Numbered from the stretch's first letter, positions 1 through 64,000 are shown. The stretch: DNA of 64,000 nt from an uncultured Candidatus Rokubacteria bacterium (GCA_963762145.1 CAVXJS010000021.1:704001-768000); one strand, 5' to 3'. Made by a program: numbers and translations. The notes: generated by a model from the sequence alone, not told the origin.

Positions 1-157
1 GCGTGCCGGAGCCGCGCCCCTCCATGTCCGGCGCGGTCAGGGCCAGCACGTGCGCCTGCAGATCGGCCGCGGCCGGAGGCGCGGGCGCCGCCGCGGCGGT
101 GGTCAGCAGGAGGGCCAGGAGCGCGGTCAGCCCCGAAGCCCGGCGAAGTCGCGTCAC
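1..157 (-). CDS. N-terminal part of a secreted M28-family peptidase-like protein (runs off the window)
   Basis: Manual translation from GTG at 157: MTRLRRASGLTALLALLLTTAAAAPAPPAAADLQAHVLALTAPDMEGRGSGT; signal peptide plus the HV..L...MEGRG.GT start typical of M28 peptidases. Confidence 0.55.
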   Translation of the reverse strand, partial: MTRLRRASGLTALLALLLTTAAAAPAPPAAADLQAHVLALTAPDMEGRGSGT

Positions 158-212
158 GACGCTACTGTACCGCAGGAGACAAGATCGGCGGCTTGGCGGT
201 ACACTCGGGCCC

Positions 213-587
213 ATGTCGAGCCTGGCCCGGGTATTGGCCCTGACCGCCGCGCTGCTGCTGGGCGGCGTCGCGGCCGCGGCGGCGCAGGGCCCCGACGTGC
301 TCTACGCCGATTCGCTGCGGCCCGAGTGGACCGTCGAGTCCACGCGGGCGGGACGGCCGCAGGTGGTCGGCTACCTCTACAACAGCAACATCAAGCAAGC
401 GGCCAATGTCTGGCTTCGCGTGGACCAGCTCGGCGCGGACGGCGCGGTGGCGGGCACCTACCGGCGGCGCGTGGTGGGTGACGTGCTGTCGGGCGGGCGC
501 TCGGTGTTCGAGGTGCCCGTGGCCGACGCGGGCGCGCGCTATCGCGTGACGGTGGAGACCGTGGACTGGGTGAAGGAGTGCCGGTAG
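213..587 (+). CDS. Secreted hypothetical protein (FxLYD-like small beta domain)
   Basis: ATG 213 inside ORF 3..587; signal peptide ending AAAAQ; VVGYLYN...V.LRVDQL pattern. Confidence 0.65.
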   Translation: MSSLARVLALTAALLLGGVAAAAAQGPDVLYADSLRPEWTVESTRAGRPQVVGYLYNSNIKQAANVWLRVDQLGADGAVAGTYRRRVVGDVLSGGRSVFEVPVADAGARYRVTVETVDWVKECR

Positions 588-606
588 CGCCCGATCCCCC
601 GACCCA

Positions 607-641
607 CCCCTCACCCTGCCCTCTCCCCTGAGGGGAGAGGG
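607..641 (+). repeat. REP-like palindromic element, family A (copy 1)
   Basis: CCCCTCACCCTG followed by the hairpin CCCTCTCCCC-TGA-GGGGAGAGGG; near-identical copies at 14892, 16533 and 16579. Confidence 0.85.
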
Positions 642-648
642 AAAGCCA

Positions 649-1320
649 ATGGCGGACCTGCTGGACTCCATCGAGATCGAGACCGCGCCGAATCCCGACG
701 CGGCGGTGGTCTGGATGCACGGGCTCGGCGCCGACGGGCACGACTTCGAGCCGATCGTGCCCGAGCTCCGCCTGCCCGCGACGACACGCATCCGGTTCGT
801 CTTCCCGCACGCGCCGCTCCGACCCGTCACCATCAACCAGGGCCACGTCATGCGCGCGTGGTACGACGTCCGCGCGCTCGCGGGCGTGCGGCGCGAGGAC
901 GAGGCGGGCGTGCGCCAGTCGGCCCGCCAGGTCGAGGCGCTGCTCGCGCGGGAGCGGCAGCGGGGCATCGCCCCCCGCCGCCTGGTGATCGCCGGCTTCT
1001 CCCAGGGCGGCGCCATGGCGCTGCACGTGGGCCTGCGCCACCCCGACCGGCTCGCGGGGATCCTCGCGCTCTCGTGCTACCTGCCGCTGGCCGTCACGCT
1101 CGACGCCGAGCTGTCCCCAGCCAACCGCGACGTGCCGATCTTCTGGGCCCACGGCGTCCACGATCCGATGATCCCGCAGGCCATGGCCGAGCAGGGGCGC
1201 GCGCAGCTCGCCCAGCTCGGCTACCAGATCGACTGGCACCAGTACCCGATCCCGCACTCCGTCTCGGCGGAAGAGATCGCCGACGTCGCCCGCTGGCTCG
1301 CGCGGGTGCTCGCCGCGTGA
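649..1320 (+). CDS. Phospholipase/carboxylesterase (alpha/beta hydrolase)
   Basis: WMHGLGADG, FVFPHAP, MRAWYD, GFSQGG nucleophile elbow, HG..DP, HSV. Confidence 0.92.
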   Translation: MADLLDSIEIETAPNPDAAVVWMHGLGADGHDFEPIVPELRLPATTRIRFVFPHAPLRPVTINQGHVMRAWYDVRALAGVRREDEAGVRQSARQVEALLARERQRGIAPRRLVIAGFSQGGAMALHVGLRHPDRLAGILALSCYLPLAVTLDAELSPANRDVPIFWAHGVHDPMIPQAMAEQGRAQLAQLGYQIDWHQYPIPHSVSAEEIADVARWLARVLAA

Positions 1321-1344
1321 CGTCCACCCTCAGGAGGTGAGCCC

Positions 1345-1965
1345 ATGCAGGACCGTCTGACCATGCCCATCGGAAACGCGATCTTCACCCAGCGGTCTAC
1401 TCGAAAGATGCGCCCGGATCCCATCCCGGTCGAGGATCTGCACCTGCTGATGGAGGCCGCGGTGAAGGCCCCGAACGGCGGCAACAACCAGGTCGGCCGC
1501 TTCCTGATCGTGAACGACCGCGCGAAGATCCGCGAGTTCGGCGCGCTCTACAAGGAAGCCTGGTGGGCCAAGCGCTGGGACGATCACAGGTGGACGAAGC
1601 CGGAGGACATTCCGCTCACCGACAAGAACCACCGCTCCGCGATGGGGCTCTCCGAGGACATGAAGGACGTCCCGTGCGTGGTCTTCGCGTTCACCGCGCC
1701 GGGCGGCGGCGCCAACTCGGTGATCCCGGCCTGCCAGAACCTGATGCTGGCCGCGCACGCCCTCGGCATCGGCTCGCTCCCGACCACGCTGCACGCCAAG
1801 GTGATGGATCGCTTCCACGCGATGTTCGACATCCCCAAGGAGATGACCTTCCACTTCTGCATCCCGCTCGGCTACCCCGCCGTGAAGTACGGCCCGAGCA
1901 AGCGGAAGCCGACCACGGAGACCACCTCCCTCAACCGCTGGGGCGGAGCGGTCCCGTGGCGGTGA
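1345..1965 (+). CDS. Nitroreductase family protein
   Basis: RSTRK, AP.GGN.Q, QNLMLAA.ALGIGS, IPLGYP motifs; AGGAGG RBS. Confidence 0.9.
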   Translation: MQDRLTMPIGNAIFTQRSTRKMRPDPIPVEDLHLLMEAAVKAPNGGNNQVGRFLIVNDRAKIREFGALYKEAWWAKRWDDHRWTKPEDIPLTDKNHRSAMGLSEDMKDVPCVVFAFTAPGGGANSVIPACQNLMLAAHALGIGSLPTTLHAKVMDRFHAMFDIPKEMTFHFCIPLGYPAVKYGPSKRKPTTETTSLNRWGGAVPWR

Positions 1966-2870
1966 CGCGCAAGCCCGCGGTCAGCCTCGCCGCGGTCCCC
2001 GGCCGCCGCAAGGCGACCGTGGAGATGGCCAAGCGCCTCGAGGAGGAGGGCTTCGCCGGGCTCTACTGCCCGAGCCTGGGCGACGGCCTCGGCCTCTGCG
2101 AGGCCATCGCGCTCGCCACCCGCACCATTCCGTTCGGGACCAGCATCTCCAACATCTACACCCGCCATGCCCTCGACTTCGCCCAGACCGCGGCGCTGAT
2201 CCACGAGCTGTCCGGCGGGCGCTTTCGCTTCGGCGTCGGCATCAGCCACGGCCCCACGCACGATCGCCTCGGCATCAAGCCGGGCAAGCCGCTCGAGGAC
2301 ATGCGCCGCTTCGTGCAGGACCTCAAGGCGGGCGCCAAGCTGGCGGGCGAGCTTCCTCCGATCACGCTCGCCACTCTCCGAAAGAAGATGACGGCCCTTT
2401 CCGCCGAGATCGCCCAGGGCGCGGTGTGGGCCAACGCGGCACGCTCGCACATGCCGGAATCGCTCAAGGCCCTCCCCGACGCCGCGCGCACCGGCTCCGA
2501 CTTCTTCATCGGCAACATGGTCCCGACCTGCATCGACACCGACCGCGCCGCGGCCGCCGCGGTGAACCGTCGCACCCTGACCGGCTACGTGAAGCTCCCG
2601 AACTACCAGAACTACTGGATCGAGGCCGGCTTCGAGGAGGAGATGCAGGCCATCCGCAAGGCGATCGCGGCGGGCCAGGAGGACAAAATCCCGTCACTGA
2701 TGTCCGACCGCTGGCTCTCCCAGGTCACGCTCTACGGCAGCGCATCAGAAGTGCGCGACGGTGTCGAGGCCTGGTACGCGGCGGGCGTGAAGACGCTGAT
2801 CGTGGTGCCGTCGTCCGCGAAGGGCAATCAGATGGTGGCCCTGCAGGAACTCATCGACCTGTATCGCTGA
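1962..2870 (+). CDS. LLM-class flavin-dependent oxidoreductase
   Basis: GTG overlaps upstream stop (GTGA); T..IPFGTSISNIYTR, ELSGGRFRFGVGISH. Confidence 0.85.
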   Translation: MTRKPAVSLAAVPGRRKATVEMAKRLEEEGFAGLYCPSLGDGLGLCEAIALATRTIPFGTSISNIYTRHALDFAQTAALIHELSGGRFRFGVGISHGPTHDRLGIKPGKPLEDMRRFVQDLKAGAKLAGELPPITLATLRKKMTALSAEIAQGAVWANAARSHMPESLKALPDAARTGSDFFIGNMVPTCIDTDRAAAAAVNRRTLTGYVKLPNYQNYWIEAGFEEEMQAIRKAIAAGQEDKIPSLMSDRWLSQVTLYGSASEVRDGVEAWYAAGVKTLIVVPSSAKGNQMVALQELIDLYR

Positions 2871-2885
2871 CCACTCGACATCCTC

Positions 2886-2903
2886 ACGAGGTGACCGAAT
2901 GAG
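2886..2903 (+). repeat. Left copy of an 18-bp imperfect direct repeat flanking the ABC substrate-binding gene
   Basis: ACGAGGTGACCGAATGAG versus ACGAGCTGATCGAATGAG at 3863-3880 (16/18 identical); contains the start ATG. Confidence 0.7.
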
Positions 2904-3879
2904 GCGACGGCAGTTCATCACCCTCCTCGGAAGCACCGTCGCCTGGACCGCCTCCGCCCACGCGCAGGGGTCGCCGCCGACTCCGGTGATCGGATTTCTC
3001 AACAGCGCCACTCACGAGCTATATCAATTCAATGTGGCGGCGTTCCATCAGGGCCTTCGGGAGGAGGGCTTCATCGAAGGCAAGAACGTGGTCATCGAGT
3101 ACCGCTGGGCGGGCGGAGACTATGATCGGATGGGGGACCTGGCGAGAGATCTCGTCGCACGCAATGTGGCCGTGATCGCCGCCACCGGAGACGTCTCCTC
3201 CGCCCGGGCGGCCCAGTCGGCCACCACGAAGACTCCCATCGTGTTCACGATCGGCGGTGATCCAGTACGGTTCGGGCTGGTCGCCAGGTACAGCCGTCCC
3301 GGCGGCAACATCACCGGCATCAGTCTGATCTCCAGCGTGATCGGCGCCAAGCGCGTGGAGCTGCTGCACGACATCGCACCGGGGGCCAAGATCGCCCTGC
3401 TGATGAATCCGGACAACCCGAATGCGGCGGCGGAACAACGAGACACCCAGCAGGCGGCTCAGGCCATGGGACACCAGACCGTTGTCCTGAATGTGAGGAA
3501 CAAGCAGGATTTCCCCGCCGCGTTCGACGCGTTCGTTCGCGAGCGCGCTCGCGCGCTCTTCGTCGCGACCGATCCCATGCTGCTCAGTCAGCGCGATCCG
3601 CTCGTCCAGTTCGCCGCACAGCAGCGAGTGCCTGCCATTTATTTCGTCCGCGAGTTCGTGGTGGTGGGTGGGCTGGTCAGCTATGGCGCGAGCATCAGGG
3701 AGATGTACCGTCAGGCCGGTGTATACGCCGGCCGGATCCTGAAAGGGGCCAAGCCGGCCGAGCTGCCGGTCCTGCAGCCCACGATCGTCGAGCTGATCGT
3801 CAATCTCAAGACCGCGAAGGCACTCAACATCAACCTGCCGCAGACTCTGCTTCTTCGAGCCAACGAGCTGATCGAATGA
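2899..3879 (+). CDS. Orphan ABC transporter substrate-binding protein (ABC_sub_bind/PF04392-like)
   Basis: MRRRQFITLLG N-terminus, IEYRWA, RPGGNITG, RILKGAKPAELPVLQPT, INLKTAKAL; no permease or ATPase nearby. Confidence 0.9.
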   Translation: MRRRQFITLLGSTVAWTASAHAQGSPPTPVIGFLNSATHELYQFNVAAFHQGLREEGFIEGKNVVIEYRWAGGDYDRMGDLARDLVARNVAVIAATGDVSSARAAQSATTKTPIVFTIGGDPVRFGLVARYSRPGGNITGISLISSVIGAKRVELLHDIAPGAKIALLMNPDNPNAAAEQRDTQQAAQAMGHQTVVLNVRNKQDFPAAFDAFVRERARALFVATDPMLLSQRDPLVQFAAQQRVPAIYFVREFVVVGGLVSYGASIREMYRQAGVYAGRILKGAKPAELPVLQPTIVELIVNLKTAKALNINLPQTLLLRANELIE

Positions 3880-3880
3880 G
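3863..3880 (+). repeat. Right copy of the 18-bp imperfect direct repeat
   Basis: ACGAGCTGATCGAATGAG; contains the stop TGA of the gene. Confidence 0.7.
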
Positions 3881-3938
3881 CCGGCCGGGGCGGCGCGGCC
3901 GGAGCTGATCGACGTCTACCACTGAGCCCGGCGCCGGC

Positions 3939-5390
3939 TCAGCGCAGCGCCACCGCCTCGAACCGGGCGATCACCGCGCCGGCCGCATCCAGCATCTCGA
4001 GGTGGCTGCCCTTGATGCGGTAGCGCGCCACCTTCTCGAGCGACTGGAGGAACAGCTGCTCCTGCTCCATGCCCGCCGGACAGGCCATCATGGTGCCGGC
4101 GGTCTGGCGGAGCCGCAGCGTGTCGCCGTCCTGCTGGAAGCTGCCCGTCACGCGGTTGCACCCGCCGCTGCCGGAGACGCGCGGCTCGGCGCTGGCGAAG
4201 ATGAGGTGCGGCTCGCGTTGCCGCTGCGCCACCCGCACCGGGGTCTCGCCCAGGCGCACCCGCTTCCAGTACGTGTCGCGCAGGGGGCTGTCGGCGAGCG
4301 GATTGCCGCAGGTCTCGCGCGGCCAGACGGTGACGAAGCGCTCCACCACCAGGCTCGTGCGTGGCGGCCGATTGGCCTCCGCAGACGGGCGCGGAGCGAT
4401 CAGGCCCTCGAGGCTCACCAGCAGCGCCTGGCCCGGCTGCCGGCGTTCCTTCAGGTAAGCGGCCTCGAGCGCCCGGTAGTCGCCCTCCATCGCCACCGGC
4501 AGGCGCCCGCCGTCGGCGCACAGGGTGATGGTCGCGGCGTCGGCCATGTACCTGAACATGCCGGTCAGCGCCAGGCGCGGCTCGATGAGCCCGGCCTGCG
4601 GCAACCGCTGGAGGCGGTCGTCGTGGCCGGATGCAATGGGTTGTCCCGCGAGATCCAGCTTGCGTAGCGTCCGGCCGCCATCGCCCGGCATGAAGAACAC
4701 CGTCTCCCGGGTACCGCGCAGCACCAGCCGCCCGGTGTCGGGCTCACGCCGCCAGCGGCCGACGTCGTCGAACCGGTTAGGCTCCGGCCGGTCCCTGTAG
4801 GTCAGGCGGAGCTGGTAGCGGCCCATGGGCAGCAGATCGAGGTGCCACACGATCGGCCCCCCGCTCGCACCGGGCAGCTCGCCTTCGAACGAGGCGGGCA
4901 GATCGATCCCGCCCTCCGATCCCGTCACGGTGGAGAGCCGCCGGCCGGCTCCGGTGGCGACCAGCAGCATCCGGAGCGGCGCGGCGCTGCCCGCGAGCAC
5001 CGGGTAAGCGCGGTCGGTGGTGAAGAGCAGCCGGCCCTGGTGCCTGACGGTGGCGCGGACGGCATATCGGCGTCTCGGTTGCACTGCCGCGTCGTCGTAC
5101 GCGATCTCGAAGCGGAATGGTGGCTGCCCTGCCGGATCGATCGTCGCGCGGCCTAGCACCGCCGCCGGCGCGTCGGCGCGCGAAACGTCCTGCAGCACCG
5201 CCTCGAAGACCGCGTCAGGCGGAAGCGCGATCCGCTCCCGGTATGCGGCCATGCCCTCCAGCGTCCCGCCCCACGCCGGGACACCGGCCAGTCCCGCAAC
5301 GCACGCGATCAGCACCGTCGTGGCGAGTCCCCGGCCAAGGAAACGGATCGTGGTGGTTCGCGGGCGTCGCGGGTGCCGACTGTCCAGCAT
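3939..5390 (-). CDS. YbaY/YscW + NlpE-like + META (HslJ) multidomain envelope protein
   Basis: YRERIALPPDAV...LQDVSRADAPA (YbaY); GMFRYMADAA..T.C (NlpE C-terminal); SGSGGCNR..GS...TMMAC...EQ.FL (META). Confidence 0.85.
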   Translation of the reverse strand: MLDSRHPRRPRTTTIRFLGRGLATTVLIACVAGLAGVPAWGGTLEGMAAYRERIALPPDAVFEAVLQDVSRADAPAAVLGRATIDPAGQPPFRFEIAYDDAAVQPRRRYAVRATVRHQGRLLFTTDRAYPVLAGSAAPLRMLLVATGAGRRLSTVTGSEGGIDLPASFEGELPGASGGPIVWHLDLLPMGRYQLRLTYRDRPEPNRFDDVGRWRREPDTGRLVLRGTRETVFFMPGDGGRTLRKLDLAGQPIASGHDDRLQRLPQAGLIEPRLALTGMFRYMADAATITLCADGGRLPVAMEGDYRALEAAYLKERRQPGQALLVSLEGLIAPRPSAEANRPPRTSLVVERFVTVWPRETCGNPLADSPLRDTYWKRVRLGETPVRVAQRQREPHLIFASAEPRVSGSGGCNRVTGSFQQDGDTLRLRQTAGTMMACPAGMEQEQLFLQSLEKVARYRIKGSHLEMLDAAGAVIARFEAVALR

Positions 5391-5441
5391 CTCGTCCCGC
5401 CACCGATCCTACTCGATCCCTTGGTCCGCCTGGATCGCCCG

Positions 5442-6566
5442 TCACGCCAGCTCGGCCAGGATCTCTTTCCGGTGCTGATCGAGTGAGGGCGCCACCGCGC
5501 GCGGGGACCCGCTGCGCAGCGGCGGCAGACCCGGCACCTGCGGCACCGGCACCCGGCCGAGCCCGGGCTGCTCGATCCAGCTCACCGCGCCGATCGCCTT
5601 CACGTGCGGATCCTCGAGGAACTCGAGGTAGGTGTTCACCCGCTGGTGCATGAGCCGCGCCTTGCGCAGCCGCGCCGAGAGATCCGCGGTAGTGCGCTGG
5701 GCGAACGCGGGCTCGAGCAGCGCGTTGAGCACGGCCACGTTGGCGAAGCGCGAGTCGTTGGTGGCGAAGCGCGGATCGCCCTTCGCCGCGGGAATCTCGA
5801 GCGCGTCGCAGAGCGTGGGAAACTCCGCGTCGCGCAGGATCGTGAGATTGATCCAGCCGTCGCTCGCCTTGAAGGTGCCCGAGGGCGTGAGACCCGGCTG
5901 CGGCTTCCCGCCCTCCAGGTGGTGCTGGATCATGGAGACCGCCTGGAGGGTCGCCCCGCCGCGCAGCAGGCTCGACTCGATGTAGCGGCCGCGCGGCTCG
6001 TCGCGGCGGGCGTACAGCGCCACCGCCATCGCCTGGAAGTTGCTGAGCGCGGTGGCCATGTCCATCACGATCACGGGCACGCGGTGCGGGATGCCGTCGA
6101 GCCCGCGGTTCACCGACATGAGGCCGGTGAAGGCCTGGAACACGGTGTCCACCGCGGGCCGCTCCGCGTCGGGCCCGACCTGGCCGAATCCCGAGACCGA
6201 GAGATAGATGATGCGCGGGTTGAGGGCCTCGACCTCCGGGTAGCCGAAGCCGAGACGGGCCGCCACGCCCGGCCGGAAGGATTCGAGGAACACGTCGGCG
6301 CTCGACACCAGCCCGCGGAGGATCGCCCGGTCCTCGGCCGCCTTGAGGTCGAGCACGATCGAGCGCTTGCCGAGATTGGCCGCGATCGAGAACGCGGTCA
6401 TGTCGCCGTAGCGCTTGCCGAGCGCGCGCGCCCAGTCGCCTTCCGGCGGCTCCACCTTGATCACGTCGGCGCCGTACTGGGCCAGCAGCATGGCCGAGTA
6501 CGGCCCCGCGATCCCCTGGCTCAGATCCACCACCTTGAGGCCGGCGAAGGGCGCGTCGTAACTCAT
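5442..6566 (-). CDS. Class III CoA-transferase (CaiB/BaiF family)
   Basis: GLKVVDLSQGIAGP, GADVIKVEPP.GD, N.GKRSI.LDLK, SFRPG. Confidence 0.92.
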   Translation of the reverse strand: MSYDAPFAGLKVVDLSQGIAGPYSAMLLAQYGADVIKVEPPEGDWARALGKRYGDMTAFSIAANLGKRSIVLDLKAAEDRAILRGLVSSADVFLESFRPGVAARLGFGYPEVEALNPRIIYLSVSGFGQVGPDAERPAVDTVFQAFTGLMSVNRGLDGIPHRVPVIVMDMATALSNFQAMAVALYARRDEPRGRYIESSLLRGGATLQAVSMIQHHLEGGKPQPGLTPSGTFKASDGWINLTILRDAEFPTLCDALEIPAAKGDPRFATNDSRFANVAVLNALLEPAFAQRTTADLSARLRKARLMHQRVNTYLEFLEDPHVKAIGAVSWIEQPGLGRVPVPQVPGLPPLRSGSPRAVAPSLDQHRKEILAELA

Positions 6567-6637
6567 CGCGTGCTTTCCTCCGGGACTGGGACTGGGCGAT
6601 AATGGCGCCCGCAGATCATACCCGAGGGAGGAACGCT

Positions 6638-7096
6638 ATGCTCAAGGTCGAGAAACCCCAGGATTTGCTCCAGCACGTGGGCGAGGAGCTGGGTCCGTCC
6701 GAGTGGCTCACCGTGACGCAGGAGATGATCGACAAGTTCGCGGATGCCACCGGCGATCACCAGTGGATCCACGTGGACGTGGAGCGGGCCAAGAAGGAGA
6801 TGCCGGACGGCAAGACCATCGCTCACGGCTACCTGACGCTCTCGCTCCTCCCCCAGCTCGCCCCGACCCTCATGAGGATCGAGAAGCGCCGCCGCGGCCT
6901 GAACTACGGCTCGAACCGCGTGCGCTTCACCGCGCCGGTGCCCGCGGGCGGGCGCGTCCGGCTGCGCCAGAAGCTGGTCAAGATCGAGCCGGTGGAGGAC
7001 AACGGCTTCCGCATCACCAGCGAGATGACCATGGAGGTCGAGGGCAACGCGCGCCCCGCCATGGTCGCGGAGACGCTCGGCATCGTCTACGCGTAG
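6638..7096 (+). CDS. MaoC family dehydratase
   Basis: FADATGDHQWIHVD, TIAHGYLTLSL, NYG.NRVRF; GGAGG RBS before ATG 6638. Confidence 0.92.
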   Translation: MLKVEKPQDLLQHVGEELGPSEWLTVTQEMIDKFADATGDHQWIHVDVERAKKEMPDGKTIAHGYLTLSLLPQLAPTLMRIEKRRRGLNYGSNRVRFTAPVPAGGRVRLRQKLVKIEPVEDNGFRITSEMTMEVEGNARPAMVAETLGIVYA

Positions 7097-7099
7097 AAA

Positions 7100-7176
7100 T
7101 CGGAGGGGGCCTCGACGGCCCCCTCCGAGCCTCCCCCTAGAAGAAACGGATTGCGCCGGCGGAGCCGGCGCTCGGA
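7100..7176 (+). repeat. Two-hairpin intergenic element, family B (copy 1)
   Basis: 12-bp stem TCGGAGGGGGCC/GGCCCCCTCCGA, linker GCCTCCCCCTAGAA, 8-bp stem GCGCCGGC-GGA-GCCGGCGC; inverted homologue at 9821-9907. Confidence 0.8.
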
Positions 7177-7185
7177 ACGACGCGG

Positions 7186-7758
7186 TCAGCGCGCGCCGAT
7201 CACCTTTGCGCGCAGATCGGCCACCTGCTGGTGGAAGGGCGTGCTCGGGCCCGCGGTCATCGGAGTGCTGTCGGCCAGCCCGGTGATGAGCTGCACCATG
7301 ATCGGGCCGTCCTCGGTGAGGAAGCCCGGCAGGCGCTTCTTGAAATCGTCGAGCTCGGTGACGGTGTAGGTATTGCGGTAGCCGGCCGCCTTGGCCATCG
7401 CCGCGAAGTCCGTCCCCGGCCCGCCCGGCGTCTCCTGCGAGCCGGACGTGTGGTAGACGCCGTTCTTGAAGAGCAGGTGCGTGAAGTTGCGCGGGGCCGC
7501 GCCCGCGATGGTGGCGATCGAGCCGAGCTGCATCAGCAGCGAGCCGTCGCCGTCGAAGACGATCACGCGCCGGTCCGGCGCACCCAGCGCCAGCCCCAGG
7601 CCCATCGCGGATGCGCCGCCCATGAAGCCGATGCAGCCGACCGAGAGGTCGTCGGGCGCGATCTTGCGCCACGCGGGCGAGGTGGTCATGGTGGGCACGC
7701 AGATGGCCGTCCCGCGGGCGGCCTGGATCAGCTTGAGGATCTCCTCCGGCTTCATCAT
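7186..7758 (-). CDS. ThDP-dependent decarboxylase beta subunit (sulfopyruvate/phosphonopyruvate decarboxylase-like)
   Basis: MG.ASAMGLGLAL, DGDGSLLM ThDP motif, NGVY..SG.Q. Confidence 0.85.
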   Translation of the reverse strand: MMKPEEILKLIQAARGTAICVPTMTTSPAWRKIAPDDLSVGCIGFMGGASAMGLGLALGAPDRRVIVFDGDGSLLMQLGSIATIAGAAPRNFTHLLFKNGVYHTSGSQETPGGPGTDFAAMAKAAGYRNTYTVTELDDFKKRLPGFLTEDGPIMVQLITGLADSTPMTAGPSTPFHQQVADLRAKVIGAR

Positions 7759-8297
7759 CACGCGGTCTCCAGCCCGACGAGGACCGCGGCGGGGCCGTTC
7801 CGCTCGCGGCTCTTCCGGTAGTACTGGGCGATCAGCTTCACGTCGTCCGGGCCCTCCATGCGGGCGTGGGGGATGCTGAACACGTCCAGCAGCGGCTCGG
7901 CGAAGCGCACCATGGAGTGCCGCGAGTCCTTCGGATCCTTGTCCTTCTCGCGGCTCAGCAGCCCGATCATGTAGAAGATCGGGATCTTGCCGTCCATCGA
8001 GATGCCGCGGATCGTGTTCACGCTGGCGTAGAGGCCGGCGTGCTGGATCATCACGATCACCGGCTCGCCGGTCATGTAGAGTCCCGCCGCCACCGCGTTG
8101 GCATCGTCCTCGGTCGAGCACGTGAGGACGCGCAGGCTACGCTCCTTGTCCAGCGCGGCCAGCACGCTCTTCTGGTGCGTGTCCGGCACGCTGATGATCC
8201 AGCCGAGCGGGTCCTGGCGTTTGGCGCCTTTTCGCTCCGACTGGAAAATCTCCTTGAATGCGTCGATGATCAGAGAGGACGGAACCGACTCGGGCAT
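7758..8297 (-). CDS. ThDP-dependent decarboxylase alpha subunit (ComD-like)
   Basis: SVPD, E..A.AVAAG.Y..G, MIQ.AG....VN; GAGGAGG RBS; coupled to the beta subunit. Confidence 0.8.
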   Translation of the reverse strand: MPESVPSSLIIDAFKEIFQSERKGAKRQDPLGWIISVPDTHQKSVLAALDKERSLRVLTCSTEDDANAVAAGLYMTGEPVIVMIQHAGLYASVNTIRGISMDGKIPIFYMIGLLSREKDKDPKDSRHSMVRFAEPLLDVFSIPHARMEGPDDVKLIAQYYRKSRERNGPAAVLVGLETA

Positions 8298-8404
8298 TGG
8301 CACTTCCTCCTCGAATGACCGGCTTCCCCGCCGGACCAGCGGAAAGTCTGCCACAGGACGTCGCCACGGGGAAGCGGTACCCGCGCATGTTACGCTGGAA
8401 GAGC

Positions 8405-8728
8405 ATGACATCCTCCCCCCTGCCGGACCTCCTCCGGGAGCAGGACGGGCGCCACCCGTTCTGGCTGCGCCTCGTGTTCCTGGCCGCCGCGGTCGTATGC
8501 TTCGCGCTCGGCGTCGTCGGCTGGCTCATCCCGGTGATCACCGGCATCCCGTTCTATGCGGCCGGCCTCGTCTTCCTGGGCCTGGCCAGCGACCGGACCC
8601 GCCGCTTCATCAACCGCATGGAGCGCCGGCTCTCGGAGAACACCCGGCGAAGGATGCGACGGCTCATCGCCAGGGTCCCCGGGCAGTGGGTGCGCAACCT
8701 CGTCAATATTCCCGAGGGCGCCGTCTAG
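8405..8728 (+). CDS. Small membrane protein (DUF454/PGPGW-like)
   Basis: Hydrophobic hairpin LGVVGWLIPVITGIPF followed by a basic tail. Confidence 0.6.
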   Translation: MTSSPLPDLLREQDGRHPFWLRLVFLAAAVVCFALGVVGWLIPVITGIPFYAAGLVFLGLASDRTRRFINRMERRLSENTRRRMRRLIARVPGQWVRNLVNIPEGAV

Positions 8729-8745
8729 CCGCTTAAGATAGGACC

Positions 8746-9814
8746 ATGCTCGCGCGATTGAGCAGGGCGGCCGCCCTCGCCGGCCTGCTCTGCGTGCCCT
8801 TGCCCGCCGGCGTCGCCGACGCCCAGTCGGCGGATGACAACCAGGTCCTCGACGTCCGTCGCCTCTCCGCCGAGCAGCGCCGCCGGCTCCTGGCCGGCGA
8901 CACCATCGGCTACCAGGTGGCCGAGACCACCGAGACCGAGCTGGGCGCGGGCGTGGCGATGTACCTGCCCGTCCCGCTCGGCCGCGCGGCCGAAGCGCTC
9001 ACGAGCCCCGACCTCGTCGTGAAGGATCCGAGCATCACCGCCTGGGGGCCGCTCGCCCCGGACGCGACGGTGGCCGCGCTCGCGGGCTACAAGCTCTCGA
9101 CCGGCGAGGTCGCGGAGGCGCAGGACGCCTTCGAGGCGGTGCGCCGGCGGCCGCCTCAACCTCTCGGCGTCCGAGATCGAGGCGTTCCGCGCGGCCCGGG
9201 CCACGCTGCGTGCCACCGACCGGGCGGCGGTGGCGGAGGGCGGCGCGGCTCAGTGGCGCGCGCTCCTCCTCGAGCGCGCGCAGGCGTTCCAGGCGCGCGG
9301 GCTCGACGGCGTGGCGCCCTACGCGCGCCGCGGCGGCGTCACCGACCCGGCCGCGGTCCTCCGGGTGGCCGCGGGCGACGCGCGGATCGTCGGCCACCTG
9401 ACCCCGCGCCTGGCCGACGCGCTCCTGCGCTTTCCCGCCGAGCAGAGCCCCACCGCGATCAGCCAGCTCTACTGGGTGAAGCGCCAGGTCCAGGGCCGGC
9501 CCGACCCGATCCTGGTCCACCATCTCGTGGACGTGACGCCCCAGCTCGCGCTCTACGTCGAGCGGCACGTCTACGTGGGCCACTCCTACAACGCGAGCCA
9601 GATCCTCTCCGGCGCGGTGCCCTACGAGGACGGGGTGCTCATCTTCTCGACCAACCGCGTCTCCACCGACCAGATCGCGGGCCTCGGCGGGGAGCTCAAG
9701 CGCACGATCGGCCGGCGCCAGCTCCGGGGCGAGATCGTCAAGCGCTTCGATCGCATCCGCGCCGCGCTGGTGAAGCCGACCGCGCCGACCGAGCGCGTCG
9801 TGGAGAGCCCGTAG
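8746..9814 (+). CDS. Secreted hypothetical protein, frameshifted near 9140 (probable sequence error)
   Basis: Signal peptide; coding-like frame switches after AQDAFEAV into GGRLNLSASEIEAF... and continues to the stop at 9814. Confidence 0.65.
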
Positions 9815-9820
9815 CCTCCG

Positions 9821-9907
9821 TCCGAGCGCGGGCTTCGCCCGCGCAACCTGTTCTGGGGGAGGCTCGGAGGGGGCCCCCTCTTGAACAGCAGAAGGGGCCC
9901 CCTTCGA
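9821..9907 (-). repeat. Two-hairpin intergenic element, family B (copy 2)
   Basis: Minus strand: TCGAAGGGGGCCCC...GGGGCCCCCTCCGA, GCCTCCCCCAGAA, TT-GCGCGGGC-GAA-GCCCGCGC-TCGGA. Confidence 0.8.
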
Positions 9908-10711
9908 CTAATCTCCGAGCACCCGCCTCCGCAGCAGGCGGAGATCGAGCGGCACCAGGATCGCCAGCAGCAGCCCCGAGAGGATCAGCACGCCGGCCAG
10001 GTGCCCCGCGACCGGGCCTCCGAGCAGGATGCCGCGGAAGGCCTGGGCCAGGTGATGCAGCGGGTTCACCACATTGAGCGCAACCAGCACGGGGTGCTCG
10101 AGCGGAAAGTAGGTCGAGGAGAGCACGCCCATCGGCAGCACGAGCAGGAAGATGGGCAGGTTCATGTGGTCGATGGTGGGCACGATCGCGGTGAAGCAGA
10201 GCCCGAGGGCTGCGAACCCGCACGCCGCCACGAACACGATGGGCAGCAGCGCGGGCAACAGGGCGATCCGGATGTCGAGGAAGCCGCTCGCGTTCATCCC
10301 CGCGAGCACCGCGGCAACGATCACCACGTACATGGTGGAGAGTAGCCCCGCCCACAGCACCTCGCCCCAGACCACGTGCGGCAGCGCGACCTGGGTGGTG
10401 AGCTGCCCCTCCCACGTCCGCTGGTAGCGCATGCGGATGAAGGCGCCGAAGAGCGACTGGAAGATGGCGGTCATGAAGGTCGCGTAGGCGAGCAGCCCGG
10501 GAGCCACGTAGCTCATGTAATCAATCGGGCGACCCTCCCACGCGAGGCTCGCCACGTAGCCCCCGAGCCCCACCCCGAACGCGAGCAACATGGTCACCGG
10601 CTCGAGCGCAGGAGGTAGGAAGGCGGTGTGCCAGTTGCGCATGTACACGCGCAGGTGCCGCGCCACCACCGCGCGGCTCTGCCACTCGAGCGCCGAAGCC
10701 AGCCACGTCAT
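9908..10711 (-). CDS. ABC-2 type permease (NodJ-like)
   Basis: LEP..MLLAFGVGLG, Y.S.VAPGL, FP...NPL; ATG overlaps the ATPase stop. Confidence 0.88.
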   Translation of the reverse strand: MTWLASALEWQSRAVVARHLRVYMRNWHTAFLPPALEPVTMLLAFGVGLGGYVASLAWEGRPIDYMSYVAPGLLAYATFMTAIFQSLFGAFIRMRYQRTWEGQLTTQVALPHVVWGEVLWAGLLSTMYVVIVAAVLAGMNASGFLDIRIALLPALLPIVFVAACGFAALGLCFTAIVPTIDHMNLPIFLLVLPMGVLSSTYFPLEHPVLVALNVVNPLHHLAQAFRGILLGGPVAGHLAGVLILSGLLLAILVPLDLRLLRRRVLGD

Positions 10712-11610
10712 GGCTTGAGCGAGAGCTTGAGGAAGAGGTCGTCGAGGGTGGGGCCGCGCACCTCGTAGCGAAGGGCCGGGAACGCACGCGCGAACTCGGC
10801 CAGCTCCTCGCCGGAGACCGGCACGTGCCAGGCGCCGAGCACGCTCGCCGGCTCGCCGCGTCCTCGCGCCCCGAGCCAGGCCGCCACCGCCGCGCCGCCG
10901 CCGCCGTCCACCACGATCACGTGCTCGCCCACCAGGTCGCCCAGCACGGTCTTGGCGGTGCCGCGCGCCACCACGCGGCCGTGGGCCAGCACGGTGAGCG
11001 CGTCGCTCAGCCGCTCCGCCTCGTCCATGTAGTGGGTGGTGAGGATGATGCCGAGGCCCTCCGCGCGCAGCCCGTCCACGAGATCCCACACGCCCATGCG
11101 CGCCTGCGGATCGAGGCCGGTCGTCGGCTCGTCGAGGAAGAGCAGGCGCGGGCGGTGCACGAGCGCGCGCGCGATCATGAGCCGCCGCCGGTAGCCGCCC
11201 GAGAGGGTCTCCGGCTTGTGGCCCGCGTAGGGGCCCAGCTCGAAGCGCTCGAGCAGCTCGGCCACGCGGCGCGCGAGGTCGCCCGGCCGCGGGCGGAAGT
11301 AGGTCGCGGCGATCGTGAGGTTCTGCTCCACCGTGAAGTCGCCGTCGAACGTGTCGTCCTGGGTGCACACCCCGATCGAGCGCTTGGCCCGCACCAGGTC
11401 GCGCCCCAGCTCCACGCCGTCCACGAGGATGCAGCCCTCGTCGGGATGCAGGAACCCGTACAGCATCCGGAGCGTGGTGGTCTTGCCCGCCCCGTTGGGC
11501 CCGAGCAGGCCCACGATCTGCGAGGACTCGCAGGCGAGGTCCACCCCGTCCACCACCCGGCGGCCGCCGAGATGCTTGACCAGATTGCGCGCGTCGAGGA
11601 GCACGGACAT
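10708..11610 (-). CDS. ABC transporter ATP-binding protein (NodI-like)
   Basis: GPNGAGKTT, LSGG, LDEPTTGLDPQAR, TTHYMDEA. Confidence 0.93.
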   Translation of the reverse strand: MSVLLDARNLVKHLGGRRVVDGVDLACESSQIVGLLGPNGAGKTTTLRMLYGFLHPDEGCILVDGVELGRDLVRAKRSIGVCTQDDTFDGDFTVEQNLTIAATYFRPRPGDLARRVAELLERFELGPYAGHKPETLSGGYRRRLMIARALVHRPRLLFLDEPTTGLDPQARMGVWDLVDGLRAEGLGIILTTHYMDEAERLSDALTVLAHGRVVARGTAKTVLGDLVGEHVIVVDGGGGAAVAAWLGARGRGEPASVLGAWHVPVSGEELAEFARAFPALRYEVRGPTLDDLFLKLSLKP

Positions 11611-11631
11611 GACTCCCGATTGTACCCGGGC

Positions 11632-11660
11632 TTGACAAGCCTGGCGCGGGGGGTCAGTGT
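11632..11660 (+). promoter_or_regulatory. Putative sigma-70 promoter for the cupin operon
   Basis: TTGACA-N17-CAGTGT upstream of AGGAGG RBS and ATG 11694. Confidence 0.4.
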
Positions 11661-11693
11661 CTCGAGGGTCCGAGCATGCCAGGAGGAGCCGCC

Positions 11694-12158
11694 ATGAAGC
11701 CCAAGCGCCCGCGGAAGCCAGCCCGCTCCAAGCGCCCCGCTTCGAAGCGCCCCGGTCACCCGCCGGCGCGCGCCCCGCGCGATCCGCTGCTGTCTCGCAT
11801 GGCGGGCGCCGACCATCGCGTGATCGGCGGCGTGTCCATCGACACCACCCGCACCGCCAACGGCCGCGTGAAGCGCGTGTGCTACCCGCCCGGCTTCCGC
11901 TGGTCCACCCACATGAAGCCGCTCGTGAACACGCCCCTCTGCATGCACGCCCACGTCGGGTTCCTGGCCCGCGGCCGCGTGCGCGGCACCTACGCCGACG
12001 GCTGCGCCTTCGACCTCGCCGCGCCGCGCGCGGTGGTGATCGAGCCCGGCCACGACGCGTGGGTGGTCGGCAAGGACGCGGCCGTGCTCATCGAGTTCGA
12101 CACCGAGAGCAGCACCGCGGCCCGCTTCGGGCTGCCCGAAAGCCACCGTCACGCGTGA
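11694..12158 (+). CDS. Cupin domain protein with Lys/Arg/Pro-rich N-terminal tail
   Basis: PGFRWS.HMKP...T..C...HVG, IEPGHDAWVVG. Confidence 0.85.
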   Translation: MKPKRPRKPARSKRPASKRPGHPPARAPRDPLLSRMAGADHRVIGGVSIDTTRTANGRVKRVCYPPGFRWSTHMKPLVNTPLCMHAHVGFLARGRVRGTYADGCAFDLAAPRAVVIEPGHDAWVVGKDAAVLIEFDTESSTAARFGLPESHRHA

Positions 12159-12175
12159 CATCCGAGAGAGAGCCC

Positions 12176-13270
12176 ATGACCTCCGAGCTCGAAGACAAGT
12201 TCCAGACCCTGCACGAGATCGTGCGCGCCGCCCGCATGAACCTGGCCCCCGGCCCCTGGGATTACCTGGTGGGCGGCACCGAGACCGAGACCACGCTGCG
12301 CCGCAACCGCCTGGGGATCGACAGCCTCGCGTTCCGGCCGCGCGTGCTGCGCGACGTCTCGCGCATCGATCCCAGCTCCACGTTCTTCGGGCGGCGGCTG
12401 CGCATTCCGGTGATGCTGGCGCCCATCGGGTCGATCGAGTCGTTCACCCCGGGCGGCGCCGCCACCGCGGCCAAGGGCTCCGCCGCGTTCGGAGTGGCGC
12501 AGATGCTCAGCTCGGCGTGCAACCCGGGCCTCGAGGCCACCGCCGCGGCGGCCCCCGACAACTTCCGCATCTTCCAGCTCTACGTCCGCGGCGACGACGC
12601 CTTCGTGGACGACCACGTCAAGCGCGCGAAGGACAACGGCTACGCGGTCTTCTGCATGACGGTGGACACCGCGGTCTACAGCCGGCGCGAGCGCGATCTG
12701 GCCCGGCGCTTCGTCAAGCCGTGGCGGCTGCGCGCCACCGGCCAGGACTTCCAGGCCGCGCTCTCGTGGGACCAGGTCAAGCGCTTCAAGGACCGCCACG
12801 ACATCCCGCTGATCCTGAAGGGCATCGCCACCGGCGAGGACGCGGCCATCGCGTGCGACCACGGCGTCGACGCGGTCTACGTCTCCAACCACGGCGGCCG
12901 CCAGCTCGATCACGGACGCGGCTCGATCGAGGTGCTGCCCGAGGTGGTGAAGGCGGTGGCGGGGCGCAGCGTGGTCATGGTGGACGGCGGCTTCATGCGC
13001 GGCACCGACGTGGTCAAGGCCATCGCGCTGGGCGCGCAGGTGGTCGGGCTCGGGCGCCTGTCCTGCCTCGGGCTGGCCGCCGCGGCCGACGCGGGACTCG
13101 TGCGCACGCTCGAGCTGCTCGAGGACGAGATCCGCATCGCGATGGGGCTCCTCGGCGTGCACAGCCTGGCCCAGCTCGATCCGTCGTACCTGCACCCCGC
13201 CCCGCCGGTCACCCTGCCCCACGTGACGAGCGCGTTCCCGCTGCTCGACCTGGACGACCGCCGCTACTAG
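12176..13270 (+). CDS. FMN-dependent alpha-hydroxy acid oxidase/dehydrogenase
   Basis: FRPRVLRDVS, FQLY, TVD, SNHGGRQLD, DGG.MRGTDVVKA. Confidence 0.93.
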   Translation: MTSELEDKFQTLHEIVRAARMNLAPGPWDYLVGGTETETTLRRNRLGIDSLAFRPRVLRDVSRIDPSSTFFGRRLRIPVMLAPIGSIESFTPGGAATAAKGSAAFGVAQMLSSACNPGLEATAAAAPDNFRIFQLYVRGDDAFVDDHVKRAKDNGYAVFCMTVDTAVYSRRERDLARRFVKPWRLRATGQDFQAALSWDQVKRFKDRHDIPLILKGIATGEDAAIACDHGVDAVYVSNHGGRQLDHGRGSIEVLPEVVKAVAGRSVVMVDGGFMRGTDVVKAIALGAQVVGLGRLSCLGLAAAADAGLVRTLELLEDEIRIAMGLLGVHSLAQLDPSYLHPAPPVTLPHVTSAFPLLDLDDRRY

Positions 13271-13274
13271 CGCC

Positions 13275-14863
13275 GTGCTCGACCTCAAGATCACGGGCGG
13301 GCAGGTGATCGACGGCACCGGCGCGCCCGCGCGCCGCGCCGACGTCGGGGTCACCGGCGACCGCGTCACCACCGTGGGCGACCTCGCGGCCGAGCCCGCC
13401 GGACGCACGATCGACGCGGCGGGCCGCACCGTCACCCCGGGCTTCATCGACATGCACTCGCATTCGGACTGGCGGCTCTGGGGCAACCGCCGCGCCGAGT
13501 CGAAGATTCGCCAGGGCGTGACCACCGAGGTGGTTGGCAACTGCGGCTTCTCCCCGCCCCGGTCTCGGACGAGTACCGGAGCGAGATGCAGGGCTTCGCC
13601 CTCTACGTGCCGCCCGGGATGGACTTCTCCTGGAATTCGGTGGGCGACTACCTGGCGCGCTACGAGAGCGACGGGGTGGCGCTCAACGTCGCCCAGCTCA
13701 TCGGCCACGGCACGCTCCGGCTCGCCGCGATGGGCTTCGCGCGCCGTTCGCCCACCGCGCGCGAGCAGGCCCACATGGAGCGCATGATGGACGAGGCGAT
13801 GGCCGACGGCGCCTACGGCCTCGCCACCGGCCTCATCTACGCGCCGGGCTCCTACGCGGCCACCGAGGAGATCATCGGCATCGCGCGCCGCGCGGCGGGC
13901 GGCCGCGGCTTCTACGCGAGCCACATCCGCGGCGAGGGCGCGACCCTGCTCGACGCGGTGGCCGAGGCCATCCGGGTCGGGCGCGAGGGCGGCCTGCCCG
14001 CGCAGGTGAGCCACGTGAAGGCGGCGGGCCGCCCGAACTGGGGCCGGGTGGCCGACGCGCTCGCGCTCATCGACGCCGCGCGCGCCCAGGGCCAGGACGT
14101 GATGGGCGACGTCTATCCCTACACCGCCTCCAGCACCACGCTGCGCACGCTGCTACCCGACTGGGTGCTCGAGGGCGGCATCGACGCGATGCTCAAGCGC
14201 CTGGCCGACGGCCCGACGCGCGACCGCATCCGCCGGGACCTGACGGGCGGCGGCGAGACGTTGCTGCGCGGGCTCGACTGGTCCGACATCATGGTGGCGT
14301 ACTCGCCCTCGCGGCCCGACGCGCAGGGCCGGCGTATCGCCGAGATCGCGGCCGCGCGCGGGCAGGATCCGCTCGACGCGGCCATCGAGCTGATCGTGGC
14401 CGAGCAGGGCAAGGGCTACATGATCCTGTTCCAGCTCGACGAGGCGGACCTGCGGCGCGCGCTCGTCCACGAGCACGTCATGATCGGCTCCGACGGCTCG
14501 TCGCTCGCCGCCGAGGGCCCGCTCGCCGTGGGCAAACCGCACCCGCGCAGCTACGGGACGTTCCCGCGCGTGCTCGGCCGCTACGCGCGCGACGAGCGCG
14601 TGCTGTCGCTCGAGAGCGCGGTGTGGAAGATGACCGGGCTACCCGCGCGGCGCCTGGGCCTCGCCGACCGCGGCGTGCTCGCCCCGGGGGCGAAGGCCGA
14701 CGTGGTGGTGTTCGACCCGGCGACGGTGGCCGACCGGGCGACCTACGAGGACCCGCACCGGTACCCGACCGGCATCGGCCACGTGCTGGTGAACGGGCGC
14801 GTGGTCATCGCCGACGGTGAGCACACCGGCGCGCTGCCCGGGCGGGTGCTGCGGCCCGAATAG
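13275..14863 (+). CDS. N-acyl-D-amino-acid deacylase (D-aminoacylase), frameshifted near 13553
   Basis: PGFIDMHSHSD, QGVTTEVVGNCGFSP, then HIRGE, GSDG, HPRSYGTFPRVLG in the next frame; one C appears missing in a C-run. Confidence 0.88.
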
Positions 14864-14891
14864 ACCGCCCCTCACCCCGATCAGCGAATCA

Positions 14892-14926
14892 CCCTCTCCC
14901 CTCTGGGGAGAGGGCAGGGTGAGGGG
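14892..14926 (-). repeat. REP-like element family A (copy 2), with extra partial arms across 14867-14942
   Basis: Minus strand CCCCTCACCCTGCCCTCTCCCC-AGA-GGGGAGAGGG between convergent genes. Confidence 0.85.
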
Positions 14927-14941
14927 CTCCAGGGTGAGGGG

Positions 14942-16492
14942 CTACTTCGCGAGCCACGCGTTCCAGAAATACAGATAGGGGCCCGGCTTGAAGCCGCGCA
15001 GGTCCTTCCGCATCGCCTGCAGCGTGTAATAGTCGCCGAGCTTGATGCGCCCCACGTCCTCGTAGAAGATCGCCTGCAGCCGCTCGATGATGGCGCGGCG
15101 CTTCTTGGGGTCGGTCTCGCGCGCGAGGTCGGCCATCAGCTTGTCCTTCTCCTCCGCGCACCACCACCCGGGCCAGTTGCACTGCAGCGCCGACGCCAGC
15201 GCGGGGTCGGGGTTGAAGGTGAATCCGGTCGAGAACAGATCGAAGAGCTCCGCCTTGTTGCGCCGCTGCACCAGCGTGGCCCAGTCCACCACCTGGAGGT
15301 CCACCACGAAGCCGGCCTCCTCCATCTGCTGCTTGGCCACCACCGCGGTGTTGTACATCCACTCGTATTCCTTGGTGGTGACCCAGCGCACCGGCTGACC
15401 GGCGTAGCCCGCTTCCTTCAGGAGCGCGCGGGCGCGGTCCTTGCTCTTGAGGTTGTAGCCGGTGACCCCGGTCGTGGAGTAGAACGCGGCCTGCTCCGGA
15501 TAGAAGAGCGCGCCGGAGAGGCGGTAGAAATCCTTGTTGCCGACACCGGCCGCCATGATCGGCTCCATGTCGAGCGCGGCCTGGAGCGCCTGGCGGACCT
15601 TCTTGTTCGCCATCACGCCCTGCTTGTGGTTCGGCACCGCGGTGATCCAGCCGTAGGGCTTCACCGCGGCGGCCGCGATGTCGCCACGGGTCTTGATCCC
15701 GTCGTACTTGTCCTGGTTGATCTGGTTGGCGAAGTGGTACTCCCCCGTCTCCACGCCGGCCAGGCGCACCGCCACGTCCGGCACCGGGATGAACAGGATC
15801 TCGTCGAGGTACGCGGTGCGCTTCCCGCCGTAGCCGTCCGGCGCTTCCTTGCGGGCCGCGTAGTCCTTGAAGCGCGCCAGCTTGATGTGCCGGTCGGGCC
15901 GGTGCTCGACGAAGCGGTAAGGGCCGGTGCCGATGAACTCCTTGATCTGCCCGTCCCCCGCCGCGTCGATCACTTCCTTGGGATGAATGGACGCGCCGTT
16001 GTTCGGGCTGCCGAAGGCATAGAGCAGCGAGCCCGACGGCTCCTTGAGGTGGATCACCACGGTGTGCGGGTCCCGGGCCTCGACCGCCTCGACCGCGCGC
16101 CACACCGCCTTGCCGGTGGTCGCCACCTTGCCCCAGCGGTTGAGCGAGGCCACCACGTCGGCCGAGGTCATCTCCTTGCCGGTGTGGAAGCGCACGCCCT
16201 TGCGGAGCCCGATGGTGTGGCGGCGGCCGTCGGGCGTCATCGCGTGCGACTCGGCCAGCAGGGGGATCGGCGCAAACTTCGCGTCGTAGGTGAAGAGGCC
16301 TTCGTAGATGTGGAAGGCGATCTCCTGGGTGATGACCGCGGTCGTCCAGTGCAGGTCGAGCGTGGGCGGCTCGCCGATCATCGCCGCCTTCAGCACGCCG
16401 CCCGGGCGGGGCGTGTCCTGGGCCGCCGCGGGGCCGGGGAGGATCGTTGCCACGAGGAGGGCCGGGATCGCGAGTGCGCGGGTGATTTTCAT
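14942..16492 (-). CDS. Peptide/nickel ABC transporter substrate-binding protein (family 5)
   Basis: GG.L..A..GEPPTLD, IYEGLF, LRKGVRFH.G...TSADVVASL, IGTGPYRF. Confidence 0.92.
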   Translation of the reverse strand: MKITRALAIPALLVATILPGPAAAQDTPRPGGVLKAAMIGEPPTLDLHWTTAVITQEIAFHIYEGLFTYDAKFAPIPLLAESHAMTPDGRRHTIGLRKGVRFHTGKEMTSADVVASLNRWGKVATTGKAVWRAVEAVEARDPHTVVIHLKEPSGSLLYAFGSPNNGASIHPKEVIDAAGDGQIKEFIGTGPYRFVEHRPDRHIKLARFKDYAARKEAPDGYGGKRTAYLDEILFIPVPDVAVRLAGVETGEYHFANQINQDKYDGIKTRGDIAAAAVKPYGWITAVPNHKQGVMANKKVRQALQAALDMEPIMAAGVGNKDFYRLSGALFYPEQAAFYSTTGVTGYNLKSKDRARALLKEAGYAGQPVRWVTTKEYEWMYNTAVVAKQQMEEAGFVVDLQVVDWATLVQRRNKAELFDLFSTGFTFNPDPALASALQCNWPGWWCAEEKDKLMADLARETDPKKRRAIIERLQAIFYEDVGRIKLGDYYTLQAMRKDLRGFKPGPYLYFWNAWLAK

Positions 16493-16532
16493 GCGGCGAC
16501 TATCTCCGAGATTGGCCGGGCGGTCAAACCGC

Positions 16533-16613
16533 CCCCTCACCCTGCCCTCTCCCCCTGCGGGGGCGAGGGTTCTCGAAACCCTCTCCCCGCAGGGGAGAGG
16601 GCAGGGTGAGGGG
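16533..16613. repeat. Inverted doublet of family A elements (REPIN-like)
   Basis: 16533-16569 and 16579-16613 are inverted copies separated by 9 bp. Confidence 0.85.
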
Positions 16614-16661
16614 CTCCTGGGGTACACTGACGGTCTCGGCCCCGAGCCGGGAGGAGGCATC

Positions 16662-17171
16662 ATGAGCCAGACAGCCAGCCAGGTCGATCAGGTCCGCGGA
16701 CGCGCGGTGGTCATGCAGCCGGAAGACGGTCCGTCCTACTGGCAGCCCGTCCCCGCCAACGGCCACGCCGATCCCAAGCTCTACCCCGCCCGCACCGGGT
16801 TCGCCGGGCATTCGATGGGCTTTCAGACCATCGCCCCCGGCAGCCGCGTGCGCGAGCACTCGCACGGCGACCAGGTCGAGCTGCAGATCTGCTTCCGCGG
16901 CAAGGGCCGCGTGGTGGTGGACGGCCAGAGCCACCCGCTCGTCCCCGGCACCGCCTGCTTCCTCGGCTACGACGTCAAGCACGAGCTCATCAACGAGAGC
17001 GCCCAGGACGACCTGGTGATGCTGTGGGTCATCACGCCGCCCGGCCTCGAGCACTTCTTCGAGGCCATCGGCCGGCCCCGCTCGCCGGGCGATCCCGCGC
17101 CCGCGCCGTTCGAGCGGCCGACCGACGTGATCGCCATCGAGCGTCGCCTGGGGATGAACGACACCAAGTAG
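16662..17171 (+). CDS. Cupin domain protein
   Basis: EHSH...E....F.G.G cupin motif 1 and H...N motif 2; GGAGG RBS. Confidence 0.85.
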   Translation: MSQTASQVDQVRGRAVVMQPEDGPSYWQPVPANGHADPKLYPARTGFAGHSMGFQTIAPGSRVREHSHGDQVELQICFRGKGRVVVDGQSHPLVPGTACFLGYDVKHELINESAQDDLVMLWVITPPGLEHFFEAIGRPRSPGDPAPAPFERPTDVIAIERRLGMNDTK

Positions 17172-17178
17172 ACGCTTC

Positions 17179-17979
17179 ATGCCGCACGTCTCCATCGGCG
17201 ACGCCGACATCTACTACGAGGAACAAGGCCAGGGCCCTGTCCTGATGCTGGTCCCCGGCCTGGGCGGCCAGGGCGCCTTCTGGGCTCCCCAGGTGCGCGA
17301 CTTCGCCCGCGACTTCCGCGTGATCGTGCACGATCACCGAGGCGCGGGCCGTAGCACCCACTCGCGCATCCAGTACTCGGTGGACCAGATGGCCGCCGAC
17401 ACCATCCAGCTGATGGATCGTCTGAGAGTCGACACGGCCCACTTCGTCGGCCACTCGACCGGCGGCGCCATCGGCCAGACCATCGCCCAGGACCACCCGG
17501 GCCGCATCCGGAGCCTGGTGCTGAGCGCGACCTGGGCCGGGCCGGACGCGTACTTCCGCCGCTGCTTCGAGACCCGCAAGGAGCTGCTGCTCCACCGCGG
17601 CTTCGAGAGCTACTGGCGCGCGTCGGTGGTGATGCTGCGGCCGCCGCAGTGGATCAGCGAGCACGACGCGCTGCTGGAAGAGGAGATGAAGCGCCTGGCC
17701 GCGGCGCCGCCCCCGACCGAGGTGCTGGCCAGCCGCATCGACGCCATCGTGCGCTTCGACCGGCGCGCGCGCCTGGGTGAGATCCGCTGCCCCACCCTCG
17801 TGGTGGTGGCGGGCGACGACGCGCTGACTCCCGCGTTCTACTCGGAAGAGCTCGCGGCCCGGATCCCCGGCGCCAAGCTCGCGGTGCTCCGCACCGGCGG
17901 CCACTTCGCGCCCGTGCTGGTGCCCGAGGAGTACAACGCGGCGGTGGGCGGCTTCCTGCGCGACCAGCTCCGCTCGTGA
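17179..17979 (+). CDS. Alpha/beta hydrolase, RutD (aminoacrylate hydrolase)-like
   Basis: GLGG...FW.PQ, DHRGAGRS, GHSTGG, D.YFRRCFE.RK.LL, GGH. Confidence 0.85.
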   Translation: MPHVSIGDADIYYEEQGQGPVLMLVPGLGGQGAFWAPQVRDFARDFRVIVHDHRGAGRSTHSRIQYSVDQMAADTIQLMDRLRVDTAHFVGHSTGGAIGQTIAQDHPGRIRSLVLSATWAGPDAYFRRCFETRKELLLHRGFESYWRASVVMLRPPQWISEHDALLEEEMKRLAAAPPPTEVLASRIDAIVRFDRRARLGEIRCPTLVVVAGDDALTPAFYSEELAARIPGAKLAVLRTGGHFAPVLVPEEYNAAVGGFLRDQLRS

Positions 17980-18977
17980 CCGTGGCCGAAGCCACCAGCA
18001 GGCTTGCCCTCGTGCTGGTGTTCATTCTCGCCATTCTCATCGCGCCGCTCCCCGCCGACGCACAGGCAGAGGGGAAGATCGTGCGGATCGGCCGGCTCTC
18101 GCCGCTCTCGGCCGATGTCGATTCGCTCTATCTGGACCCATTCCGGAAGGGCCTGATCGAGCTGGGCTGGATCGATGGCAAGACGTTCACCATCGAGAGC
18201 CGGTACGCGGGCGGCCGGTCCGAGCGCCTCACCGAGCTGGCCGCGGAGCTCGTCCGGCAGCGCATGGATCTCATCCTCACCGGCTCGAACCAGGGCGCGC
18301 TCGCGGCCAAGAAGGCGACCAGCACCATTCCGATCGTGATGGTGACCACGGGCGATCCGGTCGCCGACGGGGTCGTCATGAGCCTCGCCCGGCCCGGCGG
18401 CAACATCACCGGGGTGACCGCGCTCGGCCAGAGCCTGAACGCGAAGCGGCTGGAGCTCATCAAGGAGGCCGTGCCGGGTGTCACCCGGGTGGCGATCCTG
18501 ACGAACCCCGACTCCCCGTACACGCCGCCGCTGTTGCGGGAAAGGAACGAGACGGCTCGAAGGCTGGGGCTCCAGCTCCCGATCCTGGAGGCCCGCGACC
18601 TCGGCACCCTCGAAAAAGCGTTCGCCGCGCTCGCCACCGAGCGGGCCGGCGCGCTCCTCGTGCAGACGGATATCCTGTTCGTCACGCACCGGCGGCGGAT
18701 CGTCGAGCTTGCGGCCAGGAGCCGCGTGCCCACGGTCTACGGGGACCGCGAGTCCGTCGAGGCCGGCGGCCTCATGTTCTATGGCGCCAGCCTGCCCAGC
18801 ATGTACCGGGACGCCGCCGGCTACGCCGACCGGATCCTGAAAGGGGCCAAGCCCGCCGACCTCCCGGTCAAGCAGCCGACCACCCTCGAGCTGTTCATCA
18901 ACCTCAAGACCGCGAAGGCCCTCGGCCTGATCATCCCGCCGTCGGTGATCGGGCGAGCCGACTACCTGGTGGAGTGA
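17976..18977 (+). CDS. Orphan ABC transporter substrate-binding protein (ABC_sub_bind-like)
   Basis: SLARPGGNITG, KRLELIKEAVP, RILKGAKPADLPV.QPT, INLKTAKALGL. Confidence 0.9.
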   Translation: MTVAEATSRLALVLVFILAILIAPLPADAQAEGKIVRIGRLSPLSADVDSLYLDPFRKGLIELGWIDGKTFTIESRYAGGRSERLTELAAELVRQRMDLILTGSNQGALAAKKATSTIPIVMVTTGDPVADGVVMSLARPGGNITGVTALGQSLNAKRLELIKEAVPGVTRVAILTNPDSPYTPPLLRERNETARRLGLQLPILEARDLGTLEKAFAALATERAGALLVQTDILFVTHRRRIVELAARSRVPTVYGDRESVEAGGLMFYGASLPSMYRDAAGYADRILKGAKPADLPVKQPTTLELFINLKTAKALGLIIPPSVIGRADYLVE

Positions 18978-19138
18978 TGGGCCGCGCGCGCCCGTTCGCG
19001 CGGCCGGACATTGCGAGAGTCTTCTGGGGCGAGCCGGCCTACGTGACGACGACGGGGAGCGGCCGCACGATCCGCATGACCGCGCTCACCTATCATCGCA
19101 AGACGGCGCGCCGGCGGGCGAAGACGCGATCGGCATGA
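18977..19138 (+). CDS. Possible 53-aa small ORF or gene remnant
   Basis: Overlaps the upstream stop (TGATG) and the downstream start (ATGA); not in the ORF track. Confidence 0.35.
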   Translation: MGRARPFARPDIARVFWGEPAYVTTTGSGRTIRMTALTYHRKTARRRAKTRSA

Positions 19139-19482
19139 CCGCCGAGCGGACCGTGCTCGAGCGCACCTACGCCGCCTTCAACGCGCGCGACATCGCCACG
19201 GTCCTGGCCGTGATGCATCCCGACGTGATCTGGCCCAACGGCATGGAAGGCGGCACGATGGTCGGCCACGCCGCCGTCCGCGCCTACTGGACGCGCCAGT
19301 GGGCCGTCGTCGATCCGCGCGTGGAGCCGCGCGGCTTCGCCGTCGAGGCGGACGGGCGGGTCGCGGTGACCGTGCGTCAGCTCGTGCGCGATCTGGCCGG
19401 CGCCGTCCTCAAGGAGGCCACCGTCGAGCACGTCTACGCGTTCGAGGACGGCCTGATCAAGTCCATGGAGATCCGCGCGTGA
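19135..19482 (+). CDS. SnoaL/NTF2-like protein
   Basis: YAAFNARDI, HPDVIWPNGMEGG, AVRAYWTRQW. Confidence 0.88.
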   Translation: MTAERTVLERTYAAFNARDIATVLAVMHPDVIWPNGMEGGTMVGHAAVRAYWTRQWAVVDPRVEPRGFAVEADGRVAVTVRQLVRDLAGAVLKEATVEHVYAFEDGLIKSMEIRA

Positions 19483-19958
19483 TCCGCATCGCGAGCCTGG
19501 GCCTGGCGCTCCTGCTGGGCCTGCCCCTCTCGGCCGCGACGCTCGAGGCCGATCCGGCGCTCGCCCGCCTGGCCGAGCAGAGCGGCTGCGCCGGCCGGCC
19601 GCTTCACTACGCGGCGGGCTACTTCTCGCCGGCGGATCGGGACAGCGGCATCTTCTGGTGCCGGCGCGACGAGCGGCACGCGGAGGACGGCCGCGTCGTC
19701 ATCGTGGTGGTGGACCGGCATCAGACGCGGCGCCTCGAGTGCCCGAACGTGATCGTCGCCATCAACGAGCCGGCCGCGCTCCGGGTGCTGCACGACGCTA
19801 GGCTGCCGCTGACCGCGTTCGTCGTCCGGCACGAGCCGTGGCGCACGGGACCCGCGGGCCAGGTCACCACCGGGCCCGTCGTGGACGCGGCGGACGGCGC
19901 CGTCGGCGAGCAATGGGTCTGTCACCAGGGCGCGTGGCTGGTCCGCGTCCACCACTGA
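19479..19958 (+). CDS. Secreted hypothetical protein (4 Cys)
   Basis: GTG overlaps the upstream stop; signal peptide. Confidence 0.6.
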   Translation: MIRIASLGLALLLGLPLSAATLEADPALARLAEQSGCAGRPLHYAAGYFSPADRDSGIFWCRRDERHAEDGRVVIVVVDRHQTRRLECPNVIVAINEPAALRVLHDARLPLTAFVVRHEPWRTGPAGQVTTGPVVDAADGAVGEQWVCHQGAWLVRVHH

Positions 19959-19972
19959 CGCGCGGAGGCATC

Positions 19973-20410
19973 ATGCGGCTCCAGAGCTTCTACCCGATCG
20001 TGGTCACCGAGCACCTCACCGCCTGCCGCGACTTCTATCGTCGCTGGTTCGGGCTCGAGGTGGTCTTCGAGGCGACCTGGTTCGTCCTCCTGACCGCGGG
20101 CGAGTCGGGCCCGGCCAGCCTCGCGTTCATGCACCCGAGACACCCGTCCGCGCCGCCCGGGCCTGAGCAATTCACCGGCCAGGGCATGTGTCTCGAGTTC
20201 CAGGTCGAGGACGCACGGGCCGAGCACGAGCGCCTCGCGCGCGAGGGCGCCCCGATCACCCTGTCGCTCCGGGACGAGCCCTTCGGCCAGCGGCGCTTCG
20301 GCCTCTTCGACCCGGCCGGCGTGTGGATCGACGTCGTCGAGCAGATCGAGCCCGCCACGGGCTGGTGGGATCAATACCTCGTGCCCGACCCTCGACCCGA
20401 CTCCCGGTGA
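19973..20410 (+). CDS. VOC/glyoxalase family protein
   Basis: RDFY...FG, EFQVED, LRDEPFGQRRF..FDPAGVWIDV. Confidence 0.88.
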   Translation: MRLQSFYPIVVTEHLTACRDFYRRWFGLEVVFEATWFVLLTAGESGPASLAFMHPRHPSAPPGPEQFTGQGMCLEFQVEDARAEHERLAREGAPITLSLRDEPFGQRRFGLFDPAGVWIDVVEQIEPATGWWDQYLVPDPRPDSR

Positions 20411-20425
20411 GACCGCTGGTCGCGG

Positions 20426-20872
20426 TCAGTGAGAAGCACCGCTTTCGAGCATCAGGCTGCTGAGCACATCGCCGCGGCTCACGATGCCGGCCAGGATGAC
20501 CTTCCGGCCCCGGCCGTCGACGACCGGAAGACTGCGTAGCCTGGACGAGAGCATGTGGTCTATCGCGGTAGCCACCGAGTCATCGGGCGCGAGCGTCACG
20601 ACCCGACGCCTCATGATGTCATCGACGTGTTCTGCCCACAGAACACTCAGCTCGGGGAGAAGACGTTGCGGGCCATGACGGACGACGCGTAGCAGATCGA
20701 GCTTGGTGACGATGCCGAGCAGGGCGTCTGCCTCATCGACGACCGGAAAGGCGTTGAACCCGTACGAGAGGAACAGGTGTTGAAGAGTGCGCACGGATGT
20801 CTTGGGCGTGACGGTCCGTGGCCGGGTCGTCATGATGTCTCGTATCATCACCGGCGCGATGTGCCTAACCAT
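20426..20872 (-). CDS. CBS domain protein
   Basis: Two CBS repeats (DIMT..P, FPVVD...LLGIVT; LPVVD...GIVSRGD). Confidence 0.88.
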   Translation of the reverse strand: MVRHIAPVMIRDIMTTRPRTVTPKTSVRTLQHLFLSYGFNAFPVVDEADALLGIVTKLDLLRVVRHGPQRLLPELSVLWAEHVDDIMRRRVVTLAPDDSVATAIDHMLSSRLRSLPVVDGRGRKVILAGIVSRGDVLSSLMLESGASH

Positions 20873-22610
20873 GGGCCCCTCCTCGGTGAAACAGCTCGGC
20901 TCGGATCCGCGCCCGTTCCTCGTCCAGCTGATCGGGAGTCGCTCCAAGCCGTCGCAGAATGCTGTCGGTCATCGCCAGCACGACTTCCCCTTCTCCCGAG
21001 ACGACCTCGTTGGCGCCAACCTCGAGCAAGGACGCTGACTGGCCCAAGTAGTCGGCTCGCGCGACGACGTGGATCCTGGGATTGATCCGGCGCGCGGCCC
21101 GGATGACCTCGGCGGCCCCCGCGGATCCCGACGCACTCAGGATGATGGTCTGGGCACTGGCGACGCCGGCCTGCTCGAGGACGTTCGTTTGATTCGCGTC
21201 GCCGTAAACCGCGCGCTGGCCTTGAGCGCGAAGGCTGCGAAAGGTCTCGATATTCATCTCGATGATGGTTGGCTCGATTCCCCGCTCTCGCAAGAGCCTG
21301 GCTATCGTTTGCCCGATCGGGCCGTGGCCGACCACGACGGCTTGGTAGGCCGGTGTCGGGTGGGTCTCGGTCGCGGCCGTCGAGGTCTCGGCATGCGCGC
21401 CTCGGTTGAGCAGGCGCCACAGCCTCGGGTGTCGCGCCAGGAATGCCTCCATCGAGCCGAGACTCCGATACAGGATCGGGTTGAGCATGATGGACACGAT
21501 GGCGGCGGTGACAATAGGATTGATCGCCGCATCCGGGAGAACTCCAAGCTCCTTGCCCAGGACGGCCAAGAGGAAGGAGAACTCACCGATCTGGGCGAGC
21601 GCGATGGCCACTCCCAGCCCGATGCGAGAGCGGTATCCGAGCAGCGCGACGATGATCATCGCGGCGAGCGGCTTGCCGATCATGACGATCGAGAGGGTGG
21701 CGAGAATCAGCAAGGGCGCGGTCATGATCTGCCAAGGATCCAACAGCATTCCCACCGAAAGGAAGAACATCACCGCGAAGGCGTCCCGCATCGGGAGTGC
21801 CTCCGCCCCGGCCCGGGCGCTGAACTCGGACTGTCCGACGACCATGCCGGCCAGGAACGCGCCCAGGGCCATCGACACGCCAAAGAAATACGTGGACGCG
21901 ACGGCGATGCCCAGGGCGATCGCGAGCACGCTCAACGTGAAGAGCTCCCGGGAGTGCGTCTCGGCGATCTTGTTCAGGAACCAGGGAATGACGCGGCCGC
22001 CCGCAACCAGGGTGAAGGCGACGAACGCCGCCAGCTTCAGGATGGCCGAAGCGACTGCGATCGGCACGCTCGCAGTGTGATCTGCGCCCGAAGCGACGGA
22101 GACCACGGGGAGGAGCACCAGGACCAGCACGGTGAAGATGTCCTCCACCACCAGCCAGCCGATCGCGATGCGTCCCGTCGGACTCAGCAGGGCGTCGTTA
22201 TCGACGAGCACGCGCGTGAGCACGACGGTACTCGCGACCGAGAGCGCCAACCCGAAGACGATTCCCGCCGACCAGCTCCAGCCGAATGCGATCGCCGCCG
22301 CCGCTCCCAGCAGGGTCGCGACCGTGCTCTGGCAGATCGCGCCCGCGATCGCGACGGTTCGTACCGCGAGCAGGTCCTTCAGGTGAAAGTGCAGACCGAC
22401 GCCGAACATCAGCAAGATCACGCCCACTTCCGCCAGCTGATCGGCGAGGTGCTTGTCGGCCACGAACCCGGGGGTGTACGGCCCGACGAGAACGCCGGCC
22501 AGCAGGTATCCGACAATGGGAGACCAGCCGAGGCGGTGGGTGACGTAGCCGAAGGTCAGCGCTCCGATGAATCCGGCGGCCAACGTGAGGATCAGAGCAA
22601 GATTGTCCAC
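20865..22610 (-). CDS. CPA2 cation:proton antiporter with TrkA-N domain (YbaL/Kef-like)
   Basis: LAEVGVILLMFGVGLHF, SVASTVV, GWLVVED, LAQIGEFSF, VVVGHGPIG. Confidence 0.92.
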   Translation of the reverse strand: MDNLALILTLAAGFIGALTFGYVTHRLGWSPIVGYLLAGVLVGPYTPGFVADKHLADQLAEVGVILLMFGVGLHFHLKDLLAVRTVAIAGAICQSTVATLLGAAAAIAFGWSWSAGIVFGLALSVASTVVLTRVLVDNDALLSPTGRIAIGWLVVEDIFTVLVLVLLPVVSVASGADHTASVPIAVASAILKLAAFVAFTLVAGGRVIPWFLNKIAETHSRELFTLSVLAIALGIAVASTYFFGVSMALGAFLAGMVVGQSEFSARAGAEALPMRDAFAVMFFLSVGMLLDPWQIMTAPLLILATLSIVMIGKPLAAMIIVALLGYRSRIGLGVAIALAQIGEFSFLLAVLGKELGVLPDAAINPIVTAAIVSIMLNPILYRSLGSMEAFLARHPRLWRLLNRGAHAETSTAATETHPTPAYQAVVVGHGPIGQTIARLLRERGIEPTIIEMNIETFRSLRAQGQRAVYGDANQTNVLEQAGVASAQTIILSASGSAGAAEVIRAARRINPRIHVVARADYLGQSASLLEVGANEVVSGEGEVVLAMTDSILRRLGATPDQLDEERARIRAELFHRGGAHG

Positions 22611-22709
22611 CCCTATTCACCTCGGCTCAGCAGTCGGGTCAGGAAGGTCACGGGCTCCAGACGGCGGACTTCTGCCGCTGGACTACACCGGAGCAGAAGC
22701 GGCCAGCCG

Positions 22710-23024
22710 CTAGGCGGGAAGCGGCGGGTCAGCTTCGGAAGTCAGCGCTTCGGATTCGTCCTGCGGATTCCGGAAGGGGACAAAGGTGCGAGGAGACGTG
22801 GCCGCTCGGCGCAGCGCCGCCGCACGCGGCATCGGAGCCGCCTGCGCGATGGCCGGGAACCGATGGGGGGCCGCAGGCAGCTGGACAGAGGCGGTCTGAA
22901 TCGACACACGCCGTGCAATCTCGAGAGATTGTCCGGGGTCGAATTGGAACGCCCCCGGCGACAGGGGCATGGCCAGATCACACAGGAACAGTATGGCGAC
23001 CAGCGCCCACACTCGATTCATCAC
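22710..23024 (-). CDS. Hypothetical protein
   Basis: ORF with hydrophobic N-terminus; no recognised family. Confidence 0.4.
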   Translation of the reverse strand: MMNRVWALVAILFLCDLAMPLSPGAFQFDPGQSLEIARRVSIQTASVQLPAAPHRFPAIAQAAPMPRAAALRRAATSPRTFVPFRNPQDESEALTSEADPPLPA

Positions 23025-23076
23025 GGGCCCATGGTAGCAAGCTCACCGGACACCCACAACCCGGCGCTCCTTCCGC

Positions 23077-23820
23077 TCAGCCGGCTGACGTCGTCGCGAG
23101 GATCCGCTTCTCGTAGAGCGCGGCCAGGATCTCGTCCACGCACGCGGCCGCCCAGAGGTCGAAGAACGGGCCGGCCTGCATGGCCGCGAACTCCCGCATC
23201 CCGCGGTCCCGCCCCTGCTCCTCCGTCTCGGCCCCGCGCGCGGCCTGCTGGTGGGCGCGCACCGGATCCTTGTGGTAGATGGCCGGGTACTCCATGTAGC
23301 GGTGGAGCTCCTGGAGATCCTTGGTGTAGACCGCCACCACCGGCACCGAGGCCCACTCCGCGCCGTTCCTGGCGTTCAGGAACTCGAGCATGAGGTCGTG
23401 GTTGCCGTCCGGCGCGCCGGCCGGATCCGGACGCCGCGTGCCCAGGACCTTCCGGCCGTCGCGGTTGAAGATGCGCAGCTCGAGGCCGCCCGCCTCGGCC
23501 AGCCGCGCGAGCCACGGCAGGTCGCGGCGGCAGTCGGACGACCAGTCCTCCGAGATCACCAGGATCTTCGCGGGGCCGCCCGGCTGGGCCGCCAGCCACT
23601 TGATCGCGGAGGCCTGGTAGTCGTGGAGGCGCGCCCGCGCGTAGCGTTCGCGGAACACCGCGCTGTTGTCCTTGCGCGGGGCGGGCTTGGCCCCGCCGTC
23701 CGGGAAGTAGCTGCCGAACGCCTCGCGGGCGAGATTCTCCGCGCTGCCGACATAGGTCACGTACTCGTCGAAGGTCCTGCCCTTGGCGAACCGCTCGGGC
23801 GTCACCGCGCTCTTGGCCAT
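23077..23820 (-). CDS. Thioredoxin-like protein (Thioredoxin_9-like) with SxxC motif
   Basis: LVISEDWSSDC..D.P.L, LRIFNRD, SVPV; GGAGG RBS. Confidence 0.8.
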   Translation of the reverse strand: MAKSAVTPERFAKGRTFDEYVTYVGSAENLAREAFGSYFPDGGAKPAPRKDNSAVFRERYARARLHDYQASAIKWLAAQPGGPAKILVISEDWSSDCRRDLPWLARLAEAGGLELRIFNRDGRKVLGTRRPDPAGAPDGNHDLMLEFLNARNGAEWASVPVVAVYTKDLQELHRYMEYPAIYHKDPVRAHQQAARGAETEEQGRDRGMREFAAMQAGPFFDLWAAACVDEILAALYEKRILATTSAG

Positions 23821-23872
23821 CTCCTCCTCCTGGGCTCGGATGCTATGCTCACCAACCGAGAGGAGAATATAC

Positions 23873-24115
23873 ATGCTGGAGCTGCGGCCGGGCTGTGAAT
23901 GCTGCGATCGGGATCTGCCGCCGGGCGCGGAGGACGCGCGCATCTGCTCCTTCGAGTGCACCTTCTGTCGCGCCTGCGCGGAGACCGTGCTCCACGGCCG
24001 CTGTCCCAATTGCGGCGGCGAGCTGGTGCCGCGCCCCCGCCGGCCCGCGGACAAGCTCGCGAAGTTCCCGGCCTCCGCCGCGCGCGTACACAAGCCCGCG
24101 GGCCGCGCCCGCTGA
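23873..24115 (+). CDS. DUF1272 family Cys-rich protein
   Basis: MLELRP.CECCDRDLPP, ICSFECTFC..C, CPNCGGELV.RP. Confidence 0.9.
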   Translation: MLELRPGCECCDRDLPPGAEDARICSFECTFCRACAETVLHGRCPNCGGELVPRPRRPADKLAKFPASAARVHKPAGRAR

Positions 24116-24121
24116 GGCGCG

Positions 24122-25024
24122 ATGCCCGCCCGCGTGCTGCACGTCGACGCCTTCGCGCCGCGGCCCGGCATGGGCAATCCCGCCGGCGTCGTGCTCGACG
24201 CGGACGGGCTCTCCGACGCGACCATGCAGGCGATCGCGCAGGCGGTCGGCTTCAACGAGACCGCCTTCGTGCTGCGGTCGACCCGGGCCGACCTGCGGCT
24301 GCGCTACTTCACGCCCGGCCACGAGGTGGACCTCTGCGGCCACGCCACCGTGGGCTCCTTCGTGGCGCTCCACCAGCACGGCCGGCTGCCCGGCGGCGGA
24401 TTCCCGCGGCGCCTCACGCTCGAGACGCGCGCCGGACTCCTGCCGGTCACGGTGGAGCTGGGCGGCGCGGGCGAGCCGGTCGTGATCATGGCCCAGGCGC
24501 CCGCCCAGTTCGAATCCTTCGCGGGTGATCCCGCCGCGCTCGCGCGCGTGCTCGGCATCGCGCCGGACGATCTGCGCGCCGACCTGCCGATCCTCTACGG
24601 CAGCACCGGCCTCTGGACCCTGGTGGTGCCGGTGCAGGGGCTCGGCGCGATCCGGCGCATGAGGCCGCTCACCGCCGACTTCCCCTCGGTGCTCACCGAG
24701 CGGCCCGGCGCGTCCATCCACCCGTTCTGCCTCGAGACCATCGACCCGGACGCGCACATGCACGCGCGCCACTTCTCCTCGCCGCGGTCGGGCACCGTGG
24801 AGGATCCGGTCACCGGCACCGCCTCCGGCGTGCTCGGCGCGTACCATCGCGAGTTCATCGCGGACGAGGGGCCCTCGCCGCTGGTGGTCGAGCAGGGGCA
24901 GGAGATCGGCCGCGACGGGCGCGTGCGGGTCTGGGTGGCGCGGCGCGACGGCCGGTGCCACGTGCGCGTCGGCGGCACGGGCTGCTTCGTGCGCGAGCTG
25001 GCCATCGAGGTGGCGCATGCCTGA
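24122..25024 (+). CDS. PhzF family isomerase
   Basis: VDAF....GNPAGVV, ETAFV, EVDLCGHAT, EDPVTGTA. Confidence 0.92.
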   Translation: MPARVLHVDAFAPRPGMGNPAGVVLDADGLSDATMQAIAQAVGFNETAFVLRSTRADLRLRYFTPGHEVDLCGHATVGSFVALHQHGRLPGGGFPRRLTLETRAGLLPVTVELGGAGEPVVIMAQAPAQFESFAGDPAALARVLGIAPDDLRADLPILYGSTGLWTLVVPVQGLGAIRRMRPLTADFPSVLTERPGASIHPFCLETIDPDAHMHARHFSSPRSGTVEDPVTGTASGVLGAYHREFIADEGPSPLVVEQGQEIGRDGRVRVWVARRDGRCHVRVGGTGCFVRELAIEVAHA

Positions 25025-25484
25025 GCCGCCGCTCGCGTTTCGCCGCGCCCGCGCGGAGGACGTCCCCGACATCGTGCGCATGCTCGCCGACGACCCGCTC
25101 GGAGCCACGCGGGAGCGCGACGAGCACCCGCTCCCCGAATCCTACGCGCGGGCCTTTCGCGCCATCGACGCGGATCCCAACAACGAGCTCGTGGTGGCCT
25201 GCCGCGGCGAGCGCGTCGTGGGCGTGCTGCAGCTTACGTATCTCCCCTCCCTCACCTACCAGGGCGGCTGGCGCGCCCTGATCGAGGGCGTGCGCGTGGC
25301 GAGCGGCGAGCGGTCACAGGGATCGGGGAAGGCCCTCTTCGAGTGGGCGATCGCGCGGGCCCGCGAGCGCGGCTGCCACATGGCGCAGCTCACCACCGAC
25401 AAGGCCCGCCCCGACGCCCGGCGCTTCTACGAGAGCCTGGGCTTCGTGGCCTCTCACGAAGGGATGAAGCTGCGGCTCGGCTGA
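25017..25484 (+). CDS. GNAT N-acetyltransferase
   Basis: IEGVRV....R..G.G, QLTTDK.R.DA.RFYE.LGF. Confidence 0.9.
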   Translation: MPEPPLAFRRARAEDVPDIVRMLADDPLGATRERDEHPLPESYARAFRAIDADPNNELVVACRGERVVGVLQLTYLPSLTYQGGWRALIEGVRVASGERSQGSGKALFEWAIARARERGCHMAQLTTDKARPDARRFYESLGFVASHEGMKLRLG

Positions 25485-26605
25485 GGCCGGGTGGCTACCC
25501 GATCCAGCGCCTCGAAGAAGCGCTCCACATCGTCGCGGTCGTCGTGCACGTGGGGCGAGACGCGGATGCGCCCTTCGCCGCCCCACACCAGCACCCGCTC
25601 GGTGGCCAGCTTCGCGGCGAGCCCGGCCGCGTCCTCGGCGAGGAAGCACACGTTGCCCCCGCGCTCCTCGGGCGCGTCGGGCGTGATCACCGGCCAGCCG
25701 CGCGTCTTGAGGCCCTCGATCAGCTCGGTCCCGAGCTCCTGCGCGTGACGCAGGACGTCCGCCGGGGCGATCCGCTCGAGGCGCGCCAGCGCGCTGTCGA
25801 GTACGGCCAGGCCGAGCAGGCTCGGGTTGCCCGCCTCGAGGCGCGAGGCGTCCGCTCGCCACGGCATCGCGAGCGGATCCTCGAGGCCGCCGCGATGGCC
25901 GACGCTGTGCCAGCCGACGGTGGCCGGCTGCAGCTCGCCCACGCGCCGCGCGCTGTAGGCGAAGAGCCCGACGCCGTGGGTGGCCAGCAGCCACTTGTAG
26001 CAGCTCGACACCACGAAGTCGCAGAGCGCGCCGGGCACCGGGACCACACCGGCCGCGTGCGTGGCGTCCACCGCCAGCCGCGCGCCCGCGCGGTTTGCCA
26101 GCTCGGCGCAGCGGACCAGGTCGAGGCGCTGCCCGGTGAGATAGCTCACGTGGCTGACGAGCAGGAGCCGCGTACGCCGGTCGACCCGCGCGGCCAGATC
26201 GTCCATCGCCACGTAGTGGCCGCGCGCGCGGACCACCCGCGGCTCCACGCCCCGCTCCCGCAGGAGCGCCGCCGGGTAGATCAGCGAGGGGTACTCGACG
26301 TCGGCGAAGACGACGTTGTCGCCCGCGCGCCACTCCACCGAGCGCACCGCCTGGTTGAGCCCTTCCGAGGAATGGGCCAGGAAGGCGACCTCGCCGGGCT
26401 CGACGCCCAGCAGCCGCGCGGCGCGGGTGCGCGCCCGCTCGCCGATGACGAACATCTCCTCGCGCCCGGCCATGCCCGCGCTCTTGAGCGCGCCGAAGCG
26501 CTCGCAGGCGGCGGTGTGCGCGCGCAGCCACGGCGCCTCGCCGCCGGTGCAGAGGTGAGCCACGCCATCGAGGCCGACGAACTCGCTCTTGTCGATCAGG
26601 GCCAT
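25454..26605 (-). CDS. Aminotransferase class V / cysteine desulfurase-like PLP enzyme
   Basis: SHVSYLTG, VDATHAAG, SCYKWLL PLP lysine, RVSPH. Confidence 0.88.
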   Translation of the reverse strand: MALIDKSEFVGLDGVAHLCTGGEAPWLRAHTAACERFGALKSAGMAGREEMFVIGERARTRAARLLGVEPGEVAFLAHSSEGLNQAVRSVEWRAGDNVVFADVEYPSLIYPAALLRERGVEPRVVRARGHYVAMDDLAARVDRRTRLLLVSHVSYLTGQRLDLVRCAELANRAGARLAVDATHAAGVVPVPGALCDFVVSSCYKWLLATHGVGLFAYSARRVGELQPATVGWHSVGHRGGLEDPLAMPWRADASRLEAGNPSLLGLAVLDSALARLERIAPADVLRHAQELGTELIEGLKTRGWPVITPDAPEERGGNVCFLAEDAAGLAAKLATERVLVWGGEGRIRVSPHVHDDRDDVERFFEALDRVATRPQPSRSFIPS

Positions 26606-26754
26606 TGGATCCCTCCCGTTCTGCGGGGTACCCTAGCACGAGGCGACCCGGGGTAGGACTATGGTCCAATGGTGCCCACCATGCGCGGGCGCGCATATTG
26701 ACCGGCACTTTCCAATGTAACCCGGTGAGAGGGTGGTAGCCGGGGAGGACGACC

Positions 26755-27756
26755 ATGACGACTCCAGGAGAGACGAGCGTCAAGCTGTACCGCGCGGCCG
26801 ATGCTCCCCCAGCCGCCCTGGCCGGGGAAGCGGTCGCGGTGCTCGGCTACGGGAATCTGGGCCGCACGGCCGCCCTCAATCTTCGGGATTCCGGGGCCAA
26901 GGTCCGGATCGGCAACCGGGAGGACGAGTACGCCGAGCGCGCCCGGGCCGAGGGGTTCGAGGTGGTCCCCATCGCGGCCGCCGCGACCGACGACATCGTG
27001 TTCATCCTTCTCAGCGACGAGGTCATCCCCCTGGTGTTCGCCACCGAGATCGCGCCCGCGCTCAGACCCGGGAGCGCCATCGCCTTCGGCTCCGGCTACA
27101 GCGTAGCCTTCGGCCTCATCCATCCGCCCGAGACCGTGGACGTGCTCCTGGTGGCGCCCCGCATGGCCGGCCAGACCGCGCGGACGCGTTACCAGGAGGG
27201 GCGCGGCTTCTGGGCCTGCGTCGGCGTGGAGGCGGATCGGAGCGGGCGGGCCCGACAGCGCATGCTGGGGCTCGCCGACGGCCTCGGCGCCCTCCAGGCC
27301 GGTGCCGTGCAGATGAGCGCCAAGGTCGAGGCCACGCTCGATCTCTTCGTGGAGCAGACGGTCGGAGCCGTCCTGGGCATGGCGATCATGACCGCCTTCG
27401 ACGTCGCGCGCGACGCCGGCGTGCCCGGCGAGGCGCTGGTCCTGGAGATGTACATGTCGGGCGAGATGGAGGCGGTCTTCCAGGGCTTCCGCGAGAGCGG
27501 CTTCTTCCGCGCCTCCGAGGATCACGGGCCGACCGCGGTCTTCGGCGGCATCCAGCGCACGCTGGAGATGGATCGAGAGGGGATGGCCGAGAGCTTCCGC
27601 AAGATCCTCGAGGACATCTCGTCCGGTGGCTTCGCCCACCGGTTCCAGGAGGAGGCCCGGAACGGGTATCCGATGCTCGAGTTCGCCCGGGCCATGATGC
27701 ACGGGGGCTCGCCGATCACTGACGCGGAGAGTCAGGTCAGGCGGCTGCGCGACTAG
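26755..27756 (+). CDS. Ketol-acid reductoisomerase-like protein (class I, divergent IlvC)
   Basis: VAVLGYG..G...ALNLRDSG, VAPRM.G, E..LDLF.EQ, LEMYMSGE. Confidence 0.85.
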   Translation: MTTPGETSVKLYRAADAPPAALAGEAVAVLGYGNLGRTAALNLRDSGAKVRIGNREDEYAERARAEGFEVVPIAAAATDDIVFILLSDEVIPLVFATEIAPALRPGSAIAFGSGYSVAFGLIHPPETVDVLLVAPRMAGQTARTRYQEGRGFWACVGVEADRSGRARQRMLGLADGLGALQAGAVQMSAKVEATLDLFVEQTVGAVLGMAIMTAFDVARDAGVPGEALVLEMYMSGEMEAVFQGFRESGFFRASEDHGPTAVFGGIQRTLEMDREGMAESFRKILEDISSGGFAHRFQEEARNGYPMLEFARAMMHGGSPITDAESQVRRLRD

Positions 27757-27866
27757 CCGTTGGGCCGCCGCCCCAAACTTCCGGTCAAAGTTTCCCGGTT
27801 CTCTCGCGAGGCGTCGTTCCGCCTCCGGAACCCCGCGTTTCGGCCCGCTTCCTCGGCGGACCTCGG

Positions 27867-27882
27867 TGGCACCTCGGTTGCA
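27867..27882 (+). promoter_or_regulatory. Sigma-54 -24/-12 promoter
   Basis: TGGCACCTCGGTTGCA matches TGGCAC-N5-TTGCW; upstream of ATG 27904. Confidence 0.75.
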
Positions 27883-27903
27883 ACTCTCGTCGACGTGCCC
27901 AGC

Positions 27904-28545
27904 ATGACCACGATGCGAACGTGGAGCCCGTGGGCGCGCGAGTACGCGCGAGAGCCGGGACGCTACGTCTTCGGCACCGCGCCGTCGGACTGGGCGCGCG
28001 AGGTGGCCTGCCTCGTCCGGCCCGGCGACGCGGTGCTGGACCTGGGCTGCGGCGAGGGACGCGACAGCGTGTTCTTCGCCGGGCTGGGCGCGATGGTCAC
28101 CGGCCTGGACGAGGCCGCCGGCGGTCTCGACAAGGCGCGGCGCCTGGCCCGCCAGCGCCGCGTGCGCGTGCGCTGGATCGAGGGCGACATGACCGAGGTG
28201 TTGCCCGCGGGCCGCTTCGACCTGATCTTCTCGTGCGGCACCATCCACTACGTGCCCCGGAGCGAGCGCCGGTGCCTATTCCGGCGCCTCGCGGCCATGA
28301 CGCGCCCGGGCGGGCACCAGGCGCACGTGGTCTTCACCGACCGGCACGTGCACGAAGAGAAGGGGGAGATCGTGGACTACTTCACCGCGGGAGAGCTGCG
28401 TGAGGCGTTCGTCGAGTGGCAGGTCCTGCGAAACGGCGAGCGCATGATCAGCTGCGCCCAGGACGGGAGCGTGCACGGCCATTCCGTCGAGGAGCTGGTG
28501 GCCGCGCGGCCGGTGGTGCCGGCGCCGTGGCCGGCCGAGCCGTGA
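27904..28545 (+). CDS. Class I SAM-dependent methyltransferase (TehB-like)
   Basis: VLDLGCGEGRDSVF, FDLIFS.GT.HY, TRPGG. Confidence 0.88.
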   Translation: MTTMRTWSPWAREYAREPGRYVFGTAPSDWAREVACLVRPGDAVLDLGCGEGRDSVFFAGLGAMVTGLDEAAGGLDKARRLARQRRVRVRWIEGDMTEVLPAGRFDLIFSCGTIHYVPRSERRCLFRRLAAMTRPGGHQAHVVFTDRHVHEEKGEIVDYFTAGELREAFVEWQVLRNGERMISCAQDGSVHGHSVEELVAARPVVPAPWPAEP

Positions 28546-28552
28546 TCCGCCT

Positions 28553-29200
28553 CTAGGATGCGCGTCGGTCCCGGGCGCCGACTCGGCTCGCCGTCCGCGC
28601 CAGACGAGCGAGGTCGAGCTCGATCGAGTCGCGCATGTCCGCCTTCAGCGTGCGCCGCATGTGGGCGAGCGCCCGGGTGTGGTCGGTCGGCGTCCGGCCC
28701 ACCACGCAGTCCGGCGGCACGACGAGCTCGTAGCCCCGCATGTAGGCATCCTGCGCGGTGAACAGCACGCAGATGTCGGTCAGAAGCCCGGTGAGGATCA
28801 GCGTCCTCGCCTCGAAATGCTCCAGCAGGAGCTCCAGGGTCGTCGAGAAGAACCCCGAATGCCGCGGCTTCAGGACGAAATAGTCCCGCGCGTCGGGACG
28901 GAGCCGCCGGGTCACGACGCGGCCCGGGGAGGCCCGCCGGCCGCAGTGCGCGACGACCCTCCGGAAGTCGGACCGCCAGCGGCCAAAGTTGTCGTTCACA
29001 TAGACCGCCGGGACGCCGGCGCGCCGGGCCCGGCCCTTCAGCCGGCGGATCCGCTCCGCCATGGGCCCCGCTCCGGCGAGCACCTCCCGGGCGCCCTCGA
29101 AGGTGAAATCGTTGATCGCGTCGATCACCAGCAAGACGACCGGGCTCGCGTCCGGCGCACGGCCATCGAGATCGTTCCCCCGGCCGCGACGACGGATCAT
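28553..29200 (-). CDS. Isochorismatase-family cysteine hydrolase
   Basis: LLVIDAINDF, YVNDNFG.WRSDF, LKP.HSGFF.T.L, TDICVLFTA.DAYMR. Confidence 0.9.
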   Translation of the reverse strand: MIRRRGRGNDLDGRAPDASPVVLLVIDAINDFTFEGAREVLAGAGPMAERIRRLKGRARRAGVPAVYVNDNFGRWRSDFRRVVAHCGRRASPGRVVTRRLRPDARDYFVLKPRHSGFFSTTLELLLEHFEARTLILTGLLTDICVLFTAQDAYMRGYELVVPPDCVVGRTPTDHTRALAHMRRTLKADMRDSIELDLARLARTASRVGARDRRAS

Positions 29201-30273
29201 CGGACGGGGCGCCGCCGCTCGAGCAGACGGAGCACCACGCGCTCGTCCGGCTGCAGCGCAAAGCGGGGCCCGGCGCGTGGACGCCCCACGATGGTCACCG
29301 GCGGACCCAGCGCAGCCTCCTGGAAGGCCTCGAGGACCGCGGGATGGATGTAGCACTTCCGGCAGATGGCGGGCGTATTCCGGAGCTGCTGGGCGACCGC
29401 CGCCACGGCTTGCGTGATGTGCTTCCGGGCGCGCGTAGGACTACCCGGGTCCCGCCCCCGCAGCGCCACCGCGGCGAGCACGGTGCCGCCCCAGGTGCGA
29501 AAGTCCTTGGCGGTGAACTCGGCTCCGAAGATCTCCCGAAGGTAGGCGTTGACGTCGGCCGAGTCGATCGTCTGCCGCTGGCCGTCGTCGTCCACGTACT
29601 GGAACAGCTCGTGACCGGGCAGGTCCTGGCACTGCCGGACCACGCGCGCCAGCCGGCGGTCGGTGAGCGCGACCACGTGCGGCTTGCCACCCTTGCCGCG
29701 GAACTCGAACCGCACGCGGCCCCCGTCGACCCGCACGTGCTTCGCGCGGAGGGTCGTGAGCCCGTAGGATCCGTTCTGGCGCGCATACTCCTCGTTGCCG
29801 ACCCGGATGAGGGTGGTCTCCAGCAGCCCCACGACGGCGGCGAGCACCTTCTCGCGCGGGAGGCCGGCGCGGCTCACGTCGTCCTGGACGCGCCGGCGAA
29901 TGCGCGGCAGGGCGCGGCCGAAGTCGATCATGCGGGCGTACTTGGTCTCGTCGCGGATCTCGCGCCAGCGCGAATGATACCGGTACTGCTTGCGGCCTCG
30001 CGCGTCCCGTCCCACCGCCTGGATGTGCCCGTTCGGCGCCGGGCAGATCCACACGTCGGTCCAGGCGGGAGGGATGGCGAGGGCTCGGATCCGGGCGAGC
30101 GTCTGGCCATCGCGTATCGGCCCGCCGTCGGCGGCCCGGTACCGGAACCCGCGGCCGCTTCTGATGCGGGCGATGCCGGGGGCGGTGTCGCTGACGTATC
30201 GCAACCGGCCGGACGCCGCCGCATCAATCGACTGGGCGGAGGCGGTGGCAGGCGCCGGGACCAGAGTGCCCAC
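29197..30273 (-). CDS. Bacterial DNA topoisomerase IB
   Basis: IPPAWTDVWIC, DARGRKQYRYH, IRVGNEEY, FRGKGGK, FTAKDFRTW, RNTP.ICRKCYIHP (catalytic Tyr). Confidence 0.95.
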   Translation of the reverse strand: MGTLVPAPATASAQSIDAAASGRLRYVSDTAPGIARIRSGRGFRYRAADGGPIRDGQTLARIRALAIPPAWTDVWICPAPNGHIQAVGRDARGRKQYRYHSRWREIRDETKYARMIDFGRALPRIRRRVQDDVSRAGLPREKVLAAVVGLLETTLIRVGNEEYARQNGSYGLTTLRAKHVRVDGGRVRFEFRGKGGKPHVVALTDRRLARVVRQCQDLPGHELFQYVDDDGQRQTIDSADVNAYLREIFGAEFTAKDFRTWGGTVLAAVALRGRDPGSPTRARKHITQAVAAVAQQLRNTPAICRKCYIHPAVLEAFQEAALGPPVTIVGRPRAGPRFALQPDERVVLRLLERRRPVR

Positions 30274-30274
30274 G

Positions 30275-32200
30275 TCACGCGCTCCGACGACGGGCCCGGC
30301 CCGGCCGTCGGGAGGCCGGCGGCGCGGCCGGCGGAGCCAGCGCGCGCGTCGTCCGTGCCGTGATCGCCTGATCCACGGAGAAGAAATCGGCCCAGGGATC
30401 CTTGCGGAGTCGCTTCAGCACCGTCTCGACGGTGAATGACTCCGGCCTCGTCTTCGCCGAGAGCTCGGACCAGGCGAGCGGCGTGGAGACCGGCGCGCCC
30501 CGCTTCGCGCGTGGCGAGTAGGCCGCCACCGAGGTCGCGCCGCGCACGTTCCGCAGATAGTCGATGAAGATACGACCGCGCCGGGCCGCCTTCAGCGGAT
30601 TGATCGTGTAGCGCTCCGGCGCCCGGCGGGTCATCTCGGCGCCGATACCTTCGCCCAGCGATCGCAGCGCGTCCCAGCCCGCCTCGGGACGGAGCGGCAC
30701 CACCACGTGGAGCCCCTTGCCGCCGGTGGTCTTCACGAAGCTCACGAGGCCGAGGTCCTTCAGGAGCGCGCGCGACTCCTCGGCCGCCTCCACCACGCGC
30801 GCCCACGGCAGGCCCGGCGCCGGATCGAGATCGAGGACGAGCCGATCCGGCCGCTCGAGCCGCTCGACCCGCGTGCCCCAGGGATGGATCTCGAGCACCC
30901 CGATCTGGGCGAGGGCGACGACGCCCGCCAGATCGTCCACGTAGAGGTACGACGCGGTGCCGCCGCCGCGCTCGCGGATGCGCACGCGCTTGACCTGCTT
31001 CGGGACCCCCGGCGCGGCGTGCTTCTGATAGAAGCAGGCGCCGCGCTCACCCTCGGGACAGCGGACGATGCTCAGCGGCCGATCCGCCACGTGGGGCACC
31101 ATCCAGTCCGCGACCGCTTCGTAGTAGCGGGCGAGGCCGAGCTTGGTGATCGCCTGGTCGCGGAAGAGGACGCGGTCCGGATGCGTGAGCGTGACGCCGG
31201 CCACCTCGACCGGACCGTCGCTGCCGCCCGCGATCGGATGCGCGCGCGCCGGTCTCGGGATGCGGCCCGTCTCGCGGACGATCCGGGAGGCGGGCTTGTC
31301 CTCGCGGAGGCCCTGGAACGCGGGATGGCGCAGCAGCCCGTCGCGCGTCCACTCGGTGAACGCGACCTCGGCCACCAGCTCGGGCCTCACCCAGTGCGCG
31401 CGGGCGGGCGGCCGCGGGCCGTGGGGCGCGAACGGCGAGTCGCGCCGCTCGAGCTTGCGCAGCCGCGCGCCCAGGCGCTCGAGCGTGGTCTGGTCGAACC
31501 CGGTGCCGACGCGCCCGGCGTAGACGAGGTGGCCGTCGCGGTCGTGCACCCCGAGGAGCAGCGAGCCGAACTCCGCGCGCGCGCCGTCCGGGTCGGTGTA
31601 CCCGCCGATCACGAGCTCCTGCCGCGCCACGCACTTCACCTTGAGCCACGCCGACCCGCGCCCGGAGCGATACGACGCGCTCCTCTGCTTCGCGATGATA
31701 CCCTCGAGGCCCAGGCGGCAGGCGCGATCGAACACCCGCTGGCCGGGAGTGTCGAAGTGCTCGGAGTATCGGAGGCGGCCGCGGCGCCGTTTGAGCAGCC
31801 GGGCCAGGAGCGTCTTGCGCTCCACCAGCGGCAGCGGCCGCACGTCACGTCCGTCGAGAAAGAGCAGGTCGAAGGCCACGTAGACGAGGCTCCGGCCGGC
31901 CTCGAGCTGATCGGCCTGCTGAAGTGCCTGGAAACTCGAGACCCCGGCCCGATCGAGCGCGACGATCTCGCCGTCCAGCAGCGCCTCCTTCACCGGGAGC
32001 ACCGCCGCGGCCTCCGCCACCGTGGGGAACCGCGCGGTCCAGTCCTGGCGGTTGCGGGTGAGCAGCTTGACGCGGCCGCGCTCGATCCGGAGCAGGATCC
32101 GGTAGCCGTCGAGCTTGATCTCGTGCACCCACCCGTCTCCGGGCGGCGGCCCGGACACCAGCGTGGCGAGCTGGGGCGCGACCCACGCGGGCAGCGTCAT
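30275..32200 (-). CDS. ligD: NHEJ DNA ligase D (ligase + polymerase domains)
   Basis: HEIKLDGYR, EGIIAK, WLKVKC, LRHP.F.GLREDK; POL domain FYQKH, LDLDP, TTGGKGLHV, FIDYLRN. Confidence 0.95.
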   Translation of the reverse strand: MTLPAWVAPQLATLVSGPPPGDGWVHEIKLDGYRILLRIERGRVKLLTRNRQDWTARFPTVAEAAAVLPVKEALLDGEIVALDRAGVSSFQALQQADQLEAGRSLVYVAFDLLFLDGRDVRPLPLVERKTLLARLLKRRRGRLRYSEHFDTPGQRVFDRACRLGLEGIIAKQRSASYRSGRGSAWLKVKCVARQELVIGGYTDPDGARAEFGSLLLGVHDRDGHLVYAGRVGTGFDQTTLERLGARLRKLERRDSPFAPHGPRPPARAHWVRPELVAEVAFTEWTRDGLLRHPAFQGLREDKPASRIVRETGRIPRPARAHPIAGGSDGPVEVAGVTLTHPDRVLFRDQAITKLGLARYYEAVADWMVPHVADRPLSIVRCPEGERGACFYQKHAAPGVPKQVKRVRIRERGGGTASYLYVDDLAGVVALAQIGVLEIHPWGTRVERLERPDRLVLDLDPAPGLPWARVVEAAEESRALLKDLGLVSFVKTTGGKGLHVVVPLRPEAGWDALRSLGEGIGAEMTRRAPERYTINPLKAARRGRIFIDYLRNVRGATSVAAYSPRAKRGAPVSTPLAWSELSAKTRPESFTVETVLKRLRKDPWADFFSVDQAITARTTRALAPPAAPPASRRPGRARRRSA

Positions 32201-32739
32201 GCCGGCTTCGCGCGGGCTGGCTTCGCCCGGGCGGGCTTCGAGCGGGCGGGCGCGTCTCGCTCCTTGATCAGCAGCCAGTTCTCCTTTCGCGCGGGCTTCC
32301 GATCGCCGTCTCGATCACGCATGCGCACCAGCGCCCAGCCACCGCGGAGCTTGCGCCCGTGCAGGACGAACTTCAACGAGCCCTTTCGATAGCCGGCGCG
32401 CGGGTCGCCCGCCGGCTCCCACCAGCCCCGGTCCCAGATCGCGACCTGGCCGGCGCCGTAGTGCCCCTCCGGGATCTCCCCGTGAAAGCTTCCGTACTCG
32501 AGGGGGTGATCCTCGACGTGCACGGCCAGACGCTTCTGGCCCGCGACCGGCGCCGGCTGCTTCGGCACCGCCCAGCTCTTCAGCACGCCGTCCAGCTCGA
32601 GCCGGAAGTCATAGTGCAGGTGGCTCGCGGCATGGCGCTGGATCACGAAGGAGAGACGCTTCGCGGCCCGACGGGGGCGCCCCCGGGGCTCCGGTGTGTG
32701 AGCGAAATCCCGCTTGCGACGATAGACCGCGAGGCTCAC
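32197..32739 (-). CDS. Stand-alone LigD 3'-phosphoesterase (PE) domain protein
   Basis: Y.RKRDF..TPEP, FVIQRH.A.HLHYDFRLE, SWAVPK, VEDHPLEY, NWLLIKERD. Confidence 0.93.
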   Translation of the reverse strand: MSLAVYRRKRDFAHTPEPRGRPRRAAKRLSFVIQRHAASHLHYDFRLELDGVLKSWAVPKQPAPVAGQKRLAVHVEDHPLEYGSFHGEIPEGHYGAGQVAIWDRGWWEPAGDPRAGYRKGSLKFVLHGRKLRGGWALVRMRDRDGDRKPARKENWLLIKERDAPARSKPARAKPARAKPA

Positions 32740-32742
32740 CGC

Positions 32743-33567
32743 TCAGGCGGACTTGCGTCGACGAGGCCGGCGCCGGTCCTCTCCCGTCTTGGCGAGGCTC
32801 TGCTTGAGCAGCTCCGCGATGTCGATGATGTCGGCCCGCTTGCGTGGCGTGGCCTCTTCCTCCGTCTCCGGCGCCGTCACCAGCTTGCCCGACCGGCTGC
32901 GCTTCTTGATGAACGCCAGCAGCTCGTCCCGGTACTCGTCGTGGTACTGCGCGGGATCCCAGTCCTCGGTCATCTCCGCGATCAGCCGCTCCGCCATCTT
33001 GAGCTCCCGGTCCGCGATCTTGACCGTGGCGGGCACTTGGACCCGGGCCGGCTCGCGCAGCTCGGAGGCGTACCGCAGCACGTCGAGCACGAGGACCCGG
33101 TCGTGCACCACCACCGCGGCGAGATGCTGGCGCGTCTTCACCACGACCGAGGCCACCGCGAGCTTGCCGCTGCGCCGCAGGGCCTCGCGGAACAGCGCGT
33201 AGCCGCGCTCCCCGCCGCGGGTGGGCTCGAGATAGTACGGTCGATCGAAATAGATCGGCGGGATCGCGGTCGCTTCCACGAAGGCGAGCACGTCGATGCG
33301 CTGAGTGCGCTCGGGGCTCGCCCGCCGCAGGTCGGTGTCGCTGACGACCACGTACCGCCCGTTGGCCTGCTCCACGCCCCGCACGATCCGATCGCCCGGC
33401 ACCGGCTTCCCGGTCCGCTTGCTGATCTTCTGGTACCCGATCGGAGAGCTGTCCCGCTTGTCGAGCAGCGTGAAGTCCAGATCGTCGCGCTGCTCGGCCG
33501 TCACGAGGGACACCGGGATGTTGACGAGGCCGAAGCTGATGCTGCCGGTCCAGATCTTCGAGGGCAC
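32743..33567 (-). CDS. ku: NHEJ Ku protein
   Basis: IWTGSISFGLVNIPV, YFDRPYYL.P, Y.DEYR..L, short basic tail. Confidence 0.95.
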   Translation of the reverse strand: MPSKIWTGSISFGLVNIPVSLVTAEQRDDLDFTLLDKRDSSPIGYQKISKRTGKPVPGDRIVRGVEQANGRYVVVSDTDLRRASPERTQRIDVLAFVEATAIPPIYFDRPYYLEPTRGGERGYALFREALRRSGKLAVASVVVKTRQHLAAVVVHDRVLVLDVLRYASELREPARVQVPATVKIADRELKMAERLIAEMTEDWDPAQYHDEYRDELLAFIKKRSRSGKLVTAPETEEEATPRKRADIIDIAELLKQSLAKTGEDRRRPRRRKSA

Positions 33568-33580
33568 GTCGCGCCTCCGC

Positions 33581-34552
33581 TCAGCCGGCGGCGGCGACCG
33601 CGACCCGACCCGGCGACGGGGCCGGTACGTCGATCAGGTCGGCCCACGCCGGCCGCACCCGCATCCGGGCGAGCACGGAGAGGACCCGACGGGGACTCCC
33701 CAGATCACACCAGGTCACCCGGGGAAGACGCGAGACCGCGAGGTGCTCCAGATGTGCCTCCAGGACAGCTCGCGAGAAGCTCGCCCGGGCCATGAAGGAG
33801 TAGGCTTCCTGCACCGCCTCCACTTCCCGCTCCGAGTCGAGCCAGGGCCGGATGCCGGCCAGGCACCGGCTCATCTCGGGCAGCGCGCACGCGCCCAGCT
33901 CCACGAGCGCTCGCGCGCGCGCGACGGTGATCGCGGTGTTCCACAGGCACGCGGTGGTCAGACACGTCTGGACGCGATCCTCGGAGGGCTTCTCCCAGAA
34001 CTGGCGCACCCTCGAGACGACGCCGTTGTCGCCATCGATGGGCGCGCCAGGCTCGACCCAGCCGTACTCCCTCTCGGGCGATGTCGGCTGGGCCCCCAGC
34101 AATGTCACGTGATCGGGGCGCCGGGCGAGCACCCCGGCCACCTGCTGGACGTGGGCCATGAAGGTGGCCTCGCCCAGGATGAAGTGATCGGACGGGAGGA
34201 CGACCACCGTCGCGCCCGGATCGCGCCAGGCGATCCACTGGGCCGCGTACAGGATCGCGGCGGCGGTGCCTCGATCGGCCGGCTGCACGAGCACGTAGGG
34301 CGGCTGGGCAGAGCCCGCGAACTCCTCGGCGATGTAGGCGAGATGCTGACGGACCGTGACCACGACGGTGCGCTCCGGCGAGATACCCAGAGCCGCGCGG
34401 TCCAGCGTCTGCCGCAGCAGGCTTCGCGGCCCCAGGAGCTTGACGAACTGCTTCGGCCGATCCTCACCGAGCATGCGCCGGACGATGGGTCGAAGCCGGA
34501 CCCCCTCGCCGCCGGCGAGGACGATGCCCCAGAGGCCCCCGCGATCGCCCAT
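33581..34552 (-). CDS. Mannose-1-phosphate guanylyltransferase-like sugar-phosphate nucleotidyltransferase
   Basis: IVLAGGEG.RL, PKQF, QP..RGTA, PSDH, YGWV, W.DLG. Confidence 0.88.
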   Translation of the reverse strand: MGDRGGLWGIVLAGGEGVRLRPIVRRMLGEDRPKQFVKLLGPRSLLRQTLDRAALGISPERTVVVTVRQHLAYIAEEFAGSAQPPYVLVQPADRGTAAAILYAAQWIAWRDPGATVVVLPSDHFILGEATFMAHVQQVAGVLARRPDHVTLLGAQPTSPEREYGWVEPGAPIDGDNGVVSRVRQFWEKPSEDRVQTCLTTACLWNTAITVARARALVELGACALPEMSRCLAGIRPWLDSEREVEAVQEAYSFMARASFSRAVLEAHLEHLAVSRLPRVTWCDLGSPRRVLSVLARMRVRPAWADLIDVPAPSPGRVAVAAAG

Positions 34553-34557
34553 CGGGG

Positions 34558-34794
34558 CTACGCGTTGACCTTGTGCTCGGGCACGCCCGCCATCTCCGCG
34601 CAGTGCGCGCAGCAGAAATAGCGCCCGTCCGGCGCCTCGACGCCGTGGCCGATGATGCGGCACGCGCAGTGCGCGCACGTCGGCGCCATCGCGTGCAGGG
34701 CACACTCGAACGAATCGAAGGTGCCCTTCCGCTCAGGGGTGGTGATCACCATGGCCTTTTCGTAGTCGTTGCCGCAGACGTCGCAACGTCCCAT
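34558..34794 (-). CDS. Cys/His-rich small protein (prokaryotic metallothionein-like)
   Basis: CDVCGNDY, FDSFECA.H..AP.CAHC.CRIIGHGVE, FCCAHCA; GGAGG RBS. Confidence 0.85.
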   Translation of the reverse strand: MGRCDVCGNDYEKAMVITTPERKGTFDSFECALHAMAPTCAHCACRIIGHGVEAPDGRYFCCAHCAEMAGVPEHKVNA

Positions 34795-35105
34795 CGCTTG
34801 TCCTCCCGGGGCAACCCGTTCACGAGGCGCTCCGCCACGATCGCAGGGTCTTCGAACGAGTACGGGGTGCGGCGCGCGGCCCGCTCCCGCTGCCGCCGGG
34901 CCACATGCATCGGCGGAACCGCGCTCAGCGCCACCAGCGCGACCAGGGGCGAGAGGAAGAACGCCAGCACGAACCACGCGACGGGCTCCCGGCCCTTTTC
35001 CCACGCGACCCAGGCGGTCATGGACGCTCCGCCCACCCAGGCCGCGAACCCGAACAGCGTGAGCAAGAATCCCAGCCTCATGAAGTCGGCCACCAGCTCG
35101 TTCAT
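34746..35105 (-). CDS. Small membrane protein
   Basis: Two hydrophobic segments around VA.EKGR...WF; sits within the operon. Confidence 0.55.
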   Translation of the reverse strand: MNELVADFMRLGFLLTLFGFAAWVGGASMTAWVAWEKGREPVAWFVLAFFLSPLVALVALSAVPPMHVARRQRERAARRTPYSFEDPAIVAERLVNGLPREDKRWDVATSAATTTKRPW

Positions 35106-35109
35106 GTTC

Positions 35110-35190
35110 CTACCGTCCGACACCCAGCAGGAACAGGATGAGGATGAGGCTCAACGGCAAACCCAGCAGCCAGAGCAGAATAAGTACCAT
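35110..35190 (-). CDS. 26-aa single-pass small membrane protein
   Basis: MVLILLWLLGLPLSLILILFLLGVGR*; GGAGG RBS, ATG overlaps the upstream TGA. Confidence 0.7.
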   Translation of the reverse strand: MVLILLWLLGLPLSLILILFLLGVGR

Positions 35191-35828
35191 CACCAGCCTC
35201 CCGCCGCGGCCCGTTCACGCCGCGTCCGATAGTGTGTGAAGGTCATCGGCTCCCCCGAGCCCATCCAGCCGCCCACGACGCCGCCCATCAGACCCAGGAG
35301 CAAGGCGGTCACCGCCGCCAGAGCGGCGTTCCGGGCCGCCATGGCCGCCGCCGGATCCGGCGTGGCCGCGAGGGCCTGCGCCGCGGCGGGCGGCAGTCCG
35401 GCGAGCCCTCCGTACCAGGCGCCGAAGTAGGAGCCCGTGCCCATCGACGCCAGTACCACGAGGATCGGCACGGCGACGAGCCAGACGATCGCTCCGTGGA
35501 GCATCGCGGTCTCGGAGCGCCGAATGCCGGCAACCTTGGCCGCTACCCAGCCACCGAGCGCGAAGGCCAGGAACGAGCCGAAGACGCTGAACGCCAGAGC
35601 CAGGAAGCCGACCTCGCGCCAGGTGCCGAAGGGCTGGCCGACGCGATGAGCGCCGAGCGCGATGGCCACGAGCCCGAAGACGAGCGCCAGCGCGACCGCC
35701 GCCAGCGTCCCGACCCACACGCCGCTCCACGCCAGCGGCCAGGGGAACAACATGTCTCCCCGCTCTCCGTAGCTCACCGTGGTGATCTCCTCCACTCTCA
35801 CCCGCTCGCCACCCCGCTCCCGCTCCAT
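35190..35828 (-). CDS. Four-TM membrane protein (YrzE/PhnA-like W.GV..G family)
   Basis: W.GV..G...A, AF.LGGWVAA, MLHGAIVW; GGAGG RBS. Confidence 0.75.
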   Translation of the reverse strand: MERERGGERVRVEEITTVSYGERGDMLFPWPLAWSGVWVGTLAAVALALVFGLVAIALGAHRVGQPFGTWREVGFLALAFSVFGSFLAFALGGWVAAKVAGIRRSETAMLHGAIVWLVAVPILVVLASMGTGSYFGAWYGGLAGLPPAAAQALAATPDPAAAMAARNAALAAVTALLLGLMGGVVGGWMGSGEPMTFTHYRTRRERAAAGGW

Positions 35829-35856
35829 TCCGTGTGTCCTCCTGGTTCCGGGGAAG

Positions 35857-35872
35857 AGCAACTTCTGTGCCC
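35857..35872 (-). promoter_or_regulatory. Sigma-54 promoter for the Ku/LigD/TopIB operon
   Basis: Minus strand GGGCACAGAAGTTGCT (GG-N10-GC). Confidence 0.7.
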
Positions 35873-35942
35873 GGCCTGCACCTCGTGAAACCCACGCTCG
35901 CGTGCGCCGACGGCTCGCCGTACGAGCAGAAATCGGAACGGT

Positions 35943-36956
35943 TTACCCGGTAAGAACGGCGCGGACCCTCGGAAGGAGCTCGTGCTGATAAAAACGCATG
36001 AAGCCCGCCTGGTCCGGCCCGACCTGGTGCAGGCAGACGTGGTCGTAGCCGGCGTCGGCGTACTTCGCGATCCCGGCCACGTAGCGCTCCGGGTCCGGGC
36101 CGCAGACCACCGATTCAGCGACCGCGTCCTCGGTGACCAGCTCGGCGACGGCCTCGAAGTGAGCGGGCAGCGGCAGCTCCCACGACAGGCTGCTCTCCAT
36201 CGCCGCGGTGGGCCAGACCTCCCGCGCGGTGCGGCGCGCGGCCGACTCGCTCCGGGCCCAGCACACGGTCAGCTCCGCGTAGCGCGGCTTCCCGGCGCCT
36301 CCGGCCCGCTGAAACCGGTTGATCGCCTCGGCCGACGGGTCGGTCCCGACCATGCCGTCGGCCACCCGCCCGGCCAGATCGGCGCTCCGCGGGCCGCCGA
36401 CCGCCAGCAGCAGCGGCGGCGGCGCCTCCGGACAGGAGTACAGCCGCGCGTTCTCGACGGTGAAGTGCCGGCCGTGATGGCTCACGTTGTCGCCCGTCCA
36501 CAGCCGCCGGATCACCTGGACCGCCTCGAGCAGGCGCTCCTGGCGGACCTCGGTCTCGGGCCAGCCCTGCCCGACGATGTGCTCGTTGAGGTTCTCGCCC
36601 GTGCCCAGACCCAGGAAGAAACGCCCGTCCATCATGAGCGCGCACGTGGCGGCAGCCTGGGCCACCAGCGCGGGATGCATCCGCACGGTCGGACAGGTGA
36701 CCGCGGTGCCAAGCTCGAGACGCCGCGTGGCCTGCGCGATGCCGCCGATCACGCTCCAGACGAACGGACTCTGTCCCTGCCGATCGGTCCACGGGTGGAA
36801 GTGGTCGGAGATGAGGGCGAACGAGAAGCCGTGCTCCTCGGCCATGCCGGCCAGGCGAACCAACTGTCGGGGACCCTGCTCCTCGCTGGACAGCTTGTAG
36901 CCGATACGCACCGGACGGTTCCGGCGGCGCGTCGGCCGCCGCGTGCGCTTCCTCAT
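35943..36956 (-). CDS. LLM-class oxidoreductase, G6PDH-like F420-dependent family (TIGR03557-like)
   Basis: GYKLSSEE, ISDHFHPW...QGQSPFVW, GTAVTCPT.R, GTGENLNEH. Confidence 0.9.
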   Translation of the reverse strand: MRKRTRRPTRRRNRPVRIGYKLSSEEQGPRQLVRLAGMAEEHGFSFALISDHFHPWTDRQGQSPFVWSVIGGIAQATRRLELGTAVTCPTVRMHPALVAQAAATCALMMDGRFFLGLGTGENLNEHIVGQGWPETEVRQERLLEAVQVIRRLWTGDNVSHHGRHFTVENARLYSCPEAPPPLLLAVGGPRSADLAGRVADGMVGTDPSAEAINRFQRAGGAGKPRYAELTVCWARSESAARRTAREVWPTAAMESSLSWELPLPAHFEAVAELVTEDAVAESVVCGPDPERYVAGIAKYADAGYDHVCLHQVGPDQAGFMRFYQHELLPRVRAVLTG

Positions 36957-38857
36957 ATCCGGCGCTCCTGGGGCAGCAGACTCGCGATCAGCGGCGCGAA
37001 CGCGGACGCTTCCACCGGCTTGGCCACGTGGCTGTCGTACCCCGCGCGCAGCGTCCGCCGCCGGTCCTCGGCCGCCGCGTACGCGGTCAGCGCGATGGCC
37101 GGGATGTGGCGGCCGCGCCCCGCCTCGAGGTGGCGCACCCGGCGGATCAGGTCGTAGCCGTCCTCGCCGGGCATGCCGATGTCGCTCACCAGCACGTCGG
37201 GCCACCGCTGCTCGATGGCGGCCACCGCCTCGGCCACCGACGGCGCGGTCGTCACCCGTGCCCCCTCGAAGCCGAGCGCCACCTTCAGGACCTCCCGCGT
37301 CTCGGCGTCGTCGTCCACGACCAGCACGTCCACGTTCTCGAGCCGGCGCGTCACGGTCGGATCGGGTCTGCCCGGCCGGGCGCGGGGCGGCGCCGGGACC
37401 GCCTCCGCCGCCGCGAGCGGCAGGCGGACCGTGAAGGTGGCGCCGCGGCCCTCCCCCGGACTCTCGGCCCGGATCGTGCCGCCGTGCAGCTCCACGATCT
37501 GCCGCGCGATCGAGAGCCCGATCCCGAGGCCGCCGTGCGATCGCATCGTGCCGCTCTCGCCCTGGCGGAAACGGTCGAAGACGTGCGGGACGAGCCCCGG
37601 CGTCATGCCGCGCCCCGTGTCGGTCACGGTCACCTCGGCCTCCGGGCCCACCCGGCGCAGCACCACCGTCACCCGGCCGCCCGCGGGAGTGAACCGGACC
37701 GCGTTCGACAGGAGGTTCCACAGTACCTGCTGCAGCCGCGTCGAATCGCCGAGCACCGGCCCGGTCGCGGGGTCGAGCGCGGTGGTCACCGTGATGGAGC
37801 GGTTCTCGGCCGCGGCGCGCACGGTCTCGATGGTCGGGACGATGACCGCGGCCAGGTCCACCCGCTCGATGGCGAGACGGAAGCGCCCCGAGACGATGCG
37901 CGAGACGTCCAGGAGATCCTCGATGAGCCGCGCCTGCAGGACCGCGCTGCGGTCGATGGTGTCGACCGCGCGGGCGAGGGTCTGCGAGTCCCGGGGCCCG
38001 TTGCGCAGGACACCCGCCCAGAGCCGGAGCGTGTTCAGCGGCGTGCGCAGCTCGTGGGAGACGACGGCCAGAAAATCGTCCTTGGCCTGGCTCGCCGCCT
38101 CCGCGTCCTGCCGGGCCTTTCGCTCGCGCGCGAGCAGCTCGCCGCGCTCGAGGTCGCGCGCCCGCGCGATCTCCTCGGCCACGTGGCGGCCGGTGGCATC
38201 GAGCGCCACGATCGCGACCGCGCGGGGCTCGCCCGCTTCGCGGGCCAGCGAGAGATTCACGGTCACCCGACGGATCGATCCATCCGGCCGGGCGTGCTGG
38301 GTCTCGAACGACGCCTCGGGAGCGTCCGGCCTCAGGCCGCGGAGCGCGGCCACCGCGCGGGGCCGATCCGCGACGGGGATGGTCTCCGCGAACGAGGCGT
38401 CGCGCACCTCGTCGGGGGCGCGGCCGACGAGGTCGCAGTAGCGCGCGTTGACGAGCACGAAGTGGCCAGCGAGGTCGGTCTGCGCGATGCCGACGGTGGG
38501 CTGGCCGACGATCGCGTCGAGCTGGGCGTCGCGGCTGCGGTCCGCGCGCCGGGCCAGGTCCCGCGCCTCCCCGGCCGCCTCGAGGTCACGCGTGAGATCG
38601 TCCGCCGTCTCCGCCATCCGCGTCATGGACCGGATGATGGCCTGGCCCGCGACCGCCGCCAGCCCCAGCGCAGACAGCAGCACCGCCGCGCATATCACGC
38701 CGAGCGCCCACATCCACGGCGTGGGCGCCGGCGCGACGAGGGCGAGGGTCAGCCACACCGAGAACGCCACCGCCGGCACCGCGCACAGGAGGACGAGCCC
38801 CACGAGGTACGCGCGGAGCGACAGGTGCGGCCGGCGCGGGGTCAGCGGGCCAGACAT
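36953..38857 (-). CDS. Membrane hybrid sensor histidine kinase (2TM-PAS-HisKA-HATPase-REC)
   Basis: SHELRTPL, LWNLLSNA, DTGRG, GGLGIGL, VLVVDD, SDIGMPGEDG. Confidence 0.92.
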   Translation of the reverse strand: MSGPLTPRRPHLSLRAYLVGLVLLCAVPAVAFSVWLTLALVAPAPTPWMWALGVICAAVLLSALGLAAVAGQAIIRSMTRMAETADDLTRDLEAAGEARDLARRADRSRDAQLDAIVGQPTVGIAQTDLAGHFVLVNARYCDLVGRAPDEVRDASFAETIPVADRPRAVAALRGLRPDAPEASFETQHARPDGSIRRVTVNLSLAREAGEPRAVAIVALDATGRHVAEEIARARDLERGELLARERKARQDAEAASQAKDDFLAVVSHELRTPLNTLRLWAGVLRNGPRDSQTLARAVDTIDRSAVLQARLIEDLLDVSRIVSGRFRLAIERVDLAAVIVPTIETVRAAAENRSITVTTALDPATGPVLGDSTRLQQVLWNLLSNAVRFTPAGGRVTVVLRRVGPEAEVTVTDTGRGMTPGLVPHVFDRFRQGESGTMRSHGGLGIGLSIARQIVELHGGTIRAESPGEGRGATFTVRLPLAAAEAVPAPPRARPGRPDPTVTRRLENVDVLVVDDDAETREVLKVALGFEGARVTTAPSVAEAVAAIEQRWPDVLVSDIGMPGEDGYDLIRRVRHLEAGRGRHIPAIALTAYAAAEDRRRTLRAGYDSHVAKPVEASAFAPLIASLLPQERRI

Positions 38858-40377
38858 GCCGGGCTCCTGGCCGCGGCCGGCTCGTCCGCCTCCGCATCCC
38901 GGTAGGCACGGAAGTGCGGATAGAGATCCACCGGATGCAGGAGCGGCGCCGCGGGCAGCCGCACGGATGGCGGGTGGAGAATGAAGGTGTGCAGCTCCTC
39001 CTCGGACGGGCCGGCGTGCGCGCCGAGCTCGTCGATGAAGCTCACGTCGCCCCCGGGCGCGCCCGTGCCGTACAGCACGATGTCACCCGCGCTCGGCATC
39101 GCCAGCAGGTCATGGAGCCCGGCCACGACCACCGCGCGATCGGCGCGCCGCGCGAACGGATCACGCACCGCGGGGTCGGACCCGCGGCCCAGCGGCACGC
39201 GATGACCGCGGTACCAGCAGAGGGGCCCGCGCGCGCCGCGCACGAGCACGAGACCGATCCCGGTGTGGCGCGACAGGCGCGCGAGGACACCCGGGTGGCG
39301 CGACTCGATCTCGGCCGCCGACAGGGTCTCGCGGCGATCCATGAAGTACACGAAGGCGTTGGGGCCGGCCGCGATCACCTTGACCTCGTCGCCCTCCACG
39401 CCGAGGGCGTCGCGCACCACTCGCTCGATCGTGATCCCCCGCGTGACGCGATGGAACGGCCGGGTCGGCGCCTGCCCGTGGTCCGAGAGGATGTAGAGGT
39501 CATAGCCCATCTCGGGGATGCGGCGGATGACGCGGGCGAGCTGCTGGATCGAGCGGTCCACCCGCCGCAGCGCGCGAAAGGCAAGACGGTCCGCGGGCCC
39601 GAAGGCGTGCGAGAACACGTCGTAGTCGAGGAAGTTGACGTAGATCGCGGGCACCCCGCGGTAGAGGTCGGCGGAGACGAGCAGCGTGAAGAGCTGCCGC
39701 GCCCAGATGGACACGCCGATGTCGATCGCGAGCGCCTCGATGGCGCGGCGGAGCGAGAGGCGCCCGGCGGTCAGCGCGGTCGCGGTACGGCCCACCGAGC
39801 GGGCGAGGGTCACGAGGGTGAGTCCCACGCACTTGAGCGCCACCCACCCGATCAGCAGCAGCGAGAGCGCGGTGCGGCGCAGACCGGAGCCGGCCCGGGT
39901 GAGGCGCTTCAAGCGCGCGTAGGTCCACAGGCTCTCGGGCGCACCGCCGGTGAAGACGCAGCCGTAGCAGGCGCCGTCCTCGAGGATCCCCGCGTGGCCG
40001 GCGGAGAGCCGACTCTCCACGTGATCGGCCACGCCGCGCTCGGGGAAGTGCAGCTCGCGGCCCTCGCGCTTGTCGTAGTAGTGAAAGCCCGGGATGTCCG
40101 GCCGAACGCCGTACATGATCGACGCCTGGAAGGCGGGCGTGGACGTGGGCAGCCCGACCGACAGTTCGCGCCGCTCGAGCTCGCCGGTCGCGAGGAGCCG
40201 CCGCGTGTTGCGCATGCTGCCGCCGGCCAGCGCCCGGTCGAGGATCCCGCGGGAGAGCCCGTCGATCTGGATGATCAGGAAGCGGCGGCGCGGCTCGATC
40301 CCGCCGGTCGGCGCGAGCCGCATCCACCGGCTCCATCGGTCCATCCCCGCCTGCAGTCGAAGGAAGAGCGACTCCAT
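38842..40377 (-). CDS. Alkaline phosphatase/nucleotide pyrophosphatase superfamily protein
   Basis: IIQIDGLS, P.STPA.Q, YD.FSH..GP, LSDHGQ, GAHAG. Confidence 0.85.
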   Translation of the reverse strand: MESLFLRLQAGMDRWSRWMRLAPTGGIEPRRRFLIIQIDGLSRGILDRALAGGSMRNTRRLLATGELERRELSVGLPTSTPAFQASIMYGVRPDIPGFHYYDKREGRELHFPERGVADHVESRLSAGHAGILEDGACYGCVFTGGAPESLWTYARLKRLTRAGSGLRRTALSLLLIGWVALKCVGLTLVTLARSVGRTATALTAGRLSLRRAIEALAIDIGVSIWARQLFTLLVSADLYRGVPAIYVNFLDYDVFSHAFGPADRLAFRALRRVDRSIQQLARVIRRIPEMGYDLYILSDHGQAPTRPFHRVTRGITIERVVRDALGVEGDEVKVIAAGPNAFVYFMDRRETLSAAEIESRHPGVLARLSRHTGIGLVLVRGARGPLCWYRGHRVPLGRGSDPAVRDPFARRADRAVVVAGLHDLLAMPSAGDIVLYGTGAPGGDVSFIDELGAHAGPSEEELHTFILHPPSVRLPAAPLLHPVDLYPHFRAYRDAEADEPAAARSPACLAR

Positions 40378-40381
40378 CGCG

Positions 40382-41044
40382 CTACCCACGAGCGAGGGCC
40401 TTCCGGCCCAGCGCGGCCAGGACGACGAGCACGAGCGCGGCGGCGGCCGCCGCGGCGAGCAATGCCCAGGAGGCGGTCCCGCGCGTCGTCGCGTCCAGGA
40501 GGAGGCCGGCACCCACCACGAGCACCGCGTTCATCGGGATCATGGCCAGCTCCGACCAGCCGAAGTAGCGCCAGAAGGTGATGCCGGTCAGGCCGAAGCC
40601 GTAGTTCACGACCGCGAACGGCAAGATCGGAACGATGCGCAGCACCGGGATCACGGCCCAGTCGTGCTCCTCCACCAGCGCGGAGAGTCGCGTGAAGCCG
40701 TCGGTGCCGGCGAGCCGTTCCGCGAGGGCGTCGCGCGCGAGGTAGCGGGCGATGAGAAACCCGAGCGCGGCCGAGATCGCACTCGCCACCACCATGACGA
40801 CGAACGCGGGGACGATCCCGAAGAGAAACGGCGACAGCAGGGTGAAGGGCATGCCGGGCACGCCGATCAGGGTGGCGCCGACGTAGACGAGGACGAAGAC
40901 GGCGGGAGCGAGGACACCCAGCGTCGCGGTCCAGCCCTGCGCGGCCTCCAGGTACCGGCCCACGTCGACGACGTGGCCGACCCCCACCATGGCGAGCAGG
41001 AACAGGCCCGCCGCGACCAGCGGCCAGATGCGGCGCCGGCTCAC
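40382..41044 (-). CDS. TVP38/TMEM64 (VTT/DedA) membrane protein
   Basis: F.IARY, LRIVPILPF..VNY..GLT.I.F..Y. Confidence 0.88.
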   Translation of the reverse strand: MSRRRIWPLVAAGLFLLAMVGVGHVVDVGRYLEAAQGWTATLGVLAPAVFVLVYVGATLIGVPGMPFTLLSPFLFGIVPAFVVMVVASAISAALGFLIARYLARDALAERLAGTDGFTRLSALVEEHDWAVIPVLRIVPILPFAVVNYGFGLTGITFWRYFGWSELAMIPMNAVLVVGAGLLLDATTRGTASWALLAAAAAAALVLVVLAALGRKALARG

Positions 41045-41104
41045 GGCAGGCGGGGGACGGGCGCGGCCACCGCGCGAAGCGGAGAGGCGGGCATGGCGGG
41101 CGCC

Positions 41105-41998
41105 CTAGGCCGACGGCTCGGGGGCCGGCGGTGCGGCGAGCGCGTCCGCGCCGATCGGCCGACTCGCCGCCTCGTCGATCGCAGCCGTCCAGATGGACGC
41201 GTCCTCCTCGCTCATGCTCCCGTGCGGCAGGAGCCGCGCGTCCTCGTAGCCCCAGAGCTGCACGTCCACGAGGTACTGCGCGCGCGAGGTCAGCGGGCCC
41301 CGGCAGATGCGCCGCGCGGGGGCCTGGCGCATCTCCTGCTCGAGGATCTCGAGGCACCGCCGCATGAGCGGCTCCGGGATGCGTCGCCGCTCGGACGGGT
41401 AGATGAAACCGAACATGATCAGGTGGCTCAGGAGCACGCGCCAGTGCTGGCCGAAGCGGCGGGTCAGGCGGCTCCAGTCGATCTGCTCGGCGCGCGCGTG
41501 GATGAGGTGCGCGATGTCCGCGCCGTCGTAGCGCTCGCGCTCCATCACGTAGGCCTTGGACCAGATCGTCTCCTCGACCGGGCAGAGATGCACCGGCTGG
41601 CCCATCACGGTCGCAGGAACCGCGTGACGGAACCACTCGTCGTCCACCGGGCAGGCCGAGTTGCCCGAGCTCCAGATGACGTCGATGTGGTCGTGGTCGT
41701 CGCGCTTGATCTTGCCGAGCCAGTGCGGAAACGTGAGCTCGCTGCGGTAGCCGAGACGCCGCTCCAGATGCGCGAGCGCGCGCGGCGCGTCCCGCTCGCG
41801 CATGAACAGGTCGAGATCCTTCACCGAGCGGCCGATGCCGAGATAGCGCTCGAGGGCGTGGCCGCCGCCCACGAGGAATGGAAATCCGCCCGCGCGCAGC
41901 TCCGCGAGCACTCGGCGGTAGAAGCGGCGCGTCGCCACCGGCAGCGCGGGCCTCCGAACCGGCGCGCGGCCCGCGGGGGCCGCCACCGCCGGGGTCAT
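41105..41998 (-). CDS. Uncharacterised Pol-beta-superfamily nucleotidyltransferase
   Basis: FLVGG.HAL..Y.G..R..KDLDLF, IDVI.SSGN, SKAYVMERERYDGAD. Confidence 0.8.
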   Translation of the reverse strand: MTPAVAAPAGRAPVRRPALPVATRRFYRRVLAELRAGGFPFLVGGGHALERYLGIGRSVKDLDLFMRERDAPRALAHLERRLGYRSELTFPHWLGKIKRDDHDHIDVIWSSGNSACPVDDEWFRHAVPATVMGQPVHLCPVEETIWSKAYVMERERYDGADIAHLIHARAEQIDWSRLTRRFGQHWRVLLSHLIMFGFIYPSERRRIPEPLMRRCLEILEQEMRQAPARRICRGPLTSRAQYLVDVQLWGYEDARLLPHGSMSEEDASIWTAAIDEAASRPIGADALAAPPAPEPSA

Positions 41999-42789
41999 GC
42001 GCGAGCCCCCGCGACCGTCGTGCCGTCCGCGGGCGCGCCATGGCCAGCCGGCTCCTCGCCAACCGGGATCTCGACCACACGGAAGGGAAGCTGATCGGGG
42101 AAGCGCCGGCGCAGGAGCGGGAGCGCCACGTTGTACACCGGCACCCCCGCCGAGGTGGTGCCCTCGAGCTGGCCGCGGTGGGCGTGCCCGTGGAACACCG
42201 CATCGGGCCGGTAGCGATTGATCGGCTCCTCGAGGCGGCTCGAGCCCAGGAACGGATAGATCTCGACGGGCTCACCGTCCACGGTGGCGCCGATGGGCGC
42301 GTAATGGAGTACCGCCACGCGGCCCCGCGTGCGCAACCGGGCGAGCGCCGATTCGAGCTTGAGCGCCTCCTCGACCGCCGCGGCCACGAACGCCTTCACC
42401 GGGCCTTCGCCCCACGACTGCAGCGCGCGGGCCCCGAATCCTCCCGGGAAGCCCTTGGCCCCCGCGAAGCCCACACCCTGCACCTCGATCGCGGTGCCGT
42501 CCAGCACCGAGACGCCGGCCGCGTCGGTCAGGATCCGGGCCACCTCGTCGGGGACACCTGATTCGAAATCATGGTTGCCGAGCACCGCGACCTTCGGCAC
42601 CTTCGTCGCACTGAGTTCCTTGGCCAGGACGCGCGCCTCCTCCGGGGTGCCGTAGTCCGTGAGGTCGCCGCAGAGGACGAGCACGTCAGCGCTTTCCGCA
42701 ATCTTTGCGAAGAGGGACTGGAAGGCGCCCTCCGAGGTCCGGGTGCAGTGGAGGTCGCCGACGGCGGCGACGCGTAGCGACGGAGTCAT
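41995..42789 (-). CDS. Calcineurin-like metallophosphoesterase
   Basis: GDLH, GDLTD, GNHD, LHY, HGHAH. Confidence 0.9.
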   Translation of the reverse strand: MTPSLRVAAVGDLHCTRTSEGAFQSLFAKIAESADVLVLCGDLTDYGTPEEARVLAKELSATKVPKVAVLGNHDFESGVPDEVARILTDAAGVSVLDGTAIEVQGVGFAGAKGFPGGFGARALQSWGEGPVKAFVAAAVEEALKLESALARLRTRGRVAVLHYAPIGATVDGEPVEIYPFLGSSRLEEPINRYRPDAVFHGHAHRGQLEGTTSAGVPVYNVALPLLRRRFPDQLPFRVVEIPVGEEPAGHGAPADGTTVAGARA

Positions 42790-42802
42790 GAGGGGTGGGG
42801 GC

Positions 42803-42818
42803 TGCAACCCCCATGCCC
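42803..42818 (-). promoter_or_regulatory. Sigma-54 promoter for the phosphoesterase-NTase operon
   Basis: Minus strand GGGCATGGGGGTTGCA; -12 C lies 15 nt before ATG 42789. Confidence 0.7.
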
Positions 42819-42886
42819 GGGGGCGGCCTCGCCAAACCTCGTGTTACCGGCAGGCGGCCGCGCGAAGCCACCCGGGTCGGAAGCTC

Positions 42887-43384
42887 CTACCCGGTAGATT
42901 TGCCTCGCCCCGTCCCCCCCGGCCGGGCCGTGAGCCCCGAAGCCAGGAGCGCGCCGAAGCCGAGCAGGAACAGGCCGCACCGGGCGGCGTGCGTGAACTC
43001 CCACTGATCCCGGAGCCGGGTCCAGTCGGCGGGTACGCTGGCCGGCGTCCAGGCCGCGAACGCCGCGTTCACCGGGTTGACGAGGAGCCAGAACAGCACG
43101 TGCGCCAGCACCAGGCACGCGGCCCCCGCCGCCGCCCAGCGACGCGCGGCGACGGGTGATGTGCGCGACCTTGCAAGACCGGCAGCCCAGATCACCGCCA
43201 GGGCGACGGCGCCGACCTCGATCACCGCGCCGACGATCGCGAAGTAGCGATAGAGCGTATGGGTGACGGTCACGTAGAGCGCCGGATCATACGTGCGACG
43301 GACCGGCATCTCGAGCACGTGCGCGAGCGGCGCGCCGATCGCCAGCGCAGCGAGCAGCAGGGTGATGAAGGCCAGGGCGACCAT
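42887..43384 (-). CDS. DUF1772/anthrone oxygenase-like membrane protein
   Basis: AHVLEMP, PVN....W....P.DW..LRDQWE..H. Confidence 0.8.
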   Translation of the reverse strand: MVALAFITLLLAALAIGAPLAHVLEMPVRRTYDPALYVTVTHTLYRYFAIVGAVIEVGAVALAVIWAAGLARSRTSPVAARRWAAAGAACLVLAHVLFWLLVNPVNAAFAAWTPASVPADWTRLRDQWEFTHAARCGLFLLGFGALLASGLTARPGGTGRGKSTG

Positions 43385-43397
43385 GGCCGCTGTTGAC

Positions 43398-43413
43398 AGC
43401 AACCGCGGTGCCA
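43398..43413 (-). promoter_or_regulatory. Sigma-54 promoter
   Basis: Minus strand TGGCACCGCGGTTGCT, full consensus; -12 C lies 15 nt before ATG 43384. Confidence 0.75.
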
Positions 43414-43446
43414 GCCGGATCGGGTCGTCCCGACCGGGTCTCCCCC

Positions 43447-43462
43447 TGGCAGCGGGCTTGCA
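43447..43462 (+). promoter_or_regulatory. Sigma-54 promoter (divergent partner)
   Basis: TGGCAGCGGGCTTGCA; -12 C lies 15 nt before ATG 43476. Confidence 0.7.
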
Positions 43463-43475
43463 GATCAATTCGGTC

Positions 43476-44303
43476 ATGCGAAGCGCGCGCACATGGCACG
43501 GAGGTCTGCTGATCGGGCTTGGTCTCGTCCTGTCCCTCGCGTCCGTCGCTCCGGACGCCCTGGCCGGGCCGGTGGCGGTGCGCTACACGGAAGGCGTCAC
43601 CCACGGTTTTCTGACCCTCCGCTCGACCGCCGGCGACCTGCTGGCCGACGGCGACCTGCTGCAGGTCGTTCGCCCCGAGGGCGTGGATTCGCGCCTCGTG
43701 TTCCGCTTCAAGGACGGCTCGCTCTACGACGAGACCGTGGTGTTCACGCAGAACAAGGTGTTCACCCTCATGAGCTATCGCCTCGTGCAGCGCGGACCGA
43801 GCTTTCCCGACGCGATGGAGATCGCGGTGACCCGCGAGGGCGAGGGTAAGGGCCGCTACAAGGTCACGTCACGGCGCGCGGGCGGCGAGGCGGAGACCGT
43901 GACCGGCGAGATGGATCTGCCGTCCGACGTCTACAACGGCATGTTCATCATGCTGCTCAAGAACCTGCCGAAGGCCACGGCCGAGACGGTCCACGTGCTC
44001 GCGTTCACGCCGAAGCCGACCCTCCTCCAGGTCGAGCTCACCCCGCAGGCCGGGGAGACGGTCCTGGCGGGCGACCGCCGGGTCCCGGCCACCCACTTCG
44101 TGCTCAAGCCGAAGCTCGGGTTGGTGCGCGGCGCGGCGGCCGCGCTGTTGGGAAAGACCCCGCCCGACTATCACTGCTGGATCACGACCGCCGACCTGCC
44201 CGCGTTCGTGGCGATCGACGGCCCGCTCTACACCGGCGGCCCCATCTGGCGGTTCGAGACGACGAGCCCGCGGGGCCCGGAGCGGCCGGCGGCGGGCCGC
44301 TGA
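43476..44303 (+). CDS. Secreted hypothetical protein (beta-rich)
   Basis: Signal peptide ending DALA; coherent GC-rich codon usage. Confidence 0.75.
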   Translation: MRSARTWHGGLLIGLGLVLSLASVAPDALAGPVAVRYTEGVTHGFLTLRSTAGDLLADGDLLQVVRPEGVDSRLVFRFKDGSLYDETVVFTQNKVFTLMSYRLVQRGPSFPDAMEIAVTREGEGKGRYKVTSRRAGGEAETVTGEMDLPSDVYNGMFIMLLKNLPKATAETVHVLAFTPKPTLLQVELTPQAGETVLAGDRRVPATHFVLKPKLGLVRGAAAALLGKTPPDYHCWITTADLPAFVAIDGPLYTGGPIWRFETTSPRGPERPAAGR

Positions 44304-44310
44304 TCGGGTC

Positions 44311-47300
44311 TCAGGCCGCGCCGCGCCGTCCGGCCGCGGCGAGCCCGGCCGCGATGTCGATGAGGCGGGCCGGATCCACCGGCTTCGAGAGGTGCGCGTC
44401 GAAGCCGGCCGCGAGGGCGCGGCGCGTGTCCTCCTCGCTCGCGTACGCGGTCAACGCGATCGCGGGCAGCCGCCGGCCCAGGCCTTCCTCCATCGCCCGC
44501 AGGCGCCGCACCAGGACGTAGCCGTCCTCGACCGGCATGCCGATGTCGCTGATCAGGAGATCGGGCCGCTCGTCCCGGATCGCGTCGAGGGCCTGGGCGG
44601 CCGAATCAGCGACCCGCACCTGCGCCCCGCCGCGCTCGAGCATGAAGCGCATCACCTCGCGGGCGTCGGCCTCGTCGTCCACGATGAGCAGGCGCAGGCC
44701 CGAGAGGCTCTGGCGCACCGGCCCGTCGGTGCTCACCGCGGCGGGCGCGCGCTCGGCGTCGCGGACCGCGGCCGCCACCGGCAGGTGCACGCTGAACGTC
44801 GCGCCCTGCCCCTCGCCCTCGCTCTGCACCGTCACGCTGCCCCCGTGGAGCTCGACGAGATGCCGGACGATGGCCAGGCCGAGCCCGAGGCCGCCGTAGG
44901 CGCGGTTGGTGCTGCTCTCGGCCTGGCGGAAGCGCTCGAACACGTGGGGCAGGAACTCGCGCTTGATGCCCGCCCCGGTGTCGGCCACCGTGAGCATCAC
45001 GTCCGAGTTGCGCCCGGCCACCGACACGGTCACCCGCCCGCCCTTCGGCGTGAACTTGATCCCGTTCGAGAGCAGGTTCCAGAGCACCTGCTGCAGCCGG
45101 TCCGGATCGCCCATCACCGCGGGCAGCTCTGGCTCGATCCGCGTCTCGAGCGTCACGTTCTTGGCGAGCGCGGCGGGCTCCACCGCCTCCATCGCCGCGC
45201 GCACCACCGCGGGCAGGCGAACCGGGCGGGCCTGCAGCCGCAGCTTCCCGGTGACGATGCGCGACACGTCGAGGAGATCCTCGATGAGCTGGCCGAGCGT
45301 CTTGGTGCTCCGCTCGATGGCGTCTAGCGCGCGCTCCGCGCTCGCCGGATCGAGATTGGGCGAGCGCAACAGGTAGGCCCAGTTCAGCAGGGGCTGGAGC
45401 GGGCTGCGCAGCTCGTGCGACAGGGTGGCCAGGAACTCGTCCTTGGTCCGGCTCGCGCTCTCCGCCTCCGCGCGCATCTGGTGCTCGTGGGCCAGCATGC
45501 GCATGTTGTGGATGGCGATGGCCGCGTACTCCGCGAGCTGGCGCAGGACGGTCTCGGTGCGGTCGTTGAACGGCTTCGCGGTGCGCCGGTGCACGTAGAG
45601 CAGTCCCTCGACGCGGCCCTCCACCATGATCGGCACCACCAGGGTGGCCACGAGATCCTCGAGCTCGACGATGTCTCCGCGGGCTCGCGTGATCCGCGGG
45701 TCCACCGCCATGTTGTCGCTGCGGAACGGGTGGCCCGACTCGAGCACGAGCCCGCCCGCGCCGAAGCCCGGCTCGACCACCAGGCGCTCCGACGCGCCCC
45801 GGTACTCGCCGGCTCGGTTCCGCATGACGATGGAGCCGCTCTCCGTCTCGCGGAGGGCCACGCTGGTGAGATCGCACCGGCAGAGCTCCTTGGCGCCGTC
45901 CACCACGCGCTGCAGGACGGTGGACACGTCCTGGGCGGTGTTCAGCGAGCGGGCCAGCGCGGCCAGGACCTCCGCCTCGCGCCGCTGCCGACCCGCTTCG
46001 ACGAAGAGGATCGCGTTCTCGACCGCGACCGCGGCCTGCACCGCGAGACCCTCGAAGCCCGCGAAGTCCTCGAGCCGGAACGGGACGTCCTTGCGCCGGG
46101 CCGCCACCAGCACGCCCAGGAGCCGGTCTCGGCTCACGAGGGGCTGCGCCATCGCGTGGCGCACCCCGAGACGGACCACCTCCGGGAGCGCGTAGGGCGA
46201 ATTCGGGTAGTCGTTGACGAGCAGCGCGCGGCGCTCGCTCGCGCAGCTCGCGACCATCCCGCCCGCGGCCGGGAACGGGGCCTCCGACTCCGGCTCGGCC
46301 CGGCCCCAGACCCGGCCGAGGGACTGGCTGTCCTCGTCGAAGAGATAGGCGAAGCCGGCGCCCTCGAACAGCCGCCCCGCCCGCTCCACGATCATGCCGA
46401 GGAGACGGTCCAGGTCGAGCTCGGCGCTGAGATCGCGCTGCACGGTGGCGAGGGCCTCGAGCTGCTCGCGGCGTGATGTCTCGAGGGCGAAGAGCCGCGC
46501 CTTCTCGAGCGCGACGGCGGCCTGGTTGGCGAAGTCCTGCAGCCGCCGGATCTCGTCCGCCCCGAAGGTGCGGCCCGTCGTGTCCCCGACCGCGAGCACG
46601 CCGGTGATCAGGCCTCCGATCGCCAGGGGCACCGCGAGCACCGAGCCGTGGCCCGACTTCTCGACCAGCGCGCGCGTCTCGGGGGTCAAGGTGAGACGGG
46701 GATCGGTCAGGACATCGGGCGTCGAGACCGGGCGGCCCTCGGTCACCGCGAAGCCGGCGAGCATCTGGCCTCGTGGAATCCGGGTCCCCGGGGGAAACGG
46801 GCCCCCTTCGCCCGAGGTCGCAACCACCACGAGCTGATGCGTCACGTGATCGAGCTCCCACAGCGCGGACAAGGTCCCGCCGAGCAGGCCCCGGGTGGCC
46901 TCCGCGATGTGACGGCCCACGCTCCCGGCGTCGAGCGACTGCACGAGCGCCTCGCCCACCGCCGAGAGCGCCGCCGCGTCGCGCCGGGCCGCTCGCTCGC
47001 GCGCGAGGACGTCCGCCTGATCGCGCTCGATCGCGCGCCGCTCGGTCAGATCGCGGAATACCAGCACCACGCCCACCGTCTGTCCGGCGCGATCCCGGAT
47101 GGGGTCCGCGCCGCCCGCGATCGTGTGCTCGGCACCGCCGCGGCGCACGAGCAGGACGCCGGCGGGCAGCGCCGCCGTCCGGTGCTCGCGGAGCGCGCGC
47201 GCGGCCGGGCTCTCGGCCGGCGACCGGGTCTCCTCGTCGACAAGGCCGAAGACGGTCGCGAGGGCGCGGCCGCGGGCCTCGGCCGCCGGCCATCCGGTGA

Positions 47301-47760
47301 GCCGCTCCGCCGCCGCGTTCATGAACGTGATGCGCTCGGCGCGGTCGGTCACGACGACCGCGTCCCCGATGCTCGCGAGCGTGACCGCCATCTCCTCCTG
47401 CTGCGCGAGCGCGTGATCCTCGGCCCGGCGGCGCCCGGCGGCCAGCAGGCTGATGGCGACCGCCACGAGCACGAAGATGAGGAGACGGAGGAGGTCGTCG
47501 CCATAGGGCGCCTTGATGAAGATCAGGTGCCCAACGATCGAGACGGCGGTGGCCGCGAGCCCCGGGCCCAGACCTCCGTACCAGGCGCCGACGACCACCG
47601 CGGCCAGGAGCAGGACGAGCTGCGATCGCTCGGCCAGCGCCACGGACAGGTAGCTGCACGCGAGGGCCACGCCGACCGCCAGCAGGGCGGCGCCGTAGGC
47701 GTTGCGAGACTTCGCCGAGCGGAGAGCAAGCACGTCGAATCGAACCGCGGGCCGCTGCAT
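44311..47760 (-). CDS. Hybrid sensor histidine kinase (DUF4118-PAS-3xGAF-HisKA-HATPase-REC)
   Basis: AWYGGLGPGL TM module, TLASIGDAVVVTD PAS, three GAF repeats, SHELRSPL, REC; start at 47760 or 47784. Confidence 0.92.
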   Translation of the reverse strand: MQRPAVRFDVLALRSAKSRNAYGAALLAVGVALACSYLSVALAERSQLVLLLAAVVVGAWYGGLGPGLAATAVSIVGHLIFIKAPYGDDLLRLLIFVLVAVAISLLAAGRRRAEDHALAQQEEMAVTLASIGDAVVVTDRAERITFMNAAAERLTGWPAAEARGRALATVFGLVDEETRSPAESPAARALREHRTAALPAGVLLVRRGGAEHTIAGGADPIRDRAGQTVGVVLVFRDLTERRAIERDQADVLARERAARRDAAALSAVGEALVQSLDAGSVGRHIAEATRGLLGGTLSALWELDHVTHQLVVVATSGEGGPFPPGTRIPRGQMLAGFAVTEGRPVSTPDVLTDPRLTLTPETRALVEKSGHGSVLAVPLAIGGLITGVLAVGDTTGRTFGADEIRRLQDFANQAAVALEKARLFALETSRREQLEALATVQRDLSAELDLDRLLGMIVERAGRLFEGAGFAYLFDEDSQSLGRVWGRAEPESEAPFPAAGGMVASCASERRALLVNDYPNSPYALPEVVRLGVRHAMAQPLVSRDRLLGVLVAARRKDVPFRLEDFAGFEGLAVQAAVAVENAILFVEAGRQRREAEVLAALARSLNTAQDVSTVLQRVVDGAKELCRCDLTSVALRETESGSIVMRNRAGEYRGASERLVVEPGFGAGGLVLESGHPFRSDNMAVDPRITRARGDIVELEDLVATLVVPIMVEGRVEGLLYVHRRTAKPFNDRTETVLRQLAEYAAIAIHNMRMLAHEHQMRAEAESASRTKDEFLATLSHELRSPLQPLLNWAYLLRSPNLDPASAERALDAIERSTKTLGQLIEDLLDVSRIVTGKLRLQARPVRLPAVVRAAMEAVEPAALAKNVTLETRIEPELPAVMGDPDRLQQVLWNLLSNGIKFTPKGGRVTVSVAGRNSDVMLTVADTGAGIKREFLPHVFERFRQAESSTNRAYGGLGLGLAIVRHLVELHGGSVTVQSEGEGQGATFSVHLPVAAAVRDAERAPAAVSTDGPVRQSLSGLRLLIVDDEADAREVMRFMLERGGAQVRVADSAAQALDAIRDERPDLLISDIGMPVEDGYVLVRRLRAMEEGLGRRLPAIALTAYASEEDTRRALAAGFDAHLSKPVDPARLIDIAAGLAAAGRRGAA

Positions 47761-47817
47761 CTCGTCAGGCTCCCGCCATATCATACTCTCGGGGCGCGGC
47801 CCGGAACGTGCTGAGAA

Positions 47818-47833
47818 CGCAATGGCCGTGCCC
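47818..47833 (-). promoter_or_regulatory. Sigma-54 promoter for the hybrid kinase
   Basis: Minus strand GGGCACGGCCATTGCG (GG-N10-GC). Confidence 0.6.
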
Positions 47834-47951
47834 GATCTCGGGCCGGCGCAACGGCGTGGTTTCTTGGCGCTTGTCGCACCGTGTCGCGCGCGGACCCGGT
47901 CTCGACAGGTAAGTTAAACCCGGTAAGGTTCGATCCGGCTCGGAGGAGCGA

Positions 47952-48056
47952 ATGAGAGACACGGTTTGGCTGATCGTGGCGATCGTGGCCCTGGTGCTCA
48001 CGGTCGTCGGCTGGATCGCCCGCGAGCGCTGGATCATCCGGCGGCGGCGGCGTTGA
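47952..48056 (+). CDS. 34-aa single-TM small protein with poly-Arg tail
   Basis: MRDTVWLIVAIVALVLTVVGWIARERWIIRRRRR*; GGAGGAG RBS; followed by a hairpin. Confidence 0.6.
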   Translation: MRDTVWLIVAIVALVLTVVGWIARERWIIRRRRR

Positions 48057-48084
48057 CGCCCTTGCGCGCTCGCGCGCAAGGGCG
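48057..48084 (+). terminator. GC-rich hairpin after the small ORF
   Basis: CGCCCTTGCGCGC-TC-GCGCGCAAGGGCG; no U-tract. Confidence 0.4.
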
Positions 48085-48141
48085 GTAGCCTACGCAGGGC
48101 CCCGCGGCGTGGGGATCGAGGCCGCGGGCCGGGGGGAATTC

Positions 48142-49185
48142 ATGGGCGTTCAGAAGGCGCGGATCGGCATCATCGGGGCCGGAGCCATCGGCTGCGTGGT
48201 GGGCGGCCTGCTGGCGAAAGCCGGCCACGACGTGACCCTGGCCGATCCGTGGCCGGAGCACGTCGAGCAGATCAAGAGCAGCGGGCTGCGACTCTCCGGG
48301 AGCTGCGGCGAGCACGTGGTGCCGGTGCGGGCCCTGAGCCTGGGGGAGTGGAGTCAGGTGCGCGAGCCGTTCGAGGCGGTGTTCGTCGCCGTGAAGTCCT
48401 ACGACACGGAGTGGGCCACCCAGATGGCGGTGGATCGCCTGCGGATTCCCGACGGCGTGGTGGTGGATTTCCAGAACGGCATCAACGATCATCGCGTGGC
48501 CGCGGTGGCGGGGCGCGAGCGCACCCTCGGCTGCGTCATCCTCATCAGCGCCGGCATGTACGAGCCGGCCCACGCCATCCGCACCGATCGCGGCAACGCC
48601 GCCTTCAAGATCGGCGAGCACGACGGCACCGACTCGCCTCGCGCCCGCCGGATCGCCGCGATCATGAGCGAGGTCGCGCCCGCGGTGGTGACGACCAACC
48701 TGTGGGGCGAGCGCTGGTCGAAGCTCGCGCTCAATTGCATGCTGAACCCGCTCGCGGGCCTGAGCGGGCTCGGCACCGCCGAGGTACGGTCGGACCCGCA
48801 GTCGCGCCGCGTGGCCGCGCAGATCGGGGCCGAGGTGGTGCGGGTCGGGACCGCGCTCGGTCACCGCGTCGAGTCCATCCTGGGCATCGAGGCGAAGCGC
48901 TTCGCGGACGCCGCGGGCGCGAGCGACATCGAGACGCTCGGCCGCGAGATCGCGGCGGACGCGCAGAGCCGGAGCGGGGGCCGGCCGTCGCTGCTCCAGG
49001 ACGTGATGAAGGGCCGTCGCACCGAGATCGACTACCTCAACGGCTTCGTCGCCCGCGAGGGCCGCAACGCCGGCATTCCCACGCCCTTCAACGACGCGGT
49101 GGTCGCCGCCTTCCACGCGCACGGCGTCGGGCAGCTCAAGCCCGATCCCCGCAACCTCGAGCCCCTGGTCCGCCTCCTGGCCTAG
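48142..49185 (+). CDS. Ketopantoate reductase family protein
   Basis: IGAGAIG, VAVKSYD, QNGI, WSKL..N, SLLQD...GRRTEIDYLNG. Confidence 0.9.
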   Translation: MGVQKARIGIIGAGAIGCVVGGLLAKAGHDVTLADPWPEHVEQIKSSGLRLSGSCGEHVVPVRALSLGEWSQVREPFEAVFVAVKSYDTEWATQMAVDRLRIPDGVVVDFQNGINDHRVAAVAGRERTLGCVILISAGMYEPAHAIRTDRGNAAFKIGEHDGTDSPRARRIAAIMSEVAPAVVTTNLWGERWSKLALNCMLNPLAGLSGLGTAEVRSDPQSRRVAAQIGAEVVRVGTALGHRVESILGIEAKRFADAAGASDIETLGREIAADAQSRSGGRPSLLQDVMKGRRTEIDYLNGFVAREGRNAGIPTPFNDAVVAAFHAHGVGQLKPDPRNLEPLVRLLA

Positions 49186-49208
49186 CCCGGGCCCCCTTCG
49201 ATCTCGTA

Positions 49209-49934
49209 GTGGAGCTGCTGTTCGTCCTCGGTGTCGGTCTGGCCGCCGGCACCATCAGCGGCATCGTGGGCTTCGGCTCGTCCATCATGCTGATGCCCGT
49301 GCTGGTGATCGTGTTCGGGCCGCTCCACGCGGTGCCGATCATGGCCATCGCGGCGATCCTGGCCAACCTGTCGCGGGTGCTGATCTGGTGGCGGGAGGTG
49401 GACTGGCGCGCGGTGGCGGCCTACTCGGCCACCGGCGTGCCCGCGGCGGCGCTCGGCGCGCGGACCCTGCTCGTGCTGCCGCCGCGCCTGATCGAGTGCG
49501 CCCTCGGCGTCTTCTTCCTGCTCATGATCCCGGCGCGGCGCTGGCTCGCCGCCCGCGGCTTCCGCCTGCGGCTGCCGCACCTGCTGGTGCTCGGCGCGGG
49601 GATCGGCTTCCTGACCGGCATCGTGGTCACCACCGGCCCGATCACCGCGCCGATCTTCCTCGCCTGCGGGCTGGTGAAGGGCGCGTTCATCGCCACCGAG
49701 GCCGCGGCGTCGCTCGCCGTCTACGGGAGCAAGACCGCGGTGTTCCGCCACTTCGGGGCCCTGCCGCTGCCGGTCATCACGCAGGGCCTCATCACCGGCG
49801 CCTCGCTCATGGTCGGCGCCTGGATCGCCAAGCGCTTCGTCCTCCGCCTCGACCCCGACCGCTTCCGCCTCCTGATGGACGCCCTGATGCTCCTCTCCGG
49901 CCTCGCGATGCTCTACTTTGGGGTCAGGTCTTGA
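49209..49934 (+). CDS. Sulfite exporter TauE/SafE (TSUP) family protein
   Basis: AG.ISGIVGFGSSIMLMP, GFLTGIV.TTGP; last codons fall inside the inverted-repeat element. Confidence 0.85.
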   Translation: MELLFVLGVGLAAGTISGIVGFGSSIMLMPVLVIVFGPLHAVPIMAIAAILANLSRVLIWWREVDWRAVAAYSATGVPAAALGARTLLVLPPRLIECALGVFFLLMIPARRWLAARGFRLRLPHLLVLGAGIGFLTGIVVTTGPITAPIFLACGLVKGAFIATEAAASLAVYGSKTAVFRHFGALPLPVITQGLITGASLMVGAWIAKRFVLRLDPDRFRLLMDALMLLSGLAMLYFGVRS

Positions 49935-50006
49935 ATTACGACATTTCCGCGCGCGTGGCCTGCCGACCGCGAGCGGCGGAAATGTCGTAATTCAAGACCT
50001 GACCCC
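49920..50006. repeat. 87-bp element with perfect 31-bp inverted repeats (family C, REPIN/MITE-like)
   Basis: GGGGTCAGGTCTTGAATTACGACATTTCCGC (49920-49950) and its exact reverse complement (49976-50006), 25-bp spacer. Confidence 0.9.
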
Positions 50007-51136
50007 TACTTGATCTCCGCGTCGTGCTCGCCGATGCGCGGGGGGGCGCGGCGGATCGGGGGACGCTGGCCGTCGAAGGACAGCGGCAGGGCGACGACGT
50101 CGTAGTCGTCGCCGGGGAGGCGCTGGATGATGCCGATGGCCTCGGCCTGCGGCTGCGCGACCGCCTCGGGCAGGCTGTGAATGGGGCCGCAGGGCACGCC
50201 ACCGGCTTCCAGCACATCGATCCACTCGCCCTTGGTCCGGGTGAGGAAGATCGCGTCGAGCTCGGCGAGCAGCGCGGCCTTGTTGTCGACCCGCGCGGCG
50301 TTGCTGACGAAGCGCGGATCCTTCGCCCACTCCGGATGCCCGACCACGGCGGCGAGCTTGGCGAAGAGACGGTCATTGCCCGCGGCCACGATCATGGTGC
50401 CGGTCTTGGTCTCGAAGCCCTGGAACGGCACCACGCGCTTGCTGCCCGTGCGGTGGCGCTCGGGCACCTCGCCGGAGGCGCGGTAGCTCGCGAAGTGGCC
50501 CTTCAGCCACGCGAGGCCCGTCTCGAAGAGCGAGGCGTCGACCACGCAGCCGCGCCCGGTCTGCTGACGCTGCACCAGGCCGGCGAGGGCGCCCATCGCG
50601 GTCCACATGCCGGTGCCGTAGTCGAGGATGGAGGTGCCGATCCGGGTGGGCGGCCCGCCCTCGTCGCCGTTCATCATCATCAGACCCGAGAAGGCCTGCA
50701 CCATCGGCTCGAACCCGGGCTTGAGCTTGAGGGGCCCCGAGCGCCCGAAGGCCCAGACCGAGCAGTAGACGAGACGCGGGTGCCGCGCGAGCACCACGTC
50801 CGACCCGAGCCCCAGCTCCTCGAGCGAGCCCGGCCGCAGGTTCTGGACCAGCACGTCGGCGGTCCCGAGGAAGTCGAGCAGCCACGCGACCGCCTTCGGG
50901 TCCTTGAGATCGAGGCTGATCCCGCGCTTGTTGGCGTTGACCGCGAGGAACCCGGGCGAGACGCCCTTCCAGAAGGGCGGCCCCCACTTCCGCGCGTCGT
51001 CGCCCTCCGGCCGCTCCACCTTGATGACGTCCGCGCCCATGTGGGCCAGGATCTCGGCCGCCATCGGCCCGGCCAGGTTCTGCGCGACCTCGACGACGCG
51101 AATGCCCTCGAGCGGGAGCATCGGCGCGGCGCTCAC
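50006..51136 (-). CDS. Class III CoA-transferase (CaiB/BaiF)
   Basis: LEGIRVVE..QNLAGP, GADVIKVE, N.NKR.ISLDLK, NLRPG. Confidence 0.92.
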   Translation of the reverse strand: MSAAPMLPLEGIRVVEVAQNLAGPMAAEILAHMGADVIKVERPEGDDARKWGPPFWKGVSPGFLAVNANKRGISLDLKDPKAVAWLLDFLGTADVLVQNLRPGSLEELGLGSDVVLARHPRLVYCSVWAFGRSGPLKLKPGFEPMVQAFSGLMMMNGDEGGPPTRIGTSILDYGTGMWTAMGALAGLVQRQQTGRGCVVDASLFETGLAWLKGHFASYRASGEVPERHRTGSKRVVPFQGFETKTGTMIVAAGNDRLFAKLAAVVGHPEWAKDPRFVSNAARVDNKAALLAELDAIFLTRTKGEWIDVLEAGGVPCGPIHSLPEAVAQPQAEAIGIIQRLPGDDYDVVALPLSFDGQRPPIRRAPPRIGEHDAEIK

Positions 51137-52027
51137 GCCTTCGCCGCCGCGATCGCGTCCAGCATGACCGGCTCGAAGCGGTGGCCGTCCCCGTCGCGCA
51201 CGACGCGGCCGGGATGCGGGAAGTGGGCGGGCAGCACCAGGTCGCCCGAGGCAGCGTGGCGCTCCACGAAGGCCTTGCGGGTCTTCGCCGCCTGCTTGGC
51301 GTCGTAGCAGAAGATGCTGCTCCACTGCGGCTCCGCCACCTGCACCACGCGGTGCATGAGATCGCCGGAGAAGACCGCGTCGCCCGCGCTCGTGTGCACG
51401 CGCACCGCCACGTGCTCGGGGGTGTGGCCCACCCACGGCTCGTAGGAGAGCCACGGGTCGATGCGGTACGTGCTGTCCACCATCGTCGCCTGCCCCGCCT
51501 CCACCACCGGCACCACGCTGTCCGCGATGCAGCCGGACTTCTCGCGTCCGGCCTCGTACTCGTGCTTCCAGAACTCCCACTCGCTCGCCCGGGAAGACGT
51601 ACCTGGCCTTCGGGAACGTGGGCACCCACCGCCCGTCCACCAGTCGCGTGTTCCAGCCCACGTGGTCCACGTGCAGGTGCGTGCACAGCACCAGGTCCAC
51701 CTGCTCGGGAGTGACGCCGGCCGCGCGGAGATCGTCGAGGTAGCCGCCCCGCCGCTTGTTCCACAGATCGGTCTCGTGCCGGATCTTGTCGTTGCCCACC
51801 CCGGTGTCTATCAGTACCGTGTGACGTGGAGTTCGCACGATCCAGGTCTGGATGCGCGAGCCCATGTCCCCGGTCACGTCGTCGAAGAAGTGCGGCTTGA
51901 TCCAGCGGTGGTGCTGGACGATCCGCCCCGCGTCGGACTCCGGGAGCATCTGGGTGGTGGGAAAGGCCGAGCGGCCGATCTCGACGATTCGCGAGATCGA
52001 CACCTCACCGAGCGTGAGCGTGTGCAT
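51133..52027 (-). CDS. MBL-fold metallo-hydrolase, frameshifted near 51584
   Basis: THLHVDHVGWN, FPKARY, then GHTP.H, GDLMH, PAHF in the shifted frame. Confidence 0.85.
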
Positions 52028-52036
52028 GATCCTCTC

Positions 52037-53107
52037 CTAGCGTGACGTCATGTGCGGCCAGAGCGCTTCGCCGCCCCGGGCCGCGACCGCGCGCCCGAGT
52101 GCCACCGACCAGTGGTTCTCCGCGCCGAACTCGGCCCGCCACGACCAGAGCCGCCGCGTGACGAAGTGCAGCGAGTGCTCGTAGGTGAAGCCGATGGCGC
52201 CGTGCGCCTGGTGCGCGATGCCCGCGCCCAGGCTCGCCGCCTCGCCGGTGCGCACCTTGGCCACCGCGATCTCGAACGACGCGTCGCCACCCTCGCCGGT
52301 GCGCTCCACGATGTGGAACGCCTGCTGCGCCGCCATGCCCGCCGCGGCGGTGTGCCCGGCCAGGAGGGCCAGGTTCTGCTGGATGGCCTGGAACGCGGCG
52401 AGCGGCCGGCCGAACTGCTTGCGCTCGGTCACGTACTTCACCGACTGGGCGAGCAGGAACTCGAGCCCGCCCGCCATCTGCGCCGCGCGCACCAGCGCGC
52501 CGCCCGCCCACACCGGCTGCGTCCCGAGCCGGCCGCGCAGCGGCGCCGCGGCCACGACCGGCGCGGCGGACCAGGTGAGCGTGTCGCGCGGCTCACGCGC
52601 GAGGCTCGCGTCGGCCTCGGTCTTGGCGCTCCCGCCGGCCACCAGCGCGATCATCGGCGCGCCGCCCGCGTCGGCCACCACCACCACGTGCTCGGCGCGC
52701 GCGCCCCAGGGCACCCGGGTCGCGCGGCCGCTCAGGGCGAACCCGCTGCCCTGCCGGGCCAGGGTGAGGCCTTCATCTATATGCACCGGGGCCACGGTCA
52801 TGGGCCCGAGCGGCGCGTCCAGGCCCGCCTCCGCCAGGATCGAGCCGGCCAGGATGGTCTCGGCCAGCGGCACCGGCGCCGCGAAGCGGCCGGCCGCCAT
52901 CAGCACCACGAAGGCGTCGTTCCAGGAGCCGCCCGCGCCGCCGCGGGCCTCGGGCACCTGCGGCAGCGTGAGGCCGTTCTCCTCCAGCGCCTGCCAGAGC
53001 GCGGCGGGCCACTCGCCCTTCTCCGCGCCCTCCAGCACCGCGGTGGTGGCGTGATCGGTGAAGAGGCGCGTGCACGTCTCGGCGAGGATCGTCTGCAGCT
53101 CGTTCAT
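52037..53107 (-). CDS. Acyl-CoA dehydrogenase family protein (heteromeric partner-like)
   Basis: ERKQFGRPL..FQAIQ, HQ.HGAIGFT.EH.L. Confidence 0.88.
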   Translation of the reverse strand: MNELQTILAETCTRLFTDHATTAVLEGAEKGEWPAALWQALEENGLTLPQVPEARGGAGGSWNDAFVVLMAAGRFAAPVPLAETILAGSILAEAGLDAPLGPMTVAPVHIDEGLTLARQGSGFALSGRATRVPWGARAEHVVVVADAGGAPMIALVAGGSAKTEADASLAREPRDTLTWSAAPVVAAAPLRGRLGTQPVWAGGALVRAAQMAGGLEFLLAQSVKYVTERKQFGRPLAAFQAIQQNLALLAGHTAAAGMAAQQAFHIVERTGEGGDASFEIAVAKVRTGEAASLGAGIAHQAHGAIGFTYEHSLHFVTRRLWSWRAEFGAENHWSVALGRAVAARGGEALWPHMTSR

Positions 53108-53117
53108 GATCGGGCTC

Positions 53118-54266
53118 CTACCGTAGTCCCAGACCGCGGGCGATGATTCCCCGCAGGACTTCGCGCGTCCCGCCCCGCAGCGAGAACGACGGCGCGTGCT
53201 GCACCAGGTAGCCGAGCGTCTTCTCGAACTCGGTGCCGCTGCCGATGCGCGGCTCGGCGCCGGTCAGCGCGTGCACCGCCTCCGGGATCTCCTGCTCGAA
53301 GGTGGTGCCGATGTCCTTCATCACCGCGGCCTCCAGGTTCGGGTTCAGCCCGGCCTGGAGCATGGTGGCGATCGAGAGCGACATCTGGCGCAGGGTCACC
53401 AGGTGCGCGGTGAAGTGGCCGATCAGCGCGGCGGCCCGCTCGGGCGGCTCCTTCCCCGCCTCGCGGATCAGCTCGATCACGAGCTGGAGCGAGGAGAGGT
53501 AGCGCTCGGGGCCGCTCCGCTCGAAGCCGAGCTCGGTGGTCACCTGCTTCCAGCCCTCGCCGTCCTTGCCGACCAGCATGTCGTCGGGCACCAGGCAGTC
53601 CTGGAAGTGCACCTCGTTGAAGTGGTGGCCGCCGGCCAGGTCGATGATCGGGCGGATCGAGATGCCGGGCGACTTGAGATCCACCAGGAACTGGGAGAGG
53701 CCCTCGTGCTTCTTGTCCGGCACCACCTTGGTGCGGAAGAGCGCGATCGCGTAGTCGGAGAGGTGCGCGTTGCTCGTCCAGATCTTGGTGCCGTTGACCT
53801 TGTAGCCGCCCGCGACCTTCTCGGCGCGCGTGCGCACGGAGGCCAGGTCCGAGCCCGAGTCCGGCTCGCTCATCCCGATGGCGAAGGCCAGCTCGCCGCG
53901 CGCGATCCTCGGCAGGAAGCGCTGACGCTGCTCCTCGGTGCCGAAGCGGAGCAGCAACGGGCCGCTCTGGCGGTCGGCCACCCAGTGCGCGCTCACCGGC
54001 GCGCCCGCGGCCAGGGTCTCCTCGAGCACCACGTAGCGCTCCAGCGCGGTGCGCTCGTGGCCGCCGTACTTCTTGGGCCACGTCATGCCGATCCAGCCGC
54101 GCTCGCCCATGCGGCGCGAGAAATCGCGATTGAACCCGCCCCAGGAGCGCGCGCGCTCCGCGGGCCGGTACTGGGCCATCTCGGTCTTGAGGAAGGTGCG
54201 GACCTCGTCGCGCAGCGCCTCTGCCTCGGGTGGGAGCGTCGAGAGCTCGAAGTTGAATGTCGCCAT
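53118..54266 (-). CDS. Acyl-CoA dehydrogenase
   Basis: WPKKYGG, GMSEPDSGSDLAS, NGTKIWTS, FNEVHF, GGTREV. Confidence 0.92.
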   Translation of the reverse strand: MATFNFELSTLPPEAEALRDEVRTFLKTEMAQYRPAERARSWGGFNRDFSRRMGERGWIGMTWPKKYGGHERTALERYVVLEETLAAGAPVSAHWVADRQSGPLLLRFGTEEQRQRFLPRIARGELAFAIGMSEPDSGSDLASVRTRAEKVAGGYKVNGTKIWTSNAHLSDYAIALFRTKVVPDKKHEGLSQFLVDLKSPGISIRPIIDLAGGHHFNEVHFQDCLVPDDMLVGKDGEGWKQVTTELGFERSGPERYLSSLQLVIELIREAGKEPPERAAALIGHFTAHLVTLRQMSLSIATMLQAGLNPNLEAAVMKDIGTTFEQEIPEAVHALTGAEPRIGSGTEFEKTLGYLVQHAPSFSLRGGTREVLRGIIARGLGLR

Positions 54267-54280
54267 GATGTGCTCCTGAT

Positions 54281-55444
54281 TTATCTGAACAGTGAGCGGG
54301 CGATGACCATGCGATGGACCTCGGAGGGCCCCTCGCCGATGCGGCGCACCCGGGCCTCGCGATACCAGCGCTCCAGCGGGAACTCCTTCGACACGCCGTA
54401 GCCGCCGTGGATCTGCACCGCCGCGTCGATCACGCGGCCCAGCACCTCGCTCGAGTAGAGCTTGGCGATGGAGGCCTCGACCCGCGCGTCCTCCCCGCGA
54501 TCGGCCTTCCACGCGCCTTCCCAGATGAGCCACCGGCACGCGCGCAGCTCCACCTCCGCGTCGGCCAGCATCCACTGGATCGCCTGGCGCTGGCTGAGCG
54601 GCGCCCCGAACGTCGAGCGCTGCTTGGCGTGGGCCACCGCCATGCGGTGTGCCGCGGTGGCGACCCCGAGGTTGCAGGCCGAGTATGGGAAGCGGTTCTT
54701 GACCAGCAGATCGAACGCCAGATCGAGGCCCTGCCCTTCCTGGCCGATCAGGTTCTCGGCGGGGATCTCGCAGTCCTCGAAGCTCACGTCGTTGGGAATC
54801 GCCGAGGTGCGGATCACCCGGATCGGCTTGGCGGTGAAACCGGGCGTGCCGTGCTCCAGGATGAAGCACGAGATGCCGCCGCGGCCCTTCCCCTTGTCGG
54901 TGCGGGCGAAGACGATGCCCCACGGCGCGTCGTGCGCGCGGGAGATGAAGACCTTCCGGCCGTTCAGCACCCACTTGTCGCCGCGGCGCTCCGCGCGGGT
55001 CTGGATCGCCCCGGCCGGATCGGAACCCCCGGACGGCTCGGTGATCGCAAAGAAGGTCTCGTTGCCGTCGCGCAGCGTCGGCACTGCGTACTTCTCGATC
55101 TGCGCCTTGGTGCCGGCCCAGATCGCGGGCGGCGGGTAGCGACCGAAGACGCCGCAGCCCGGGTTGTAGAGGCCCATGCGGTGCTGCGACATCGCCTCCA
55201 GCGCCACGCACATGCTGAACGTATCGAGCCCGCCGCCGCCGTACTGCTCGGGAGCGGCCAGCGTCCACAGGCCGGCGGCCTTGGTCTTCTCGGCGAGGCG
55301 TACGTAGTCCGCGCGCGGAATCTCGGGTGCGTCCGGATCGATGGTCTGCTCGAGCGGGATGATCTCGTCCTGCACGAAGCGCCGGATCTGCTCGCCGAGC
55401 AGGCGCAGCTCCTCCGGAAGGGTGAAGCCGGGGAACACCGTCAT
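54281..55444 (-). CDS. Acyl-CoA dehydrogenase
   Basis: AITEP.GGSD, LNGRKVFIS, QIHGG.G, RIGEGPSEV. Confidence 0.92.
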   Translation of the reverse strand: MTVFPGFTLPEELRLLGEQIRRFVQDEIIPLEQTIDPDAPEIPRADYVRLAEKTKAAGLWTLAAPEQYGGGGLDTFSMCVALEAMSQHRMGLYNPGCGVFGRYPPPAIWAGTKAQIEKYAVPTLRDGNETFFAITEPSGGSDPAGAIQTRAERRGDKWVLNGRKVFISRAHDAPWGIVFARTDKGKGRGGISCFILEHGTPGFTAKPIRVIRTSAIPNDVSFEDCEIPAENLIGQEGQGLDLAFDLLVKNRFPYSACNLGVATAAHRMAVAHAKQRSTFGAPLSQRQAIQWMLADAEVELRACRWLIWEGAWKADRGEDARVEASIAKLYSSEVLGRVIDAAVQIHGGYGVSKEFPLERWYREARVRRIGEGPSEVHRMVIARSLFR

Positions 55445-55566
55445 GGTGGTAGTGGCTCCCTGGAGACCGTGATGTGGGGGGATCATACCACCGCGCGGAA
55501 AACCGGGTACACTCGGGGGCGGCCCGGCGGGCCGGCAGGACGATACCCGGAGGAGAGAGCTCGAAC

Positions 55567-56601
55567 ATGCGGAAGCGCTGGTCCCTGTCGGTGCCGATGG
55601 ACGGCTTCGCCCTGCCCGAGCTGACCGAGGTGGCCCGCGAGGCCGAGCGGCTCGGCTACACCGACGCCTGGTCCTTCGAGGTGGACGGCGTGGACGCGTT
55701 CACGCCGCTGACCGTCATCGGGCTCGCGACGCGGATGCGGATCGGCACCGCGATCGCGAACGTCTACACGCGCGGGCCCGCCACGCTCGCCTCCACCGCG
55801 GCCGGGCTGGCCGACGTCGCGCCCGGGCGCTTCGTGCTCGGCATCGGCGCGGGCTCGCAGCCCATCGTGGAGTCGTGGAACGGCGGCAAGTTCAGTCGGC
55901 CCGCCACGCGCGTGCGCGAGACGGCCAAGTTCCTGCGCGCGGCCCTCGCGGGCGAGCGCGTGGTGTTCAAGGGCGAGACCTTCGCGGTGGACGGCTTTCG
56001 TCTCACGAAGGTGCCAAAGGAGCCGGTGCCGATCCACGTCGCGGCGCTTCGCGAAGGGATGCTACGAGTCGCGGGCCAGGTGGGCGACGGCGTGATCCTC
56101 AACTGGCTGTCGCCCGACGACGTGCCGCGCTCCGTCTCCGTGGTGCGCGACGCCGCGAAGCAGGCCGGCCGCGATCCCCTGGCCATCGAGGTCACCGCGC
56201 GGCTCTTCGTCAACCTCGATCCGCCCGGGCCGGAGTCGGAGCTGGTGGTGCGCCGCCACATCGCCGGGTACCTGAACGTCCCGGTCTACCGCGCATTCCA
56301 GGAGTGGCTTGGCCGCACCGAGGCGCTCGGGCCCATGTGGGCCGCGTGGGGCGCGGGCGACCGCAAGGGCGCGGTGGCCGCCATCCCCACCCGGGTGATG
56401 GACGATCTGATCCCGACCGGGACCCTGGCCGAGCTCAAGGCCCGCATCCAGCTCTACCTGGACCGCGGCATCGACACCGCGTTCCTCTCGTTCATGACGA
56501 CCGAGCAGGATCCCACCAAGAAGCGCGACCTCATGCTGAGCGCATTGCGCGCGATGGCTCCCTCAAGAGAGACGCTTACGGAGGCAACCCATGGCGGATG
56601 A
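55567..56601 (+). CDS. LLM-class flavin/F420-dependent oxidoreductase
   Basis: AE.LGYTDAWS.E, DAFTPL, GTAI.NVYTRGP, GRFVLGIG. Confidence 0.88.
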   Translation: MRKRWSLSVPMDGFALPELTEVAREAERLGYTDAWSFEVDGVDAFTPLTVIGLATRMRIGTAIANVYTRGPATLASTAAGLADVAPGRFVLGIGAGSQPIVESWNGGKFSRPATRVRETAKFLRAALAGERVVFKGETFAVDGFRLTKVPKEPVPIHVAALREGMLRVAGQVGDGVILNWLSPDDVPRSVSVVRDAAKQAGRDPLAIEVTARLFVNLDPPGPESELVVRRHIAGYLNVPVYRAFQEWLGRTEALGPMWAAWGAGDRKGAVAAIPTRVMDDLIPTGTLAELKARIQLYLDRGIDTAFLSFMTTEQDPTKKRDLMLSALRAMAPSRETLTEATHGG

Positions 56602-57361
56602 GATCCTGCTCTCGGTGGACTCGGGCATCGCGACGGTCACGATGAACCGTCCGGACCAGCGCAACGCGATGAACATCCCGCTGCTCCAGGCCCTGCGCGC
56701 GACCTTCGACGACCTGGACGGGCGCCGCGACGTGCGCGTGGTGGTGGTGCGGGGCGCCGGCCCCGCCTTCTGCTCGGGCATGGACCTGAAGGAGATGGAG
56801 CAGCGCCGCGGCGAGGCCGATCCGGAAGGCAACGTCGTCCAGATCCTGCAACGCGTGGAGCGCTCGAAGCATCCCACGATCGCCGCGGTGCACGGCGACG
56901 CGATCGCGGGCGGCTGCGAGCTGGCCCTGCACTGCGACCTGCGGGTGGCCGCGGAGCCCGCGCGGCTCGGCATGCCGCTGGCCCGCATCGGGCTCGTGAT
57001 CCCCTTCCCGCTCGGCCAGAAGCTGGTGGAGATCATCGGCCCCGCCCACACACGCCAGCTCCTGTTCACCGGCCAGCCGATCGACGCGCGGCGCGCCTAC
57101 GAGATCGGCATGGTGCACCAGGTGGTGCCCGCGGACGACCTCTCGGCGGCGGTGCAGACGCTCGCCCGCCGCATCGCGGACAACGCGCCGCTCTCGCTGG
57201 CCGGGATCAAGGCGAGCATCCTGCGCGCGACCTCGGCGCGGGAGCAGATCGCCCACGACGACCTGAACGCGGCGGCCACGAAGGCGCGCTCCAGCGCGGA
57301 CGCGCAGGAAGGGCGCCGCGCGATGCTGGAGAAGCGGAGGCCGGTCTTCCGGGGGGAGTAG
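56591..57361 (+). CDS. Enoyl-CoA hydratase/isomerase
   Basis: NRP..RNA, AFCSGMDL, AGGCELAL.CDLR, EKR.P.F.G. Confidence 0.92.
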   Translation: MADEILLSVDSGIATVTMNRPDQRNAMNIPLLQALRATFDDLDGRRDVRVVVVRGAGPAFCSGMDLKEMEQRRGEADPEGNVVQILQRVERSKHPTIAAVHGDAIAGGCELALHCDLRVAAEPARLGMPLARIGLVIPFPLGQKLVEIIGPAHTRQLLFTGQPIDARRAYEIGMVHQVVPADDLSAAVQTLARRIADNAPLSLAGIKASILRATSAREQIAHDDLNAAATKARSSADAQEGRRAMLEKRRPVFRGE

Positions 57362-57365
57362 CCGG

Positions 57366-57995
57366 TCAGCGCGGCGGCGCGCCGCCCATCAGCGCCGCCA
57401 CCGCCCGCGCCAGCGGATCGTCCGCGGCGCCGAGCGCCTCGCGGGTTCGCGCCTGGTCCACCGCGTCACGGTTCTGGCTGAGCTTGGCCTTGCCCTCGAG
57501 CCGCTCGATGGGGATCTCGAAGGCCACGATGCCCCGCTGCATGCCGGCCAGGTAGTCCGCGGGCAGGCCCTCGAAGGACCACGCGGTCGGCCCGCCGCCC
57601 TCGTAGGTTCGCACCAGATCGGCGAGCAGCGTCTTCACCTGCTCGGGGTCCTCGACCAGCGCGCCGGTGCCGGTGGCGTGCACCGCCACGTAGTTCCAGG
57701 TGGGCACGCTCGGATGCGTCGCGTACCACGACGGCGAGACGTAGGCGTGCGCGCCCGAGAAGATCACGAGGGTCGGCCGGCCGGCGGCCAGGTAGCGCCA
57801 GTGCGGGTTGGCGCGGGCCACGTGACCGCGCAGGGTGCCGAGCGTCCCGCGCGCGGGATCCACCAGGATCGGCAGGTGGGTGGCGAAGGGCGCGCCCGCG
57901 TCGTCGGCGGTGATCATGGCCGCGAAGCTCTGCACCCGCATCAGCGTGTGGCACCACGCGGGATCGGTGATCTGGAACTGCGTGGGGATGTACAC
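57366..57995 (-). CDS. PaiB-family FMN-binding protein
   Basis: MYIP..F, ATHLP, GHVARANP.W, YVSPSWY...VPTWNY, KLSQN. Confidence 0.9.
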   Translation of the reverse strand: MYIPTQFQITDPAWCHTLMRVQSFAAMITADDAGAPFATHLPILVDPARGTLGTLRGHVARANPHWRYLAAGRPTLVIFSGAHAYVSPSWYATHPSVPTWNYVAVHATGTGALVEDPEQVKTLLADLVRTYEGGGPTAWSFEGLPADYLAGMQRGIVAFEIPIERLEGKAKLSQNRDAVDQARTREALGAADDPLARAVAALMGGAPPR

Positions 57996-57997
57996 GC

Positions 57998-58909
57998 TCA
58001 GGGCACCCGCAGCCGGCCCTCGATCACGGGCACCACGCTGCCGCCGACCAGGATCTCGCTCACGCGCCCGGCCGTCATCCCGACACGGATCCGGATGAAG
58101 CTCGGCCGGCCCATGCGCGTGCCCTGCTCGCTCACGATGTCCACGGTGGCGGCCGGGGTCACCAGTCCGCGCTCGACCAGATAGGCCCCGAGCGGCCCGC
58201 TCGCCGATCCGGTCGCCGGATCCTCCGGGATGCCCGACGTGTGCGGAGCGAACATGCGCGAATAAACGCGCCCGGCCTTCGGATCAGGATCGGGAGCGAA
58301 CACGAACACTCCGACGTTCGGCCCTTCCCCCTGCACGGCCAGCAGCGCGGGCACGTCGAGCCGCGCCCGGTCCACGGTCTCGCGATCCCGCAGCGGGACA
58401 TAGAGGAAGGCGTTGCCGGTGGAGCCGGTGCAGATGGGCGCCCCCGCGAGCAGATCCGACTCGGCCAGGCCCAGGGCCCGCGCGAAGCCCTCGCGATTCG
58501 TCAGCGCCGGTCCGAATCGCGCCTCGCCGTGCCGCATCCAGAGAAAGCTGGGGCGCGCGGGGTCACCCTCGAGGGTCACCTCCACCGGGCCGATGCCTTC
58601 CTCCAGGTTGAAGCGGTGGGTGTTCGGGGGCAGGAGCTCCTCGGTGGCCAGCACCCACGCGGTCCCGATGGTCGGATGGCCCGCGAACGGGATCTCGCGC
58701 GCCGGGGTGAAGATCCGCACCCGCGCCTCGCAGTCCGGCCGCGTCGGGGGCAGCAGGAACGTGGTCTCCGAGCAGTTCATCTCGCGCGCGATGGCCTGCA
58801 TCTCCGCGTCGGAGAGCCCGGCCGCCTCGAACACGACCGCGAGCGGGTTCCCACCGAAGACACGCTCGGTGAACACGTCCACCTGGACGAACAGGAGCTC
58901 GAGCGACAC
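57998..58909 (-). CDS. PhzF family protein
   Basis: VDVF....GGNPLAV, SETTF, PFAGHPTIG, EDPATGSA. Confidence 0.92.
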   Translation of the reverse strand: MSLELLFVQVDVFTERVFGGNPLAVVFEAAGLSDAEMQAIAREMNCSETTFLLPPTRPDCEARVRIFTPAREIPFAGHPTIGTAWVLATEELLPPNTHRFNLEEGIGPVEVTLEGDPARPSFLWMRHGEARFGPALTNREGFARALGLAESDLLAGAPICTGSTGNAFLYVPLRDRETVDRARLDVPALLAVQGEGPNVGVFVFAPDPDPKAGRVYSRMFAPHTSGIPEDPATGSASGPLGAYLVERGLVTPAATVDIVSEQGTRMGRPSFIRIRVGMTAGRVSEILVGGSVVPVIEGRLRVP

Positions 58910-58917
58910 GGGCGTCC

Positions 58918-59121
58918 CTAGCCGACGCGGCGGCGGCCCTTGCGCACGACGTAGCTCAGGTGCTCGCGCTGCAGCTCGAGCTCCGTGATGCGCAGGAGCC
59001 ACTCTTCCCGCACCATGGCCATGCCGTCCCCGCCCAGCCGGTTCACTTCCTTGAGCGTCTGCCGGAACGTGACCAGCGTCTCCTCGAGCGTCCGGAGCTC
59101 GTCTTCCGCGTTCATGATCAT
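58918..59121 (-). CDS. Small coiled-coil hypothetical protein
   Basis: 67-aa ORF coupled to the upstream stop, followed closely by the PhzF gene. Confidence 0.55.
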   Translation of the reverse strand: MIMNAEDELRTLEETLVTFRQTLKEVNRLGGDGMAMVREEWLLRITELELQREHLSYVVRKGRRRVG

Positions 59122-59981
59122 CTCCGCTCCACGCGCGCGATCGTCGCGATCTTGTCGGCGAAGTTCACCTGGCTGTCGTCCTCCGGCGCGTAGCCGAGCT
59201 TGATGCGCGCGCTCGCGATGGACCAGAACCGGTGCGTGTTGCCGCTGATGCCGTAGACGATGAGGAACGGCACCCCGTGCTCGTCCCGGATGTCCTCGGT
59301 CTCCACCATGCGCACCGCCTGCTGCACCTGATCCCGCTTCGAGAGATAGGCGCCGAGCGCGCGGTGCATGACCTTGATGTCGCCCGGCTTCACCTGGTCG
59401 ATATCGTCGTCGCGCGGGCCTCCGATGCGCCACTGAACGATCTCGAGCTTGCGCCCGTCCACCTTGCCGGTGGCGAAGACGAAGCCCAGAAGCTCGTAGG
59501 CCGCCTTGGCCCAGCCGTACCAGTTGTCCGAGCGCGGCGGCATCTCGGGCGTCACCATGTCGAGCCGGCCGTCCCAGACGAGCCGCTCGTAGTAGTCGGC
59601 GGCATGATTGGAGCTGCACACCACGACCCGCCGCACGCCCTCCTCGAGGGCGACGCGACAGACGTTGTAGGCGAGCGCGATGTTGGTGTGCTCGGCCCAG
59701 AACTTTGCGTCGCTGTTGTCCTGCCAGGTGGTGGCGTCGAGCCGGGGCGCGCTCACGAAGCCGCAGTGGATCACCGCGTCCGCGCCCCGGAAGTGCTGGC
59801 GGTACTCGTTGCGGTCCGGCTTCGTCAGGTCGGCCACCATCAGGCCGGGGACGGTCTTGCCGTCACGGGTGGTGGGCCGCACGTCGAGCAGCACCAGATC
59901 CCAGCGCTCCCGGAGCGCCGGCAGCATTCGCTGGGCGACGTACCCCGCCGCCCCGGTCACGACCACGCGCTTCTTGGCCAA
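59118..59981 (-). CDS. NAD-dependent epimerase/dehydratase (uronate dehydrogenase-like)
   Basis: VTGAAGYV, SSNHA, YG.AK, RIG; TTG start with GAGGAGG RBS. Confidence 0.85.
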   Translation of the reverse strand: MAKKRVVVTGAAGYVAQRMLPALRERWDLVLLDVRPTTRDGKTVPGLMVADLTKPDRNEYRQHFRGADAVIHCGFVSAPRLDATTWQDNSDAKFWAEHTNIALAYNVCRVALEEGVRRVVVCSSNHAADYYERLVWDGRLDMVTPEMPPRSDNWYGWAKAAYELLGFVFATGKVDGRKLEIVQWRIGGPRDDDIDQVKPGDIKVMHRALGAYLSKRDQVQQAVRMVETEDIRDEHGVPFLIVYGISGNTHRFWSIASARIKLGYAPEDDSQVNFADKIATIARVERR

Positions 59982-60002
59982 TGGATCCTCCTCGATGGCC
60001 GG

Positions 60003-61462
60003 CTAGTAGCCCGGCGGGGGAACGAAACCCTGGAACTCGCGCTCGAGCAGGCGCGCCAGCTCGATGCAGGTGCGGTCGCCGTACTGGGGGCCGACGATCT
60101 GCACCCCGATGGGCAGCCCGGCGCGCGAGAAGCCGGCGGGCGCCACCGTGGAGGGCAGCAGGGCCACCCCCGAGTAGCCGGCCCAGAAGAGCTGGTCGGT
60201 GGTGGGCACCCGGCGGCCGTTGACGAGGACGGTTCGCTCGTGGCGCTCGCCTTCGTGATCGTGCGGGAAGGCCGCGCTCGCCGCGGCCGGGCACAGCAGC
60301 ACGTCGTAGTCGCGGAAGAACTCGGCCCAGCGCCAGCGCATCTGGTGGCGGGCCTCGTTGGCGGCCAGCCAGTCGCGGTGCGGCGCCACGTTCGCCCGCG
60401 TCATCTGGCGCAAAGTAGCTCTCGTCGTCCGGGCGGAGCCCGCGCGCGATCTCCGCGTTCCGCGCGAACTCCTCGGGCGACTGCCGGCCCGAGGTGGCCG
60501 CGCGCAGCAGGAGGACGTAGACGCGGTGGATCTCCGCGGTGTCGATGGCGGGCCGCGCGGTGTCGCTCACCCGGGCCTTCTTCCGGGCGAGGAAATCGGC
60601 GACCGCCTGCACGCGCGCCTGGACCTCGTCGTCCACCTCGGAGACCGGATCGGTCGCGCATCACCGCCACCCGGAACTCGCGCAGCGCCTTCCGCCGCGG
60701 AGCGGGCAGCTCGAGCCGCCAGCCCTCGCCGTCGATCTCGTCGGCGCCCGCCATCACCGCGAGCCCGATCGCCAGGTCGTCCGCGCTGCGCCCCATCGGC
60801 CCGATCACCGAGATGTCGCCCTGGGCGACCCGGCCGGGCAGGGCCTGGCCGCGGGGCGGCACGATCCCGAAGGTCGGCTTGTGGCCGTAGACGCCGCAGT
60901 AGTGCGCGGGGTTGCGGATGGACGAGCCGATGTCGCTGCCCGCCTCGAAGCCGGTCAGGCCCGCGGCGAGCGCGGCCGCCGAGCCACCCGAGGAGCCGCC
61001 GGGGCTGCGGGTGAGATCCCAGGGATTGTTGGTGGTGCCGTAGACCCGGTTGTAGGACTGGTAGTCGGCCAGCCACGCCGGGACATTGGTCTTGCCGAAC
61101 AGCACCGCGCCCGCGCCGAGCAGGCGATCCACCGACAGCGCATTGCGCGTGGGCACGTTGTCCTTCAGCTCGCTGAGCCCCCACGTGGTCGGCATGCCGA
61201 CCACGTCGTACGACTCCTTGATCGTCATCGGCACGCCGTGCAGCGGGCCCCAGACCTTCTTCTTGCGGAGCGCGGCGTCGGCCTGGCGGGCGCGGCGGCG
61301 GGCCGCCTCCACGTCGCTGGCCACGATCGCATTGAGCTGCGGATTGAAGCGATCCACCCGCGCGAGGAACAGGTCGAGCGCCTCGAGAGCGCCGATCTTG
61401 CCGCGCCGGATGTCGGAGGCGAGCTGCTTGGCGCTGCGGAAATGGGGAGCGATCATGGGCAC
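60003..61462 (-). CDS. Amidase signature family protein, frameshifted near 60656 and 60408
   Basis: GPLHGVPMTIKE, GGSSGGS, GSDIGSSIRNPA, C-terminal GLPIGVQIVG; three consecutive frames. Confidence 0.88.
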
Positions 61463-61463
61463 C

Positions 61464-62186
61464 TCACGGCTCGAGGGTGAACGTCACGGTCACCGAGGCC
61501 TGGATCTCCTGCTCGCCGGGCGCCACCGGCACCGCGGCCATGGTCATCCGCGGGGCCATCTCCGCGCGCGGGGAGGGCGCGCCGGCTTCCTGCACCGCCA
61601 CCACGCGACCGACCCGGAGCGACGCGGCGCCCGCGTAGAGCTCCGCCTTGCGCCGCGCATCGGCCATGGCCCGCCGGCGCGCCTCGTCCCGCAGGGGCTC
61701 GGGCTCCTGCCGCCCGAACTGGATGCCGTGGACGAGATTGGCGCCCTGCCCCACCTGCTGATCGAGCACCCGTCCCAGGATCGAGAGGTCGCGGACCTTC
61801 ACGCGCACCTGGTTGGTCACCTCGTAACCGGTGATCTCGGGCGGCTGCCCGTCACGACCCTGGCGACGGAGCGGCGACACGCTGATGTTCGTGGTCTGGA
61901 TGTCGCGGGTGGCGATGCCGAGGGTCCCCAGCGCCTGGAGGAGCCGCTCCATCGCCTGGCTGTTGGCGGCGAGCGCCTCCGCGGCGGTGGGCGCCTGCGT
62001 CACCACGCCGCTGGTGATCTCGGCCATGTCGGGCGCGGCCGACACCGTGCCGGTTCCGGCCACCGTCACCGTCGAGGTCCCGGCGTGATGGCCGCCGTGC
62101 CCCATGGGCGCGCACGCCGCCGCGCCGAGGGCGATCACCGCGAGGCCGAGCGCGGCGGGGAAGCGCTTCACGGTCGGCGCGCGCAT
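61464..62186 (-). CDS. SIMPL (DUF541) domain protein
   Basis: V.GTG.V...PD.A, DIQT, GY...N.V.V, A.ADAR.KA, PGEQ. Confidence 0.9.
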   Translation of the reverse strand: MRAPTVKRFPAALGLAVIALGAAACAPMGHGGHHAGTSTVTVAGTGTVSAAPDMAEITSGVVTQAPTAAEALAANSQAMERLLQALGTLGIATRDIQTTNISVSPLRRQGRDGQPPEITGYEVTNQVRVKVRDLSILGRVLDQQVGQGANLVHGIQFGRQEPEPLRDEARRRAMADARRKAELYAGAASLRVGRVVAVQEAGAPSPRAEMAPRMTMAAVPVAPGEQEIQASVTVTFTLEP

Positions 62187-62677
62187 CAGAGCGACCCCAT
62201 CATGAACAGGTCCAGCTCCTCGTCCTTGGCACGCAGCCGGGTGATGAGGAAGCGGAGCAGGTTCAGGTAGATCACCTTGCCCACCCGCGCGTCGCCTTCC
62301 GCGATGCTACGGAACTCCTCGCGCGAGAGGAAGAAGAGCTTGGCCCCGGCCGGGGAGCGCGCCGCCGCCGAGGTGGAGTGCTCGTCGATCAGCGAGTACT
62401 CGCCGAGGCACCGGCCGGGGCCCATCGTGTTCAGGTGCACCTCGGTGGGGCGGCGGGTGCGGCCGGCGGCCGCGTCGGGCAGGAAGATCTCCACGAGGCC
62501 TTCCAGCACCACGTAGAGGCCGGGGCCGCGGGTGCCCTCGGTGAGCACCGTCTCGCCCGGCGCCACCTCGATCAGCAGCCCGCGCGCGATGATGTGATCG
62601 AGCGCGGCGGGTGGGAGGTGCTCGAAGACGACCGAGCCTCCGAGAATATGACGGTAGGCATCCTTGGCGAGCTCCAT
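62186..62677 (-). CDS. Stand-alone cyclic nucleotide-binding domain protein
   Basis: LYVVLEG.V, GEYSLID...SA.A. Confidence 0.82.
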   Translation of the reverse strand: MELAKDAYRHILGGSVVFEHLPPAALDHIIARGLLIEVAPGETVLTEGTRGPGLYVVLEGLVEIFLPDAAAGRTRRPTEVHLNTMGPGRCLGEYSLIDEHSTSAAARSPAGAKLFFLSREEFRSIAEGDARVGKVIYLNLLRFLITRLRAKDEELDLFMMGSL

Positions 62678-62789
62678 GAGGGGCTCAGTCTGCCACAGAC
62701 GCCCGCGCTCCGCAGGACCACCACGACGACAGGATGGTAGGATGTGACCGGTCACACACCCTGGCGGCGCCCGCCGACGGCGGGCGCGC

Positions 62790-64000
62790 TCACGGCCGGC
62801 CGGGGCGCGCCCCCGCCGTCCCCTCCAGCACCGCCTCGCGCCACTCCCGCTTGAGCGGGAGGATGGGCGGCATCGGCGCCACGTCGGGCGCCGCGGTCGG
62901 CTGCGGCGACCGCGTCCTTGCGATCGGTCGCGGCCCCCTTCTTCATGAACAGGTTGTAGATGGACCACTGGAGCCGGCTGCGGCCGCCGCGGACCGGAAA
63001 GCGCCGGACCATGGACGACGGCGCGTAGAACGTCTCGTAGGCGGTGTTCTGCCCCAGCCGGAGCTCGTCGCCCGACATCTGCGCGGGCCGATAGACGACG
63101 TTGGCCTGGTCGTACTTCTCCCAATCGAAGGAGACGATGCGGTTGGCCTTCTTCATCTCGTACCAGGTCAGCGTGCCCGGATAGGGCGTGAGGACGGAGT
63201 AGGCGCAGGCATCGTAGTCGGCCTCGATGTTGAACCGCGCGGTCTCCTCGAACACCGAGCGGTCGTCGCCGTCGAACCCGAACATGAACAGGCCGAACAC
63301 CATGATGCCGTAGGAGTGGACCTTCTCCACGAGGGCCGCGAAGGTCTCGGGACGGTTCACGTGCTTGTGCACGCTCGTCAGCGTGGAGCGCGAGATCGAC
63401 TCGAAGCCGATGCTCAGCAAGGTGCAGCCGCTCGCGGCCGCGAGCTCGAGCATGCGATCGTCCTGCGCGAGCTTCGAGGTGACGCCGGCCTGCCACGTGG
63501 ACCCCGCGGCCCTTGAGGGCCCGCATGACCTCCTTCGGGCGCTCCGGCGTGCCGAAGAAGTCGGCGTCGTTGATCGAGATCATGCGCGAGCCGCAGTTCT
63601 CGACTTCGCGGATCACCTCATCGACCGGACGGTAGCGGAACTTCAGCCCGTTCATCAGCGGCTCGGCGCAGAACGTACAGCCCTGGTGGCAGCCGCGCGA
63701 GGTCTGCACGAACGTGCGGTTCACGTAGCGGTGCTTCTTGAGCAGGTCGTACCGCGGCATCGAGCAGGCCTTCCATCGGGTGCAGCCGCTCCGCCCGGTA
63801 GGTGCCGCGCATCGCGCCCCGCTCGAGATCGTCGAGGAGCTTGGGGAGCACGAGCTCCGCCTCGCCGATCACCACCGCGTCGCAATGCTTGAGCGCCTCC
63901 TGCGGCATGAAGCTCGGGTGCACGCCGCCCATCACGACCGGCACCCCGCGCGCCCGGAACGCATCGGCGATCTCGTAGCCGCGGTTCACGTAGCTCGTCA
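62790..64000 (-). CDS. B12-binding radical SAM protein (5'-truncated by the window; frameshifts near 63764, 63499, 62902)
   Basis: VVMGGVHPS, VVIGEAE, TSRGCHQGCTFC (CxxxCxxC), IGFES, TPYPGT. Confidence 0.85.

Follow-up and report, generated by a model that had tools for sequence, protein, structure and literature searches.

Six probable sigma-54 promoters around a Ku/LigD operon, four of them likely in one stress regulon with a shared upstream activator site

The closest described counterparts of the promoters discussed here are those served by the NtrC family (NtrC, ZraR, and AtoC type), in which a -24/-12 promoter is paired with an enhancer about 100 nt before the start and is read by an activator with a receiver, an AAA+ domain, and a Fis-type helix-turn-helix (HTH), whose own gene is autoregulated, as we infer here. 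Sigma-54 depends on an activator powered by ATP and is free of leaky basal activity. In terms of gene content the nearest relatives are the responses governed by SigB in Bacillus, RpoS in Escherichia coli, and EcfG/PhyR in Alphaproteobacteria—these share with the present set hallmark stress genes (here CsbD, BON/OsmY-type, superoxide dismutase, Ku/LigD, Usp, Hsp20, and a ribosome hibernation factor), complex sensory kinases that feed in, and positive feedback on regulator genes. Ku and LigD are under SigG or EcfG elsewhere. Sigma-54 control of envelope-stress and nucleic-acid-repair genes has precedents in PspF (phage shock) and RtcR (RNA repair), and the Borrelia Rrp2-RpoN-RpoS cascade places sigma-54 atop a stress regulon. 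Finally, mRNAs whose start codon lies at or a few nucleotides from the predicted 5' end, without a Shine-Dalgarno sequence, resemble the leaderless mRNAs of Actinobacteria, Deinococcus, and archaea, which are described for sigma-70-type -10 promoters.

Here we describe a locus of a soil bacterium with six probable sigma-54 promoters, four of which we consider likely to belong to one NtrC-type-activated stress regulon defined by an upstream activator site (UAS). The shared UAS, its genome-wide regulon, and the near-leaderless spacing are new here; no prior description of such a regulon emerged from the literature searched.

Six boxes and the units behind them

A pattern scan of the window—the whole 64-kb stretch of DNA analysed—returned exactly six GGCA-N6-TTGC matches, those listed in an earlier note on this DNA, in which each position is 1 lower (0-based). 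The features are collected in Table 1. The bare count is only mildly unusual, as shuffled windows hold a mean of 1.45 boxes (sd 1.29) and 2 of 100 shuffles reach six; the strong part of the evidence is placement. Each of the six units has its box on the correct strand, as the note had claimed: all six boxes are intergenic and face a same-strand start codon from non-coding DNA, 14 to 35 nt away. The probability of six out of six falling so by chance is an estimated 1e-9, because about 3.3% of strand-specific window positions lie equally close upstream of a predicted start (a rough gene caller made for this analysis finds about 70 genes in the window, with 32 unit starts). Flanking genes had been said to lack a box, and across the whole 64 kb no other transcription unit has an exact match; for none of the three one-mismatch variants in non-coding DNA (8956, 13483, and 20719) does a same-strand start lie within 650 nt.

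Table 1. Features of the six units (1-based coordinates). Distances run from the -12 C to the start codon; predicted transcription starts (TSS) are +/- 2 nt; PWM, position weight matrix score.
Feature	Coordinates	Strand	Remarks
UAS, methyltransferase promoter (weak)	27776..27800	+	PWM 13.8-14.2
Box, methyltransferase, gTGGCACctcggTTGCA	27868..27881	+	14 nt to GTG 27895; predicted TSS 27893
SAM-dependent methyltransferase, single-gene unit	27895..28545	+	Pfam Methyltransf_25 2.8e-20
Ku/LigD operon, ten genes	28553..35828	-	Pfam; predicted co-transcription
Gene 10: isochorismatase-family hydrolase	28553-29200	-
Gene 9: topoisomerase IB	29197-30273	-
Gene 8: LigD ligase + primase-polymerase	30275-32200	-
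Gene 7: LigD phosphoesterase	32197-32739	-
Gene 6: Ku	32743-33567	-
Gene 5: NTP_transferase	33581-34552	-
Gene 4: Cys-rich protein, 78 aa	34558-34794	-
Gene 3: membrane protein, 119 aa	34746-35105	-
Gene 2: 26-aa peptide		-
Gene 1: unknown membrane protein	35190-35828	-
Box, Ku/LigD operon, gGGCACagaagTTGCT	35858..35871	-	30 nt to ATG 35828; Shine-Dalgarno (AGGAGGA) leader follows; predicted TSS 35846
UAS, Ku/LigD operon, TCTTACCGGGTAAACCGTTCCGATT	35931..35955	-	PWM 25.1; centre 72 nt upstream of GG
Metallophosphoesterase-kinase operon, six genes	35943..42789	-	Pfam; predicted co-transcription
Gene 6: luciferase-like oxidoreductase	35943-36911	-
Gene 5: PAS hybrid histidine kinase, 634 aa	36953-38857	-
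Gene 4: type I phosphodiesterase	38842-40377	-
Gene 3: VTT/DedA membrane protein	40382-41044	-
Gene 2: NTP_transf_5 nucleotidyltransferase	41105-41998	-
Gene 1: metallophosphoesterase	41995-42789	-
Box, metallophosphoesterase operon, gGGCATgggggTTGCA	42804..42817	-	15 nt to ATG 42789, no Shine-Dalgarno; predicted TSS 42792
UAS, metallophosphoesterase operon, ATCTACCGGGTAGGAGCTTCCGACC	42875..42899	-	PWM 24.0; centre 70 nt upstream of GG
Anthrone_oxy/DUF1772-like membrane protein, 165 aa, single-gene unit	42887..43384	-	Pfam 8.4e-8
Box, Anthrone_oxy/DUF1772-like gene, cTGGCACcgcggTTGCT	43399..43412	-	15 nt to ATG 43384; predicted TSS 43387
Box, 275-aa protein, cTGGCAGcgggcTTGCA	43448..43461	+	15 nt to ATG 43476; predicted TSS 43473
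Unknown-family protein, hydrophobic N-terminus, 275 aa	43476..44303	+
Hybrid histidine kinase, 1157 aa (DUF4118, PAS, 3 GAF, HisKA, HATPase, receiver)	44311..47784	-	Pfam
Box, large hybrid kinase, gGGCACggccaTTGCG	47819..47832	-	35 nt to ATG 47784; predicted TSS 47807
UAS, large hybrid kinase, CCTTACCGGGTTTAACTTACCTGTC	47904..47928	-	PWM 21.5; centre 84 nt upstream of GG

Genes of the Ku/LigD operon are separated by 0-13 nt or overlap from 35190 downward, and a terminator-like match at 34636-34620 falls within the ORF of the Cys-rich protein; gaps in the metallophosphoesterase operon are at most 60 nt. Both hybrid kinases lie in box-led units, as proposed earlier. The 275-aa protein, probably exported, has no Pfam family, and the protein atlas gives it only 'hypothetical protein' clusters.

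The genome carries a complete rpoN (490 aa, with AID, CBD, and DBD domains) and about 21 sigma-54 activator (enhancer-binding protein) genes, seen as 21 full-length Sigma54_activat matches (E 4e-58 or better); all lie outside the window, where the earlier note had suggested that an activator might be encoded. Genome-wide there are 206 boxes, and by the same rough custom caller, the source of all genome-wide gene coordinates, 172 of these (83%) are intergenic versus 19% of the genome, and 106 lie within 150 nt of a same-strand start. Sixteen control patterns (reversed, permuted, or differently spaced) yield 2-20 such promoter-like sites, and 15-49% of their matches are intergenic, so that the enrichment before start codons is strong; spacings of 4, 5, 7, and 8 leave 2-8 promoter-like sites versus 106. 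Flanks of the intergenic boxes follow TGGCAC-N5-TTGCT, with T before GG in 91 of 172 and C after GGCA in 105 of 172, and a mild A/T-rich patch lies 16-30 nt upstream of the GG.

In same-genus genomes all six boxes are conserved at orthologous upstream regions, within flanking DNA that has diverged. Exact boxes precede the methyltransferase in 12 of 12 loci and the metallophosphoesterase in 12 of 12 having upstream DNA, and the large hybrid kinase in 7 of 9 with such DNA. The Ku-operon box is present as GGGCACAGAAGTTGC (in one locus GGCATAGAAGTTGC) in 11 of 13 loci by pattern, with one more at an extract edge and one not covered. The box at 43448 is exact in nine of 13 loci and a GGCC variant in three, and its divergent partner at 43399 is conserved in the four loci seen carrying it (L227-L230); the Anthrone_oxy/DUF1772-like gene is missing in several relatives, where the neighbouring units are directly divergent. 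The second Ku paralogue, widely conserved across the taxonomic order, lacks a box within 1400 nt at every locus examined (0 of 16). Because rpoN and about 21 activators are present, the box is enriched in intergenic DNA genome-wide, and same-genus relatives conserve it, the six are very probably real sigma-54 promoters. There are also 19 sigma-70-family matches in this genome, among them a group-2 sigma whose best match is RpoS (320 bits, under the 378.7 cut-off), and therefore sigma-54 need not be the sole stress sigma; no member reaches the cut-off of the SigB/F/G-family models.

Three of the boxes had been reported to end exactly 15 nt before an ATG without a Shine-Dalgarno sequence, which is correct, and a fourth has its C 14 nt before a GTG. 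Relatives confirm that methyltransferase start, which they keep 13-15 nt past the box; an alternative ATG lies at 27904. An ORF-opening ATG or GTG stands 14-16 nt after the C at 28 of 172 boxes versus 5 of 246 control sites. About one-sixth of sigma-54 promoters thus have this spacing, and four of the six described here are among them. With this spacing mRNA leaders would therefore be about 2-4 nt, so near-leaderless transcripts, which the earlier note had proposed for three of the six units, are implied. Contigs from RNA libraries over the locus are pieces of coding sequence only, uninformative on starts, strand, or level. A literature search on leaderless mRNAs together with sigma-54/RpoN found nothing on such fixed spacing.

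A shared, probable upstream activator site

Four of the six promoters have in common a 20-25 bp element, approximately cTTACCsGGTAag-N4-cTTCCg, whose centre lies 70-85 nt upstream of the -24 GG. To our knowledge, it matches no known enhancer. In orthologue comparisons strong conservation is confined to the UAS and the box: in 12 of 13 same-genus loci the Ku-operon UAS keeps its spacing and scores at least 18, and the DNA in between is unconserved; TACCsGGTA-AGAG-sTTCC is visible before the metallophosphoesterase in 12 of 12; the kinase site scores at least 15 in 9 of 9; and the weak methyltransferase copy has a matching site in 12 of 12 orthologous promoters (12.3-24.1). In this genome the PWM scan places no UAS within 200 nt of the divergent pair at 43399 and 43448. 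In seven relatives' loci (L226, L231-L234, L236, and L238) the 43448-type box or its variant has a UAS in divergent orientation about 65-125 nt upstream, which in most of these is the UAS of the metallophosphoesterase promoter.

A UAS scoring at least 14 accompanies 66 of 367 intergenic boxes. The PWM was trained on box-upstream DNA, which in itself creates part of the association between UAS and box; independent evidence comes from the k-mer test, from scanning the whole genome, and from the footprints in orthologues. The 8-mer TCTTACCG occurs in 14 of 172 box-upstream regions versus 14 of 4303 background pieces (p 3e-15), and CTTACCGG in 15 of 172 versus 22 of 4303 (p 5e-14). Palindrome-box pairs within 400 nt of a box number 44, with 28 in the bins from -140 to -61. 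Scanning the whole genome at a score of at least 16 gave 78 matches, 62 of them intergenic and 50 with a box 40-160 nt downstream. The UAS thus marks about 50-66 sigma-54 promoters genome-wide.

Regulon content, candidate activators, and competing readings

Forty further UAS promoters serve genes including CsbD, a triple-BON protein, PRC-barrel, YHS, HHH_3, an ABC1 kinase, and cytochrome oxidase; DUF5670 with an Fe/Mn superoxide dismutase; PolX with a LigD primase-polymerase (a second LigD polymerase); two MlaC; a glycosyltransferase with a debranching-type hydrolase; and two more hybrid kinases. Such a gene set resembles a programme for general stress, desiccation, or dormancy, with non-homologous end joining among its functions. 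Of the 56 regulon proteins examined, 25 match no Pfam family, so the label 'stress' rests on the named genes. The earlier note had placed all six units in one stress/dormancy regulon rebuilt on RpoN; genome-wide gene content favours such a regulon, but the shared UAS reaches only four of the six. Its likely members here are the methyltransferase (weakly), the Ku/LigD/topoisomerase IB operon, the metallophosphoesterase-kinase operon, and the large hybrid kinase.

Of the 66 promoters with a UAS scoring at least 14, two lie ahead of sigma-54 activator genes, and these two top the list with UAS scores of 26.9 and 26.0. Both genes, C15:346802-348202 and C19:238387-239757, encode receiver, AAA+, and Fis-type HTH domains, giving the search for NtrC-family genes two UAS-linked candidates. 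The proteins are 55% identical, with near-identical HTH regions, and reach no NCBIfam equivalog model at cut-off (closest are AtoC, NtrC, NtrX, and ZraR). Counting against the C15 candidate, its sigma-54 contact loop reads GAFTDA versus GAFTGA in C19. Close orthologues of the C15 gene have the box in 4 of 4 loci and a UAS scoring 26-29 in 3 of 4, and a small DHp-only gene follows in 4 of 4; in other genera of the family the closest homologues (52-61% identity) mostly lack an upstream box or UAS.

Sigma-54 dependence, the predicted start sites and co-transcription, the identity of the activator, the phosphorelay, and induction by stress are all inferred from these sequence features. One or both of the paralogous response regulators would bind the UAS; the phosphorylated activator would loop to the closed complex of RNA polymerase and sigma-54 at the box, and ATP hydrolysis would open it. 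The activator genes' own top-scoring UAS copies would provide positive autoregulation, the hybrid kinases within the regulon may contribute feedback, and the DHp-only protein, presumably co-transcribed with the C15 activator, may relay phosphate to it from hybrid kinases.

The promoters could instead be real but not one regulon, answering to different activators or signals, with the UAS read by several or some paralogues and 'general stress' a loose label for a mixed set. The roughly 21 activators, the two with near-identical HTH regions, the two promoters lacking a UAS, and 126 exact intergenic boxes without a UAS of at least 14 all point this way; many of the 71 first genes examined at non-UAS promoters are also stress-type, and these form a separate island (C21:1119-1193 kb). 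We nevertheless regard it as unlikely, given the fixed spacing and conservation of the UAS at four of the six, the divergent UAS near the 275-aa-protein promoter in seven relatives' loci, and the continued linkage of the six units on the same contigs in several relatives.

It is also improbable that a real regulon serves cell-envelope remodelling or a developmental/resting-cell programme rather than general stress. The many members located in the membrane, periplasm, or envelope (MlaC, a class A penicillin-binding protein, a peptidoglycan-binding protein, VTT/DedA, a DUF748/YhdP-like protein, and BON) would suit that role, as would non-UAS boxes ahead of MreB, bactofilin, MlaA, and OmpA, and it fits the view of sigma-54 as controller of the bacterial exterior outlined in PMC3162934. 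However, genes for cytoplasmic DNA repair and protection stand out (Ku, LigD, topoisomerase IB, PolX, the second LigD polymerase, superoxide dismutase, and CsbD), and both readings could apply at once, since both kinds of gene would belong in a resting-cell programme.

Less probable still is a UAS bound by a repressor or architectural protein, with activator sites elsewhere or activators that act without binding DNA. The A/T-rich patch means that more than one protein may shape these promoters, but the exclusive conservation of UAS and box, the repeats of the UAS and its place about 95-110 nt upstream of the predicted start, which fit NtrC-family enhancers, and the two top scores before activator genes argue against it. 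That the boxes are chance matches or another repeated element, with sigma-70-type promoters driving the units, is highly improbable: shuffling occasionally equals the window's count, and the consensus scan used cannot detect high-GC promoters, but placement, enrichment over the 16 controls, exact spacing dependence, and conservation in relatives all oppose it.

Comparison with known systems

The preferred reading, a UAS-defined stress regulon on sigma-54, suggests that this lineage would run a large stress programme via sigma-54 instead of the usual stress sigma factors, and it is in this choice of sigma factor that it departs from SigB, RpoS, and EcfG responses. Unlike those of the described NtrC-family activators, its targets would be some 50-66 stress, repair, and signalling promoters rather than nitrogen, zinc, or fatty-acid genes, with input from hybrid kinases, perhaps via the DHp-only protein. 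PspF, RtcR, and Rrp2 control single operons or act via RpoS; here, in contrast, predicted sigma-54 promoters directly precede dozens of stress genes, as well as genes that repair DNA rather than RNA. The near-leaderless starts likewise differ from leaderless mRNAs elsewhere—their fixed spacing is to a sigma-54 -12 element.

Boxes in the window and the genes behind them

Exactly six matches to GGCA-N6-TTGC, a candidate sigma-54 -24/-12 promoter (hereafter, the box), occur in the window, and these stand where the earlier note had placed them, the true coordinates each being one base higher (Table). The box count alone is weak evidence, because dinucleotide-preserving shuffles of the window contain 1.45 boxes on average and 2 of 100 reach six. 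As judged from sequence and gene layout, all six boxes lie in non-coding DNA and each is aimed at a gene start; since about 3.3% of strand-specific window positions are comparably close upstream of a predicted start, we estimate the chance of six out of six being so placed at about 1e-9. The boxes head six consecutive units among the roughly 32 unit starts predicted in the window by our own gene caller. Exact boxes are absent from the rest of the window, in agreement with the earlier remark that none was noticed before the flanking genes checked by eye, and none of the three one-mismatch variants in non-coding window DNA has a same-strand gene start within 650 nt.

Features discussed in the text. 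Boxes are exact matches to GGCA-N6-TTGC; UAS, the shared putative upstream activator site of about 25 nt; C14, C15, C19, and C21, contigs of the genome that holds the window.
Feature	Position	Strand	Start codon (distance past the -12 C)	UAS in this genome	Same-genus loci	Products or domains (Pfam)
Box, unit 1	window 27868-27881	+	GTG 27895 (14 nt past 27881)	score only 13.8-14.2 (orthologues in relatives up to 24.1)	box 12/12; UAS scores 12.3-24.1 in 12/12	SAM-dependent methyltransferase
Box, unit 2 (Ku operon)	window 35858-35871	-	ATG 35828 (30 nt past 35858), preceded by AGGAGGA Shine-Dalgarno	35931-35955, score 25.1, centred 72 nt upstream	box 11/13 (one more cut at extract edge, one not covered); UAS score 18+ in 12/13, fixed spacing	ten-gene operon, tightly packed
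Box, unit 3	window 42804-42817	-	ATG 42789 (15 nt past 42804)	42875-42899, score 24.0, 70 nt upstream	box 12/12 loci with upstream DNA; UAS visible 12/12	metallophosphoesterase, NTP_transf_5 nucleotidyltransferase, VTT/DedA protein, type I phosphodiesterase, 634-aa PAS hybrid kinase, luciferase-like oxidoreductase
Box, unit 4	window 43399-43412	-	ATG 43384 (15 nt past 43399)	none within 200 nt		membrane protein, DUF1772/Anthrone_oxy-like
Box, unit 5	window 43448-43461	+	ATG 43476 (15 nt past 43461)	none within 200 nt	9 exact boxes and 3 GGCC variants at 13 loci	secreted protein with hydrophobic N-terminus, probably exported
Box, unit 6	window 47819-47832	-	ATG 47784 (35 nt past 47819)	score 21.5, 84 nt upstream	box 7/9; UAS score 15+ in 9/9	1157-aa hybrid kinase: DUF4118, PAS, three GAF domains
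Leader of large hybrid kinase	window 47785-47818	-
Three small ORFs, Ku operon	window 34558-35189	-
NTP-transferase, Ku operon	window 33581-34552
NTP-transferase paralogue	C15:345287-346195
C15 activator gene	C15:346802-348202					receiver, AAA+, HTH_8
DHp-only gene	C15:348199-348561 (L072:1639-2001)					HisKA/DHp-like domain
Partner-switching-like genes	C15:352613-354649					SpoIIE-type phosphatase, RsbW-type kinase, STAS protein
C19 activator gene	C19:238387-239757					receiver, AAA+, HTH_8
Second DNA-repair operon	C19:189101-192471 (L075)			score 19.9		HHH_8, HHH_5, pol-beta thumb, PHP in first product
Second island	C21:1119000-1193000 (L340-L354)
Partial second Ku match	C14:306327-306773

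The Ku operon encodes, in order, an unknown membrane protein, a 26-aa peptide, a 119-aa membrane protein, and a 78-aa Cys-rich protein; an NTP-transferase, Ku, a LigD phosphoesterase, and a LigD ligase plus primase-polymerase; and finally a bacterial topoisomerase IB and an isochorismatase-family hydrolase. Below 35190 its genes overlap or are separated by gaps of 0-13 nt, and the long operons of the region are presumably co-transcribed. A terminator-like match upstream of the NTP-transferase and Ku genes was rejected, as it lies inside the well-formed 78-aa Cys-rich ORF. Three small ORFs fill the space between the first gene and the NTP-transferase: the 26-aa peptide is hydrophobic, and the Cys-rich protein has a weak metallothionein match below the cut-off. 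For the first product of the Ku operon and the secreted protein of unit 5 we found no Pfam family, and their atlas clusters are all 'hypothetical protein'.

A probable genome-wide sigma-54 signal with a shared putative enhancer

The genome that holds the window (6.26 Mb, 70% GC, 25 contigs) has soil MAGs as the closest relatives of one of its proteins. The earlier note had left rpoN and the activator genes to be located: the genome carries one complete rpoN copy of 490 aa with AID, CBD, and DBD domains (Pfam), and 21 full-length Sigma54_activat matches. Genome-wide genes were taken from our own crude caller, which uses codon log-odds and returned 5894 genes covering 81% of the genome. The proposed enrichment of boxes before starts holds on this scale—of the 206 boxes counted, 172 (83%) fall between genes, and 106 are followed within 150 nt by a start on the same strand. 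As controls we used 16 patterns: the box reversed, its two tetramers permuted in eleven ways, and spacings of 4, 5, 7, and 8. Each gave 2-20 promoter-like sites, with 15-49% of matches intergenic.

The sigma-54 promoter consensus is TGGCAC-N5-TTGCW, in which exactly one turn of the helix separates the GG element from the GC element. The six window boxes fit the GGCA-N6-TTGC form, the genomic signal vanishes at other spacings, and the flanks of the 172 intergenic boxes widen the motif to TGGCAC-N5-TTGCT. Boxes with a different base at the first T of TTGC are enriched too (195 of 430 intergenic), so the true number of promoters is probably greater than 172. We regard it as very probable that the boxes are sigma-54 promoters. 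A sigma-70 consensus scan was uninformative in this GC-rich genome, returning one site, within a gene, against 0.6 expected.

Upstream of the boxes there is a second element. Reading the upstream regions in the window revealed TACCGGGT about 80 nt before three of the six boxes, and an unbiased 8-mer count over the stretch from 20 to 220 nt before each of the 172 intergenic boxes ranked TCTTACCG, CTTACCGG, and TACCGGGT at the top. TCTTACCG is present in 14 of the 172 regions versus 14 of 4303 background pieces (p 3e-15), and CTTACCGG in 15 of 172 versus 22 of 4303 (p 5e-14). Copies of the palindrome TTACC-N-GGTAA (up to two mismatches) near boxes cluster 60-140 nt upstream; the bins from -140 to -61 hold 28 of the 44 palindrome-box pairs within 400 nt.

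A 25-nt weight matrix refined on the box-upstream regions has a consensus of approximately cTTACCgGGTAa-N4-cTTCCg. Scanned over both strands of the whole genome, it gives 78 sites at a score of at least 16 (62 intergenic, 50 with a box 40-160 nt downstream) and 151 at a score of at least 14 (107 intergenic, 77 with such a box)—an association that is partly circular, since the matrix was trained upstream of boxes. Free of this training are the k-mer test, the rarity of matches elsewhere in the genome, and the footprints in orthologues. The UAS accompanies 66 of 367 intergenic boxes, exact or first-T variant, and from the sites in the window we think there is a strong likelihood that four of the six units share an activator.

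A/T is mildly enriched 16-30 nt upstream of the -24 GG (0.44-0.49 versus a baseline of about 0.30-0.35); genome-wide, the enrichment occupies two 5-nt bins and is seen at boxes with and without the UAS. Recurrent TTTC-type patches were noticed by eye at the same place in the orthologue sets. Lying between enhancer and promoter, the A/T stretch may be a place where the DNA bends or an architectural protein sits.

The first gene of each unit was searched against up to 40 related genomes and the DNA upstream of the orthologues was read. The boxes, whose conservation in orthologous regions had been in question, are kept in same-genus loci (Table). The Ku operon box is nearly always identical (GGGCACAGAAGTTGC) and occurs at two sister-family loci as well (L191, L192); at the methyltransferase the position of the start codon, 13-15 nt past the box, is also conserved. 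The divergent box of the DUF1772-like gene is seen at four relatives' loci (L227-L230). In other genera, no box was found before the metallophosphoesterase at 13 loci, where a different gene lies directly upstream. Every set displays conserved blocks amid diverged DNA, the pattern expected of functional sites.

In seven relatives' loci (L226, L231-L234, L236, L238) a divergently oriented UAS is found some 65-125 nt ahead of the secreted-protein box, exact or variant. Most of these loci lack the DUF1772-like gene, so that the secreted-protein and metallophosphoesterase promoters stand back to back and the UAS is the one belonging to the latter. In the genome studied here, a gene inserted between them has probably carried that site about 500 bp away.

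Of 20 same-genus genomes searched, 13 carry the Ku copy of the window at 71-87% identity. A second Ku paralogue, 33-37% identical to this one, is present in most genomes of the order, and none of 16 loci of the paralogue (L209-L224) has a same-strand box within 1400 nt upstream. In the genome studied here, the second Ku appears only as a partial match, covering residues 2-150 within a 627-aa open frame. Additionally, a block (CTCAGCACGaTCCGGGCCG ... GGGTATGATgTGGCGG) in the 35-nt leader of the large hybrid kinase is kept in four relatives (L271-L274) despite being non-coding, and this may be a regulatory 5' leader.

The reach of the design was gauged with a strict pattern (ACCSGGT, 51-81 nt, box) in 121 genomes sampled from the phylum, with the pattern read backwards as the control. 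This genome has 11 matches (control 1), six same-genus genomes have 3-10, and three further genera of the family contribute one genome each, with 10, 6, and 4. Counts elsewhere are 0-3, near those of the control; hence, within the set searched, the UAS-plus-box design seems limited to this genus and a small number of related ones. One genome of the set (G084), with a count of 1, is marked as unpublished and supports no claim.

Putative regulon members, candidate activators, and predicted leaderless starts

Behind 40 further promoters with a UAS score of at least 16, we looked at 56 proteins in all, taking no more than the first four genes of any unit. Small protective proteins include CsbD, triple-BON, PRC-barrel, and YHS proteins, and a DUF5670 protein with an Fe/Mn superoxide dismutase; an HHH_3 protein and cytochrome oxidase subunits are also present. 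Envelope functions are represented by two MlaC proteins (one an operon-mate of a class A penicillin-binding protein) and an ABC1 kinase with a DUF748 protein, and carbohydrate functions by a glycosyltransferase with a glycogen-debranching/mannosylglycerate-hydrolase-type enzyme and by a HAD phosphatase-ATPase. Signalling genes comprise a 1899-aa HAMP-rich hybrid kinase, a 688-aa hybrid kinase, and two NtrC-type activators. A second DNA-repair operon encodes a PolX-type polymerase, whose start codon is 15 nt past the box, an unknown 204-aa protein, and a stand-alone LigD primase-polymerase. Genes typical of protection and repair are thus found behind UAS-linked promoters, with 25 of the 56 proteins lacking a Pfam family.

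Apart from the two NtrC-type activators, named here after their contigs C15 and C19, no sigma-54 activator gene was found behind a UAS-linked promoter, and the sites before these two have the highest UAS scores (26.9 and 26.0) among the 66 promoters scoring at least 14. The two proteins share 55% identity and an almost unchanged recognition helix region; in an alignment, the sigma-54 contact loop is a canonical GAFTGA in the C19 activator and GAFTDA in the C15 activator. Neither reaches an NCBIfam equivalog cut-off, the nearest models being AtoC, NtrC, NtrX, and ZraR. Close orthologues of the C15 activator (84-95% identity) carry the box in four of four cases and a site scoring 26-29 in three of four; homologues from five other genera (52-61% identity) mostly have no box or UAS upstream. 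In the proposed mechanism these activators would bind the UAS of the target promoters, and we give about an even chance to the C15 and C19 proteins being the right ones.

Directly after the C15 activator gene, and presumably co-transcribed with it, comes a gene for a 120-aa protein that consists only of a HisKA/DHp-like domain with an H-box, and such a gene follows the activator in four of four close orthologous loci. By analogy with Spo0B and ChpT, this protein may be a histidine phosphotransferase joining the hybrid kinases to the activator, to which it would pass phosphate from the kinases.

Several observations concern this neighbourhood. A paralogue of the Ku-operon NTP-transferase lies immediately upstream of the C15 activator gene and abuts the activator's promoter in one orthologous locus, L099. 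The activator at that locus, one of the four close orthologues, is 84% identical and has the same gene neighbourhood; the record title of its contig names an archaeal genus, and the contig is probably mis-binned. A few kb from the C15 activator, genes for a SpoIIE-type phosphatase, an RsbW-type kinase, and a STAS protein resemble a partner-switching module (N-terminal translations were read by eye).

The spacing between boxes and start codons is also distinctive. For each intergenic box we took the first ATG or GTG to open an ORF that has coding-type GC3 and runs for 50 codons or more, making no use of the gene caller. Start codons peak past the -12 C at 14, 15, and 16 nt (9, 16, and 3 cases), and 28 of 172 boxes have this spacing versus 5 of 246 control sites. 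Sigma-54 transcripts usually start 12 nt after the -12 C; the predicted leaders would therefore be about 2-4 nt long and without a Shine-Dalgarno sequence. In the window, four of the six promoters have this spacing and no Shine-Dalgarno. The 14-16 nt spacing lends indirect support to the predicted start sites. We know of no earlier systematic case of leaderless mRNAs from sigma-54 promoters—if confirmed, the fixed spacing would, to our knowledge, be the first.

A proposed role of sigma-54 in stress control, and comparison with known systems

Exact-box promoters without the UAS, of which 71 were examined for their first genes, have related contents: two Usp, an Hsp20, two BON, and six CBS-pair proteins; a ribosome hibernation factor, HU, two DksA-type proteins, hemerythrin, PsiE, KdpA, MlaA, and OmpA; many receiver, kinase, GGDEF/EAL, PilZ, and FecR proteins; and MreB, a bactofilin, and another activator. 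Many of these boxes lie in a second island on contig C21 that adjoins an activator gene (L004), their targets there including two Usp, Hsp20, BON, several CBS-pair proteins, the ribosome hibernation factor, HU, and DksA-type and DUF308 genes. This island resembles a distinct sigma-54 regulon of the dormancy type, which would have an enhancer of its own. As stress- and dormancy-type genes stand behind non-UAS boxes too, sigma-54 appears to drive at least two such gene sets.

Other stress sigma factors may also be at work. The genome has 19 sigma-70-family matches, none of which reaches the SigB/F/G cut-off; one 313-aa group-2 factor is closest to RpoS and falls below the RpoS cut-off. With the SigB/F/G and RpoS models checked, these 19 matches, the group-2 factor near RpoS among them, leave room for such factors.

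Window DNA is found in DNA runs of soil metagenomes, and runs labelled as RNA hold small shares of it (0.05-0.13). Contigs from four RNA-labelled runs are short, lie on coding parts, and are in some cases identical to the window, with DNA carry-over possible. A full-text literature search, with subscription journals outside its coverage, did not find sigma-54 tied to Ku/LigD, to a regulon of the CsbD/Usp/Hsp20 type, or to leaderless mRNAs, nor sigma-54 in this phylum.

The observation that opened this analysis has been borne out, and its interpretation is supported; the analysis adds to it a defined putative enhancer, a proposed regulon that spans the genome, candidate activators, and a spacing that points to leaderless mRNAs. 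Overall, we consider it likely that the boxes are sigma-54 promoters of a UAS-defined stress/dormancy regulon. Taken separately, a role of the regulon in stress or dormancy seems, from its gene content, somewhat more probable than another role, with induction by stress presumed. A joint reading, which we offer tentatively and rate slightly below an even chance, is that in this soil Candidatus Methylomirabilota lineage sigma-54 replaces RpoS, SigB, or EcfG. More than 170 promoters would directly run a stress/dormancy programme that includes end-joining DNA repair, a hibernation factor, Usp, and Hsp20; at least two sub-regulons would be defined by activators, one of them under an NtrC-type master activator that regulates its own gene and receives its signal through a hybrid-kinase phosphorelay. 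One promoter in six would yield leaderless mRNAs, pairing tight off/on promoters with Shine-Dalgarno-independent translation suited to resting cells.

General stress responses are the textbook case of control by an alternative sigma-70-family factor. If the joint reading is true, the system would be a fourth design of general stress control, Ku/LigD end joining included, in which expression is strictly activator- and ATP-gated. It would provide a testable regulatory logic—promoter, 25-bp enhancer, and two candidate activators—for an abundant uncultured soil phylum, and roughly 50-66 promoters could serve as a marker set for drying, rewetting, and dormancy states in soil metatranscriptomes.

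Among known systems, the closest in architecture are NtrC-type sigma-54 regulons, which the system here resembles in its box, its putative enhancer some 100 nt ahead of the predicted start, and its candidate activators of the response-regulator kind. At the level of sequence it has the features of this class. Precedents for sigma-54 in stress or repair are PspF, RtcR, and Rrp2-RpoN-RpoS, which involve single operons or act indirectly. In gene content the likeness is to the SigB, RpoS, and EcfG general stress regulons; however, those are defined by a sigma-70-family master factor, whereas the promoters here are of the sigma-54 type. The regulon would thus work like a general stress response, yet would not be a member of the RpoS, SigB, or EcfG systems.
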